64,000 nt of DNA from Eutreptiella sp. 'Long Island Sound 2002' (GCA_964036045.1 OZ038378.1:95852001-95916000), one strand, 5' to 3'. Shown: positions 1-64,000, counted from the first letter of the stretch. Program-made: numbers and translations. The notes: generated by a model not told the origin, from the sequence alone.

Positions 1-440
1 GACCCCCCCCCCCAAGATAGGCCAATCTGCTGTGTACAGGCCCCTGATTGCTGTACCCACGAGTCTGGGCTCTGCAGAGCCCAGCTTTCTCCGCCACTGA
101 GTTTTCAGGGGTTGTAATACTGGTTTTTGACACTCTAGGCTCTGCAGAGCCCAGCCGGTCCCCACTATCTGATATGTACCCGTATCTGGTCATTTTCAGT
201 CGCTTTCATGTTGCTTTCATAGACTCAGACTGATCATCGAGGGGGGTGGCAATGCAACCCCCCCCCCCCCCCCCAGACAGGCAAATTTGATGTTTACACC
301 CCTGCTATCACTGTATGCCAAGTCTCTGGGCTCTGCAGAGCCCAGCTTTGCCTGACACTGAGTTTTAAGGGGTCGTATTACTGGTTGTTGTTACTCTGGG
401 CTCTGCAGAGCCCCGCCTGTCACCACTGCCTGATATGTAC
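1..440. repeat. Two ~261-bp tandem units, each a poly-C tract plus a pair of CTGGGCTCTGCAGAGCCCAG palindromes
   Basis: CTGCAG cores at 72/142 and 333/403; poly-C tracts at ~3-13 and ~258-274. Confidence 0.85.
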
Positions 441-1002
441 TCCCATCTGGTCATTTGCTGTTCCTTTCTTAGGGCTGGGCCAGTCCTGGACCATGCCATC
501 TTCGTGCTTTGATCTGTGCACACATCTCCATTCTTTCGTATTGTAGTGTGCACCCGCTGCGTCAGCCTGTGTGACCCTCGAAGAGGTGTGCCTGGCACTG
601 CCGTACTCAGTGTTACCATTATTGGAGTTAAATTGCCACAAGCAGGCTTGGCTGTGGTGTTGCAGGCCATTTGCACAGGCCCAATTTCCAGCTGGTTCAT
701 ACCTGTGTCAACGAGCGACGTTTTAGTGGGCCTGTTTGATGCTGTGACCATCAATGTGCCCCGGACATTGTACTTGAGATGCCTCTGCAGTGATTTGCTG
801 TTTTGAAGACACTTTTGGCTATTTCAACCCATGTGGGTCCCAATTTGAATGCTTTGATCCGACTAATTTGCTGTCCAAATCTGCCATTTGCCACCATTGA
901 TGCTTTGAACTGTGTGATTGTTGTGCTGTTTTTGGTGACTTGATTTTTCTTGTAAAGTCCGTGTGTTTTTGGACCATGTGTGACATACCAAACGAAGTTG
1001 CC

Positions 1003-4000
1003 ATGGATAACACCGCTGGGATACCAGCGATGGACACACTGGAAGCCGAGAAAGTGGACGCACTGCAGTCAGAGCCCTCCATAGAGGATGCTATACAGGG
1101 CAGCACTGTTGCTGGGGCCAGCCAGACCAGTCAATCTCCCTCGCAAGTGGTGAACAAGGGTCGTGTCGCAAGGAAGATGGGCAGTATCAAGGACTCCTCA
1201 ACGGTACTGGCCATTCAAAACTACGTGGAGGCGCGGAGAGCGAAGGTGCCGCGCAAGGAACTGAAGATTGACAGGTGCATGGAGTATGGCCACTCCAGGA
1301 TCATTGATTGGGACCACGTGGCGGAGGTGAAGGAGGACCTACTGGCAAACCCCCCCGATGGCCGACTGCAGCTTCTGGTTTGGGACGACAAAGGTATGGG
1401 ATTGTTGCGACGCAACTCGATCAACGTAATTGGCTACGTGCCCTGCCCTATGTGACCTGCCATGCTGTTGTATTCAGTGGGAGCCCTGTGGGTGATTGGA
1501 GGCCAACACGGCGTTGCGGCGTGTGATGAAATTTGCAAGGATGTGACAGCAAGGATGGGCGAGGTCGAGGATTGGATGACTAATCTTGACGTGCGCATCA
1601 TCAAGTTTGATACATCCGTCGAGATCAGGCGAAAGTTGGCCGGACAACACAATAGGGCGCAGCACAGTGGGCGTGAGAGCAGTGTACCCCAACTGTTGAA
1701 CAATTTCCTACAACTGGCGGCTGAGGACACACAATGCAAGAAAACAGTTGTCACCTTGATGTGTGAGGCAATCGTGGAGGCGGGGCTGACTGCGAAATCC
1801 GGCAACACGGAGACAATTGTCAAGCAAATAAGGCCAGCTGCCCATATGGCCCTGACCTGTGGTGCCACTTTCACGGACGCACTCAGCAAGATGGTGGAAC
1901 GCAAGCAGGTGATTGCCCTTTACACAATGCGATGCTTTGCTGGAATGCAACCCGACAATTTGTGGCGCGTATGCAACTACATGGCCTCGCCGAAGAGTAC
2001 GGTACCGGGCTTCCAGAAGCTGGCAAAGGAGCTCCGCGCTGGGGAATTGTGGTGGTATCACTTTGGTCATCCCGACATGCCAGTTGAGCGCATCCACCCG
2101 TCACGACGTATGCTGTTGCTTTGTAAGCCCCTGCCTTTTGTTGTGATCGGGCCGCTGCGACAGGGAGCCTGGATGAAGTGTAATGACCGATTTCAGTGTG
2201 ACAGTTTGGGTCTGCTGGGCTCTGCAGAGTACAGGATCCGCTGGGTTGCCAGTTGACTGCATGCAAGCTTGCAAAGAGACTCTGGATCCGTTGGATTGTC
2301 CGAACTTCTGCAACTTCACTCATGATTACCGGTGCACTCTTGCCTAATGATGTCCAAGCCCCCCCCCCCCCCGGGAGAACCCCTAATTCACCATTTTGGT
2401 GATGCTAGGCTCTGCAGAGCCCAGATGGAGGGTGTTGACCAATTTCAGATGCCATATTACCATCTGGAGATTTTGGGGCTCTGCAGAGGCCAGGATCCCC
2501 TGGGATGCCAATTGACTGCATGTACAGAGACGCTTGATCTGTTGGATTGTCCGAACTTCCGCAACTTCAGTCCTGATGACCGGTGCACTATTGCCTAATG
2601 ATGCCCAACCCCCCCCCCCCCGGGCAACCCCCCAATTCACCATTTTGGTCATGCTGGGCTCTGCAGAGCCCAGATGAAGGGAGCTGACCAACTTCAGACG
2701 CCATATTACCATTTGGAGACTTTCGGGCTCTGCAGAGCCAAGGATCCCCTGGGATGCCAATTGACTGCATGTACAGAGACGCTGGATCTGTTGGAATGTC
2801 CGAACTTCCGCAACTTCACTCCCGATTACCGGTGCACTCTTGCCTAATGATGTCCAAGCCCCCCCCCCCCCCGGGACACCCCCTAATTCACCATTTTCGT
2901 CATGCTAGGCTCTGCAGAGCCCAGATGGAGGGAGTTGACCAAATTTCAGACGCCATATTACCATTTAGAGAGTTCTGGACTCTGCACAGCCCAGGATCCC
3001 CTGGGATGCCAATTGACTGCATGTACAGAGACGCTGGACTTGTTGAAGCTTCCTTGACGCTGGACCTGTTGACCACTGCGCCCTGGCCTATTGATATCCC
3101 ACGAACTCCCCCCCCCCCCCCGGGCCAGCCCTTAAATTGCCAAATTAGTCATGCTGGGCTCTGCAGAGCCCAGATGAACCACCGTGACCAATTTCAGCCT
3201 TCATGTTACCAATTTGATAGTTCTGGGCTCTGCAGAGCCAAGGATCAAACAAAATGCAAATTCACGCTTTGCCGGATCGCTGTGACTTGGTGGATCGCCC
3301 TCCTGCCCTCCTCTATGGCTCCTGTACACACAGGCACAAAGACTGAAGTGGCTCGTATCTCAAAGAAGTTTAGTCACCGTCTGGCGAATTTTGGTGCATG
3401 GCAAGGGAGCTGGGAGTACAGCGAGAGCGCGCCCTGGCCACCGCTCCAGGCGCTGTTGAAGGCAGGTCTGTGGGTCAGCGATCGAGAAGAAGTCGAAGCC
3501 CATCACAGACTGCTTGTGAGACCAGTGTTGAACCCAGCTGTTGAGGTGTCTGGTGGCAAGGTGGCCAAGGTCAATGTTGGCAAGGGGTCAGAATCTGGAG
3601 AATTTTGGACGTACGATGGATCGGTGACCGCAGTCCCAAATGAGATCAAAATGCTGAAGTACAATCTCGTCATTGTTGAAGTCCCGCGGCGTTGAGGGTG
3701 GATCCCTGGTGCGCAGATCGTGCGTATGCTGTCTCAAGGGGTACTTGGCGCCTTTCATGGACACCATGGGGATTTGGTCGCTGTGGAACAACACTTGCGG
3801 TCGCAATTGGAAGATTTGTACCCAACAGCTTTGCGCATGGCTGTGTACCACCTGGGGCGCCGAGAAGAGCGATATTTGTTTGAGCAGTAGACCTTGTTGC
3901 TGGTGAAGACCCATGGGCTGGGCCCTGCAGTGCCGCACTTCCTCACACAAAAGTCGTTCACTGAAGGTCTGTGGCCGGGTCTGGCTATTTTGTGGTGGTC

Positions 4001-4682
4001 GGTGAATTTGCTGGAGGACCCCAACGAAGACTCGGACGACGTGCACATGGATGGTGATGCATCGCGCTGCCTGTGGGCACTGTACTATGGCCGCCGCCCC
4101 GACCTGATCAGTCTGGGTTGTATTCACTTGCCTGTCCCGTTGAATTGCGCATGGGGTGTACTATCCGATCGTCCCTACAATGCAGCTGCTGTGATGAACC
4201 TGCTGAAGACGAGCGTCCGGAAAGGGGATACGGAGGAGGATGTTGAGTGGCGGAGTGTCACGCACTGGGCAAGCACCGGGCAGCCGCTGTTCCGGCAGGA
4301 GTCCCCTGACCAGGCAGCAGACGCGGACACGAGTGAGTCAGAAGTGGAGGAGCCGCCGGGTCCGCAAACTCCCAAGCCGAAGGGGAGAAACACCGAAAAG
4401 CAGCGGCAGAAAGAGCATGGGAAGGCGGAGCGCGAGTCGCGGAAGCAAGAGGAGGCACGGGAGAAGCAACGTAAGAAGGAGGAGAAGGAGAAGGAGAAAA
4501 AGGCAAGAGAGGACGAACGAGCAAATCGCAAGAGGAAAGAAGAGGAGGATAAGTTGGCAACGGCAGCCGCTGGGGCGTCCCCATCGCAGAAAAAAAGGGC
4601 AGTTGAGGGCCTGCAGGCCACCGTGCAACGTGGTGTCCGGATTGGCTTGTCCAAGAGCAACGGCAAGAGCAAAGGCAAGTGA
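1003..4682 (+). pseudogene. Three-exon gene (exons ~1003-1393, 1478-2107, 3334-4682; ~790 codons) encoding a ParB/Srx-like domain, a degenerate beta-class N6/N4 methyltransferase-like region and a K/E-rich tail
   Basis: GT-AG introns 1394-1477 and 2108-3333 join ORFs 940+, 1462+ and 2754+/3894+ in frame (both phase 1). The first splice builds QLLVWDDK-V-GALWVIGGQHGVAAC, a ParB-like GGQH motif preceded by RIIDWDHVAEVKEDLL. Exon 3 has YNLVIVEVPR (motif IV-like) and DDVHMDGDASRCLWALYYGRR (motif I-like). Two in-frame stops (TGA 3693-3695, TAG 3888-3890) and no frameshift. The exon-2 donor and the start codon are best guesses. Confidence 0.6.
2215..3245. repeat. Intronic tandem repeat, ~250-bp unit, ~4 copies, each with a poly-C tract and paired palindromes
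   Basis: Palindrome cores at 2412/2481, 2661/2730, 2912/2982 and 3161/3230, plus a single core at 2222; period 249-251 bp. Lies inside predicted intron 2. Confidence 0.9.
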
Positions 4683-4899
4683 CTGGAGGCCCCACATACC
4701 GCTCGATCATGACTGTCGCTGGACCATACGGGACATACAACCACAGACGCGTCCGTGTTACTGTGCTGGTTTTGTGAGCCCCTGATGTGACTGGGCCTGT
4801 CCTGTGCAGTCCCAAGTGGTTGTGGGACAGTGAATGATGTGCCTGTTTGACGCTGTACGTGTTTGTGGCTGATTTTGACGCTCATTTTTTTAATTTGCA

Positions 4900-6180
4900 C
4901 TGAGCTGGGCTCTGCAGAGCCCAGCTTGCCAGATTTGCTTGATTTGCCCCCGAATATGAACAATTTTATATTGCTCGGCTCTGCAGAGCCCATCATGTTG
5001 TTTCAGGCCAATTTGCATGCCTCCTGGTGGTACGCAGTGCTGCTTTCATCTCAAGAGTGTCCCTGTGTCCCTGTGTGCATTTGGTTGTATCAGCACAACA
5101 TTGTGCTCTGGCATTTCTTTTGGTACGTCCCTCGTTGACACAGTGTGCCAACTGTCGAGTTTTCTCACAATTGTGGTCCATATACGGTGCCAGGTTTGTG
5201 TGTATGAGCCCCAGATGATTTAATTCTTGCTATTTTTTTACCAGTCCATGCCCTGCAAAGTCCAGATGCCTTTTGTAACCTCGATTTGGTCCTGACATGT
5301 TCTGTTGCCCGTGCCTGGGCCCTGTTGAGCTCAGCTGAACGTGTCTGTCATTTCGAGTTTACCAGGTACGCCCTGAGTCCAATTTCAAGTCAGTAGTTTG
5401 GGCACAGGTTTGCTTTTTATCGCTGAGCCCTGTTTTACTCCTCGCTGTCATGTATGCTCAATTGCATTGATCTGTTGGGCCTGTGTCTTTTCATTTCTCT
5501 AGCGGTTGACAGTGCGTATGCTGGACAGTGGCCTGACACTGTCTACTGTGCGATGCTTAATTTTTTGATGCGATTTGTGGCAGGTTTTTGTTGGTGTCAG
5601 CCATTTATCGATAGTTCAACATTTGCTCGGAACTTAGAAGGGGGAACAGTCTTTGTGTGGCCAGGTGTTAGTAGGTGCTTGTGAACCACATGTGGGGACA
5701 CATCAGTCCGTAGTCAATACAGCATCCAATTTTGTTGTTCTGGCGGACCTCCTACAGCGCACATAACGGTTTTTACAACTTCTGTGCCTTGTTTTGTGTG
5801 TGTTCGTGCCTTAGACTCGTCAACTAGTGTGTACAACTTCCATGCCTTGTGTATGACTGGTGCTCTAGTGGTCTATCGCTTATTGAGCTGAGATTTCTTT
5901 CGGTGGGGGGGGGGGGGGCGGGGGGGGGGGGGGTATAGTCCGATGCCTATTGTAGCCATTACTACACTGGTGGTCTGTCTTGTTTATCAATAGCGTAATT
6001 CATGGGTGCTTTGTGATGTTTGTATTGAGCCGGGCTCTGCAGAGCCCAGATAGTAGGAATTCCCTATTTAACGCCCTGTTACTACCTGTTTGCCTGTACA
6101 CTGTTGTGTCGGTGTACCACCCTGTACTATTACCCCTGTTTTTAGTGAATTTCATGTATCTGGGCTTTGCAGAGCCCAGC
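4900..6180. repeat. Further GGGCTCTGCAGAGCCC palindromes downstream of the ParB-like gene
   Basis: Cores at 4912/4981 (69 bp apart) and at 6037 and 6167 (130 bp apart). Confidence 0.8.
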
Positions 6181-6579
6181 CTTTCAGAAATGCTGCCTTG
6201 CACCCTCCTTTTGTACAGGTGCTGTTCTCTGTTGTGATAGGTGGCACCTTCTTCACAGGCGGTGCATGTACGGTCATGATTGCCGTTACAATACCACGGG
6301 TGCTAGAAGAACCGCACCACATGCCGTTGCCACCTACGTGCTCCATTTGTAATATCAGACTGTGAAACATAGTTTTATGGTGCAACTGGTCCATTTTCGG
6401 TATTTCAGAACTCCAAAACTGGAAAAAACAGTCGCTGCGCTTGTATGCTGTGGGGGCCCAAAATGGTGCCTTTTGGCTGCTTCGCACCCCTGAATTGCGT
6501 GTCGTTCCTCCTCCCGATAAACCCACGCCGGGAACCACCCCTCCGTTACGCTTGGCTATGCAGCAGAGAGGCTAGGCTC

Positions 6580-6960
6580 TGTGCAGGACATGAATTTTTT
6601 TTGAAAAAACGATAGGGGGCACTATGGGCCTCCTAAGATAGGGGCAAAAAACTGACTTTTTTAAAAAACGATCCTAGACCATGTGTGATGCTAATACAAG
6701 TGTTTCTGAATTCCTTTGAGCTTGTGGTGGCCGATTTTGGTCCTCTGAAAATCCAAAAATGCCTTGAAAATGGGCTGTTTTTGGTCCTAAAATGGTTCAA
6801 AAATGGGTCAAAAACACATTTTTCCAAAAATCATCCTAGACTATTTGGGGTGCACCAATGGGTGAAATGAGCCCATTTTGAGCCCGTTTTGGGGTCATTG
6901 TGGCCCCTCAAAATTCCCAAAAAGCCTTGAAAGTGGGCCTTGTCATCCAGGAGATCACTT
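6580..6960. repeat. AT-rich probable dispersed-repeat fragment with A/T runs
   Basis: Composition shift and recurring short motifs (CCAAAAAT, CCTTGAAAxTGGGC, ATCCTAGAC). Single copy in this window, so dispersed status is inferred. Confidence 0.35.
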
Positions 6961-7688
6961 GCAAGCTGATTCCACTTTGTCAACGGCCTTCAATGTGTGA
7001 CTCATTGGTGTCCCTCACCATTCATAGCTGATGTTCCCTCCCCCACCAGCTCGGTCCCAATATTCAGTCTTGATTAGGAAAGGCGAAACTTCACCCCATG
7101 GGGGGGCGGGGGCAGGTGTCGCAGTCAAAAGAAATTGCCCCAAAAGGGAAGAAAAAAATGCTAGGTAGGAAGAGATTCACCAGAAAACTGATGTCGTACA
7201 TGTGCATGGAATTGCTCCCGCAGCGGGTGGCCGAACCTTGTCTGCTCATGCTGGGGCGTGGCATGGGGTTCACCAGTGCGCAGTGGGTTACCGGCAGTCC
7301 GCCCCCAAGTTGCTCCAGGATGTGCTGGGGCAGCACGAGGCGGGCGAGCGGTTCATGACTAGCCAGTTTGGAGGGGTGTGTATCTTCTCAAAATGACGTG
7401 AAGCTGCTAGTGAGCTACAATCTTCATCCCCGCTTTTTGGGTTCCAATTTGGTGTTTGTTGGTGTTTAATTAGGTGTTTGATGTCGTTCAATCATTGGTG
7501 TCATCGCTTTGATGGAGCCGAGCTTTGCACTCATTATCCCACGAAAATCGATGGCTGATGTTTCGGGCACTATGAGCAAAATTTTCTTCCCTTGCGTGGG
7601 TCAGTCTTAGATCGTATTACCATGGCTTCGGCACCCTCAACGGCTCCCTTGGGTGACACCCCCCCCTCAAGCCCAAGCCCCTTGCAGT

Positions 7689-9621
7689 ATGGATGCGGTG
7701 TGGCACAAAGAGACGATAGGTGCTAAGAAGTGGCAGTGCCCTTGTAGCAAGGATTTGTGCATTACCATGGGCCCTAGTAGCAAGGCCTTCACAAATGTCC
7801 ACAACAAGGGGGAGCAACACAAAGACTGACTGCAGGTGACATCACTGTTGTAGTCCTCCTTGACGCCAGAAAGGACGCGCCCAACTAATACCACAAGTTC
7901 AGGGGTGAGAACAAATTACAGGCGAAGGTACACGGATCGGAAGACCGCTAAAAGCGCCCCCTCATCCCCGGACCGCTGATAGCCTTCCGCCTTCGGTTCT
8001 AAGCCTAGCGCCTACCGATTTGTCCTAAGCGAAGCTGTGCCTTGGGACAATGGGGTGCTTGGTATAGCACACTTGCCGGCAACGATGGGGCTGGGGACAT
8101 TGTTACATTCCCAGACGAACCCTCATACCTATCTTGATTTATAGTGTTGAAGGACACTACTGCCATGCATTTACAACAGACTTCATTAATATGTTAGATG
8201 CATGGTTGCGGTTTGCGATGTTTCACTGGAGCCCGTGGGCTGGATTCAGCCGGAAGTGCCGCCTCCTCTCGCGCAGGTCAAAGCAAGAACGCGTGGGCTC
8301 ACCTCCTCTATTCCGTCAGTGCATCAACGCATTCATTGCGCAGGATCCCCTAGTTGGAGGACGGCTAGGCCAATCGTATCACATGAAGAAACGCCTCTAT
8401 GGCAGGCAATAACGCCTCCGAAAAGAGGGAGCTTGGGACACGGCCCATTGCGAGGCACCACTACTGCCCACGCCACCCATATCCTTTTCTTGGGACTCCT
8501 TATGGAACATGCTGAGAATCTTCAAAAAAATACTGGTTTGCCTATGACTTTTACTAGTGCGGAGATCGCTACTTTCAGTTGGGCCCTGGTATTCTTCTGT
8601 GCGCTCGGGTACCTACGGGTGAGAAGTAATTTGAATGCCCCGGGTGATAGCTACCGAAGCTGCCCAACATGACTACCTTGGGGTAGGATTTGGCCGAGGT
8701 GTCAAAATGAAAAATATCCCAACCGTCCGATAAACACACTTTCCAGACTGGGATGACTTGCCGAGCAGTCGTGACTTTCGGATCATCTCATTTTGGCTTC
8801 CTTTGATTTTGGCGTAGGCAATGAGTGCTAGGACATTTGGTCGCAACCATGAGTTCATGCTTACGTGGGAAGGTGCCTTCCTGACTGAATTTCACAAGTG
8901 AATTCAACAATCCTTGGGTGGATAGTCTGAGGGCCATCAATGGGTTGCATAGAACCACGTCTCTTAGTTCACCCCACTCTTTTGTGACCAATGCGCAAAA
9001 GTTTGGTGAGGGAGAAGGCAACGCCGCCCACCATAAAACCCAGTGCCCTTTGCGCGGCGCGCAGAGTATTACCCTTGGCACAGTAGAGATAGGGTGTGTC
9101 ACAGAGAACGGCATGTGTCGCCCTATTTTTCCTTGGATCCTCCATTCACCAAAACACAACACCATAAAACGGTTGACGCCGTCCTAAAAAGTGCACTTGT
9201 GAAGAGAAAGAAGCACCTTCTACCGTTGTTCGTGAAGGGGGCAGTCTAGAGTTTTGAGCCAGGACTCCGGGCGCGTCACAAGTTTCAACTTGTACCACAA
9301 GCGTTGAAAAACGAAATCTTGTAGGCCGAGGGCCACCTTGGTTGTTGGGGAGGCCTTCCAATCATCTGCCGGTGACCTGTGTTGCACCTTGAGATACGAT
9401 GCAATGAGTGCTAAAAAGAAGTCCTTGCTCCAACACAGCGACCACACTGGTGGTGGCAACCACTCATTTGGGGGCATGAGAACATTAATTGGATACGATT
9501 GAGTGCTATATTGGAAGCCAAGAGGGTGAATCCTGCTCTCCCATGTTCGGAAGTATGTGCAGGTTGTCCTCAAACACGGCTGATGTTTTATGGACTCACT
9601 GTCCGGTGGGGAGGAAAGGGG
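7689..9621 (+). pseudogene. Heavily decayed transposase-like frame (family C), with an N-terminal C2H2-like finger and Transib/Chapaev-type motifs; ends at the palindrome boundary
   Basis: WQCPCSKDLC...VHNKGEQH near 7730-7825. One frame from ~8640 to 9620 with many stops contains FCDQC (8983-8994) and PVLHLEIRCNEC (~9376-9410), resembling the CxxC and LH motifs of CMC/Transib transposases. Confidence 0.3.
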
Positions 9622-10222
9622 CCTATGCATCCTCCATTGTTGCATGGCCATGGGCCGCCTCCAAATGGCTTTCATTGAGCCCCGCCTAGGGCACCTTCCC
9701 AAGGACAACGCCGTTGCCGTGCAGTGCGTGCTCTACGGGGCTTGCGCCGGCGTTCCGTTGGGGGCCTTGGCTTCGCCCTACGGAGAGGAGGCACCGGTGT
9801 TGTACCTCACATGGAAGGAGGTCAGGCCACTATTGGCCTACCCCTCAATGGACGAAGAGTGGCAATCTTTGATTGCCATGCGGGTCCTCCTCCGGGAGTT
9901 GTACTCGGATACCCCAACACGCGTCCACCTACGGGCCGCGGAGGTCGCGCGGGCGTACCGCCTGCATTGTTGCAAGGCCGGCTGCCAATCGAACTACCTC
10001 TGCTACTTGGAGTGGGATGTGACATTGGCGGTGGCGAATGCGGCGCGCCTTGGGGTTGGGTTGGCCGCGGTGTGCGGTGATGTTGTTGAGAGAGTCAACA
10101 CCATCGTCAAGCGGGCCTACAAGGACCACACAGCCCGCAAGGGGTGGGGGGGATGCCGGGGGCTAGGGCATTGGAACGGGAGGCGGAGGTGGTGTTGCAA
10201 GCATGGGAGTGTTGGTTTTTGA
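9622..10222 (+). pseudogene. 3' fragment of RAG1/Transib-like transposase, family A (copy L1)
   Basis: LCILHCCMAMGRL...YLEWDVT...GDVVERVNTIVKRAYKDHTAR; 5' part absent because of truncation at 9622. Confidence 0.7.
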
Positions 10223-10338
10223 AATTTGACCTTCCGTTAGAACACCATCGGGCACCACATATGGCCCCATGCACTATGGCCAAAGTCCCCTACCCTCTTC
10301 CTTTTCGTCCCCTCCCCTAGGTTTTGTTTCACCAATCC

Positions 10339-12440
10339 ATGGATCAAGACAGCCTCAAGGCCATCTTGGGCGACATGATGAAAGCCCAAGAAAAGCGCCT
10401 GGTGTGCTTGTGTTGATTGTTGTTTGCTTTTTGTGTCTGTTAATTTTTGGGCAGTTTCAATTAAGTTTTGCAGGTTAATATTCACGCCGGCAACTTCCAA
10501 TATTCATTAAGTTAGTTAATATTAAGTGGTTCAATATTAACCTCGCTAATATTATTTCACAATCCGAAAAATTAATATTTTTTGTTTTTTCTCCTCAGAT
10601 GTCCCACATGGAACAGTGCCTGCAAGCTGTAGCAGCTCCAACAGTTGCAACAGGTGCAGCTCCACCACCACCACCACCACCACCACCAACGAGAGCTCCC
10701 TCGCCAAGTCAAGGGGGAGAGGAGTCAAGCGACAACTCCTCTCACTGGCGGCGGGAGCGCAAGGAGAGGTAGGGAGAGAAGGAGAGGGAGGAGAAGGGAA
10801 GGAGAGAGAGAGCCAGCGTGAGAGCGAGGCTACCGGGGGGGGGTCAAGGAGGAGGAGAGTGGGGAGGTGGTGCTGGACAAGGGGGGGGGGGATGGGGTGT
10901 TGGAGGAGGGGGAGTGGGACGTGGTGGAGACCAAACCCCCCCCAACCACCCCAACAAGCTAAACCTCCCCCAATAGCTCCTAAAAGCCCTAAGGCCCACT
11001 TCCGCGGCCACCTGCAAGCCCGCACTTGTGCCGTGGTCGGCACAGGCCCTCCAAGAGGGCTGCACAAGGAATCAACCCTTGTTTGCAGGCGCGTCCCACG
11101 CGCACATGACCCTTGAGTGGGCCTTTCCACGCCTCGTGCGGTTCCAAATTCCCCGGCACGGGGAAAACAAGGGCACGTGGCGGCGGGATAGCGAACGAGG
11201 GGGCGCATGGGCCTCGCGCCCTCTGCCCGGCGAGCCCCTCAGCCCAGTGCCAGAGGGCATTAGCGTCGGGTCCTTGAGCTCGCTCAACTTATGCAGCGAC
11301 CCGCGAAGTGCGCGGTACGGTAGCGCACATTTTCACATGGCCCTCCAGCGTTGAGTCACGCTGGAATGGTGCCGCTGGTGGCGGCCGGGGAAGGGGGTGC
11401 ACTTTGCGGTCCAATGGACTGCAGTCTTGGCACCCCCGCACCCCGTATACGACCCCGCCGAACAGCACCAATACGAGGGGTCAGGGGCGGCGGCACGCGG
11501 AACACTGCCACCGCGTTCGTCAGGCGGCCGTCTCTGCCGCCGCCGCCGCCGCGCCCGCCAAACTTAATGGTGGACCCCGTGGAGGCCCCGACGGCCACGA
11601 CACACTTTAGGACACCATTGGAAGCTGTCCCATAGCAAGGAGCGCCGACTGGTTTTGAGGTATGTGTGCTTGCTTGTCGGCTAATATTTGGACTTTTGTG
11701 TTGAACTTTTGTAGGGTACCGTCTCATTTTTCGATCACCGGTGCAAAAATTGGAATAAACAGATAATATTATCTTAGAAAAAATAAAAAAAACTCGTTAT
11801 AAAAATTAAGTGTTGTGCTGTCCGTCTCGTTGCCGGTGACCGATGTTGTCATCAACGCCACGGACGCGCGGCCCGCGCGCGCGTCTTGGCGTGACGGCAA
11901 TGCGGCCAATGAGGTGCCACTCGGTCACCTCCGCCGCCTTGTCGCAGCCGACCCGCGCTTGGGGTTGGGCACCTTGAGGGGGTTGAGGGATTGCGAGCAG
12001 CGGAGGGTCTTCTCGGAGGTGTGGGTGGGTGCAACGAGGTACATGGCTGGGGAGTGGGCCAGGTTAGGGCAGATGGGGTACAGAGGGGCAGAGGATGAGG
12101 GGATATGGACAGGGATGGTTGGGGGTGATTGGGAGGGTGAGGGAGCGTTGAAAGAGGAATCCCCCCCCAAAGATCGAACCACCACCCCCCAAACCCCCAG
12201 TCACCAAAACTGGTGACAAGAAAAGCTCCAGATGGCATTTTGAGCGCGATGATTCGTCGGATGAAGCCATCCCCCCCACCGGAGGAAAGCGAGGGTCATC
12301 TAGGTGGTATACCCGAACAACCCCCAGCTCTACGAGGTGAACTGTGGCCTCCTCTTCCCCACCCCCCAAGGTGCCCAAGAACACTTGGACTGCGTTCGCA
12401 ACGGCAAGGGGAACCCCCCCCCCAGCCTTCGGATCCACCG
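10339..12440 (+). pseudogene. ORF2 of the tandem unit (copy L1): spliced gene of unknown function, Pro-rich, with a possible small C-terminal beta-barrel
   Basis: Exon MDQDSLKAILGDMMKAQEKRL (10339-10401), GT-AG intron 10402-10598, then in-frame MSHMEQCLQAVAAP. A second intron at ~11660-11835 joins GAPTGFE to VTDVVINATD; the intact TTTGCAG acceptor is visible in the copy at 43575-43581. Confidence 0.5.
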
Positions 12441-14692
12441 TGACCCTAAGATGAACCCCTTGCCGGATCCCAAGACTAACCCCGCAACAACCCCCAAGGG
12501 AGGGTTAATTTTTCAAAATTTGGGTACAAATTTGAGAGGTTGATATTAACGTCCACGACGCTTTGATTTTCAATATTTCAAATATTACAGAAAATTAACG
12601 TCACAAAAAAAACCCCAGGAGCATTTCAATATTTTTTTCCATGGTGGCAGGTGAGACCCCACCCCAACCCCCACGTAAAAATGACACCTGATCCCGTAAG
12701 GCACTGCATTGGGTTAGAGTTTGTCTCCTCCGCCCCCCCCCAATAAGGGTTAACTTTGGTTAACGCATTAATGTTTGCCCCAAATGTTAGACATATTGGG
12801 TTTAACATAGGTCTTTAGGGTGGGGGGCTCCGAGTGTCCCCATGAAGGGGACCTCAGTCCAGCACCGCTCTGTAGATAGCCTGCCCCCCTGCTTGCTTGT
12901 GCACTAGGAGCTCTTGTGATGCCCAAGGCATGGTGCGTCCGGGCCCCAAATGGCCCCTGATGCGGACGTCGCATGATCTTGCAAGATGCGCCAACCAAAC
13001 TTTTTGAGACTCCTACACCACTTGCTGGATAAACTCCGTTCCAATATTGTATGGTACAACGAACCCCATGTGCGCTAACCGCAAGGAAGTGTTGCAATGC
13101 CCACTAACTACTTGAGGACTGACATTCCCACAACGGGCTTTGAACGTGTGACGCCCTTGGCAGCACACAGGTGCTTACCCTAGTGAGCAGGCACTGCTTG
13201 TTTGGTCTGTTGGACACTTGTCAATTCCTCAAGGGACAAAATTGTTGTGAACGACAAATGTTATTACAATGTACATGAATGCCTTGTGGAACGTAGTGTT
13301 CATTCTTGTGGAAGCAGGTTTGCTGTTTTTTTTCCTTTAGTCGAAAAATTGTTGCCCACTTTTTGTTTCTATTGAGGAATGGCTAATTGTTACTTCTTCG
13401 GGGGGGCGTTGTTCGGACTGTATCACATGCAAGATTGAAAAAGAAGGACAAAAAACAAAAAAAACACGGAAAAACGCCCAAAAATAGAAAAAGCCTGCTA
13501 AATAACGGGAGAAAACGGAAAAAGCATGACTTTTGCCCGTGTGACGCGTCGATGGAACCGGTGATTAGCCCAACTTTGCACGCGATGGACCACCGTGTGG
13601 CGGTGACAGTCACTTGGAAACCTGTCCGCTGGGAGTCTGAGGCCCCGCTGTCAGTTTTCTGCCCACCATGCTCGTATTGCACCCAAACTACGATAGCCGA
13701 TTGTTATTAGGGCCACTTTTGTAGGGGCCGCGAGGCTAGTACGCAGTGGCCAACACATCTCTTACATTGTGAGGGATCACTCGGAGGGAAGCAAATAGTC
13801 TCTCCTTGAATATCAACCTCCGGGTCTCATGTATCTCAACACAGCCATCTAGTTTACCATACAATGTGTACCTGAGCAGTAGGGAAAATGGAGAGAAACA
13901 CTTTGTTGCTGCCTACGTGGAGAGGTGCCATTTGGCGCAGAATGGGGTGGCCATCCTAGCAAACTTCCTACGTTGCAACGCCAATACCATTGCCGACAAG
14001 AGACTTTACCAATGCAATGAGAAATATTTCAATGAACCATAGTAGAGCGGAATACAACAGGTATGCTGCTACGTTCCAACACCAATACCATTGCCCCCAT
14101 TAGACTGTAGAAATACAACAAGAAATATTTTCATGAACAACAGCGGAACGAATACAAGAGGTATGCTGCTAAACATCAAGCAGCACTTTGCGAAGCATGG
14201 ACCACTCTAGCAGAACGGAAGCTTTCCATGAGTGGTTCTGTACACGTGTCCCGCTCACATCCTTACGGCATCGAATGTCCTTCAGTGGTATTGGGCATGC
14301 TGCAATGGGTTGAGTAGCAACCAAAAATTGCTGGTGGTCGAGCAAGAGGCTTTTAGTTCTCCCGTTAGGTCGTGACGCAGGGATGGTCCACTCACACATG
14401 TTCAAAGGTGCAAAACGTCATCACCTATGTACATACAAAGATACTTTTGCTCGCACATTCGCACCCAGGGCGCGGGGGGGGGGGGGCAAAAAATTCTGCC
14501 CGGAGGTGAAAATCTTTTTTTGAAATGGGACATTTGTCTCCCCCCAACCCGTTTGCAAAAAAGGTTTAAGAACCCTAGAGACCTACCTTAAAATCAATAT
14601 GGTAAATTTTGATTTTTAATGTATGAAGGGATGTAAAAATTAACCTGTCAAATATTAACACGTTAACCCAATTTAGGCATATTTGCCCCGCT

Positions 14693-16639
14693 TTGCTTGT
14701 GCTCGTACATGCCCATTTGACGTGTTTGCGTGGTCAAAGGGTGCCCAACGGGTTGCTACCAAGGTTGCATAGTCCTATAGGTGGTTATGTAGCCCCACAC
14801 ATCCCTCTCCGGTCCCCCCACTCACCCTACTCCCAACCGCCTTTTTTTCCTTGTGTAGCTCTTGTTAGGCCTTTGTCTCGTGACACTCTTCTCCAGCTTA
14901 GTATCATGCTCATGCGTTTGAGTGGGGCCAAGAGTTTGCGTCACCCTTTGGTCTTTCAACTCCTTGGTGAGTGGGTGGCCTCATCCCCTTTGGCCAAGGC
15001 CCGGTGGTACCAGGCCACCGAGGTTGCCCAACTCCCAACCATCCGCAACAAACAAAGAGAGGCCGTGAAGCAATATGCATCTATCTTCTTCCCCGCACCC
15101 AAGTAGATTGGTTTACTTATGCACTTGAATGTCCCGAAGGGGGGCTTCCGGCATGTGTCGAAGTTTATGACCCGCCGGGGGGGCCACATACACCACCGCA
15201 ACGGGCCTGCCATTGGCCCGCCCCATCCCTTCACGTGACCGCTTCATGGACACAGGGAAGGAGTTGGTCAAGCCGCTTGCGCTAGATCGACCTGTGTCCG
15301 TGGCGTATCCCCCCGCAAGCGACCGCTCTTGGCGGCTGCAGTCGTCGGCCGGCTACATCGAATGGCGTCCACCCGTTGTGGACGCCATCGATTGGAAGCG
15401 GCCGATCACTTGCCTCCTCCGTGGGGATGCCTTCCCGTGCGTCGGTGGAAGATGGACCCAACTTTCCATTGGGCTCCTCAACCACGGTGCACAGGGCCGA
15501 ACACCTGCCTACGTAGGGGTGATTGGTATGGGAGTATGCGGGGACAAGGACATTGCCGCGCTAGCGACAATATGGTGCAAGAACCTACAGTTATACAGTC
15601 GTTTTGTTCTGCTATCGTTCTTGCGGTAATTTCTCCAGGTTAACACTTAATATTTCGCAAAAACTAAGGCCGATTAAAAAATTAATTTGATATTCACCTC
15701 GAAAAATTGATGCAAAAATTAATCCCCATTTGTTGGTAGGTGCTCCAATTGGGCCACAGCTGCAAGAAGTTCTATAGGGGCACCAAGTGGGTGCCCGCTA
15801 ACTTGGTCATCGCGCCCGACCAAACCTTCGTGCGACGCCTCATTGGGGTCTGCATATCGCCCATGGTAGGCTCAAATTACAATATGGATGTGTGGGGCAA
15901 GGTTGCTGTGGCGTGGGTAAAGGCGGAGGTCCGCCGCACATTAGAGGGGGAGGCGATGGCCCGTCGCCGCTATCAAGAGACGGGCCTCAGCTTGGAGACT
16001 GGGGGGTGCGTAGGAGACCCGCACGTTTTGGTGGAGCGGTGCTTGGTCTTGCTATGCATCCTCCATTGTTGCATGGCCATGGGCCGCCTCCAAGTGGCCT
16101 TCATTGAGCCCCGCCTCCGGGACCTTCCCAAGGACAACGCCGTGGCCGTACAATGCGTGCTCTACGGGCCTTGCGGCGTCCCGTTGGGGGCCTCGGCTTC
16201 GTCCGACGGAGAGGAGGCTCGGGCGTTGTACCTCAAATGGCAGGAGGTCAGGCCACTATTGGCCTACGCCCCGGAGGACGATGAGTGGAAATCGGTGGTT
16301 GCCATGCGGGTCCTCCTCCGGGAGTTGTACTCGGATACCCCAACACGCGTCCACCTACGGGCCGCGGAGGTCGCGCGGGCGTACCGCCTGCATTGTTGCA
16401 AGGCTAGCTGCCAATCGAACTTCCTCTTCTACTTGGAGTGGGATGTGACATTGGTTGTGGCGAATGCGGCGCGCCTTGGGGTTGGGTTGGCCGCGGTGTG
16501 CGGTGATGTCGTTGAGAGAGTCAACACTGTCCTCAAGCGGGCCTACAACGACCATACGGCCCGCGGGAGGGGGGGCTGCCGAGGGCTACGGCATTGGAAC
16601 GGGAGGTGGAGGTGGTGTTGCAAACGTGGGAGAGGTTGA
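14693..16639 (+). pseudogene. RAG1/Transib-like DDE transposase, family A (copy L2), with intron 15591-15739
   Basis: D1 in LLRGDAFP (15426), D2 in APDQTFVRRLIG (15818; cf. RAG1 YDEKLVREVEG), CILHCC (16055-; cf. DALHCD), E in VVERVNTVLKRAY (16514; cf. ESGNKLFRR). The upstream LIGLLMHLNVPKGGFRHV resembles the RAG1/Transib pre-catalytic helices. Lesions: stop at 15104-15106, frameshift near 15180, donor mutated GT>TT. Confidence 0.75.
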
Positions 16640-16777
16640 TTTTGAAATTTGATGTTCCGTTAGAACACCATCGGGGACCACATACAGCCCAATGCACTAT
16701 GACGAAAAGCATAGCCACCCAAAGTCCCCCACCCTATTCCTTTTCGTCCCCTCCTCTAGCTCTTGTTTCACCAATCC

Positions 16778-18880
16778 ATGGATCAAGACAGCCTGAAGGC
16801 CCTCTTGGGCGACATGATGAAAGCCCAAGAAGACCGCCTGGTGTGCTTGTTTTGCTTGTTGTTTGCAGGTCTAGCTCCACCACCACCACCACCACCACCA
16901 CCAATGAGAGTTCCCTCGCCAAGTCAAGGGGGAGAGAAGTCAAGCGACAACTCCTCTCACTAGTGGCGGGAGCGCAAGGAGAGGAAGGGAGAGAAGAAGA
17001 GGAAGAAGAAGGGAAGGAGAGAGAGAGCCAGGGTGACAGCGAGGCCAGCGGGGGGGGGGGGGTCAAGGAGGAGAGAGTGGGGAGGTGGTGGTAGACGAGG
17101 GGGGGGATGGGGTGTTGGAGGAGGCGGAGCAGGACGTGTTGGAGGCCAAACCCCCCCAACCCCCCCAACAAGTTAAACCTCACCCAATAGCTTCTAAAGG
17201 TGGCCCCTAAGGCCCACTTCCGCGGCCACCTGCAAGGCCGCAAGGGTGCCGTGCCCGGCACAGGCCCTCCAAGACGGCTGTGCAAGGAATCAACCCTTGA
17301 TTGCAGGCGCGTCCCACGCGCACATGACCCTTGAGTGGGTGTTTCCCCGCCTCGTGCGGGTCCAGATTCACCGGCACAGGGAAAACAAGGGCACCTGGCG
17401 GCGGGATAGCGAGCGAGGGGGCATGTGGGCCTCGCGCCCTTTACCCGGCGAGCCCCTCAGCCCAGTGCCAGAGGGCATTAGCGTCGGGTCCTTGAGCTCG
17501 CTCAACTTTTGCGGCGACCCGCGAAGTGTGCGGTTCGGGACCGCACATTTCCACATGGCCCTCCTGCATTGGGTCACGCTGGAATGGTGCCGCCACTGGC
17601 GGCCAGGGAAGGGGGTGCACTTTGTGGTCCAATGCGCTGCTGTCCCGGCACCCCCGCACCCCGTGTACGACCCCGCCGCACAGCACCAATACGAGAGGTC
17701 GGGGGGGCGGCACGCGGAACACCGCCACCGCGTTCGCCAAGGCGGCTCCCCCTACCATAGCCGCCCCCGCCGCGCTCGCCGAACTTAATGGCGGACCCCG
17801 TGGAGGTCCCAACGGCCACGACACACTTTCGGACACCAATGGAAGTTGTTCCATAGCAAGGAGCGCCGACTGGTTTTAAGGTATGTGTGCTTGCTTGTGG
17901 GCTAATATTTTGACTTTTTGGTTGAATTTTCGTAGGTTAACGTTTGATTTTTCGATCGCCGGCACAAAAATTGGAGTTAAGAGATAATATTAACTTAGAA
18001 AATTAAAAGATCGTCATAAAAATTAAGTGTTGTGGTGTTTGCCTCTTTGCAAGTAATGGGTGTTGTCATCGACGCCACGGACGCGCGGCCCGCACGCGCG
18101 TCTCGGCGTGACCACAATGCGGCCTATGAGGTGCCACTCGGGCACTTCACCGCTAGTCGCGGCCGACCCGCACTTGGGGTTGGGCATCTTGTGGGGGTTG
18201 AGGACTTGGGAGCACGGAAGGGTCTGCGCGGAGGTGTGGGTGGGTGCAGCGAGGTACATGGCTGGGGAGTGGGCCAGGTTAGGGCAGATCGGGTACACGG
18301 GGGCAGAGGATGAGGGGATATGGACAGGGATGGTGGGGGGTGATTGGGAGCGTGAGGAAGCGTTGAAAGCGCAGTCCCCCCCCCCCTCAAGACCAAACCA
18401 CCACCCCCTAAACCAACAGTCACCAAAACCGGTGACAAGAAAAGCTCCAGATTTGAGTGCGATGAATCGTCGGATGAAGCCATCCCCCCCCCCAAACAAG
18501 AAACGGGCCCCCCCATCCAAGCGGCCCCCGGCCACGAAGGCCACGCACGCCCCCAAGAGAAACCCCTCGCTCCCCCAAAAGGGGGGGGGGATGGTGCCGG
18601 CGACCCACTCGTCGGCACCAAGGGCCGCACCCCGCACCTCATGTACGTGGAGGTGGGCACCGTCACCGGTGTCCACCGGAGGAAAGCGAGGGTCGTCTAG
18701 GTGCAATACCCAGACTACCCCTAGCTCTACGAAGTGAACTGTGGCCTCCTCTTCCCCACCCCCCAAGGTGCCCAAGAACACTTGGACTATGTTCGCAACG
18801 GCAAGGGGAAAACCCCACCCCCCCAAGCCTTCGGGGCCAGCGTGACCCGAAGATGAACCCCTTGCTTGACCCCAAGACTA
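16778..18880 (+). pseudogene. ORF2 copy L2
   Basis: Homologous to 10339-12440. Most of intron 1 and the start of exon 2 are deleted. It retains a ~190-bp segment missing in L1 that encodes YVEVGTVTGVHRRKARVVxVQYPDYPxLYEVNCGLLF. Confidence 0.45.
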
Positions 18881-21800
18881 ACCCCGCGACAACCCCCAAA
18901 ACTAACCCCCCGAGTAACCCCGAAGCACAAAGCAATCCCACTCCTAACCCCACCCGTGACCCACCGCGACAATTGTGGGACCCCAAGACGGGGTCGCAAG
19001 AGGTGTAGCCTACAGGTGCTACCACCTGTGGTACAGGTGCTATACCGGCATTGGAGCCAGTAATGAATACTGGATATCGTTGGGAAGGTATATCGTGTGT
19101 TGTTGTGTGCTTGGAGGGAGTTTCAAGGAGGGTTAGTTTTTCGAAATTTGGGTATAAATTTGACAGGTTAATATTAACGTCGGCGACGCTTTGATTTTCA
19201 ATATTTCAAATATTACAGAAAAATTAAAATCAAAAAGTAAACCCCAGGAGCATTTAATTTTTTCTCCATGGAGGCAGGTGAAACCCCACCGCAACCTGCA
19301 CGAAAAAATGACACCCGATCCCGTAAGGCACTGTGTTGGGGTCCAGTTTCTCGCTTCCGCCCCCCCCACCCCAATAAGGGTCAACTTTGGGTTAACCATT
19401 AATGTTTGCCCCAAATGTTAGACATATTGGGTTTAACATAGGTCTCTAAGGTGGGGGGCTCGGAGTGTCCCCATGCAGGGCGACCTCAGTCTAGCACCGC
19501 TCTGTGGATAGCCTGCAGCCCTGCTTGCTTGTGGACTAGAAGATCTTGTGATGCCCCAGGCATCGTGCGTACAATCCCCAAATGGCCCTTGATGCGGACG
19601 TCCCATGATCTCGCATGATACGCCAACCAAACTTTTTGAGACTCCTACACCACTTGCCGGACAAATTCCGTCAACGTATCGTATGGTGCAACGAACCCCA
19701 TGTGCGCTAGCCGCAAGGATAGTGTTGCAATGCCCGCTAACTACTTGAGGACTGACATTCCCATAACCGGCTTTGAACGTGTGACGCCCTTGGCCACACA
19801 CAGGTGTTTACCCTAGTGAACGGGCACTGCTTGTCTCGTCTGTTGGACACTTGTCAATTCCTCCAGGGACCAAATGGTTGTGAACGACAAATATTATTAC
19901 AATGTACATGAAAGCCTTGTGGAACGTGGTGTTTATTCTTGTGGAAGCCTATTTGGTGTTATTTTTCCTTAGGCGAAAAGTTGTTGCCCACTTTTTGTTT
20001 CTGTTGAGGAATGGCTAATTGTTACTTCTTCGGGTGCACGTTGTTGGGATTGTATCACATGCAAGATTGAAAAAGAATCACAGAAAAAACACGGAAAAAA
20101 CGCCCAAAAATAGATAAAGCCGGCTGAAAAATAGGAGAAAACGAAAATGGCATGACTTTGGCCCGTGTCACGTGTCGATGGAACCGGTGATTAGCCCAAC
20201 TTTGCACGCGATGGACCACCGGGTGGCGGTGCTGGTCACTCGGAAACCAGTCTGGTGGTACTGTGAGGCCCCGCTGTCAGTTTGCTGCTCACCATGCTCG
20301 TAGTGCACCCGAACCATGATAGCCGATTGCTCCCGGAGCCACTTTTGTAGGGCCAGCGAGACTAGTACGCAGTGGCCACAACATCTCTTACATTGTGAGG
20401 GATCACTCGGAGGGAAGCAAATAGTCTCTCCCTGAATATCAACCTACGGGTCGTATGTATCTCTACACAATATGTAATTTACCATACAACGTGTCCCTGA
20501 GCAGAGGGGAAAATGCAGAGAATCACTTTGTTGCTGCCTACGTAGAGACGTGCCATTTGGCGCTGAATGGCAGTGGCCATCTTAGCAGACTTCCTACGTT
20601 CCAAGGCCAATACCATTTGACTATACCAATGGAATGAGAAGTGTTTTCATGAACCATAGTAGAGCGGAACACAACACGTATGCTCCTACGTTCCAACACC
20701 AGTACCATTGCCCACATGAGACTGCACAAATGCAATAAGAAATATTTTCATGAACCACAGTAGAGTAAATGCAAGAGGTATGCTGCTAAACATCAAGCAG
20801 CACTTCGCGCACCATGGACCACTCCACCAGCAAGGAAGCTTTCCATGCGTGATTGTGTACACGTGTCCCGCTCACGTCCTTACGGCACCGAATGTCCTTC
20901 AGCGGTTTTGGGCATGCAGCAATGGGTTGAGTAGCAAGCAAAATTACCCGTGGTCGAGCAAGAGGCTTTTAGTGCTCCCGTCAGCTCGTGAAGCAGGGAT
21001 CGTCCACTCGGACATGTTCAAAGGTGCAACACGTCATCACCTATGTACATACAGAAATGCACTTGCTGGCACATTACCAGCTAGGGCGCGTGGGGGGGGA
21101 GGGCAAAAAAATTCTGCCCAGGGGTGAAAATCTTTTTTTTGACTGCGACACTTGTCTCCCCCCAACACCCATGTAAAAAATTTTTAAACGCGGGACACTT
21201 TCTCTATGGTAAATCCCCCTCAATACGCCCTTGGTCCACCGACCCCCCCCCTTCCTCGCGCGCCCGTGTGCTTCCCCCCATACACAAAAATTGGAGTCGA
21301 GACAGGTGGCAAACAAAAGGGGAGGTAACAGGGAAAACAGCGGGAAGGGAGGGGGAAGGCCCGCCGCCAACGATAGGGGGCAGAAAGTGGGGAAGATGGT
21401 GCACAGAGGGACCACAAGGAAGGGGGCATGGGGAATGGCGGCAGATAGGGGGGGAACTCGGCTCCGTGAGTCGGCCCCCCGATCCGGGGCATGTTATGGG
21501 CCACACATGACCATTGTAGGCCGGGCGGCCTCCATGGAAGTTTAGTGACATTATGTGGAAGTGGCGGAGCACAAGGGAGTGGGGCTTTGTCGGCCGAGAG
21601 GGTATGGAGGGGGGGGGAAGCCCGGTGCCCCACGATCGGGGGCCCCTAATTGGGGACGCGAGGCCATGGTGGGCAGCCTCCGAATGCGTTGAGCGAATCC
21701 TCGCTGTTCCAGGTCACGGTCACGGTCATTTGGCCTGTTTGCCTCTATGTCTGTACTTGTTACCTCGTAATTCCTCATTTGCTAGTGCCATCTTGTGCAG

Positions 21801-22299
21801 CAGTTGGTTGATCATACTGCATAGGCACATTGGTCTCCTCCTCCCTCCTCCCGTTCAGCCTCAGTTCACCGCGTGATTCGTGTGCATGCCAGGGTTAGGG
21901 GAAAGGTGTCCTCCGTGCATCGCATGTGTGGCGCCCATGCATCGCCCTTGCATTGCCCTTGCATCACCCATTGCACTCTCATTCTTGCTTGCCTCCCTCC
22001 TCTCTCCCTCCATTGTTCCGCTGCATCAGTTCTCTGCTTTTCCCTCTTAATCCACCCATGCCCGGCAAGCCCACTCCCATCCTTTTGCCTCTTTTCCACT
22101 TCTTTCTCCCATGCTTCTGTTGCCCCCAAGCGTCCCCCTTGTGCATCCTGGTCCTCCCCCTATTGGTCCCGCTTCTGCAGCATTAGGGCAACCCCATAGC
22201 ACACATCGCGTTCCCAACATTGGCCGTGGTCCCACCACCACACGCTAGCAGGCTTGCCACCTCCCCTAGTATGTGCGCGCAGTGGAGGGGGCTGTCCGT

Positions 22300-24480
22300 G
22301 CAGGGGTCTAGGCATTTTGGCCCCCGTAAATAGACCATGGAAGGCCACACAAACCAACACGGTACCCACGCTGCACACCACATAGCAGCCACAACAACAC
22401 TGGCTACCGTCCCTGTCAACCATCTGGTTCCCCTCAACTGCTGCTCACTGCCTCAGACCGCCCTGCTCCTTCACTTCTTCCGTGCTCGCTCCGCCTTGCC
22501 CTTGTCTGGCGGGCGCCTAGGATACGTCCGCGGTCTCTCCACACCAAGAGTGCAGGGCACTGACGTCTCCGTGGCGATCGCCACGAAGTGGTTGGCCTCA
22601 CCGGCCCACCGCTTGCCGGGGTACACCAGCCCCAGCAGCTCCTACAGCCGTGCGACCCTCACGCACCTCAGCTTGCCGTTATACATCATCAGATTCGGCT
22701 GCATTGCCCACACCCGTGCCAATGAAACACTCTAGGCCTTGACCGCTTTCCCGCGCTACGGCGGCGAACATGTCACCTTACCCAGAGCTACATACATTCC
22801 CCTCTCCCGTGCGGCTACCGTTGGCTCTTGCAGTGTGCGGCTAACCAGCTTCGGCCGCTTCCCCAACTTAGCTCCTTTCTGCATTTTGCTGCTCTTTTTC
22901 GAGCGCCCTGGAGTATTCCAGCCATGCCAACGTGTCCGCTTCTTCTTGCATATGGTGCGTTGCTATCGCTTCTAGGCCAAATAGATCTAGTGGCTTGGGC
23001 ACCCTCCACGCTCCTTCGTCGCACAGGAACGACCCCGCAACAGCTACCTCAATAGAATTAGAGTTTATGCCTTGTGCCACGGATGCCGACCAAGCCTCTT
23101 GGAACCGTTACACTAGGTCATTAATCGCTTCGAATTTTGTCCCCATGTCAACGGACGGCTGCTAACGTAGGGGATGAGCCACAAACAAGTTATCTCCGGT
23201 GAGGTCCACGGCGACCACAGACGCATGCTTGTGCGCAATATCCAACGGCCCCTCGTCCCGTTCACAGTGGCACGAACAAGGTCGTCGTGGCATCCTGCCT
23301 ATACTTCCAGGGGGGAGAACCTTTATGCGCCTGTAGAGGAACCTCATGTCTCGGAACTCGGATCGCTCAATGTGATACTCCTCCGGCGCATCATTGGCCC
23401 TCTTCTCTTGTCGCACGCGCTGTGCCCTTGGGTGTGATGTCACTTGTGGCAACCTAGGCCACACACCTCTCCCCTGCCTTCTCCGAATGCTGCTTGGCCT
23501 CATCCCACAATCTGTGTAGCCACTTGTTCTCTTTCTGACTTCCTGTGCTTGGGGCCGGTTATGGTTTTCTTCTTCAACAACGTGTCGTCGCCTGTGGCAC
23601 GATTCAGATGGGCTTCTTTTCTGGTCTCCCTGGCTGCTGGCTATGTTTGCTTGTGCCTTGGTGCGGGGTCATAGTATTCCCGGCTTTGCCGCACCCTTGC
23701 ATGCATCCTTCCAACCCTTTCTTCTTCTCACTCCGACTGCTGTGAGCTCTCATCCACCACTAGGGCTGCCTTGGGGTTTTCTTCGTCCTCCTCCTACTCT
23801 TCTTTCCCTTCCTCCGCTTCGTCCACTTCCTCCTCATGCGTGCCCTCTAGTGGCAGCTAAAACAAGCGCTGGCCTTCTACCGTATTTAGCGCTTTCTTCT
23901 GCGCCGGCGCTTGGAAACTGGGTGCCTTTGAGGTGTGCGGTTTCTCTTTCTTCTGGTCTTTTCCCTCCATTTTCCTAGATTTCTGCGTGTCCATCAAGTG
24001 CCTTGGTGCTTTTCACTGGGGTCCTTCTCCTTCAAACCGGCAATAGGCAGCCGGTGTTCCTTTCTCCATGCTCACGGTTAATTGCACTGCCTTGCCCTTT
24101 TCATATTCTCACCTTTCATGCGACCTTCTTTGATGAATCCTCCCGCTCCGTGCGCCAGCTCCTGCGGAACTACCTGTACATGTAACTACGCCCCACAAGG
24201 GCCACGGTCGCGCGATCTAGGGGCCACTTTCGGCCCTTGCTCGCTGGAGACGGTCCGGGGAATTCATAGGCATCCTGTTTGTGCGGCAACAATTCCTCAA
24301 TCTCTTGCTTTTGAGAGTTCGGCGGAACAGCCGCCCTCGGTACGATCATCTCAAGATTCGGGCCGGTCCTTATCCGCACCAAGTTTGTCGCTGAGTTCCA
24401 ATATGGGGACAACGGGCTTGGGCCAGCTTACCGGCACACACTCCGCCATCAAAACCACTCGGCTTCCTCCAAAACGGCTT
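22300..24480 (-). pseudogene. Decayed gene of unknown function (mirror at ~38540-40700, + strand)
   Basis: One frame runs from ~23503 to 22868 interrupted mainly by TAG/TAA stops (…VVAVDLTGDNLFVAHPLR*QPSVDMGTKFEAINDLV*RFQEAW…LAWLEYSRALEKEQQ). An upstream acidic/basic segment is present. No family recognised. Confidence 0.3.
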
Positions 24481-25139
24481 GCCCGAATAAATCGTACCCT
24501 TCGTGAAGTGGCTGTTTGAATGTGCGATTCACGGTTTTCGCGTTTTGCTCACTACTTGGTGGCATTGTGTCTGTTTCTCGTTTTGTTTTCGAATGAATGT
24601 AGAGAATGTTGCCGCCCACAATCGTGCAAAAAAGACTGAACCAACGGACACAATGGCGCCAACTTGTGCACAAACCATTAAACATCACAATTAAATTCAC
24701 ACGACTGTTCGCGGTTCATTCACGGTCCAGCCACATGTTTGTCTTTATCAAGTGCCCGAAATGATATCGGCCACACCTCAAGGCATGGAGAGTCCCTGCA
24801 ACCTTGCGAAAAAGGCTTTGCGAACAAGCACAATGGCACCAAGTAGTGGGCAAAACACCAAAAAATGGGGTCACATTCACGCGCTCCTTCAAACGGCCAG
24901 TTATTGGCTGTTCACGAAGGGTACAATTGGGTGTCCTCAAAAATGGGGTGTCGTGGTACTCCTCTGACATGTAGGTTAGCCATTGATGCCCCCGCACTGA
25001 GGTCATCCCCCCCCCCTCCTGGGTGAATTGCGGTGTTCAAGGAAAAGGGGTAATGCGTTGCACATGCTTTGAAGACCTACACTGTGATTTCCAGTGGTAC
25101 CTGATATTGACCTGCCATGCTTGCGTTTTTATTTCCGGA

Positions 25140-25700
25140 AAATCCGCCAGTCCTTTCCATTGGACCGTCAACCATTGCGTCGTCCCCCCCGGTGACTTGT
25201 TGCGCATGCAAACGTGTTCTAGAAAGCGTGGTAGGCGCCGCACCACATGCAAATACTTTTAGCACCAACGGGGCCACCAGTTTGGATACGTTCTCCGCAC
25301 AAAATTGGCCCTTGAGGCTTCATAGTGTCATTTTTGTAGGGTTTTCGTTTGTTGTTTCACAAAATGGGTTGTGGTCCTTTGCTTTGGGTTGTGAACCATT
25401 GGTGTCGGTCCCCCGGTGACCTGCTACGTGGGGGAATGTTTTCCGCAAAGGCTGAGAGGCACCGCACGACATGCAAGAGACACGAAGACCAACAACGTCA
25501 CCACTTGGGAGACATTGTCGTCACAAAAGTGGTCCCTCGCCCTTCATAATGTCTTTTTTGCCCCGCTTTCACTTTTTTTTCCAAAAAAATGGGATTTGGT
25601 CCTTTCCGTTGGGCCGTGAACCATTTTGTCGGCCCTCCCATGAGCTGCTTGAGAAGCAAACATGTTCCAAGAAGGTTCAGAGGAGATTATTGGTGCAATG
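25140..25700. repeat. Diverged ~225-bp tandem repeat (~2.5 copies); mirror at ~37305-37865
   Basis: AACCATT landmarks at 25170, 25394 and 25619; shared CCGCAAAGG and GGTCCTTT motifs. Confidence 0.65.
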
Positions 25701-26561
25701 GCGGTCAGAGAGATTGACTTACTGGTCCTCACTTGCTGCAATGCACCAACTTAGAGCCAACATCTTCACGGATTTGCAGGCCATTAGGTCCCTTGCCATT
25801 GGTGAAACGCACATAGTTGGCGAATAGCATGATATTTGTAGGGTATGAGCTGTACGTGCCGAGGAACGTGGTGTTGCGTGGATTGCTTGTGCCTTATTGG
25901 GTGCATGCATTGTCCCACAATATCATGGAGCAGGGGCTGCTATGCAGCATGCTTAGCGATGATGTGGGCGTCCCTCCGGATGCTCCGCTTGCCGGCCTAC
26001 TGGCAGGCCGACCGGGAGAAGGTTCGCCCGTTCCAGGGGTGAGGCCCTCGGCGCCATGCGGCCACAACATGGTTTTAAACACCACTATTTCCCTCCCTCC
26101 TTTCCCCTCTATGTTTTCAAGTATTTCTCGTGCAGTCTGGAGTCTGATGTTGAGGTAGAAAAACGATCCCCTACTGGGGCGTTTGTAACCTATGGTAGCC
26201 CCTTTGTGGTGCAGCAAGACACGATGAGGCCGACAATTGCCCCCTAAAAGTGGGGTATTCCTCCACCATACCTCCTCACATTCTATTACTTTTAGGTACT
26301 AAAACATGTTCCCTATGCCAAAGGGACCCGTGGACACCGGCGCCGCCATATGGGCACGCGCCGTGCGCATTTCGTAAAATCCCACGACATCCTGAAGACA
26401 GCCCTTGTGTTCACGACAACCCCCCTGTTTTGGTTCAGGTGTCTTACGACACCCCCCTTTCTTGACACGTGTCGCGAACCCCTGTCCCAAGACAGCCCCC
26501 TGTGTGGGCAAGTGTCTGACAGCCCTGTCGCAAAGCACCATTTTGGATTTCATTCATCTCC

Positions 26562-27147
26562 TTAGGCCTTTTGTCGTCCGATGCGGCACTTCTTGTCCTT
26601 TGTGTCATGCAACGCATGCCACATCGGCAAGCCCACGTCAAGAGCATCAAGCTTCGGTACGTGGGTGAATGCCCGTGCACAAAAATAGGGGCGCAATATT
26701 TTATAACCTAGAAATGAAAGGCGGATGTGCATCTTGAACTCCACGTTCCGCCTTTCGGTGGGGATGGTAGAAAAAAAATAAAAAAAGGCGGTATTCAGCC
26801 GCAAACCACCCAGAATGGACACATGTCCACTGTACCCACACTGTGGGTTGCCATTGCAACGCACGCCAATCATTGGCAAACTGCCCCACAGCCCGCGTGT
26901 ACGACTCCACCTCCTTATTGGTCAAACCAATCTTGTTCGCCCAACACTTCTCCATATACCAGAGACTTAAGAGCATGCGCTGGATCACGGCATGCAGGCG
27001 GATGATTGTGGACGTATGGAAGCCTAGTATCTCCGTGGCTCATAAACAACCTATCTTCAATGGGGCCCCGCATTTGCCGCCACTGGGGCTCAGACCAACG
27101 GTCTACATTTACATAGCGGGGCCACGAGCCTGTGTCGTAGCTTTCGG
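26562..27147 (-). pseudogene. C-terminal fragment of a second RAG1/Transib-like transposase (family B)
   Basis: SGGKCGAPL…WRALQWQPTVWV(Q/H)WTCVHS…FSTIPTERRNVEFKMHIRLSF aligns with RAG1 YFHKTLAH…SEGNESGNKLFRR; one frameshift in a T/A run. Confidence 0.6.
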
Positions 27148-27429
27148 CTAATGACCCCGTGTGGAAATATCATATTATGATGCCGGAGGGACCAATGTTG
27201 TGAGTACTACATCTTTCAACAGGTGATGTCGTTGGTGTGGAATATTTTTTGTGGACGTCTTCCACAAGGGGATGCACATGGTCAACCTTCTCCACCTCAA
27301 TGTGTCATCAGAGTCAATTGCGGATAACGGCGCATGTGTGGTAGCCGATGCATCGTCAAATGCCTCAACACTTACAAACCAGCACCTAGACCTAGCATAC
27401 AACCACATCCGTCTGTGTGGGGGCGAGGG

Positions 27430-27790
27430 TTGGGTGCCCCTACCTCTCCTTCTCCTTATCCTTCTCCTTCCTCTCCTTCTCCACCTTCTCCTCCCACGGC
27501 ACAACCTTCTCCTTTTGTGCCTTCTCCTTCCGTTTCTTCTCCTGCCCTTCCTTCTCCCTCTCCTCTCGCGGCACACTGTTATCTTTTTGCTCCTATTTGC
27601 GCCTTCTACTCCTCCTTTTGCTCCTTCTCTCCCCTGTCCTTCTTTTTTTGCTTCTGCACCTTGTCCTCCCATGGCACAATCGTATCCTCCTAAGCCTTCT
27701 TCTACGCCTTCTTCTCCTTCTTCTCCTTCTCTTTCCTCATCTGCTTTTCCTTCTCCATCTCCGCCTCCCACGGCACAACCTTTCGTGGCA
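27430..27790. repeat. Pyrimidine-rich low-complexity tract with internal CCTCCCA(C/T)GGCACAA repeats; mirror at ~35230-35570
   Basis: (CTT/CCT)-rich; the motif recurs at ~27490, 27665 and 27764. Confidence 0.7.
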
Positions 27791-28429
27791 TTCTGTGGAT
27801 CTGTTTTGAAAAAGTAAGATAGGGGCTAAGGGGAGGGGGCTTAGGCAGCGTGCCGACCAACCCCCAACCGCCAACCGCCCGCATTTGTCCCCAAGCCACG
27901 GCGTGTTGGGCACAAGTGCCGCCCGCTCCTCACTACGCGTCACTCAATGACCTAGTGAAATGCGGAATCCGGACCTTCATGTTTGCAAAGGGGTGTGTTG
28001 GTGGTTGGCCAACGCAAGCCGGTCACACGCACACTCTGATCCCCGTAGACCTCCTTGATGAAGACAACAATGTGTCAGCGCTGGTTTTCTCCGATCAACA
28101 CAGGGTTTTTGAGCTTGAGCGGGTGTCGGGGGGTGGCCTTTGCTGGGGTAGGTGTTTCTTTGGTGAGTAATTTTGCTGATTTCGGTGGGGACAACGGGGG
28201 AGTGTTGGGCGGTGAAAAACAAAGCCTCATGTAGCGCATCAACGACCAGAACTGTCGCACGGCGATTAGGGAACAGGAGTGGTGAAAGTAGGGACAGTGG
28301 CACATCGGGCGGCATCCGGGGACATGATGCCCAACACGGACATGGGACCGAGGCAACATCAGTAAAAACTCTGTCGTCAGACCCTTGAGACGATGCATCA
28401 CCCTCCGCAGACCAAGATGAACAACGGGG

Positions 28430-28940
28430 GGAAAACACCCTACGGTCCTTTCCTTTGGGTCGTGACCCATTGTGTCATCACCCTTGTGGCATGCTGGTCC
28501 CTCGGTCTTCATAATATCATTTTGCCCTATTTGGACCTTTCTTTTTTGGAAAAATGGGTGGCGGTCCTTTGCGTCGGGTTGTGACCCTTGGGTTGTTCCT
28601 CCGACGAGCTCCTAAGCAAGCAAACGTGTTCCGCAAAGGCTAAGAGTGCGCCGCACAACATATAGAAGATTGGCAAACCAATCGTGTCACCAAGTCACGG
28701 ATGTAGTCCTCATAACATTTGGTCCCACCGCCGACAATTTGGCGATGACCCATTTTCCCCTACTCCTTTCTTCCAGAAATGAGCTGCGGTCACATTTCAA
28801 TTGGGCTGCAAACCATTGTGTTGCCGGCCTCGCACGATGATGGGCAAGCAGATGTGTTTCCGCAAAGGTTGAGAGGGGCGGCCTAACATGCAGAAGCAAC
28901 TAACACCATGGGTATTGCAAGGTCATAGATGTAGTCCTCG
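28430..28940. repeat. Second locus of the same ~229-bp repeat family; mirror at ~34075-34585
   Basis: CCGCAAAGG at 28631 and 28860; similar to 25140-25700. Confidence 0.6.
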
Positions 28941-30940
28941 GAACATTTGTCCTTTGAGAAGCCGCTGATTTATGCTACTTTCCTTTGGGGGTCACTTTGG
29001 GACGTGGCGATGGGGCAGGAGTCCTTGATCTCCGTGATCCTACAGACATGGGTGGTGGTGCGCGGAGGCTTGGCATCGGGACAGATAGCCCGCCACCCAA
29101 CATGGGGAACGCTAAGCACAAGGCGGATGCCTTGGATGCCGCCACTAAGGGGGGTGTTGACACATCACGCCCTAAAGACTCAGTTGAGCCGTATGAGCCA
29201 CAGGAGGAGCCATCTCAATTCCAATTTGAAATCCATGCGAAGCTATCAATGCCGCTTGGAAGGAAGTCCGCATCGTGGCGCTCGATGTGCCACAAATATC
29301 GGCGCCCGTGCCATGACCCTCTCTCCTAGGCACCAAGCTCCTTGGAGTCAGCGTCATCAGGCCGACAACCTTTGGTAGGACAGTCACCGCGGGTAGTATC
29401 ACACTTAGCATTAGGGTCCTCTGGGCGGAGGGCAGCACTGCTGAATTGCCGCACCTTTTTGTGCTTTGCTTGAGCGCCCTTGTCCGTCCATCATGAGTTT
29501 TGCCTCGCACCCAAAAAATGCGGCCTCCGTCTCCTCAAAAGGAATCAGCCCCCGTGTGCATAATCCCAGGCGGCAGCCCGCTTGTCAGTAACGGGAAAGC
29601 TAGGATGGTGCATCTCACGGTGCTACGGGATGTTGTGGCACCAATGCCACCCGCAACCATCGACGGGGCGTCCCCAAGGGAACGCTTACACGCACTGCTT
29701 CCTAGTTGCCTTCATGCTGAGTTTACAAAGCAGCCTGCTGCAACATACTGTCAGTTGTACTTGCAGTTCCACGCCCCTTACGTTACGCGTGCGAAGCACG
29801 CGGCCACAATCCTTGCAGAAATGGCAGCACGGGGCCTACAAATCGATGGTGTGCACTTGGCAATCAACTGGATACACATATGCCGTAATGGCATTGTCTT
29901 ACCGCACCCCGGCAATTGACATGTAACCTACCCCTGACCACGCCGCACTGTGGTCATAGCAGAGTCACACCGTCATAAGCAACCACCCTGCCCGCCGACA
30001 CCAATGCTGCCCCAGTCTTGGGCTCAACTGTGTGGCACACATGTTTTGGGGAATCGGGATCTAGCGCCCACAGCCCTGCTTCCACGTCCGGATTCACGAA
30101 TTCGCATGCCGCATACTCCACCTAGACCAAATTGCTTGTGGCCCCTCGCCACAATAGTTTACCGTCCCCCTCCCGCAATGTGCACCTTTGTGGCATTGCA
30201 AACAAAAAGGCCACCTCCGTGGACAACTCTTGGTGTGAGGGGTCCGTAAAGCTAGCTCCCGCAAGACGAGTAGATGACAAGGTCAGCAAGAAGGGTTCAT
30301 CCTGGGCCGGCTTCCCGGGAGAGTTAACAATGGAGACAAAGGGCAAGCCTTTTCACAATTCACCAAGGGAAACGGATGGTAGCGGCGCGGACCGTATGGG
30401 AGGGATCCTTGCCATTCAAGTAAGACAATCTGCGGACTGCTTGGCGTGGTTCCCGCTGATATGCACATTACGAGCACTGACAATGTGGATGTTCCGTGCC
30501 CTAAAGCTAATACGCCCCGCCCCCTCGGGCGTCCCCAAAAAGCTCAACATGCCTATCATGTGTCTCGCCCCCCCCCCCCCCCCCACCGACTGTTACTATG
30601 AACGGACCACACATAGTCCGGGTCCCCGTAGGCTCTAGCATATTGCATCCCGCAAAATTGGGCTAAGCCGCTTCTGGCCACCATCTGGCAACTACTGCGA
30701 GAGCTAAATGAGCCGCCCGCTGCAAGACACATAGCACATCGACACGGGAGTTCTCCGTGTCGGTAGTCTAGTGCCAAGGGCGTTGCCGGTCCACTAATGT
30801 GAAACCTACTGCTTCAGCTGCCAAGTAGGGTGAAGCGCATATTTGGTGGCGAGAACAAGTGCTGCCGACGGCCAAATAGCTAACTGCGCAACAGGGCAAT
30901 GGGGGTCAACTGCTATTTTGCGGACATGGGAAGACCCGCC

Positions 30941-32074
30941 AAAATGACTGATTTTTGGCCCTCTTGGTCAACAAAAAGTATAATTGAAAAGACATTTGTT
31001 GGTGACCCCCAAAGGTTTTTTCGCAAATATCTGCTATCCCCAACCAACTTGCATTGTGTAAATTAACATGTCAGATAGCAAGCGTTGTTGCCCGTAAAAA
31101 GCCGATTTTCTATAATTGGAGGTGGTTCTAAGGCAAAATGATCGATGTTGGGCCATCTTTGCAGACAAAACGTATTATTGCAGCGGCACTTACTGGCGAT
31201 TCACAAAGCACTTTTCGCAAATCTCTGCTAACACCAACCAACTTGCATTGTGTAACTTCACATTTCACGTTGTAAGTGTTGTTGCCCCTAAAAAGCCGAT
31301 TCCTAATTTTGCCGGACAACCACGTAAAACCATACAAAATCCGCTTTTCAAGGGGAACAATGCTTACAATCCGAAATGTAAAGTTACACAACGCAAGTTG
31401 GTTGGTAATCGCAGGGTTTTGCGATACCCTGCTATTACCAACCAACTTGCGTTGTGTAACTTTACATTTCGGATTGTAAGCATTGTTGCCTTTGAAAAGC
31501 GGATTCCGTATGGTTTTACGTGGTTGTCCGGCAAAATGACCGATTTTTGGCCCTCTTTGTAGACAAAAAGTGTTGTTCCCCGACACCTATTGGTGATTCC
31601 CAAAGCACTTTTTGCAAATCTCTGCTAACACCGACCAAGTTGCATTATGTAACTTTACAATTTAGATTGTAAGCGTTGTTGCACTTGAAAAGCCGATTTT
31701 CTATCGTTTTAGGAATCGGCTTTTTAGGGGCAACAACACTTACAACGTGAAATGTGAAGTTACACAATGCAATTTGGTTGGTGTTAGCAGAGATTTGCGA
31801 AAAGTGCTTTGTGAATCGCCAGTAAGTGCCGCTGCACTAATACGTTTTGTCTACAAAGATGGCCCAACATCGATCATTTTGCCTTGGAACCACCTCCAAT
31901 TATAGAAAATCGGCCTTTTACAGGCAACAACGCTTGCTATCCGACATGTTAATTTACACAATGCAATTTGGTTCGGGATAGCAGATATTTGCGAAAAAAC
32001 CTTTGGGGGTCACCAACAAATGTCTTTTCAATTATACTTTTTGTTCACCAAGAGGGCCAAAAATCAGTCATTTT
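30941..32074. repeat. AT-rich ~194-bp tandem repeat at the palindrome centre, switching orientation three times
   Basis: Units start with AAAATGA at 30941, 31135 and 31533, with reversed units at ~31306-31417 and 31709-32074. Confidence 0.85.
31306..31537. other. Nested near-perfect 232-bp hairpin (~112-bp arms, 8-nt loop at 31418-31425)
   Basis: ATTTTGCCGGACAACC…GCAGGGT / TTTGCGAT / ACCCTGC…GGTTGTCCGGCAAAAT, with about 5 mismatches. Confidence 0.92.
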
Positions 32075-32248
32075 GGCGGGTCTTCCCATGTCCGCAAAAT
32101 AGTAGTTGACCCCAATTGCCCTGTTGTGCAGTTAGCTATTTGGCCGTCGGCAGCACTTGTTCTCGCCACCAAATATGCGCTTCACCCTACTTGGCAGCTG
32201 AAGCAGTAGGTTTCACATTAGTGGACCCGCCACGCCCTTGGCACTAGA

Positions 32249-35200
32249 CTACCGACACGGAGAACTCCTGTGTCGATCTGCTATCTGTCTTGCAGCGGGC
32301 GGCTCATTCAGCTCTCGCAGTAGTTGCCAGATGGTGGCCAGAAGCGGCTTAGCCCAATTTTGCGGGGTGCAATATGCTAGAGCCATTCGGGGACCCGGAC
32401 TATGTGTGGTCCGTTCATAGTAACAGTCGGTGGGGGGGGGGGGGGCGAGACACATGATAGGCATGTTGAGCTTTTTGGGGACGCCCGAGGGGGCGGGGCG
32501 TATTAGCTTCAGGGCACGGAACATCCACATTGTCAGTGCTCGTAATGTGCATATCAGCGGGAACCACGTCAAGCAGTCCGCAGATTGTCTTACTTGAATG
32601 GCAAGGATCCCTCCCATACGGTCCGCGCCGCTACCATCCGTTTCCCTTGGTGAATTGTGAAAAGGCTTGCCCTTTGTCTCCATTGTTAACTCTCCCGGGA
32701 AGCCGGCCCAGGATGAACCCTTCTTGCTGACCTTGTCATCTACTCGTCTTGCGGGAGCTAGCTTTACGGACCCCTCACACCAAGAGTCGTCCACGGAGGT
32801 GGCCTTTTTGTTTGCAATGCCACAAAGGTGCACATTGCAGGAGGGGGACGGTAAACTTTTGTGGCAAGGGGCCACAAGGAATTTGGTCTAGGTGGAGTAT
32901 GCGGCAAGCGAATTCGTGAATCCGGACGTGGAAGCAGGGCTGTGGGCGCTAGATCCCGATTCCCCAAAACATGTGTGCCACACAGTTGAGCCCAAGACTG
33001 GGGCAGCATTGGTGTCGGCGGGCAGGGTGGTTGCTTATGACGGTGTGACTCTGCTATGACCACAGTGCGGCGTGGTCAGGGGTAGGTTACATGTCAATTG
33101 CCGGGGTGCGGTAAGACAATGCCATTACGGCATATGTGTATCCAGTTGATTGCCAAGTTCACACCATCGATTTGTAGGCCCCGTGCTGCCATTTCTGCAA
33201 GGATTGTGGCCGCGTGCTTCGCACGCGTAACGTAAGGGGCGTGGAACTGCAAGTACAACTAACAGTATGTTGCAGCAGGCTGCTTGATAAACTTAGCATG
33301 AAGGCAACTAGGAAGCAGTGCGTGTAAGCGTTCCCTTGGGGACGCCCCGTCGATGGTTGCGGGTGGCATTGGTGCCACAACATCCCGTAGCACCGTGAGA
33401 TGCACCATCCTAGCTTTTTTCGTTACTGACGAGCGGGCTGCCGCTTGGGATTATGCACACGGGGGCTGATTCCTTTTGAGGAGACGGAGGCCGCATTTTT
33501 TGGGTGCGAGGCAAAACTCATGATGGACGGACAAGGGCGCTCAAGCAAGGCACAAAAAGGTGCGGCAATTCAGCAGTGCTGCCCTCCGCCCAGAGGACCC
33601 TAATGCTAAGTGTGATACTACCCGCGGTGAGTGTGCTACCCAAGGTTGTCGGCCTGATGAGGATGACTCCAAGGAGCTTGGTGCCTAGGAGAGAGGGTCA
33701 TGGCACGGGCGCCGATATTTGTGGCAGATCGAGCGCCACGATGCGGACTTTCTTCCAAGCGGCATTGATAGCTTCGCATGGATTTCAAATTGGAATTAAG
33801 ATGGCTCCTCCTGTGGCTCATACGGCTGAGCTGACTCTTTAGGGCGTGATGTGTCAACACCCCCCTTAGTGGCGGCATCCAAGGCATCCGCCTTGTGCTT
33901 AGCGTTCCCCATGTTGGGTGGCGGGCTATCTTTCCCGATGCCAAGCCTCCGCGCACCACCACCTATGTCGGTAGGATCACGGAGATCAAGGACTCCTGCC
34001 CCATCGCCACGTCCCAAAGTGACCCCCAAAGGAAAGTAGCATAAATCCGCGGCTTCTCAAAGGACAAATGTTCCGAGAACTACATCTATGACCTTGCAAT
34101 ACCCATGGTGTTAGTTGCTTCTGCATGTTAGGCCGCCCCTCTCAACCTTTGCGGAAACACATCCGCTTGCCCATCATCGTGCGAGGCCGGCAACACAATG
34201 GTTTGCAGCCCAATTGAAATGTGACCGCAGCTCATTTCTGGAAGAAAGGAGTAGGGGAAAATGGGTCATCGCCAAACTGTCGGCGGTGGGACCAAATGTT
34301 ATGAGGACTACATCCGTGACTTGGTGACACGATTGGTTTGCCAATCTTCTATATGTTGTGCGGCGCACTCTTAGCCTTTGCGGAACACGTTTGCTTGCTT
34401 AGGAGCTCGTCGGAGGAACAACCCAAGGGTCACAACCCAACGCAAAGGACCGCCACCCATTTTTCCAAAAAAGAAAGGTCCAAATAGGGCAAAATGATAT
34501 TATGAAGCCCGAGGGAGTAGCATGCCACAAGGGTGATGACACAATGGGTCACGACCCAAAGGAAAGGACCGTAGGGTGTTTTCCCCCCGTTGTTCATCTT
34601 GGTCTGCGGAGGGTGATGCATCGTCTCAAGGGTCTGACGACAGAGTTTTTACTGATGTTGCCTCGGTCCCATGTCCGTGTTGGGCATCATGTCCCCGGAT
34701 GCCGCCCGATGTGCCACTGTCCCTACTTTCACCACTCCTGTTCCCTAATCGCCGTGCGACAGTTCTGGTCGTTGATGCGCTACATGAGGCTTTGTTTTTC
34801 ACCGCCCAACACTCCCCCGTTGTCCCCACCGCAATCACCAAAATTACTCACCAAAGAAACACCTACCCCAGCAAAGGCCACCCCCCGACACCCGCTCACG
34901 CTCAAAAACCCTGTGTTGATCAGAGAAAACCAAGGCTGACACGTTGTTGTCTTCATCAAGGAGGTCTACGGGGATCAGAGTGTGCGTGTGACCGGCTTGC
35001 GTTGGCCAACCACCAACACACCCCTTTGCAAACATGAAGGTCCGGATTCCGCATTTCACTAGGTCATTGAGTGACGCGCAGTGAGGAGCGGGCGGCACTT
35101 GTGCCCAACACGCCCTGGCTTGGGGACAAATGCGGGCCGTTGGCAGCTGGGGGTTGGTCAGCACGCTGCCTAAGCCCCCTCCCCTTAGCCCCTTTCTTAC

Positions 35201-35753
35201 TTTTTCAAATCAGATCCACGGAATGCCACGAAAGGTTGTGCCGTGGGAGACGGAGATGGAGAAGGAAAAGCAGAGGAGGAAAGAGAAGGAGAAGAAGCAG
35301 AAGAAGGCGTAGAAGAAGGCTTAGGAGGATACGATTGTGCCATGGCAGGACAAGGTGCAGAAGCAAAAAAAGAAGGACGAGCGAGAGAAGGGGCAAAAAG
35401 AGGAGTAGAAGGCGCAAATAGGTACCACTGTGCCGCGAGAGGAGAGGGAGAAGGAAGAGCAGGAGAAGAAACAGAAGGAGAAGGCACAAAAGGAGAAGGC
35501 CGTGCCGTGGGAGGAGAAGGTAGAGAAGGAGAGGAAGGAGAAGGAGAAGGAGAAGGTGAGGTAGGGGCACCCAACCCTCGCCCCCACACGGACGGATGTG
35601 GTTGTATGCTAGGTCTAGGTGCTGGTTTGTAAGTGTTGAGGCATTTGACGATGCATCGGCTACCACACATGCGCCGTTATCTGCAATTGACTCCGATGAC
35701 ACATTGAGGTGGAGAAAGTTGACCATGTGCATTCCCTTGCGGAAGACGTCCAC
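32249..35753 (-). pseudogene. RPA70-like gene, mirror copy
   Basis: ORFs 34844-35164 and 32249-32875 carry the same OB-like motifs. Confidence 0.5.
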
Positions 35754-35856
35754 AAAAAATATTCCACACCAACGACATCACCTGTTGAAAGATGTAGTAC
35801 TCACAACATTGGTCCCTCCGGCATCATAATATGATATTTCCACACGCGGTCATTAG

Positions 35857-36442
35857 CCGAAAGCTACGACACAGGCTCGTGGCCCCGCCCTGTAAATGTA
35901 GACCGTTGGTCTGAGCCCCAGTGGCGGCAAGTGCGGGGCCCCATTGAAGATAGGTTGTTTATGAGCCACGGAGATGCTAGGCTTCCATACGTCCACAATC
36001 ATCCGCCTGCATGCCGTGATCTAGCGCATGCTCTTAAGTCTCTGGTATATGGAGAAGTGTTGGGCGAACAAGATTGGTTTGACCAATAAGGAGGTGGAGT
36101 CATACAGGCGGGCTGTGGGGCAGTTTGCCAATGATTGGCGTGCGTTGCATTGGCAACCCACAGTGTGGGTACACTGGACATGTGTCCATTCTGGGAGGTT
36201 TGCGGCTGAATACCGCATTTTTTAATTTTTTTTCTACCATCCCCACCGAAAGGCGGAACGTGGAGTTCAAGATGCACATCCGCCTTTCATTTCTAGGTTA
36301 TAAAATATTGCGCCCCTATTTTTGTGCACGGGCATTTACCCACGTACTGAAGCTTGATGCTCTTGACGTGGGCTTGCCGATGTGGCATGCGTTGCATGAC
36401 ACAAAGGACAAGAAGTGCCGCATCGGACGACGAAAGGCCTAA
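35857..36442 (+). pseudogene. Family B transposase fragment, mirror copy
   Basis: H-x4-H intact (CAC 36172, CAT 36187); putative catalytic E at 36248; frameshift near 36220. Confidence 0.6.
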
Positions 36443-39400
36443 GGAGATGAATGAAATCCAAAATGGTGCTTTGCGACAGGGCTGTCGGACACTTGCCCAC
36501 ACAGGGGGCTGTCTTGGGACAGGGGTTCGCGACACGTGTCAAGAAAGGGGGGTGTCGTAAGACACCTGAACCAAAACAGGGGGGTTGTCGTGAACACAAG
36601 GGCTGTCTTCAGGATGTCGTGGGATTTTACGAAGTGCGCACGGCGCGTGCCCATATGGCGGCGCCGGTGTCCACGGGGTCCCTTTGGCATAGGGAACATG
36701 TTTTAGTACCTAAGAGTAATAGAATGTGAGGAGGTATGGTGGAGGAATACCCCACTTTTAGGGGGGGATTGTCGGCCTCATCGTGTCTTGCTGCACCACA
36801 AAGGGGCTGCCATAGGTTACAAACGCCCCAGTAGGGGATCGTTTTTCTACCTCAACTTCAGACTCAAGACTGCACGAGAAATACTTGAAAACATAGAGGG
36901 GAAAGGAGGGAGGGAAATAGTGGTGTTTAAAACCATGTTGTGGCCGCATGGCGCCGAGGGCCTCACCCCTGGAACGGGCGAACCTTCTCCCGGTCGGCCT
37001 CCTAGTAGGCCGGCAAGCGGAGCATCCGGAGGGACGCCCACCTCATCGCTAAGCATGCTGCATAGCAGCCCCTGCTCCATGATATTGTGGGGCAATGCAT
37101 GCACCCACTAAAGCACAAGCAATCCACGCAACTCCACGTTCCTCGGCACGTACAGTTCATACCCTACAAATATCATGCCATTCGCCAACTATGTGCGTTT
37201 CACCAATGGCAAGGGACCTAATGGCCTGCAAATCCGTGGAGATCTTGGCTCTAAGTTGGTGCATTGCAGCAAGTGAGGACCGGTAAGTCAATCTTTCTGA
37301 CCGCCCTTGCACCAATAATCTCCTCTCAACCTTCTTGGAACATGTTTGCTTCTCAAGCAGCTTACGGGAGGGCCGACAAAATGGTTCACGGCCCAACGGA
37401 AAGGACCAAAGCCCATTTTTTTGGAAAAAAAAGGTGAAAACGGGGCAAAAATGACATTACGAAGGGCGAGGGACCACTTTTGTGACGACAATGTCTCCCA
37501 AGTGGTGACGTTGTTGGTCTTCGTGTCCCTTGCATGTCGTGCGGTGCCTCTCAACTTTTGCGGAAAACATTCCCCCACGTAGCAGGTCACCGGGGGACCG
37601 ACACCAATGGTTCACAACCCAACGCAAAGGACCACAACCCATTTTGTGAAACAACAAACGAAAACCCTACAAAAATGACACTATGAAGCCCCAAGGGCCA
37701 ATTTTGTGCGGAGAACGTATCCAAACTGGTGGCCCGGTTGGTGCTAAAAGTATTTGCATGTGGTGCGGCGCCTACCACGCTTTCTAGAACACGTTTGCAT
37801 GCGCAACAAGTTACCGGGGGGGACGACGCAATGGTTGACGGTCCAATGGAAAGGACTGGCCAATTTTCCGGAAATAAAAACGCAAGCATGGCAGGTCAAT
37901 ATCAGGTACCACTGGAAATCACAGTGTGGGTCTTCAAAGCATGTGCAACGCCTTACCCCTTTTCCTTGAACACCGCAGTTCACCCAGGAGGGGGGGGGGT
38001 GACCTCAGTGCGGGGGCATCAATGGCTAACCTACATGTTAGAAGGGTACCATGACACCTCATTTTTGAGGACACCCAATTGTACCCTTCGTGAACAACCC
38101 GTAACTGGTCGTTTGAAGGAGCGCGTGAATGTGACCCCATTTTTTGGTGTTTTGCCCACTACTTGGTGCCATTGTGCTTGTTCGCAAAGCCTTTTTCGCA
38201 AGGTTGCAGGGACTCTCCATGCCTTGAGGTGTGGCCGATATCCTTTCGGGCACTTGATAAAGACAAACATGTGCCTGGACCGTGAATGGACCGCGAACAG
38301 TCGTGTGAATTTAACTGTGATGTTTAATGGTTTGTGCACAAGTTGGCGCCATTGTGTCCGTTGGTTGAGTCTATTTTGCACGAATGTGGGCGTCAACAAT
38401 GTCTACATTCATTCGAAAACAAAACGAGAAACGGACACAATGCCACCAAGTAGTGAGCAAAACGCGAAAACCGTGAATCGCCAATTCAAACGCCACTTCA
38501 CGAAGGGTACGATTTGTTCGGGCAAGCCGTTTTGCAGGAAGCTGAGTGGTTTTGATGGCGGAGTGCGTGCCGGTAAGCTGGCACAAGCCCGCTGTCCCCA
38601 TATCGGAACTCAGCGACAAACTTGGTGCGGATACGGACCGGCCCGAATGTTGAGATGATGGTACCGAGGGCGGCTGTTCCGCCGAACTCTCAAAAGCAAG
38701 AGATTGAGGAATTGTTGCCGCGCAAACACGATGCCTACGAATTCCCCGGACCGTCTCCAGCGAGCAAGGGCCGAAAGTGGCCCCTCGATCGCGGTGCCGT
38801 GGCCCTTGTGGGACGCAGCTACATGTACAGGCAGTTCCGCGGGAGCTGGCGCACAGAGCGGCGGCATGCATCAAAGAAGGTCACATGAAAGGTGAGAATA
38901 TCACAGGGCAAGGCAGTGCAATTAACCGTGAGCATGGAGAAAGGGACGCCGGCTGCCTATTGCCGGTTTGAACGAGAAGGACCCCAGTGGAAAGCACCAA
39001 GGCACTTGATGGACACATAGAAATCTAGGAAAATGGAGGGAAAAGAGCAGAAGAAAGGGAAACCGCACACCTCAAAGGCACCCAGTTTCCAAGCGCCGGC
39101 GCAGAAGAAAGCGCTAAATACGGTAGAAGGCCAGCGCTTGTTTTAGCTGCCACTAGAGAGCACGCGTGAGGAGGAAGTGGACGAAGCGGAGGAAGGGGAA
39201 GAAGAGTAGGAGGAGGACGAAGAAAACCCCAAGGCAGCCGTAGTGGTGGATGAGAGCTCACAGCAGTCGGAGTGAGAAGAAGAAGGGGTTGGAGGGATGC
39301 ATGCAAGGGTGCGGCAACGCCGGGAATACTATGACCCCGCACCAAGGCACAAGCAAAAAAATAGCCAGCAGCCAGGGAGACCAAAAAAGAAGCCCATCTG

Positions 39401-42400
39401 AATCGTGCCATAGGCGACGACACGTTGTTGAAGAAGATAACCATAACCGGCCCCAAGCACAGGAAGTCAGAAAGAGAACAAGTGGCTACACAGATTGTGG
39501 GATGAGGCGAAGCAGCATTCGGAGAAGGCAGGGGAGAGGTGTGTGGCCTAGGTTGCCACAAGTGACATCACACCCAAGGGCACAGCGCGTGCGACAAGAG
39601 AAGAGGGCCAGCGATGCGCCGGAGGAGTATCACATTTAGCGATCCGAGTTCCGAGACATGCAGTTCCTCTACAAGCGCATAAAGGTTCTCCCCCCTGGAA
39701 GTATAGGCACGATGCCACGACGACCTTGTTCGTGCCACTGTGAACGGGACGAGGGGCCGTTGGATATTGCGGACAAGCATGCGTCTGTGGTCGCCGTGGA
39801 CCTCACCGGAGATAACTTGTTTGTGGCTCATCCCCTACGTTAGCAACCGTCCGTTGACATGGGGACACAATTCGCAGCGATTAATGACCTAGTGTAACGG
39901 TTCCAAGAGGCTTGGCCGGCATCCGTGGCACAAGGCATAAACTCTCATTTTATTGAGGTACCTGTTGCGGGGTTGTGCCTGTGCCACGAAGGAGCGTGGA
40001 GGGTGCCCAAGCCACTGGATCTATTTGGCTCAGAAGCGATAGCAACGCAGCATATGCAAGCGGACACGTTGGCATGGCTGGAATACTCCAGGGCGCCCGT
40101 AAAAGAGCAGCAAAATGCAGAAAGGAGCTAAGTCGGGGAAGCGGCCGAAGCTGGTTAGCCACACACTGCAAGAGCCAACGGTAGCCGCAGGGGAGAGGCG
40201 AATGTATGTAGCTCTGGGTAAGGCCGCCATGTTCGCTGCCGTAGCGCGGAAAAGCGGTCAAGGCCTAGAGTGTTTCATTGGCACGGGTGTGGGCAATGCA
40301 GCCGAATGTGAGGATCGATAACGGCAAGCTGAGGTACGTGAGGGTCGCACGGCTGTAGGAGCTGCTGAGGCTGGTGTACCCCGGCAAGCGGTGGGCCGGT
40401 GAGGCCAACCACTTCGTGGCGATCGCCACGGAGACGTCAGTGCCCTGCACTCTTGGTGTGGAGAGACCGCGGACGTATCCTAGGCGCCCGCCAGACAAGG
40501 GCAAGGCGGAGCGAGCACGGAAGAAGGGAAGGAGCAGGGCGGTTTGAGGCAGTGAGCAGCAGTTGAGGGGAACCAGATGGTTGACAGGGACGGTAGCCAG
40601 TGTTGTTGTGGCTGCTATGTGGTGTGCAGCGTGGGTCCCGTGTTGGTTTGTCTGGCCTTCCATGGTCTATTTACGGGGGCCAAAATGCCTAGACCCCTGC
40701 ACGGACAGCCCCCTCCACTGCGCGCACATACTAGGGGAGGTGGCAAGCCTGCTAGCGTGTGGTGGTGGGACCACGGCCAATGTTGGGAAAGCGATGTGTG
40801 CTATGGGGTTGCCCTAATGTTGCAGAAGCGGGACCAATAGGGGGAGGACCAGGATGCACAAGGGGGACGCTTGGGGGCAACAGAAGCATGGGAGAAAGAA
40901 GAGGAAAAGAGGCAAAAGGATGGGAGTGGGCTTGCCGGGACATGGGTGGATTAAGAGGGAAAAGCAGAGAAGTGATGCAGCGGAACAGTGGAGGGAGAGA
41001 GGAAGGAGGCAAGCAAGAATGAGAGTGCAATGGGTGATGCAAGGGCAATGCAAGGGCGATGCATGGGCGCCACACATGCGATGCACGGAGGACACCTTTC
41101 CCCTAACCCTGGCATGCACACGAATCACGCGGTGAACTGAGGCTGAACGGGAGGAGGGAGGAGGAGACCAATGTGCCTATGCAGTATGATCAACCAACTG
41201 CTGCACAAGATGGCACTAGCAAATGAGGAATTATGAGGTAACAAGTACAGACATATAGGCAAACAGGCCAAATGACCGTGACCGTGACCTGGAATAGCGA
41301 GGATTCGCTCAACGCATTTGGAGGCTGCCCACCATGGCCTCGCGTCCCCAATTAGGGGCCCCCGATCGTGGGGCACCGGGCTTCCCCCCCCCTCCATACC
41401 CTCTCGGCCGACAACCCCCCTCTCTCTTGTGCTCCGCCACTTCCACATAATGTCACTAAACTTCCATGGAGGCCGCCCGGCCTACAATGGTCATGTGTGG
41501 CCCATCACATGCCCCGGATCGGGGGGCCGACTCACGGAGCCGGGTTCCCCCCTAGTCTGCCGCCATTCCCCATGCCTGCTTCCTTGTGGTCCCTCCGTGC
41601 ACCATCTTCCCCACTTTCTGCCCCCTATGGTTGGCGGCGGGCCTTCCCCCTCCCTTCCCGCTGTTTTCCCTGTTACCTCCCCTTTTGTTTGCCACCTGTC
41701 TCGACTCCAATTTCTGTGGAGGGGGGGGAAGCACACGGGCGCGGGAGGAAGGGGGGGGGTCGGTGGCCCAAGGGGGTATTGAGGGGGATTTACCGTAGAG
41801 AAAGTGTCCCGCGTTTAAAAAAAATTACATATGGGTTGGGGGGAGACAACTGTCGCAGTTCAAAAAAAGTCTTTCCCCCCCGGGCAGAATTTTTTTGCCC
41901 CCCCCCCCCCCACGCGCCCTAGCTAGGAATGTGCCAGCAAAAGCATCTCTGTATGTACATAGGTGATGACGTCTTGCACCTTTGAACATGTGTGAGTGGA
42001 CGATCCCTGCTTCACGAGCTAACAAGAGCACTAAAAGCCTCTTGCTCGACCACGAGTAATTTTGCTTGCTACTCAACCCATCGCTGCATGCCCAATACCA
42101 CTGAAGGACATTCGGTGCCGTAAGAACGTGAGCGGGACACGTGTACACAATCACGCATGGAAAGCTTCCATCCTGGTGGAGTGGTCCATGGTGCCCGAAG
42201 TGCTGCTTGATGTTTAGCAGCATACCTCTTGCATTTACTCTACTGTGGTTCATGAAAATATTTCTGATTGCATTTGTGCAGTCTCATGTGGGCAATGGTA
42301 CTGGTGTTGGAACGTAGGAGCATACGTGTTGTGTTCCGCTCTACTATGGTTCATGAAAATATTTCTCGTTATATTGGTATAGTCCAATGGTATTGGCCTT

Positions 42401-43115
42401 GGAACGTAGGAAGTCTGCTAAGATGGCCACCGCCATTCTGCGCCAAATGGCACGTCTCCACGTAGGCAGCAACAAAGTGTTTCTCTGCATTTTCCCTACT
42501 GCTCAGGTACACGTTGTATGGTAAACTACGTGGTTGTGTTGAGATACATACGACCCGTAGGTTGATATTCAGGGAGAGACTATTTGCTTCCCTCCGCGTG
42601 ATCCCTCACAATGTAACAGATGTTGTGGCCACTGCGTACTAGTCTCGCTGGCCCTACAAAAGTGGCTCCGGGAGCAATCGGCTATCGTGGTTTGGGTGCA
42701 GTACGAGCATGGTGGGCAGCAAACTGACATCGGGGCCTCACACTACCACCAGACTGGTTTCCGAGTGACCAGCACCGCCACCCGGTGGTCCATCGCGTGC
42801 AAATTTGGGCTGATCACCGGTTCCATCGACACGTGACACGGGCCAAAGTCATGCTATTTTTGTTTTCTCCTATTGTTCATCCGGCTTTATCTATTTTTGG
42901 GCGTTGTTTCCGTGTTTTTTGTGTGATTCTTTTTCAATCTTGCATGTGATACAATCCCAACAACGTCCACCCGAAGAAGTAACAATTAGCCATTCCTCAA
43001 CAGAAACAAAAAGTGGGCAACAACTTTTCGCCTAAGGTAAAATAACACCAAATAGGCTTCCACAAGAATAAACACTACGTTCCACAAGGCATTCATGTAC
43101 ATTGTAATAATATTT

Positions 43116-45398
43116 CGCCAGTGGCGGCCAGGGAAGGGGGTGCACTTTGTGGTCCAATGCACTGCAGTCCCGGCACCCCCGCACCCCGTATACCACCCCG
43201 CCGCACAGCACCAGTACGAGAGGTCGGGGGGGGGGGGCGGCACGCGGAACACCGCCACCGCGTTGGCCAAGGCGGGTCCCCCTACCATAGCCGCCCCCGC
43301 CGCGTTCGCCGAACTTAATGGCGGACCCCGTGAAGGCCCCGACGGCCACGACACACTTTCGGACACCAATGGAAGTTGTCCCATAGCAAGGAGCGCCGAC
43401 TGGTTTTGAGGTATGTGTCCTTGCTTGTGGGCTAATATTTTGACTTTTTGGGTGAATTTTCGTAGGTTAACGTTTGATTTTTCGATCGCCGGCACAAAAT
43501 TGGAGTTAAGAGATAATATTAACTTAGAAAATTAAAGGATCGTCATAAAAATTAAGTGTTGTGCTGTCCGCCTCTTTGCAGGTGATGGATGTTGTCATCA
43601 ACGCCACGGACGCTCGTCTCGGCGTGACCACAATGCGGCCTATGAGGTGCCACTCGGGCACTTCACCGCTAGTCGCGGCCGACCCGCACTTGGGGTCATG
43701 CATCTTGTGGGGGTTGAGGACTTGGGAGCACGGAAGGGTCTGCGCGGAGGTGTGGCCGGGTGCAGCGAGGTACATGGCTGGGGAGTGGGCCAGGTTAGGG
43801 CACATCAAGTCCACGGGGGCAGAGGATGAGGGGATATGGACAGGGATGGTGGGGGGTGATTGGGAGCGTGAGGAAGCGTTGAAAGCGCAGCCCCCCGCCC
43901 CCCCCCCAAGACCAAACCACCACCCCCCAAACCAACAGTCACCAAAACCGGTGACAAGAAAAGCTCCAAATTTGAGTGCGATGAATCGTCGGATGAAGCC
44001 ATCCCCCCCCCCAAACAAGAAACGGGCCCCCCCATCCAAGCGGCCCCCGGCCACGAAGGCCACGCACGCCCCCAAGAAAAACCCCTCGCTCTCCCAAAGG
44101 GGGGGGGGATGGTGCCGGCGACCCACTCGTCGGCACCAAGGGCCGCACCCCGCACCTCATGTACGTGGAGGTGGGCACCGTCACCGGTGTCCACCAGAGG
44201 AAAGCGAGGGTCGTCTAGGTGCAATACCCGGACTACCCCCAGCTCTACGAGGTGAACCGTGGCCTCCTCTTCCCCACCCCCCAAGGTGCCCAAGAACACT
44301 TGGACTATGTTCGCAACGGCAAGGGGAAAACCCCACACCCCCAAGCCTTCGGGGCCAGCGTGACCCGAAGATGAACCCCTTGCTTGACCCCAGGACTAAC
44401 CCCGCGACAACCCCCTGAGTAACCCCAAAGCACAAAACAATCCCACTCCTAACCTGACCCGTGACCCACCGCAACAATCGTGGGACCCCAAGACGGGGCC
44501 GCAAGAGGTGTAGCCTACAGGTGCCACCACCTGTGGTACAGGTGCTATACTGGCATGGGAGCCAGTAATGAATACCGGATATCGTTGGGAAGGTATATCG
44601 TGTGTTGTTGTGTGCTTGGAGGGAGTTTCAGGGAGGGTGGTTAGTTTTTCAAAATTTGGGTATCAATGTAACAGGTTAATATTAACGTCGGCGACACTTT
44701 GATTTTCAATGTTTCAAATATTACAGAAAAATTAAAGTCAAAACGTAAAGCCCAGGAGCATTTAATTTTTTCTCCATGGAGGCAGGTGAGACCCCACCCC
44801 AACCTGCACGTAAAAATGACACCCGATCCCGTAAGGCACTGTGTTGGGGTAGAGTTTCTCGCTTCCGCCCCCCCCACCCCAATAAGGGTCAACTTTGGGT
44901 TAGCCATTAATGTTTGCCCCAAATGTTAGACATATTGGGTTTAACATAGGTCTCTAGGGTGGGGGGCTCGGAGTGTCCCCATGCAGAGCGACCCCAGTCC
45001 AGCACCGCTCTATGGATAGCCTGCAGCCCTGCTTGCTTGTGGACTAGAAGATCTTGTGATGCCCCAGGCATCGTGCGTACAATCCCCAAACGGCCCTTGA
45101 TGCTGACCTCCCATGATCTCGCATGATACGCCAACCAAACTTTTTGAGACTCCTACACCACTTGCCGGACAAATTCCGTCGCAATTTTGTATGGTACAAC
45201 GAACCCCATGTGCGCTAGCCGCAAGGATAGTGTTGCAATGCCCGCTAACTACTTGAGGACTGACAATCCCATAACCGGCTTTGAACGTGTGACGCCCTTG
45301 GCCGCACACAGGTGCTTACCCTAGTGAACAGGCACTGCTTGTCTCGTCTGTTGGACACTTGTCAATTCCTCGAGGGACCAAATTGTTGTGAACGACAA
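43116..45398 (+). other. 2.28-kb inversion in the right arm (now a direct copy of 17591-19890), splitting ORF2
   Basis: Junctions TAATAATATTT|CGCCAGTGG at 43115/43116 and AACGACAA|GACACCATTCC at 45398/45399. The uninverted order is seen in L1, L2 and the outer right copy. Confidence 0.92.
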
Positions 45399-46352
45399 GA
45401 CACCATTCCGGCGTGACCCAATGCTGGAGGGCCACGTGGAAATGTGCGGTCCCGAACCGCACACTTCGCGGGTCGCCGCACAAGTTGAGCAAGCTCAAGG
45501 ACCCGACGCTAATGCCCTTTGGCACTGGGCTGAGGGGCTCGCCGGGGAGAGGGCGCGAGGCCCACACGCCCCCTCGCTCGCTATCCCGCCGCTAGGTGCC
45601 CTTGTTTTCCCTGTGCCGGTGAATCTAGAACCGCACGAGGCGGGGAAACACCCACTCAAGGGTCATGTGCGCGTGGGGCGTGCGTGCAATCAAGGGTTGA
45701 TTCCTTGCACAGCCCTCTTGGAGGGCGTGTGCCAGGCACGGCACCATTGCGGCCTTGCCGGTGGCCGCGGCATTGGGCCTTAGGGGCCACCTTTAGGAGC
45801 TATTGGGTGAGGTTTAACTTGTTGGGGGGGTTGGGGGGGTTTGGCCTCCACCACCTCCCGCTCCGCCTCCTCCAACACCCCATCACCCCCCTCGTCCACC
45901 ACCACCTCCCCACTCTCCTCCTCCTTGACCACCCCCCGCTGGCCTCGTTGTCACCCTGGCTCTCTCTCTCTCTCCTTCCCATTCTTCTCCCTCTTCTTCT
46001 CTCCCTTCCTCTCCTTGCGCTCCCGCCGCCAGTGAGAGGAGTTGTCGCTTGACTCCTCTCCCCCTTGACTTGGCGAGGGAACTCTGGTTGGTGGTGCTGC
46101 TGGTGGTGGTGGTGGAGCTAGACCTACAAACAACAAGCAAAACAAGCACACCACGCGGTCTTTTGGAGCTTTCATCATGTCGCCCAAAAGGGGTTTAAGG
46201 CTGTCTTGATCCATGGATTGGTGAAACAAGAGCCAGAGGAGGGGACGAAAAGGAATAGCGTGGGGGACTTTGGGTGGCCATGATTTTCGTCATAGTGCAT
46301 TGGGCCGTATGTGGTCCCCGATGGTGTTCTAACGGAACGTCAAATTTCAAAA

Positions 46353-48297
46353 TCAACCTCTCCCACGTTTGCAACACCACCTCCACCTCCCGTTCCAATG
46401 CCGTAGCCCTCGGCAGCCCCCCCTCCCGCGGGCCGTATGGTCGTTGTAGGCCCGCTTGAGGACAGTGTTGACTCTCTCAACGACATCACCGCACACCGCG
46501 CCCAACCCAACCCCAGGCCGCGCCGCATTCGCCATAGCCAATGTCACATCCCACTCCAAGTAGAAGAGGAAGTTCGATTGGCAGCCGGCCTTGCAACAAT
46601 GCAGGCGGTACGCCCGCGCGACCTCCGCGGCCCGTAGGTGGACGCGTGTTGGGGTATCCGAGTACAACTCCGGGATGAGGACCCGCATGGCAACCACCGA
46701 TTTCCACTCATCGTCCTCCGGGGCGTAGGCCAATAGCTGCCCGACCTCCTTCCATTTGAGGTACAACGTCCGGGCCTCCTCTCCGACGGGCGAAGCCGAG
46801 GCCCCCAACGGGACGCCGCAAGGCCCGTAGAGCACGCATTGTACGGCCACGGCGTTGTCCTTGGAAAGGTCCCCTGGGCGGGGCTCAATGAAGGCCACTT
46901 GGAGGCGGCCCATGGCCATGCAACAATGGAGGATTCATAGCAAGACCAAGCACCGCTCCACCACAACGTGCGGGTCCCCTACGCCACCCCCATTCTCCAA
47001 GCTGAGGCCCGTCTCTTGATAGCGGCGACGGGCCACCGCCTCCCCCTCCAATGTGCGGCGGACCTCCGCCTTCACCCACGCCACAGCAACCTTGCCCCAC
47101 ACATCCATATTGTAATTTGAGCCTACCATGGGCGATATGCAGACCCCAATGAGGCGTCGCACGAAGGGTTGGTCGGGCGCGATGACCAAGTTAGCGGGCA
47201 CCCACTTGGTGCCCCTATAGAACTCCTTGCAGCTGTGGCCCAACTCGAACACCTACCAACAAATGGGGATTAATTTTTGCATCAATTTTTTCGAGGTTGA
47301 TATTAAATTCATTTTTCAGTCCGCCTTAGTTTTTGCGAAATATTAAGTGTTAACCTGGAGAAATTACCGCAAGAACGATAGCAAAACAAAATGACTGTAT
47401 ACCTGTAGGTTCTTGCACCATATTGTCGCTAGCGCGGCAATGTCCTTGTCCCCGCATACTCCCATACCAATCACCCCTACGTAGGCAGATGTCCGGCCCT
47501 GTGCACCGTGGTTGAGGAGCCCAATGGAAAGTGGGGTCCATCTTCCACCGGCGCACGGGAAGGCATCCCCACGGAGGAGGCAAGTGATCGGCCGCTTCCA
47601 ATCGATGGCGTCCACAACGGGTGGACGCCATTCGATGTAGCCGGCCGACGATTGCAGCCGCCAAGAGCGGTCGCTTGCGGGGGGATACGCCACGGACACA
47701 GGTCGATCTAGCGCAAGCGGCTTGACCAACTCCTTCCATGTGTCCATGAAGCGGTCACGTGAAGGGATGGGGCGGGCCAATGGCAGGCCCGTTGCGGTGG
47801 TGTATGTGGCCCCCCCGGCGGCTAATAAACTTCGACGCATGCCGGAAGCCCCCCATCGGGACATTCAAGTGCATAAGTAAACCAATCTACTTGGGTGCGG
47901 GGAAGAAGATAGATGCATATTGCTTCACGGCCTCTGTTTGTTTGTTGCGGATGATTGGGAGTTGGGCAACCTCGGTGGCCTGGTACCACCGGGCCTTGGC
48001 CAAAGGGGATGAGGCCACCCACTCACCAAGGAGTTGGGAGACCAAAGGGTGCCGCAAACTCTTGGCCCCGCTCAAACGCATGAGCATCATACTAAGCTCG
48101 AGAAGAGTGTCACGAGACAAAGGCCTAACAAGAGCTACACAAGGAAAAAAAGGCGGTTGGGAGTAGGGTGAGTGGAGGGACCGGAGAGGGATGTGTGGGG
48201 CTACATAACCACCCATAGGACTATGCAACCTTGGTAGCAACCCGTTGGGCACCCTTTGACCACGCAAACACGTCAAATGGGCATGGTACGAGCACAA
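46353..48297 (-). pseudogene. Family A transposase, mirror of L2, with GT-AG intron 47253-47402
   Basis: Same motifs as L2; intact CAG|GTATAC donor and TTGGTAG|GTG acceptor; disabled near 46935 and 47887. Confidence 0.75.
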
Positions 48298-50439
48298 GCA
48301 AAGCGGGGCAAATATGCCTAAATTGGGTTAACGTGTTAATATTTGACAGGTTAATTTTTACATCCCTTCATACATTAAAAATCAAAATTGCCCCCCCCCC
48401 CCCCGCGCCTTGGGTGCGAATGTGCCAGCAAAAGTATCTTTGTATGTACATAGGTGATGACGTTTTGCACCTTTGGACATGTGTGAGTGGACCATCCCTG
48501 CGTCAGGACCTGACGGGAGAACTAAAAGCCTCTTGCACGACCACCAGCAATTTTTGGTTGCTACTCAACCCATTGCAGCATGCCCAATACCACTGAAGGA
48601 CATTCGATGCCGTAAGGATGTGAGCGGGATACGTGTACACAACCACTCATGGAAAGCTTCCGTTCTGCTAGAGTGGTCCATGGTGCGCAAAGTGCTGCTT
48701 GATGTTTAGCAGCATACCTCTTGTATTCGTTCCGCTGTTGTTCATGAAAATATTTCTTGTTGTATTTCTACAGTCTAATGGGGGCAATGGTATTGGTGTT
48801 GGAACGTAGGAGCATACCTGTTGTATTCCGCTCTACTATGGTTCATTAAAATATTTCTCATTGCATTGGTCTCTTGTGGGCAATGGTATTGGCGTTCCAA
48901 CGTAGGAAGTTTGCTAGGATGGCCACCCCCATTCTGCGCCAAATGGCACCTCTCCACGTAGACAGCAACAAAGTGTTTCTCTCCATTTTCCCTACTGCTC
49001 AGGTACAAGTTGTATGGTAAACTAGATGGCTGTGTTGAGATACATGAGACCCGGAGGTTGATATTCAAGGAGAGACTATTTGCTTCCTTCCGAGTGATCC
49101 CTCACAATGTAAGAGATGTGGTGGCCACTGCCTACTAGCCTCGCTGCCCCTACAAAAGTGGCCCCAGGAACAATCGGCTATCGTAGTTTGGGTGCAATAC
49201 GAGCATGGTGGGCAGCAAACTGACAGGGGGCTTCAGACTCCCACCAGACAGGTTTCCAAGTGACTGTCACCGCCACCCGATGGTCCATCGCGTGCAAAGT
49301 TGGGCTAATTAACGGGTTTCATCGACGCGTCACACGGGCAAAAGTCATGCTTTTTCCGTTTATCCCGTTATTCAGCAGGCTTTTTCCATTTTTGGGCGTT
49401 TTTGCGTGTTTTTTTTGTTTTTTGTCCTTCGTTTTCAATCTTGCATGTGATACAGTCTGAACAACGCCCCCCCCGAAGAAGTAACAATTAGCCATTCCTC
49501 AACAGAAACAAAAAGTGGGCAACAATTTTTCGACTAAAGGAAAAAAAACAGCAAACCTGCTTCCACAAGAATGAACACTACGTTCCACAAGGCATTCATG
49601 TACATTGTAATAACATTTGTCGTTCACAACGATTTTGTCCCTTGAGGAATTGACAAGTGTCCAACAGACCAAACAAGCAGTGCCTGCTCACCAGGGTAAG
49701 CACCTGTGTGCGGCCAAGGGCGTCAAACGTTCAAAGCCGGTTGTGGGAATGTCAGTCCTCAAGTAATTAGTGGGCATTGCAACACTATCCTTGCGGTTAG
49801 CACACATGGGGTCCGTTGTACCATACAATATTGGGACGGAATTTATCCTGCAAGTGGTGTAGGAGTCTCAAAAAGTTTGGTTGGCGCATCGTGCAAGATG
49901 ATGGGACGTCCGCATCAAGGGCCATTTGGAGCCCGGACGCACGATGTTTTGGGCATCACAAGAGCTCCTAGTGCACAAGCAAGCAGGGGGGCAGGCTATC
50001 TACAGAGCGGTGCTGCACTGAGGTCGCCCTTCATGGGGACACTCAGAGCCCCCCACCCTAAAGACCTATGTTAAACCCAATATGTCTAACATTTGGGGCA
50101 AACATTAATGCGTTAACCAAAGTTAACCCTTATTGGGGGGGGGGCGGAAGAGACAAACTCCAACCCAACGCAGTGCCTTACCGGATCAGGTGTCGTTTTT
50201 ACCTTGGGGTTGGGGTGGGGTCTCACCTGCCTCCATGGAAAAAAATATTAAAATGCTCCTGGGGTTTGATTTGTGACTTTAATTTTTTCTGCAATATTTG
50301 AAATATTGAAAATCAAAGCGTCGTGGACGTTAATATTGACCTCTCAAATTTGTACCCAAATTTTGAAAAATTAACCCTCCCTTGGGGGTTGTTGCGGGGT
50401 TAGTCTTGGGATCCGGCAAGGGGTTCATCTTCGGGTCAC

Positions 50440-52541
50440 GGTGGATCCGAGGGCGGGGGGGGGGTTCCCCTTGCCGTTGCGAACGCAGTCCAAGTGTTCT
50501 TGGGCACCTTGGGGGGTGGGGAAGAGGAGGTCACAGTTCACCTCGTAGAGCTGGGGGTTGTTCGGGTATACCACCTAGATGACCCTCGCTTTCCTCCGGT
50601 GGGGGGGATGGCTTCATCCGACGAATCATCGCGCTCAAAATGCCATCTGGAGCTTTTCTTGTCACCCGTGTTGGTGACTGGGGGTTTGGGGGGTGGTGGT
50701 TCGATCTTTTGGGGGGGGACTCCTCTTTCAACGCTCCCTCACCATTCCAATCACCCCCCACCATCCCTGTCCATATCCCCTCATCCTCTGCCCCTGTGTA
50801 CCCCATCTGCCCTAACCTGGCCCACTCCCCAGCCATGTACCTCGTTGCACCCACACCTCCGAGCAGACCCTCCGCTGCTCGCAATCCCTCAACCCCCTCA
50901 AGGTGCGCAACCCCAAGCGCGGGTCGGCTGCGACCAGGCGGCGGAGGTGCCCGAGTGGCACCTCATAGGCCGCATTGCGGTCACGCCAAGACACGCGCGC
51001 GGGCCGCGCGTCCGTGGCGTTGATGACAACATCGGTCACCGGCAACGAGACGGACAGCACAACACTTAATTTTTATGGCGAGTTTTTTTTGATTTTTCTA
51101 AGATAATATTATTTTTTTATTCCATTTTTTGCACCGTTGATCGAAAAATCAGACGGTACCCTACAAAAGTTCACCACAAAAGTCCAAATATTAGCCCACA
51201 AGCAAGCACACATACCTCAAAACCAGCCGGCGCTCCTTGCTATGGGACAGCTTCCAATGGTGTCCTAAAGTGTGTCGTGGCCGTTGGGGCCTCCACGGGG
51301 TCCACCATTCAGTTTGGCGGGCGCGGCGGCGGCGGCGGCAGAGACAGCCGCTTTGGCAAGAGCGGTTGCAGTGTTCCGCGTGCCGCCGCCCCTGACCCCT
51401 CGTATTGGTGCTGTTCGGCGGGGTCGTATACGGGCTGCGGGGGTGCCAAGACTGCAGTCCATTGGACCGCAAAGTGCACCCCCTTCCCCGGCCGCCACTG
51501 GCGGCACCATTCCAGCGTGACTCAACGCTCGAGGGCCATGTGAAAATGTGCGCTACCGTACCGCGCACTTCGCGGGTCGCTGCATAAGTTGAGCGAGCTC
51601 AGGGACCCGACGCTAATGCCCCCTGGCACTGGGCTGAGGGGCTCGCCGGGGAGAGGGCGCGAGGCCCATGCGCCCCCTCGTTCGCTATCCCGCCGCCAGG
51701 TGCCCTTGTTTTCCCTGTGCCGGCGAATTTGGAACCGCACGAGGTGGAGAAAGACCCACTCAAGGGTCATGTGCGCGTGGGACGTGCCTGCAATCAAGGG
51801 TTGATACCTTGTGCAGCCCTCTTGGAGGCCCTATGCCGACCACGGCACAAGTGCGGGCTTGCAGGTGGCCGCGGAAGTGGGCCTTAGGGCTTTTAGGAGT
51901 TATTGGGTGAGGTTTAGCTTGTTGGGAGGGTTGGGGGGGTTTGGTCTCCACCACGTCCCACTCCCCCTCCTCCAACACCCCATCCCCCCCCCCTCGTCCA
52001 CCACCACCTCCCCACTCTCCTCCTCCTTGACCCCCACCCCCCAGGGTAGCCTCGCTCTCACGCTGGCTCTCTCTCTCCTTCCCTTCTCCTCCCTCTTCTT
52101 CTCTCCCTACCTCTCCTTGCGCTCTCGCCGCCAGTGAGAGGAGTTGTCGCTTGACTCCTCTCCCCCTTGACTTGGCGAGGGAGCTCTTGTTGGTGGTGGT
52201 GGTGCTGGTGGTGGTGGAGCTGCACCTTTTGCAACTGTTGGAGCTGCTACAGCTTGCAGGCACTGTTCCATGTGGGACATCTTAGGAGAAAAAACAAAAA
52301 ATATTAATTTTTCGGATTGTGAAATATAGCATTAGCGAGGTTAATATTGAACCACTTAATATTAACTAACTTATTGAATACCTGAAGTTGCCGGCGTTAA
52401 TATTAACCTACAAAACTCAATCGAAACTGCCCAAAAATTAACGGACACAAAAAGCAAACAACAATCAAAACAAGCACACCAGGCGCTTTTCTTGGGCTTT
52501 CATCATGTCGCCCAAGATGGCCTGAGCTTGTCTTGATCCAT
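50440..52541 (-). pseudogene. ORF2, mirror of L1
   Basis: Shares L1's long intron 1 and L1's ~190-bp deletion (near 50590). Confidence 0.45.
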
Positions 52542-52699
52542 GGATTGGTGAAACAAAAGCTAGGGGAGGGGACGAAAAGGAAGAGGGTAGGGGACTTTGG
52601 GTGCCCATGATTTTGGCCATAGTGCATGGGGCCATATGTGGTGCCCCATGGTGTTGCAACAGAAGGTCAAATTTCAAAAACCACCACCCCCATGCTTGC

Positions 52700-54620
52700 A
52701 ACACCACCTCCGCCTCCCGTTCCAATGCCCTAGCCCCCGGCATCCCCCTCCCCCCCCTTGCGGGCTGTGTGGTGGTTGTAGGCCCGCTTGACGATGGTGT
52801 TGACTCTCTCAACAACATCGCCGCACACCGCGCCCAACCCAACCCCAAGCCGGGCCGCATTCGCCACCGCCAATGTCACATCCCACTCCAAGTAGCAGAG
52901 GTACTTCGATTGGCAGCCGGCCTTGCAACAATGCAGGCGGTACGCCCGCGCGACCTCCGCGGCCCGTAGGTGGACGCGTGTTGGGGTATCCGAGTACAAC
53001 TCCTGGAGGACGACCCGCATGGCAAACAAAGATTGCCACTCATCGTCCACTGGGGCGTAGGCCAATAGTGGCCTGACCTCCTTCCATGTGAGGTACAACA
53101 CCCGTGCCTCCTCTCCGTAGGGCGAAGCCGAAGCCCCCCACGGAACGCCGACACAAGCCCCGTAGAGCACGCACCGCACGGCAACGGCGTTGTCCTTGGG
53201 AAGGTGCCCTAGGCGGGGCTCAATGAAAGCCATTAGGAGGCGGCCCATGGCCATGCAACAATGGACGATGCATAGGAAGACCAAGCACCGCTCCACCACA
53301 ACGTGCGGGTCTCCTACGCACCCCCCATTCTCCAAGCTGAGGCCTGTCTGCTAATAGCATCGACCGGCCACCGCCTCCCCCTCCAATGTGCGGTGGACCT
53401 CCGCCTCCACCCACGCCTCCGCAACCTTGCCCCATACACCCATATTGTAATTTGAGCCCACCATGGGCGATATGCAGCCAAGGAGGCGTCTCACGAAGGG
53501 TTGGTCCGGCGCGATGACCAACTTAGCGGGCACCCACTTGGTGCCCCTGTAGAACTTCTTGCAGTTGTGGCCCAACTGCAACACCTACCAACAAACGGGG
53601 ATTAATTTTTGAATTAATTTTCCACGTTAATATTAAAGTATTTTTTCAGTCGGCGAAATTTCAAGTATTAACCTCGAGAAAGTACCGCAAGAACGATAGC
53701 AGAACAAAACGACTGTATACCTGTAGGTTCTTGCACCATATTTTTCCGCTAGCGCGGCCATGTCCTTGTCCCCGCATACGGCTATACCCATCACCGATAG
53801 GTATGCAGGTGTTCGGCCCCGTGCACCGTGGTTGAGGAGCCCAATGGAAAGTTGGGTCCATCCTCCACCGGCGCACGGGTAGGCATCCCCACGGAGGAGG
53901 AAAGTGATCGGCCCCTCCCAGGCGTTGGAGTCAACAAGGGGTGGACGCCATTGGATGTAGCAGGCCCACGATTGCAGCGGCCAAGAGCGGCCGCTTGCGA
54001 GGGGATCCGCCACGGACATGGGCCGATCTAGCGCAAGCGGCTGGACCAACTTCTTCAATGTGTCCATGACGCGGTCACGTGAAGGGATGGGGCGGGCCAA
54101 TGGCAGGCCCGTTGCGGTGGTGTACGTGGCCCCCCCGGCGGGTCATAAACTTCGACACATGCCGGAAGCCCCCCTTCGGGACATTCAAGTGCATAAGTAA
54201 ACCGATCAACTCGGGTGCGGGGAAGTGGATAGATGCATATTGCTTCACGGCCTCTTTTGGTTCGTTGCGGATGGTTGGGAGTTGGGCAACCTCGGTGGCG
54301 TGGTACCACCGGGCCTTGGCCAAAGGGGATGAGGCCACCCACTCACCAAGGAGTTGGGAGACCAAAGGGTGCCGCAAACACTTGGCCCCACTCAAACGCA
54401 TGAGCATCATACTAAACCCGAGAAGAGTGTCACGCGACAAAGGCCTAACAAGAGCTACACAAGGAAAAAAGGCGGTTGGGAGTAGGGTGAGTGGGGGGAC
54501 CGGAGAGGGATGTGTGGGGCTACATAACCACCCATAGGACTATGCAACCTTGGTAGCAACCCGTTGGGCACCCTTTGACCACACAAACACGTCAAATGGG
54601 CATGGTACGAGCACAAGCAA
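52700..54620 (-). pseudogene. Family A transposase, outer right copy, with GT-AG intron 53585-53720
   Basis: ORFs 54075-54440, 53633-54100, 53351-53584 and 52730-53335 tile the same protein (LLRGDAYP, APDQPFVRRLLG, CIVHCC, VVERVN), with frameshifts and stops. Confidence 0.75.
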
Positions 54621-56589
54621 AGCGGGGCAAATATGCCAAAATTGGGTTAACGTGTTAATATTTGACAGATTAATTTTTACATCCTTTCGTACATTGAAAA
54701 TTAGAATTAACCATATTGGTTTCAATGTAGGACTTTAGGGCTCATAAACTTTTGTTGCATACAGGTTGGGGAGAGACAAATGTCGCATTTCAAAAAAAGA
54801 TTTTCAACTCCGGGCAGAAGTTTTGCCCCCCCCCCCCGCGCCCTGGGTGCCAATGTGCCAGCCAAAGTATGTTTGTATGTACATAGGTGATGACGTCTTG
54901 CACCTTTGAACATGTGTGAGTGGACAACCCCTGCGTCAAGATCTGACGGGAGCACTAAAAGCCTCTTGCTCGACCACCAGCAATTTTTGGTTGCTACTCA
55001 ACCCATTGCAGCATGCCCAATACCACTGAAGGACATTCGATGCCGTAAGGATGTGAGCGGGACACGTGTACACAATCACGCATGAAAAGCTTCCGTGCTG
55101 CTGGAGTGGGCAATGCTGCGCAAAGTTCTACTTGATGTTTAGCGGCATACCCCTTGTATTCGCTCCGCCGTGGTTCGTGAAAATATTCCTTATTGCATTT
55201 CTACAGTCTAATGTGGGCAATGGTATTGGTGTTGGAACGTCGGAGCATACCTCTTGTACTCCGCTCTACTGTGGTTCATGAAAATACTTGTCATTCCATT
55301 GGTGTACTCTCTTGTCGGCAATGGTATTGGCCTTGGAACGTAGGAAGGCTGCTAGGATGGCCAACCCCATTCTGCGCCCTTTCCACGTATGCAGCCACAA
55401 AGTGTTTCTCTGCATTTTCCCCACTGGTCATGTACACGTTGTATGGTAAACTAGATGGTTGCTTTGAGATACATGCGAACGGTAGGTTGATATTCAAGGA
55501 GAGACCATTTGCTTCCCTCCGAGTGTTCCTTCACAATGTAAGAGATGTGGTGGCCACTGCCTAGTAGCCTCGCTGGACCTCCAAAAGTGGCTCCGGGAAC
55601 AATCGGCTATGGTGGTTCGGGTGCAGTACAAGCATGGTGGGCAGCAACCTGACAACAGGGCCTCACACTACCACTAGACTAGTTTCCAAGTGACTGGCAC
55701 CGCCACCCGGGGTCCATTGCATGCAAACTTGGGCTAATCACCGGTTTAATCGAAGTGTCACACGGGCAAAAATCATGCTATTTTTGTTTTCTCCCGCTAT
55801 TCACCCAACTTTATCTATTTTTGGGCGTTTTTCCGTGTTTTTTTTCTCATTCTTTTTCAATCTTGGATGTGATACAGTCCGAACAACGTCCCCCCGAAAA
55901 ACTAGCAATTAAGCATTCCTCAACAGAAACAAAAAGTGGGCAACAATTTTTCGAATAGAGGAAAGATAACAGCAAACATGCTTCCACAAGAATGAACACT
56001 ACGTTCCACAAGGCTTTCATGCACATTGTCGTGACATTTGTAGTGCACGACAATCTTGTCCTTCGAGGAATTGACAAGTGTCCAACAAACCAACTAAGCA
56101 GAGCCTACTCAATAGGGTGATCACCTGTGTGGAGCCAAGGGCGTCACACGTGCAAAGCCGGTTGTGGGAATGTCAGACCTCAAGTAGTTAGCGAGCATTG
56201 CAACACTATCCTTGCGGTTAGCCCACATGGGGTTCCTTGCACCATATGATATGAGGACGGAATTTATTCGGCAAGTGGTGTAGGAGTCTCAAAAAGTTTG
56301 GTTGGCGCATCATGTGAGAGTAGGGGACTTCCGCATCTAGGGCCATTTGGGGAACGGACGCACGATGCCTTGGGCATCACAGGAGCTGCTAGTGCACCAG
56401 CAAGCAAGTAGGCAGGCTATCCATAGAGCTGTGCCTGATTGAGGTTGCCCTTCATGGGGACACTCGGAGCCCCCTACACATGTGTGCAACTCACTGCACG
56501 CATCACACAGTCACACATACGAGCATGCGCTTTTGTACTTTCTCATGTGTAACACACCCCAGCCATCGCCTTTTGGTCGGAGTGCCGTT

Positions 56590-56650
56590 GGCACACCACA
56601 CTACACCACTTCGCACTGCAGCACACCACACCACACCACACCACACCGCA
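56590..56650. repeat. (CACAC)n microsatellite
   Basis: CACCACACCACACCACAC run. Confidence 0.8.
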
Positions 56651-57337
56651 ATGTGCTTACTCGCCGGCTCTACTCACGAGTTGGGTACTGGGTGGGAAAC
56701 CCCTGACGATAGGGCCCGGGCACCACCCTGGCGGGTGGTGTACTAACAGTGTCGGGTGTGCGCGCGCTCCAGCGCTAGGCGCCACCCAAGGGAGCTCACC
56801 ACCCCCTAGTTCCGGCCGCTAGGGCTCCTGGAAAGGACGAGCGATTCCTAGAGAGGACGGCTGGAACAGCCTCCTCCTCCTCCTCCTCTCAACGCCCTTG
56901 CCCCACCCACAAGAGGCTAGCAGATTTTTTCTGCCTCCCTGGGGCTCGGCGCGCCACCGAGGTGGCTCCAATGCGGAGTCTACATGGCAGGCGGCCAACT
57001 GTGTAGGTTGAAAGGGCCTTGGAGGCTACATATGAAGGATGTGGGGAGCCCTCGCCCTAGCGGTGGCGCGGTGCCTAGGGATTGGCTTGGGGGGTCCCAG
57101 CGCCGCAGGCGGAGGCAACAGTGCGCAAGGCAGGGACATGGCATACCATGGCCGCGAGGGGCCTGTGCATGCCTCACATCCATAATTGGGCTAGGTACCT
57201 TCGTGCCATCCCAGCCTGTTGTGGGAGCCATGTCAACGACTCCCTTGCACTTAGCCCCCTCCCCCGCCCTAAACAACTATGCTCCCCTCCCCCGAGGACG
57301 GTGATAGGGCCATAGCCCACCGCTGCACTGCTCACCG

Positions 57338-60300
57338 CCCCCCAGGCCGGTGTGCACGATTCTACCTCCCCGCGGGCCCTACAGGACGCTCCGACCACCC
57401 CCTGGGCAGGACTCCCCATCCCCCCAAGGCCGGTGTGCCCGGTTCTACGTCCCCACAGGCCCAGCAGGGCGCTCCGACCACCCCCTGGGCTGGACTCCCC
57501 ATTTCCCTAGGCCGGTGTGCCCGGTTCTACGTCCCCACAGGCCCTGCAGGACGCTCCGACCACCCCCTGGGCAGGACTCCCCATCCCCCCAGGCCGGTGG
57601 GCCCGGTTGTCCATCCCCGCAGACCCTGCAGGAAACTCCGACCACCCCCTGGGCTGGACTCCCCATCCCTCCAGGCCGGTGTGCCCGGTTCTACGTCCCC
57701 ACAGGCCCGGCAGGACACTCCGACCACCCCCTGGGGAGGACTCCCCATCCCCCCAGGCCGGTGTGCCCGGTTGTACGTCCCCACAGGCCCTGTAGGACGC
57801 TCCGACCACCCCCTGGGTAGGACTCCCCATCCCCCCAAGCCGGTGGTCCCGGCTGTCCATCCCCGCAGACCCTGCAGGAAACTCCGACCACCCCCTCGGC
57901 TGGACTCCCCATCCCCCCAGGCCGGTGTGCCCGGTTCTACGTCCCCACAGGCCCGGCAGGACGCTCCGACCACCCCCTGGGCAGGACTCCCCATCCCCCC
58001 AGGCCGCTGTGCCCGGTTCTACGTCCCCACAGGCCCTGCAGGACGCTCCGACCACCCCCTGGGCAGGACTCCCCATCCCCCCAGGCCGGTGTGCCCGGTT
58101 GTACGTCCCCACAGGCCCTGTAGGACGCTCCGACCACCCCCTGGGTAGGACTCCCCATCCCCCCAGGCCGGTGGTCCCGGCTGTCCATCCCCGCAGACCC
58201 TGCAGGAAACTCCGACCACCCCCTCGGCTGGACTCCCCATCCCCCCAGGCCGGTGTGCCCGGTTCTACGTCCCCACAGGCCCGGCAGGACGCTCCGACCA
58301 CCCCCTGGGCAGGACTCCCCATCCCCCCAGGCCGCTGTGCCCGGTTCTACGTCCCCACAGGCCCTGCAGGACGCTCCGACCACCCCCTGGGCAGAACTCC
58401 CCATCCCCCCAGGCCGGTGGGCCCGGTTGTCCATCCCCGCAGACCCTGCAAGAAACTCCGACCACCCCCTGGGCTGGACTCCCCATCTCCCCAGGCCGGT
58501 GTGCCCGGTTCTACGTCCCCACAGGCCCGGCAGGACGCTCCGACCAGCCCCTGGGCAGGACTCCTCATCCCCCCAGGCCGGTGTGCCCGGTTCTACGTCC
58601 CCACAGGCCCTGCAGGACACTCCGACCACCCCTTGGGCAAGACTCCCCATCCCCCCAGGCCGGTGTGCCCGGTTCTACGTCCCCACAGGCCCTGGAAGGA
58701 CGCTCAGACCACCCCCTGGGCAGGACTCCCCATCCCCCCAGGCCGGTGCGCCCGGTTGTCCATCCCCACACGCTCTGCAGGAAACTCCGACCACCCCCTG
58801 GGCAGGACTCCCCATCCCCCTAGGCCGGTGCGCCCGGTTGTCCATCCCCACAGGCTCTGCAGGAAACTCCGACCACCCCTTGGGCTGGACTCCCCATCCC
58901 CTCAGGCCGGTGTGCCCGGTTCTACGTCCCCACAGGCCCTGCACGTTGCTCCGACCACCCCCTGGGCAGGACTCCCCATCCCCCTAGGCCGGTGTACCCG
59001 ATTCTACATCCAAGCAGGCCCTGCACGCAACTCCGGCCACCCCCTCGGGCTGGACTCCCCATCCCCCCAGCCCGGTGTGCCCGGTTCTACGCCCCCACAG
59101 GCCCTGCAGGACGCTCCGACCACCCCTTGGGTAGGACTCCCCGTCCCCCCAGGCCGGTGGGCCCCGTTGTCCATCCCCGCAGGCCCTGCAGGAAACTCCG
59201 ACCACCCCATGGGCGGGACTCCCCATCCCCTCAGGCCGGTGTGCCCGGTTCTACGTCCCCACAGGCCCTGCAGGGCGCTCCGACCGCCCCCTGGGCAGGA
59301 CTCCCCATCCCCCCAGGCTGGTGTGCCCGGTTCTACGTCCCCACAGGCCGTGCAGGGCGCTCCGACCACCCCCTGGGCTGGACTCCCCATTCCCCCAGGC
59401 CGGTGTACGCGGTTCTACGTCCCCACAGGCCCTGCAGGACGCTCCGACCATCCCCTGGGCGGGACTCCCCATCCCCCCAGGCCGCTGGGCCCGGTTGTCC
59501 ATCCCCGCAGACCCTGCAGGAACCTCCGACCACCCCCTGGGCTGGACTCCCCATCCCTCCAGGCCGGTGTGCCCGGTTCTACGTCCCCACAGGCCCGGCA
59601 GGACCATCCGACCACCCCTTGGGCAGGACTCCCCATCCCCCCAGGCCGGTGTGCCCGGTTCTACGTCCCCAGAGGCCCTGCAGGACGCTCCGACCACCCC
59701 CTGGGTAGGACTCCCCATGCCCCCAGGCCGGTGGGCCCGGTTGTCCATCCCCGCAGCCCCTGCAGGAAACTCCGACCACCCCCTGGGCTGGACTCCCCAT
59801 CCCCCCAGGCCGGTGTGCCCGGTTCTACGTCCCCACAGGCCCGGGAGGACACTCCGACCACCCCCTGGGCAGGACTCCCCATTCCCCCAGGCCGGTGTGC
59901 CCGGTTCTACGTCCCCACAGGCCCTGCAGGACGCTCCAACCACCCCCTGGGCAGGACTCCCCATCCCCCCAGGACGGTGCGCCCGGTTGTCCATCCCCGC
60001 AGGCCCTGTAGGAAACTCCGACCACCCCCTGGGCAGGACTCCCCATCCCCCCAAGCTGGTGTGCCCGGTTCTACGTCCCCAAAGGCCCTGCAGGACGCTC
60101 CGACCACCCCCTGGGCATGACTCCCCGTCCCCTCAGGCCGCTGCGCCCGGTTGTCCATCCCCACGGCCCTGCAGGAAACTCTGACCACCCCTTGGGCTGG
60201 ACTCCCCTTCCCCCTAGGGCGGTGTGCCCGGTTCTACGTCCCCACAGGCCGTGCAGGACGCTCCGACCAACCCCTGGGCAGGACTCCCCATCCCCCCTAG

Positions 60301-63300
60301 GCCGGTGTACCCGATTCTACCTCCCGGCAGGCCCGGCACGAAACCCCGGCCACCCCCTGGGGCTTAACTTCCCATCCCCCCAGGCCGGTGTGCCCGGTTC
60401 TACGTCCCCACAGGCCCTGCAGGACGCTCCGACCACCCCCTGGGTAGGACTCCCCATCCCCCGAGGCCGGTGGGCCCGGTTGTCCATCCCCGCAGGCCCT
60501 GCGGGAAACTCCGGCCACCCGCTGGGCTGGACTCCCCGTCCCCCAAGCCCTGTGTGCCCGGTTCTACGCCCCCACAGGACCTGCAGGACGCTCCGACCAC
60601 CCCCTGGGCAGGACTCCCCGCCCCCCCAGGCTGGTGGGCCCGGTTGTCCATCCCCGCAGGCCTGCAGGAAACTCGGACCACCCCCTGGGCAGGACTCCCC
60701 ATCCCTCCAGGCCGTTGTGCCCGGTTCTACGTCCCCACAGGCCCTGCAGGAAACTCCGACCACCCCCTGGGCGGGACTCCCCATCCTTCTAGGCCGGTCT
60801 GCCCGGTTGTACGTCCCCACAGGCTCTGCAGGACACTCCGACCACCCCCTGGGCAGGACTCCCCGTCCCCCCGGGGCGGTGTGCCCGAATCTACCTCCCC
60901 ACAGGCCCAGCAGGACACTCCGACCAACCCCTGGGCAGGACTCCCCATCCCCCCAGGCCGGTGTGCCCGAATCTACCTCCCCACAGGCTGTGCAGGACAC
61001 TCCGACCACCCCCGGGGCAGGAATCCCCTTCCCCCCAGGCCGCTGGGCCGGGTTGTCCACTCCCGCAGACCCTGCAGGAAACTCTGAGCACCCCCTGGGC
61101 TGGACTCCCCATCCCCCCAGCCCGTGTGCCCGGTTCTACGTCCCGACAGGCCTTGTAGGACGCTCCGACCACCCCCTGGGCAGAATTCCCCGTCCCCCAG
61201 GCCGGTGTGCCCGAATCTACCTCCCCACAGGCCTAGCAATGCACTCCGACCACCCCCTGGGTAGGACTCCCCATCCCCCCAGGCCGGTGTGCCCGAATCT
61301 ACATCCCCACAGGCCTTGCAGGAAACTCTGACCACCCGCTGGGTAGGACTCGCCATCCCCCCAGGCCGGTGTACGCGGTTCTACGTCCCCACAGGCCCAG
61401 CAAGACACTCCGACCACCCCCTGGGCAAGACTGCCCATCCCCCCAAGGCGGTGTGCCCGATTCTACCTCCCCGCAGGCCCTACAGGACACTCCGACCACC
61501 CCCTGGGCAGGAGTCCCCATCCCCCTAGGCCGGTGGGCCCGGTTGTCCATCCCCGTAGGCCCTGCAGGACACTCCGACCACCCCTTGGGCAGGACTCCCC
61601 ATCCCCCCGGGGCGGTGTGCCCGAATCTACCTCCCCACAGGCCGAGCAGGACACTCCGACCAACCAATGGGCAGGACTCCCCATCCCCCCAGGCCAGTGT
61701 GCCCAAATCTACCTCCCCACAGGCCCTGCAGGACACTCCGACCACCCCCGAGGCAGGACTCCCCATCCCCCAGGCCGGTGCGCCCGGTAGTCCATCCCCA
61801 CAAGCTGTGCAGGAAACTCCGACCACCCCTTGGGCTGGACTCCCCATCCCCCCAGGCCGGTGTGCCCGGTTCTACGTCCCCAGAGGCCCTTCAGGACGCT
61901 CCGACCACCCCCTGGGTAGGACTCCCCATCCCCCCAGGCCGGTGGGCCCGGTTGTCCATCCCCACGGACCCGGCAGGACGCTCCGACCACCCCCTGGGCA
62001 GGACTCCCCATCCCCCCGAGACCGGTGTGCCCGGTTCTACGTCCCCAGAGGCCCTGCAGGACGCTCCGACCACCCCCTGGGTAGGACTCCCCATCCCCCC
62101 AGGCCGGTGGGCCCGGTTGTCCATCCCCACGGACCCTGCAGGAAACTCCGACCACCCCCTGGGCTGGACTCCCCATCCCCCCGAGGCCGGTGTGCCCGGT
62201 TCTACGTCCCCACAGGCCCTGCAGGACGCTCCGACCACCCCCTGGGTAGGACTCCCCATCCCCCGAGGCCGGTGTGCCCGGTTCTACGTCCCCACAGGCC
62301 CGGCAGGACACTCCGACCACCCCCTGGGCAGGACTCCCCATCCCCCCAAGCCGGTGTGCCCGGTTCTACGTCCCCACAGGCCCTGCAGGACGCTCCGACC
62401 ACCCCTCGGGCTGGACTCCCCATCCCCCCAGGCCGGTGTGCCCGGTTCTACGTCCCCAAAGGCCCTGCAGGACGCTCCGACCACCCCCTGGGCAGGACTC
62501 CCCATCCCCCCAGGCCGGTGTGCCCGGTTCTACGTCCCCACAGGCCCGGCAGGACACTCCGACCACCCCCTTGGCAGGACTCCCCATCCCCCTAGGCCGG
62601 TGTGCCCGGTTCTACGTCCCCACAGGCCCTGCAGGACGCTCCGACCACCCCCCGGGCAGGACTCCCCATCCCCTCAGGCCGGTGCGCCCGGTTGTCCATC
62701 CCCGCAGGCCCTGTAGGAAACTCCGACCACCCCCTGGGCAGGACCTCCCATCTCCCCAGGCCGGTGCGCCCGGTTGTCCATCCCCACAGGCTCTGCAGGA
62801 CGCTCCGACCACCCCTCGGGCTGGACTCCCCATCCCCCCAGGCCGGTGTGCCCGGTTCTACGTCCCCAAAGGCCCTGCAGGACGCTCCGACCACCCCCTG
62901 GGCTGGACTCCCCATCCCCCCAGGCCGGTGTGCCCGGTTCTACGTCCCCACAGGCCCGGCAGGACACTCCGACCACCCCCTGGGCAGGACTCCCCATCCC
63001 CCCAGGCCGGTGTGCCCGGTTCTACGTCCCCACAGGCCCTGCACGACGCTCCGACCACCCCCTGGGTAGGACCTCTCGTCCCCTCAGGCCGGTGCGCCCG
63101 GTTGTCCATCCCCACGGCCCTACAGGAAACTCCGACCACCCCTTGGGCTGGACTCCCCATCCCCCCAGGGCGGTGTGCCCGGTTCTACGTCCCCACAGGC
63201 CGTGCAGGACGCTCCGACCACCCCCTGGGCAGGACTCCCCGTCCCCCCAGGCCGGTGGGCCCGGTTGTCCATCCCCGCAGGCCCTGCAGGAAACTCCGAC

Positions 63301-64000
63301 CACCCCCTGGGCAGGACTCCCCATCCCCCCAGGCTGGTGGGCCCGGTTGTCCATCCCCACAGGCCCTGCAGGACGCTCCGACCACCCCCCGGGCAGGACT
63401 CCCCATCCCCTCAGGCCGGTGCGCCCGGTTGTCCATCCCCGCAGGCCCTGTAGGAAACTCCGACCACCCCCTGGGCAGGACTCCCCATCCCCCCAGGCCG
63501 GTGCGCCCGGTTGTCCATCCCCACAGGCTCTGCAGGACGCTCCGACCACCCCTCGGGCTGGACTCCCCATCCCCCCAGGCCGGTGTGCCCGGTTCTACGT
63601 CCCCAAAGGCCCTGTAGGACGCTCCGACCACCCCCTGGGCAGGACTCCCCATCCCCCCAGGCCGGTGTGCCCGGTTGTCCATCCCCGTAGACCCTGCACG
63701 AAACTCCGACCACCCCCTGGGCTGGACTCCCCATCCCCCCAGGCCGGTGTGCCCGGTTCTACGTCCCCACAGGCCCGGCAGGACACTCCGACCACCCCCT
63801 GGGCAGGACTCCCCATCCCCGTAGGCCGGTGTGCCCGGTTCTACGTCCCCACAGGCCCTGCACGACACTCCGACCACCCCCTGGGTAGGACCTCTCGTCC
63901 CCTCAGGCCGGTGCGCCCGGTTGTCCATCCCCACGGCCCTACAGGAAACTCCGACCACCCCTTGGGCTGGACTCCCCATCCCCCCAGGCCGGTGTGCCCG
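57338..64000. repeat. 82-bp GC-rich satellite, ~81 monomers in the window, continuing beyond it
   Basis: Consensus AGGCCGGTGTGCCCGGTTCTACGTCCCCACAGGCCCTGCAGGACGCTCCGACCACCCCCTGGGCAGGACTCCCCATCCCCCC; repeated ORFs recur at 82-, 246- and 328-bp spacings. Confidence 0.98.

What the first reader, a model, noticed from the sequence alone, without database searches (positions are those of the whole stretch)
9622..53276. ~43.7-kb aged palindrome with only a ~400-bp spacer
Seen: two ~21.6-kb arms in inverted orientation, separated by 31307-31708. They are about 93-98% identical by eye and differ by indels and one inversion. Copy-specific deletions are mirrored, so the tandem duplication predates the fold-back. 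Established: long palindromes with short spacers are unstable and arise by fold-back or breakage-fusion-bridge. Inference: this one has persisted long enough to diverge by several percent, which is unusual.
Basis: partly seen in the sequence, partly recalled or inferred. Interest (0 to 1): 0.8.

Follow-up and report, generated by a model that had tools for sequence, protein, structure and literature searches.

The report
Twin aged palindromes, one rearrangement
The 43.7-kb palindrome is real and old, but it is one half of a pair of touching palindromes in gene-free repeat DNA of a large protist genome, most likely left by one break repaired by copying both flanks backwards, which is a known kind of rearrangement.

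Summary
Arms 9622-31306 and 31709-53276 are inverted copies with 3.65% substitutions, 53 indels and one 2.3-kb inversion.

An assembly artefact is unlikely:
- Derived changes split evenly between the arms (37 vs 32).
- CpG-context sites differ 2.8 times more often than other sites.
- The substitution spectrum matches that of older local paralogues.
- The 174 kb examined contains no N.

The finding is incomplete. A second palindrome, P1, has 6.3-kb arms and about 3.2% divergence. It abuts the left arm at 9619/9622 through a non-homologous junction with a 2-bp filler. Both outer ends of the middle block are truncated copies of repeats that are intact at the far ends. Other copies of an old repeat family show the original order. 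Both centres lie in one array of 194-bp repeats.

The best reading is one break or fork collapse in that array, two fold-back (template-switch) copies of 6.3 and 21.7 kb, and one end-join.

The "400-bp spacer" is a nested 232-bp palindrome with an 8-nt loop plus a one-sided 171-bp segment.

None of the 34 longest reading frames tested has a Pfam domain.

The scan had already noted a younger single palindrome 48 Mb away; I confirmed it (99.6% identity). This is an ordinary kind of rearrangement in an unusually legible example.

The parts
1..6637 (.). In-window part of an 11.2-kb transposon with terminal inverted repeats (C1:95847409-95858637). It was inserted into the right arm of the neighbouring palindrome P1 after the duplication.
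   Evidence: 28-bp perfect terminal inverted repeats and a 5-bp target duplication ATAGG; the empty site is in the partner arm. Many copies at 95-97% identity genome-wide.
6638..9619 (+). Outer 3 kb of the right arm (W) of palindrome P1. Its inverted partner lies at C1:95836796-95839779, left of the window.
   Evidence: 96.1% identity on the minus strand, 3.86% substitutions. Homology ends at 9619, whereas the partner's outer end lies inside an old repeat that runs on in other copies.
9620..9621 (.). Junction J1 between the two derived inverted copies (W | A), with a 2-bp filler GG and no homology.
   Evidence: Junction alignment against both partner arms.
9622..31306 (+). Left arm (A) of the reported palindrome. 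It is the derived copy, at least at its outer end.
   Evidence: Its outermost copy of transposon family A is cut at 9622, while the partner copy runs on past 53276.
17591..19890 (+). Segment in the canonical orientation; its partner in the right arm is inverted.
   Evidence: Direct match to 43116-45398 at 94.2%. It is colinear with the other units and with genome-wide copies.
30940..32075 (.). Array of ~194-bp 'U' repeats that holds the palindrome centre. Orientation map: U- U- | nested palindrome | U- | 15-bp linker | U+ U+.
   Evidence: The family is dispersed genome-wide (110 matches).
31306..31537 (.). Nested 232-bp palindrome: 94% identity, axis 31421.5, 8-nt loop at 31418-31425 flanked by a 7-bp inverted repeat. 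This is the true fold-back point of the large palindrome, or a pre-existing fragile hairpin.
31538..31708 (.). 171-bp stretch present only on the right of the axis. The left arm skips it through a junction with 1-bp microhomology at 31306.
31709..53276 (-). Right arm (A'), which keeps the ancestral context at its outer end.
   Evidence: The family-A copy and the tandem array run on to 56477.
43116..45398 (.). 2.3-kb inversion derived in the right arm after the duplication, with blunt breakpoints.
53277..56477 (-). Continuation of the ~6.4-kb tandem array (5' part of a family-A copy plus a 'B' unit). It has no mirror partner.
   Evidence: 87-90% identity to the other units only.

Best explanation
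The reported palindrome (P2) is a real, old inverted duplication. It is one half of a twin palindrome.

**Today's order.** L - W' - c1 - [W | A] - c2 - A' - R.
- W'/W are the 6.3-kb arms of a neighbouring palindrome, P1. W' lies left of the window at C1:95836796-95843119. W lies at C1:95844071-95847408 plus window 6638-9619.
- A/A' are the 21.7-kb arms of P2.

**Ancestral order.** The locus originally read W' - (0.5-kb non-U segment) - (array of 194-bp U repeats) - A'.

**Proposed event.** One break or collapsed replication fork occurred inside the U array. On each side, DNA synthesis turned back and copied its own flank in reverse (fold-back priming or template switching). This ran 6.3 kb to the left, with a 950-bp loop, and 21.7 kb to the right, with an 8-nt loop and an early 171-bp skip. 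The two new ends were then joined without homology at 9619/9622, with a 2-bp filler.

**Later changes.**
- Each arm accumulated about 1.8% substitutions.
- An 11.2-kb transposon entered W.
- A 2.3-kb piece of A' inverted.
- Small indels arose.
- Divergence is lower near both axes, which suggests some arm-to-arm gene conversion.

The DNA is decayed repeats with no recognisable gene, so the structure is a neutral scar and not a functional device.

**Shown:** the anatomy, the polarity of the copies, the ancestral order, the equal age of the two palindromes and the equal ageing of both arms.

**Inferred:** that it was a single event, and its enzymology.
For: 1. **Both outer ends of block [W A] are truncated copies.** The partner of W ends inside an old repeat that is continuous in at least five other genomic copies. 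The partner of A ends inside a family-A transposon copy that continues colinearly to 54708. J1 at 9619/9622 has no homology and a GG filler.
2. **Ancestral order.** In at least five other copies of an old repeat family, the inner end of A (up to 30936) is followed, in the same orientation, first by the non-U part of c1 and then by the start of W. These copies are continuous across the c1|W boundary but not across W'|c1. Here that order can be restored only by joining the P2 centre to the P1 centre.
3. **Same age.** P1 has 203 substitutions in 6311 sites (3.2%) and P2 has 784 in 21499 (3.65%), z about 1.7. Both are less diverged near the axis: P1 2.64% against 3.86%; P2 2.39% in the inner 5.4 kb against 4.07% outside.
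4. **Real ageing.**
   - Derived changes polarised with outgroup repeat copies: 37 in the left arm, 32 in the right.
   - CpG-context sites differ at 8.5%, other sites at 3.0%.
   - The substitution spectrum is the same as in the 11%-diverged tandem units.
   - A transposon with a target-site duplication sits in one arm only.
5. **Same repeat array.** Both centres lie in the same U-repeat array. The two turn-back points fall at U positions of about 113-120 and about 89.
6. **Precedent.**
   - Fold-back loops of 766-70,466 bp with 2-8 bp of microhomology occur in human inverted duplications (PMC3907307).
   - Inverted repeats of 5-9 bp with 3-12 bp spacers drive palindromic duplication in yeast (PMC7999016).
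   - Fold-back synthesis at one break end joined to the other end by end-joining is documented at the 5-34 bp scale (PMC11724301).
   - Linked inverted duplications ('local n-jumps') occur in cancer genomes (PMC7025897).
Against: - No reads, other strains or an unrearranged allele were available, so a single event is an inference from geometry and equal divergence.
- The agreement in U phase (within about 24-30 of 194 positions) would arise by chance roughly 3 times in 10, and whole U units could have been lost.
- The c1 spacer lies in the orientation expected for a switch to the lagging-strand template. A plain fold-back of a broken end would additionally need a later flip of the spacer by recombination between the arms.
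- The nested 232-bp palindrome is slightly more diverged (7 differences in 116 positions) than the adjoining arms (2.8%). It may therefore predate the event and be its trigger, not its product.
- The lower divergence near the axes could reflect local mutation-rate differences instead of conversion. The longest identical run (313 bp) only just reaches the 99th percentile of the simulation.
Confidence: 0.68

Rival explanations
1. Two separate fold-back duplications. P2 formed first, with longer arms. A later break next to it produced P1 and trimmed the left arm of P2 back to 9622.
For: Each palindrome on its own looks like a standard fold-back product. The trimming scenario removes the need for a coincidence at 9619/9622. 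The genome makes single palindromes elsewhere.
Against: P1 is not younger than P2 (3.2% against 3.65%, with the same inner-to-outer gradient). Both centres lie in what was one U array, and the repeat-family order shows the two derived copies together make exactly one reversed copy of the ancestral segment. That is automatic for one event and a coincidence for two.
Confidence: 0.15
2. A tandem duplication of the ~29-kb ancestral segment, followed by inversion of the middle piece between the two copies of the U array.
For: J1, read on the other strand, is exactly a tandem-duplication junction (end of A' joined to start of W'). The U array contains repeats in both orientations that could mediate an inversion.
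Against: An inversion between the two array copies predicts the same spacer in both palindromes, or spacer-less palindromes, and two copies of the 0.5-kb non-U segment. Instead, the spacers differ (950 bp against 402 bp), share only 71-82% family-level similarity, and the non-U segment is present once.
Confidence: 0.07
3. Classical breakage-fusion-bridge: sister-chromatid fusion, a dicentric bridge and a second break.
For: Fold-back junctions are the hallmark of this process (PMC7025897). The structure could arise if both products of a break fused with their sisters, broke again 6.3 and 21.7 kb away, and were rejoined.
Against: Every segment is present exactly twice, with no copy-number ladder. 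The structure is interstitial at 95.9 Mb of a 201-Mb sequence, with ancestral context on both sides. The model requires retention and rejoining of an acentric fragment.
Confidence: 0.05
4. An assembly artefact: a chimeric fold-back read, or two haplotypes or paralogous copies joined head to head.
For: No read data could be examined. The centre is rich in inverted repeats, where assemblers can switch strand.
Against: The arms differ by 3.65%, with an even split of derived changes, CpG-biased substitutions and the local natural spectrum. One arm has an inversion, and the twin's arm has a transposon insertion with a target-site duplication. Three independent false joins would be needed. There is no N in 174 kb and no third copy elsewhere in the assembly.
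Confidence: 0.04

Closest known systems
Fold-back inverted duplications with a single-copy spacer (human constitutional cases, PMC3907307; yeast fold-back priming at breaks near short inverted repeats, PMC10622511 and the work summarised in PMC7999016)
   Same: Inverted copies lie next to the original and are separated by a short single-copy loop (950 bp in P1; 8 nt, or 402 bp if the nested palindrome is counted, in P2). A tiny inverted repeat sits at the P2 axis.
   Different: Those cases give a hairpin-capped end, a dicentric chromosome and a terminal deletion or translocation. Here both sides of the break carry a fold-back copy of limited length, the two are rejoined, and the chromosome stays intact.
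Templated inverted duplications at repaired double-strand breaks in yeast (PMC11724301)
   Same: Same topology and logic: fold-back synthesis primed by microhomology at a break end, with the end then captured by end-joining.
   Different: The scale differs: mostly 5-34 bp there, 6.3 and 21.7 kb here. Here both ends copied back, whereas the hybrid mechanism proposed there has synthesis at one end.
Replicative 'copy-and-paste' complex rearrangements: local n-jumps and linked inverted duplications in cancer genomes (PMC7025897); FoSTeS/MMBIR-type template switching (own knowledge)
   Same: Three to four clustered junctions lie on one derivative, with copy-number gain 2-1-2, a mix of inverted and tandem-type junctions, and 0-2 bp of homology or filler.
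   Different: This one is fixed in a germ line or clonal lineage of a protist and is old enough to have diverged by 3.6%. The ancestral order could be rebuilt from repeat-family copies instead of a reference genome.
Large palindromes of primate X and Y chromosomes (own knowledge: Skaletsky 2003, Rozen 2003, Jackson 2021)
   Same: Arms of tens of kilobases with short spacers persist over long times. There is a hint of arm-to-arm conversion.
   Different: Those arms are over 99.9% identical through frequent gene conversion and carry expressed genes. Here the arms are 96% identical and hold only decayed repeats.
P-nucleotide and hairpin footprints of hAT/Transib/RAG-type cleavage (own knowledge)
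   Same: Same order of parts: flank, inverted copy of that flank, junction, inverted copy of the other flank, other flank.
   Different: Footprints are a few nucleotides long. No transposase domain was found in the arms, and no excised element is identified.

Membership tests
Fold-back inverted duplication | An inverted copy directly next to the original, separated by a short single-copy spacer | tested here: met
   P2 arms meet at 31306/31709. P1 arms meet across a 950-bp spacer. The spacers are single-copy at high identity.
Fold-back inverted duplication | Short inverted microhomology at the turn-back point | tested here: inconclusive
   The P2 axis has a 7-bp inverted repeat around an 8-nt loop. 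It is part of the palindrome itself, so its pre-existence cannot be shown. At P1 the ancestral partner sequence is lost.
Fold-back inverted duplication | Resolution through a dicentric, with terminal deletion, translocation or ring | tested here: not met
   The structure is interstitial. Ancestral repeat context continues beyond both outer ends.
Breakage-fusion-bridge amplification | Repeated cycles giving a ladder of more than two inverted copies of the same segments | tested here: not met
   Every arm segment has exactly two high-identity copies in the assembly. No further inverted blocks lie within about 50-60 kb on either side of the window.
Replicative template-switch rearrangement (local n-jump) | Several clustered junctions on one derivative, with copy gain and mixed inverted and non-inverted junction types | tested here: met
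   Two head-to-head or tail-to-tail junctions, one tandem-type junction (J1) and a 171-bp skip lie within 46 kb of ancestral sequence. Copy number is 2-1-2.
Replicative template-switch rearrangement (local n-jump) | Microhomology or short insertions at junctions | tested here: met
   J1 has a 2-bp filler, and the 171-bp skip has 1-bp microhomology.
Conversion-maintained ampliconic palindrome (sex-chromosome type) | Arm-to-arm identity near 99.9% or higher | tested here: not met
   3.65% substitutions overall and 2.4% in the inner 5.4 kb.
Conversion-maintained ampliconic palindrome (sex-chromosome type) | Arms carry functional genes | tested here: not met
   No Pfam family at E<=0.1 (E<=0.01) in the 34 longest reading frames tested, which lie in both palindromes apart from two in the flanking transposon. 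No Rfam family in the window. Spliced genes with short exons could still be missed.
Assembly fold-back artefact | Arms nearly identical, or differences that look like errors concentrated in one arm | tested here: not met
   37 against 32 derived changes, CpG bias, natural spectrum, arm-specific inversion and transposon insertion.
Assembly fold-back artefact | No reads spanning the axis and junctions; arm depth equal to single-copy depth | not testable with these tools
   No read data available.

The most novel reading that the evidence does not exclude
The twin palindrome is the kilobase-scale footprint of a two-ended hairpin or fold-back repair pathway that is unusually active in this euglenid lineage. 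One cause could be hairpin-forming transposase cleavage in the U-repeat array. Another could be weak hairpin opening by the Mre11/CtIP-type machinery. On this reading, palindromes of different ages across the genome (99.6% and 96% seen on this chromosome) record a lineage-specific mode of break repair and a steady source of segmental duplication.
Probability: 0.1. Interest if true: 0.6.

Novelty: new member of a known kind. Interest (0 to 1): 0.33.

Why it matters
The structure has no sign of function, so its value is as a natural record. All junctions survive, and dispersed copies of an old repeat family give the pre-event order. The full path of a complex rearrangement can therefore be read from one sequence: a break in a short-repeat array, copying back on both sides, an early template skip, and a blunt join.

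It shows that fold-back copying of 6-22 kb at both sides of one lesion can be resolved without losing a chromosome arm. It also shows that the product can survive long enough to diverge by several percent.

For annotators of this genome, it warns that apparent simple palindromes may be parts of larger linked events.

Tried and rejected
- **Rfam.** Scan of the window found nothing.
- **Pfam.** 34 long reading frames tested (all but two in P1 or P2) gave nothing. I did not run the large protein searches, because the claim here does not rest on them.
- **The whole palindrome as a transposon or a pair of insertions.** Rejected. The arms are a mosaic of several unrelated repeat families plus locus-specific sequence, in mirrored order, and each arm stretch tested is present only twice at high identity.
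- **Tandem duplication plus inversion between the two array copies.** Rejected as the main model because the spacers differ and the non-U segment is single.
- **U-repeat phase continuity as proof of a single break.** Only weakly informative; chance is about 0.3.
- **A mirror copy of the left flank beyond the right arm**, which would indicate a larger interrupted palindrome or a haplotype fold-back. None found on the right. Its copy lies on the left and defines P1.
- **A twin next to the other known palindrome at C1:47.95 Mb.** None found. That one is single and young.
- **Literature on Euglena palindromes.** Nothing specific found. The published E. gracilis assembly (2.37 Gb, 46 chromosomes; PMC11252322) does not match the layout of this assembly (2.28 Gb, largest sequence 201 Mb). 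I could not name the assembly or its read type, and I take the 'Euglena' identity from earlier scan notes only.
- **Human origin.** The sequence is not human, given the genome size and repeat content, so that operator rule did not apply.
Full report
**Setting.** The window is C1:95852001-95916000 of a 2.28-Gb assembly in 2317 sequences. Earlier scan notes call it a Euglena/euglenid genome; I did not verify the species. The published E. gracilis assembly has a different layout. The window is about 53% G+C, has few long reading frames and no Rfam match. It is not human. Coordinates left of the window are given as C1 positions.

- The repeat finder, BLAST and MAFFT show a left arm at 9622-31306 and a right arm at 31709-53276.
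- The outer 8 kb and the inner 11.4 kb are mirror images.
- 17591-19890 and 43116-45398 are in direct orientation, so one 2.3-kb piece is inverted in one arm.
- Substitution divergence is 4.02% (outer), 4.23% (inverted piece) and 3.27% (inner).
- Overall there are 784 substitutions in 21,499 sites plus 53 indels.
- The arms contain ~6.4-kb tandem units that differ by 10.6-11.7% from each other but only about 4% from their mirror partners.

**What the arms are made of.**
- Each unit is a copy of an abundant ~4.7-kb repeat (family A; more than 2000 first-look candidates, 75-89% identity) plus a 1.7-kb stretch 'B' that occurs only at this locus.
- The inner arm holds an old repeat at about 72% identity, an abundant 430-bp repeat, an abundant 805-bp repeat and remnants of a further old family.
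- At high identity every stretch of the arms has exactly two copies in the assembly: itself and its mirror.
- None of the 34 longest reading frames tested has a Pfam match; all but two lie in this palindrome or its neighbour.
- This is repeat-derived, apparently non-coding DNA.

**It is not an assembly artefact.**
- I polarised arm differences with outgroup copies of three repeat families. 37 changes are derived in the left arm and 32 in the right.
- CpG-context sites differ at 8.5%, other sites at 3.0%.
- The substitution spectrum, including a transition/transversion ratio near 1.1 and about 20% C<->G changes, is the same as between the much older tandem units and in the neighbouring palindrome.
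- One arm carries an inversion. The neighbouring palindrome carries an 11.2-kb transposon with a target-site duplication in one arm only.
- There is no N in 174 kb.
- Read-level proof was not available.

**The structure is larger than reported.**
- Window 6638-9619, directly left of the left arm, has an inverted copy at C1:95836796-95839779 (96.1% identity).
- Next to that copy, C1:95839776-95843120 is the inverted copy of C1:95844071-95847408 (96.7% identity).
- The 11.2 kb between the two right-hand pieces (C1:95847409 to window 6637) is a transposon. It has 28-bp perfect terminal inverted repeats and a 5-bp target duplication, and the empty site is in the partner arm.
- Without that transposon there is a second palindrome, P1. 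It has 6.3-kb arms (W' on the left, W on the right) and a 950-bp spacer c1.
- The right arm of P1 ends at 9619, two bases before the left arm A of the reported palindrome P2 begins.
- The layout is therefore W' - c1 - [W | A] - c2 - A'.

**Which copies are derived.**
- The outer end of A' (53276) lies inside a family-A copy that runs on colinearly to 54708, as in many other genomic copies. The mirror copy in A is cut at 9622.
- The outer end of W' lies inside an old repeat that is continuous across that point in at least five other copies. W is cut at 9619.
- The middle block [W | A] therefore consists of two truncated inverted copies.
- They are joined at J1 with no homology and a GG filler.

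**The ancestral order.**
- The non-U half of c1 (C1:95843541-95844069) belongs to an old repeat family.
- In at least five other copies of that family, the sequence matching the inner end of A (up to window 30936) comes first.
- After 77 bp to about 1 kb, and in the same orientation, comes the sequence matching this half of c1.
- That then runs without a break into the sequence matching the start of W.
- There is no continuity across the W'|c1 boundary.
- The ancestral locus therefore read W' - non-U segment - U array - A'.
- The two derived pieces together make exactly one reversed copy of it, cut within the U array and placed in swapped order.
- The non-U segment now exists only once, in the reversed orientation.

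**The centres.**
- Both centres lie in arrays of a ~194-bp repeat (U) that is dispersed in the genome.
- In P2 the orientation map is U- U- | 31306-31537 | U- | 15-bp linker | U+ U+.
- 31306-31537 is itself a palindrome: 94% identity, axis 31421.5, 8-nt loop.
- The left arm equals the reverse complement of 31422-53276 with 31538-31708 (171 bp) skipped at a junction with 1-bp microhomology.
- P2 can therefore be read in two ways. It may be an almost spacer-less fold-back with an early 171-bp template skip. Or, if the nested palindrome is older, it is a fold-back with a 402-bp loop next to a fragile hairpin.
- An old quasi-palindrome of U copies (81% identity, axis 31706.5) was already present.
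- The P1 turn-back point lies at U position of about 113-120 and the P2 axis at about 89. These are close in phase, but that is only weakly significant.

**Age.**
- P1 is 3.2% diverged and P2 3.65% (z about 1.7).
- Both are less diverged near their axes: 2.64% against 3.86% in P1, and 2.39% against 4.07% in P2.
- Equal age and equal gradients fit one event followed by some arm-to-arm conversion near the centres. Local rate variation is not excluded.
- I give no absolute date, because no mutation rate is known to me for this organism.

**Mechanism.**
- The best-supported reading is one lesion in the U array, with synthesis turning back on both sides: 6.3 kb leftward and 21.7 kb rightward.
- A non-homologous join (J1) then linked the two new ends.
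- A fork-based version (switch to the lagging-strand template, then two further switches) gives today's orientation of c1 directly.
- A broken-end version (both ends prime on themselves) needs a later flip of the spacer by recombination between the arms.
- Each step has precedent:
  - Fold-back loops of 766-70,466 bp with short microhomology (PMC3907307).
  - Very short inverted repeats driving palindromic duplication in yeast, through polymerase-delta-dependent fold-back synthesis (PMC7999016; PMC10622511).
  - Fold-back synthesis at one end captured by end-joining at the other, at the 5-34 bp scale (PMC11724301).
  - Linked inverted duplications in cancer genomes (PMC7025897).
- Rivals are two sequential fold-backs, tandem duplication plus inversion, classical breakage-fusion-bridge, and artefact. 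The evidence against each is set out in the Rival explanations section.

**How unusual is persistence?**
- At birth the centre was close to a perfect palindrome, which model organisms tolerate poorly. The one-sided 171-bp segment limits hairpin or cruciform growth to 116 bp.
- Inverted repeats with spacers of 50-300 bp are stable in wild-type yeast and do not stall eukaryotic forks (PMC7999016).
- The same chromosome carries a single palindrome with 10.4-kb arms at 99.6% identity, 48 Mb away (first noted by the scan as s1-195231).
- Earlier notes list further kilobase-scale palindromes.
- Palindrome formation and survival seem routine in this genome.

**Verdict.** This is a real, aged, gene-free inverted duplication of a known mechanistic kind. 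The new information is that it is half of a twin whose full rearrangement path can be reconstructed. Interest is modest.

Noticed in passing
window 1-6637 (element C1:95847409-95858637): An 11.2-kb DNA transposon with 28-bp perfect terminal inverted repeats and a 5-bp target duplication (ATAGG). It belongs to a young, abundant family whose copies are 95-97% identical. Earlier notes place a ParB/Srx-methyltransferase-like gene inside it.
   Followed up: partly
window 56597-64000 and L032 (C1:95916001-95926000): A 15.4-kb composite satellite: 82-bp units from 57338 to about 66561, then 47-bp units to about 72708. It is about 70% G+C with strong strand skew and is bracketed by 739-bp direct repeats (56597-57335 and 73037-73771, 96.5% identity), like an element whose interior became a satellite.
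   Followed up: partly
arms of both palindromes and the tandem units (window 9622-53276; C1:95836796-95847408): C<->G transversions make up 15-23% of all substitutions and the transition/transversion ratio is only about 1.1. This holds in young and old paralogue pairs alike. CpG-context sites change 2.8 times faster than other sites.
   Followed up: partly
window 30940-32075; C1:95843122-95843541; dispersed: The ~194-bp 'U' repeat family occurs genome-wide as short arrays, often with copies in both orientations. Two local palindrome centres lie in such arrays.
   Followed up: partly
   Followed up: partly
window 14485-14600 vs 48390: A 116-bp stretch is present only in the left arm. It lies next to a region that forms 101-bp tandem repeats in the right-hand units (48707-48907, 55145-55345).
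   Followed up: no
L046-L053 (C1:47939001-47959863): A single palindrome with 10.4-kb arms at 99.57% identity, much younger than the one studied here and without an abutting twin.
   Followed up: partly
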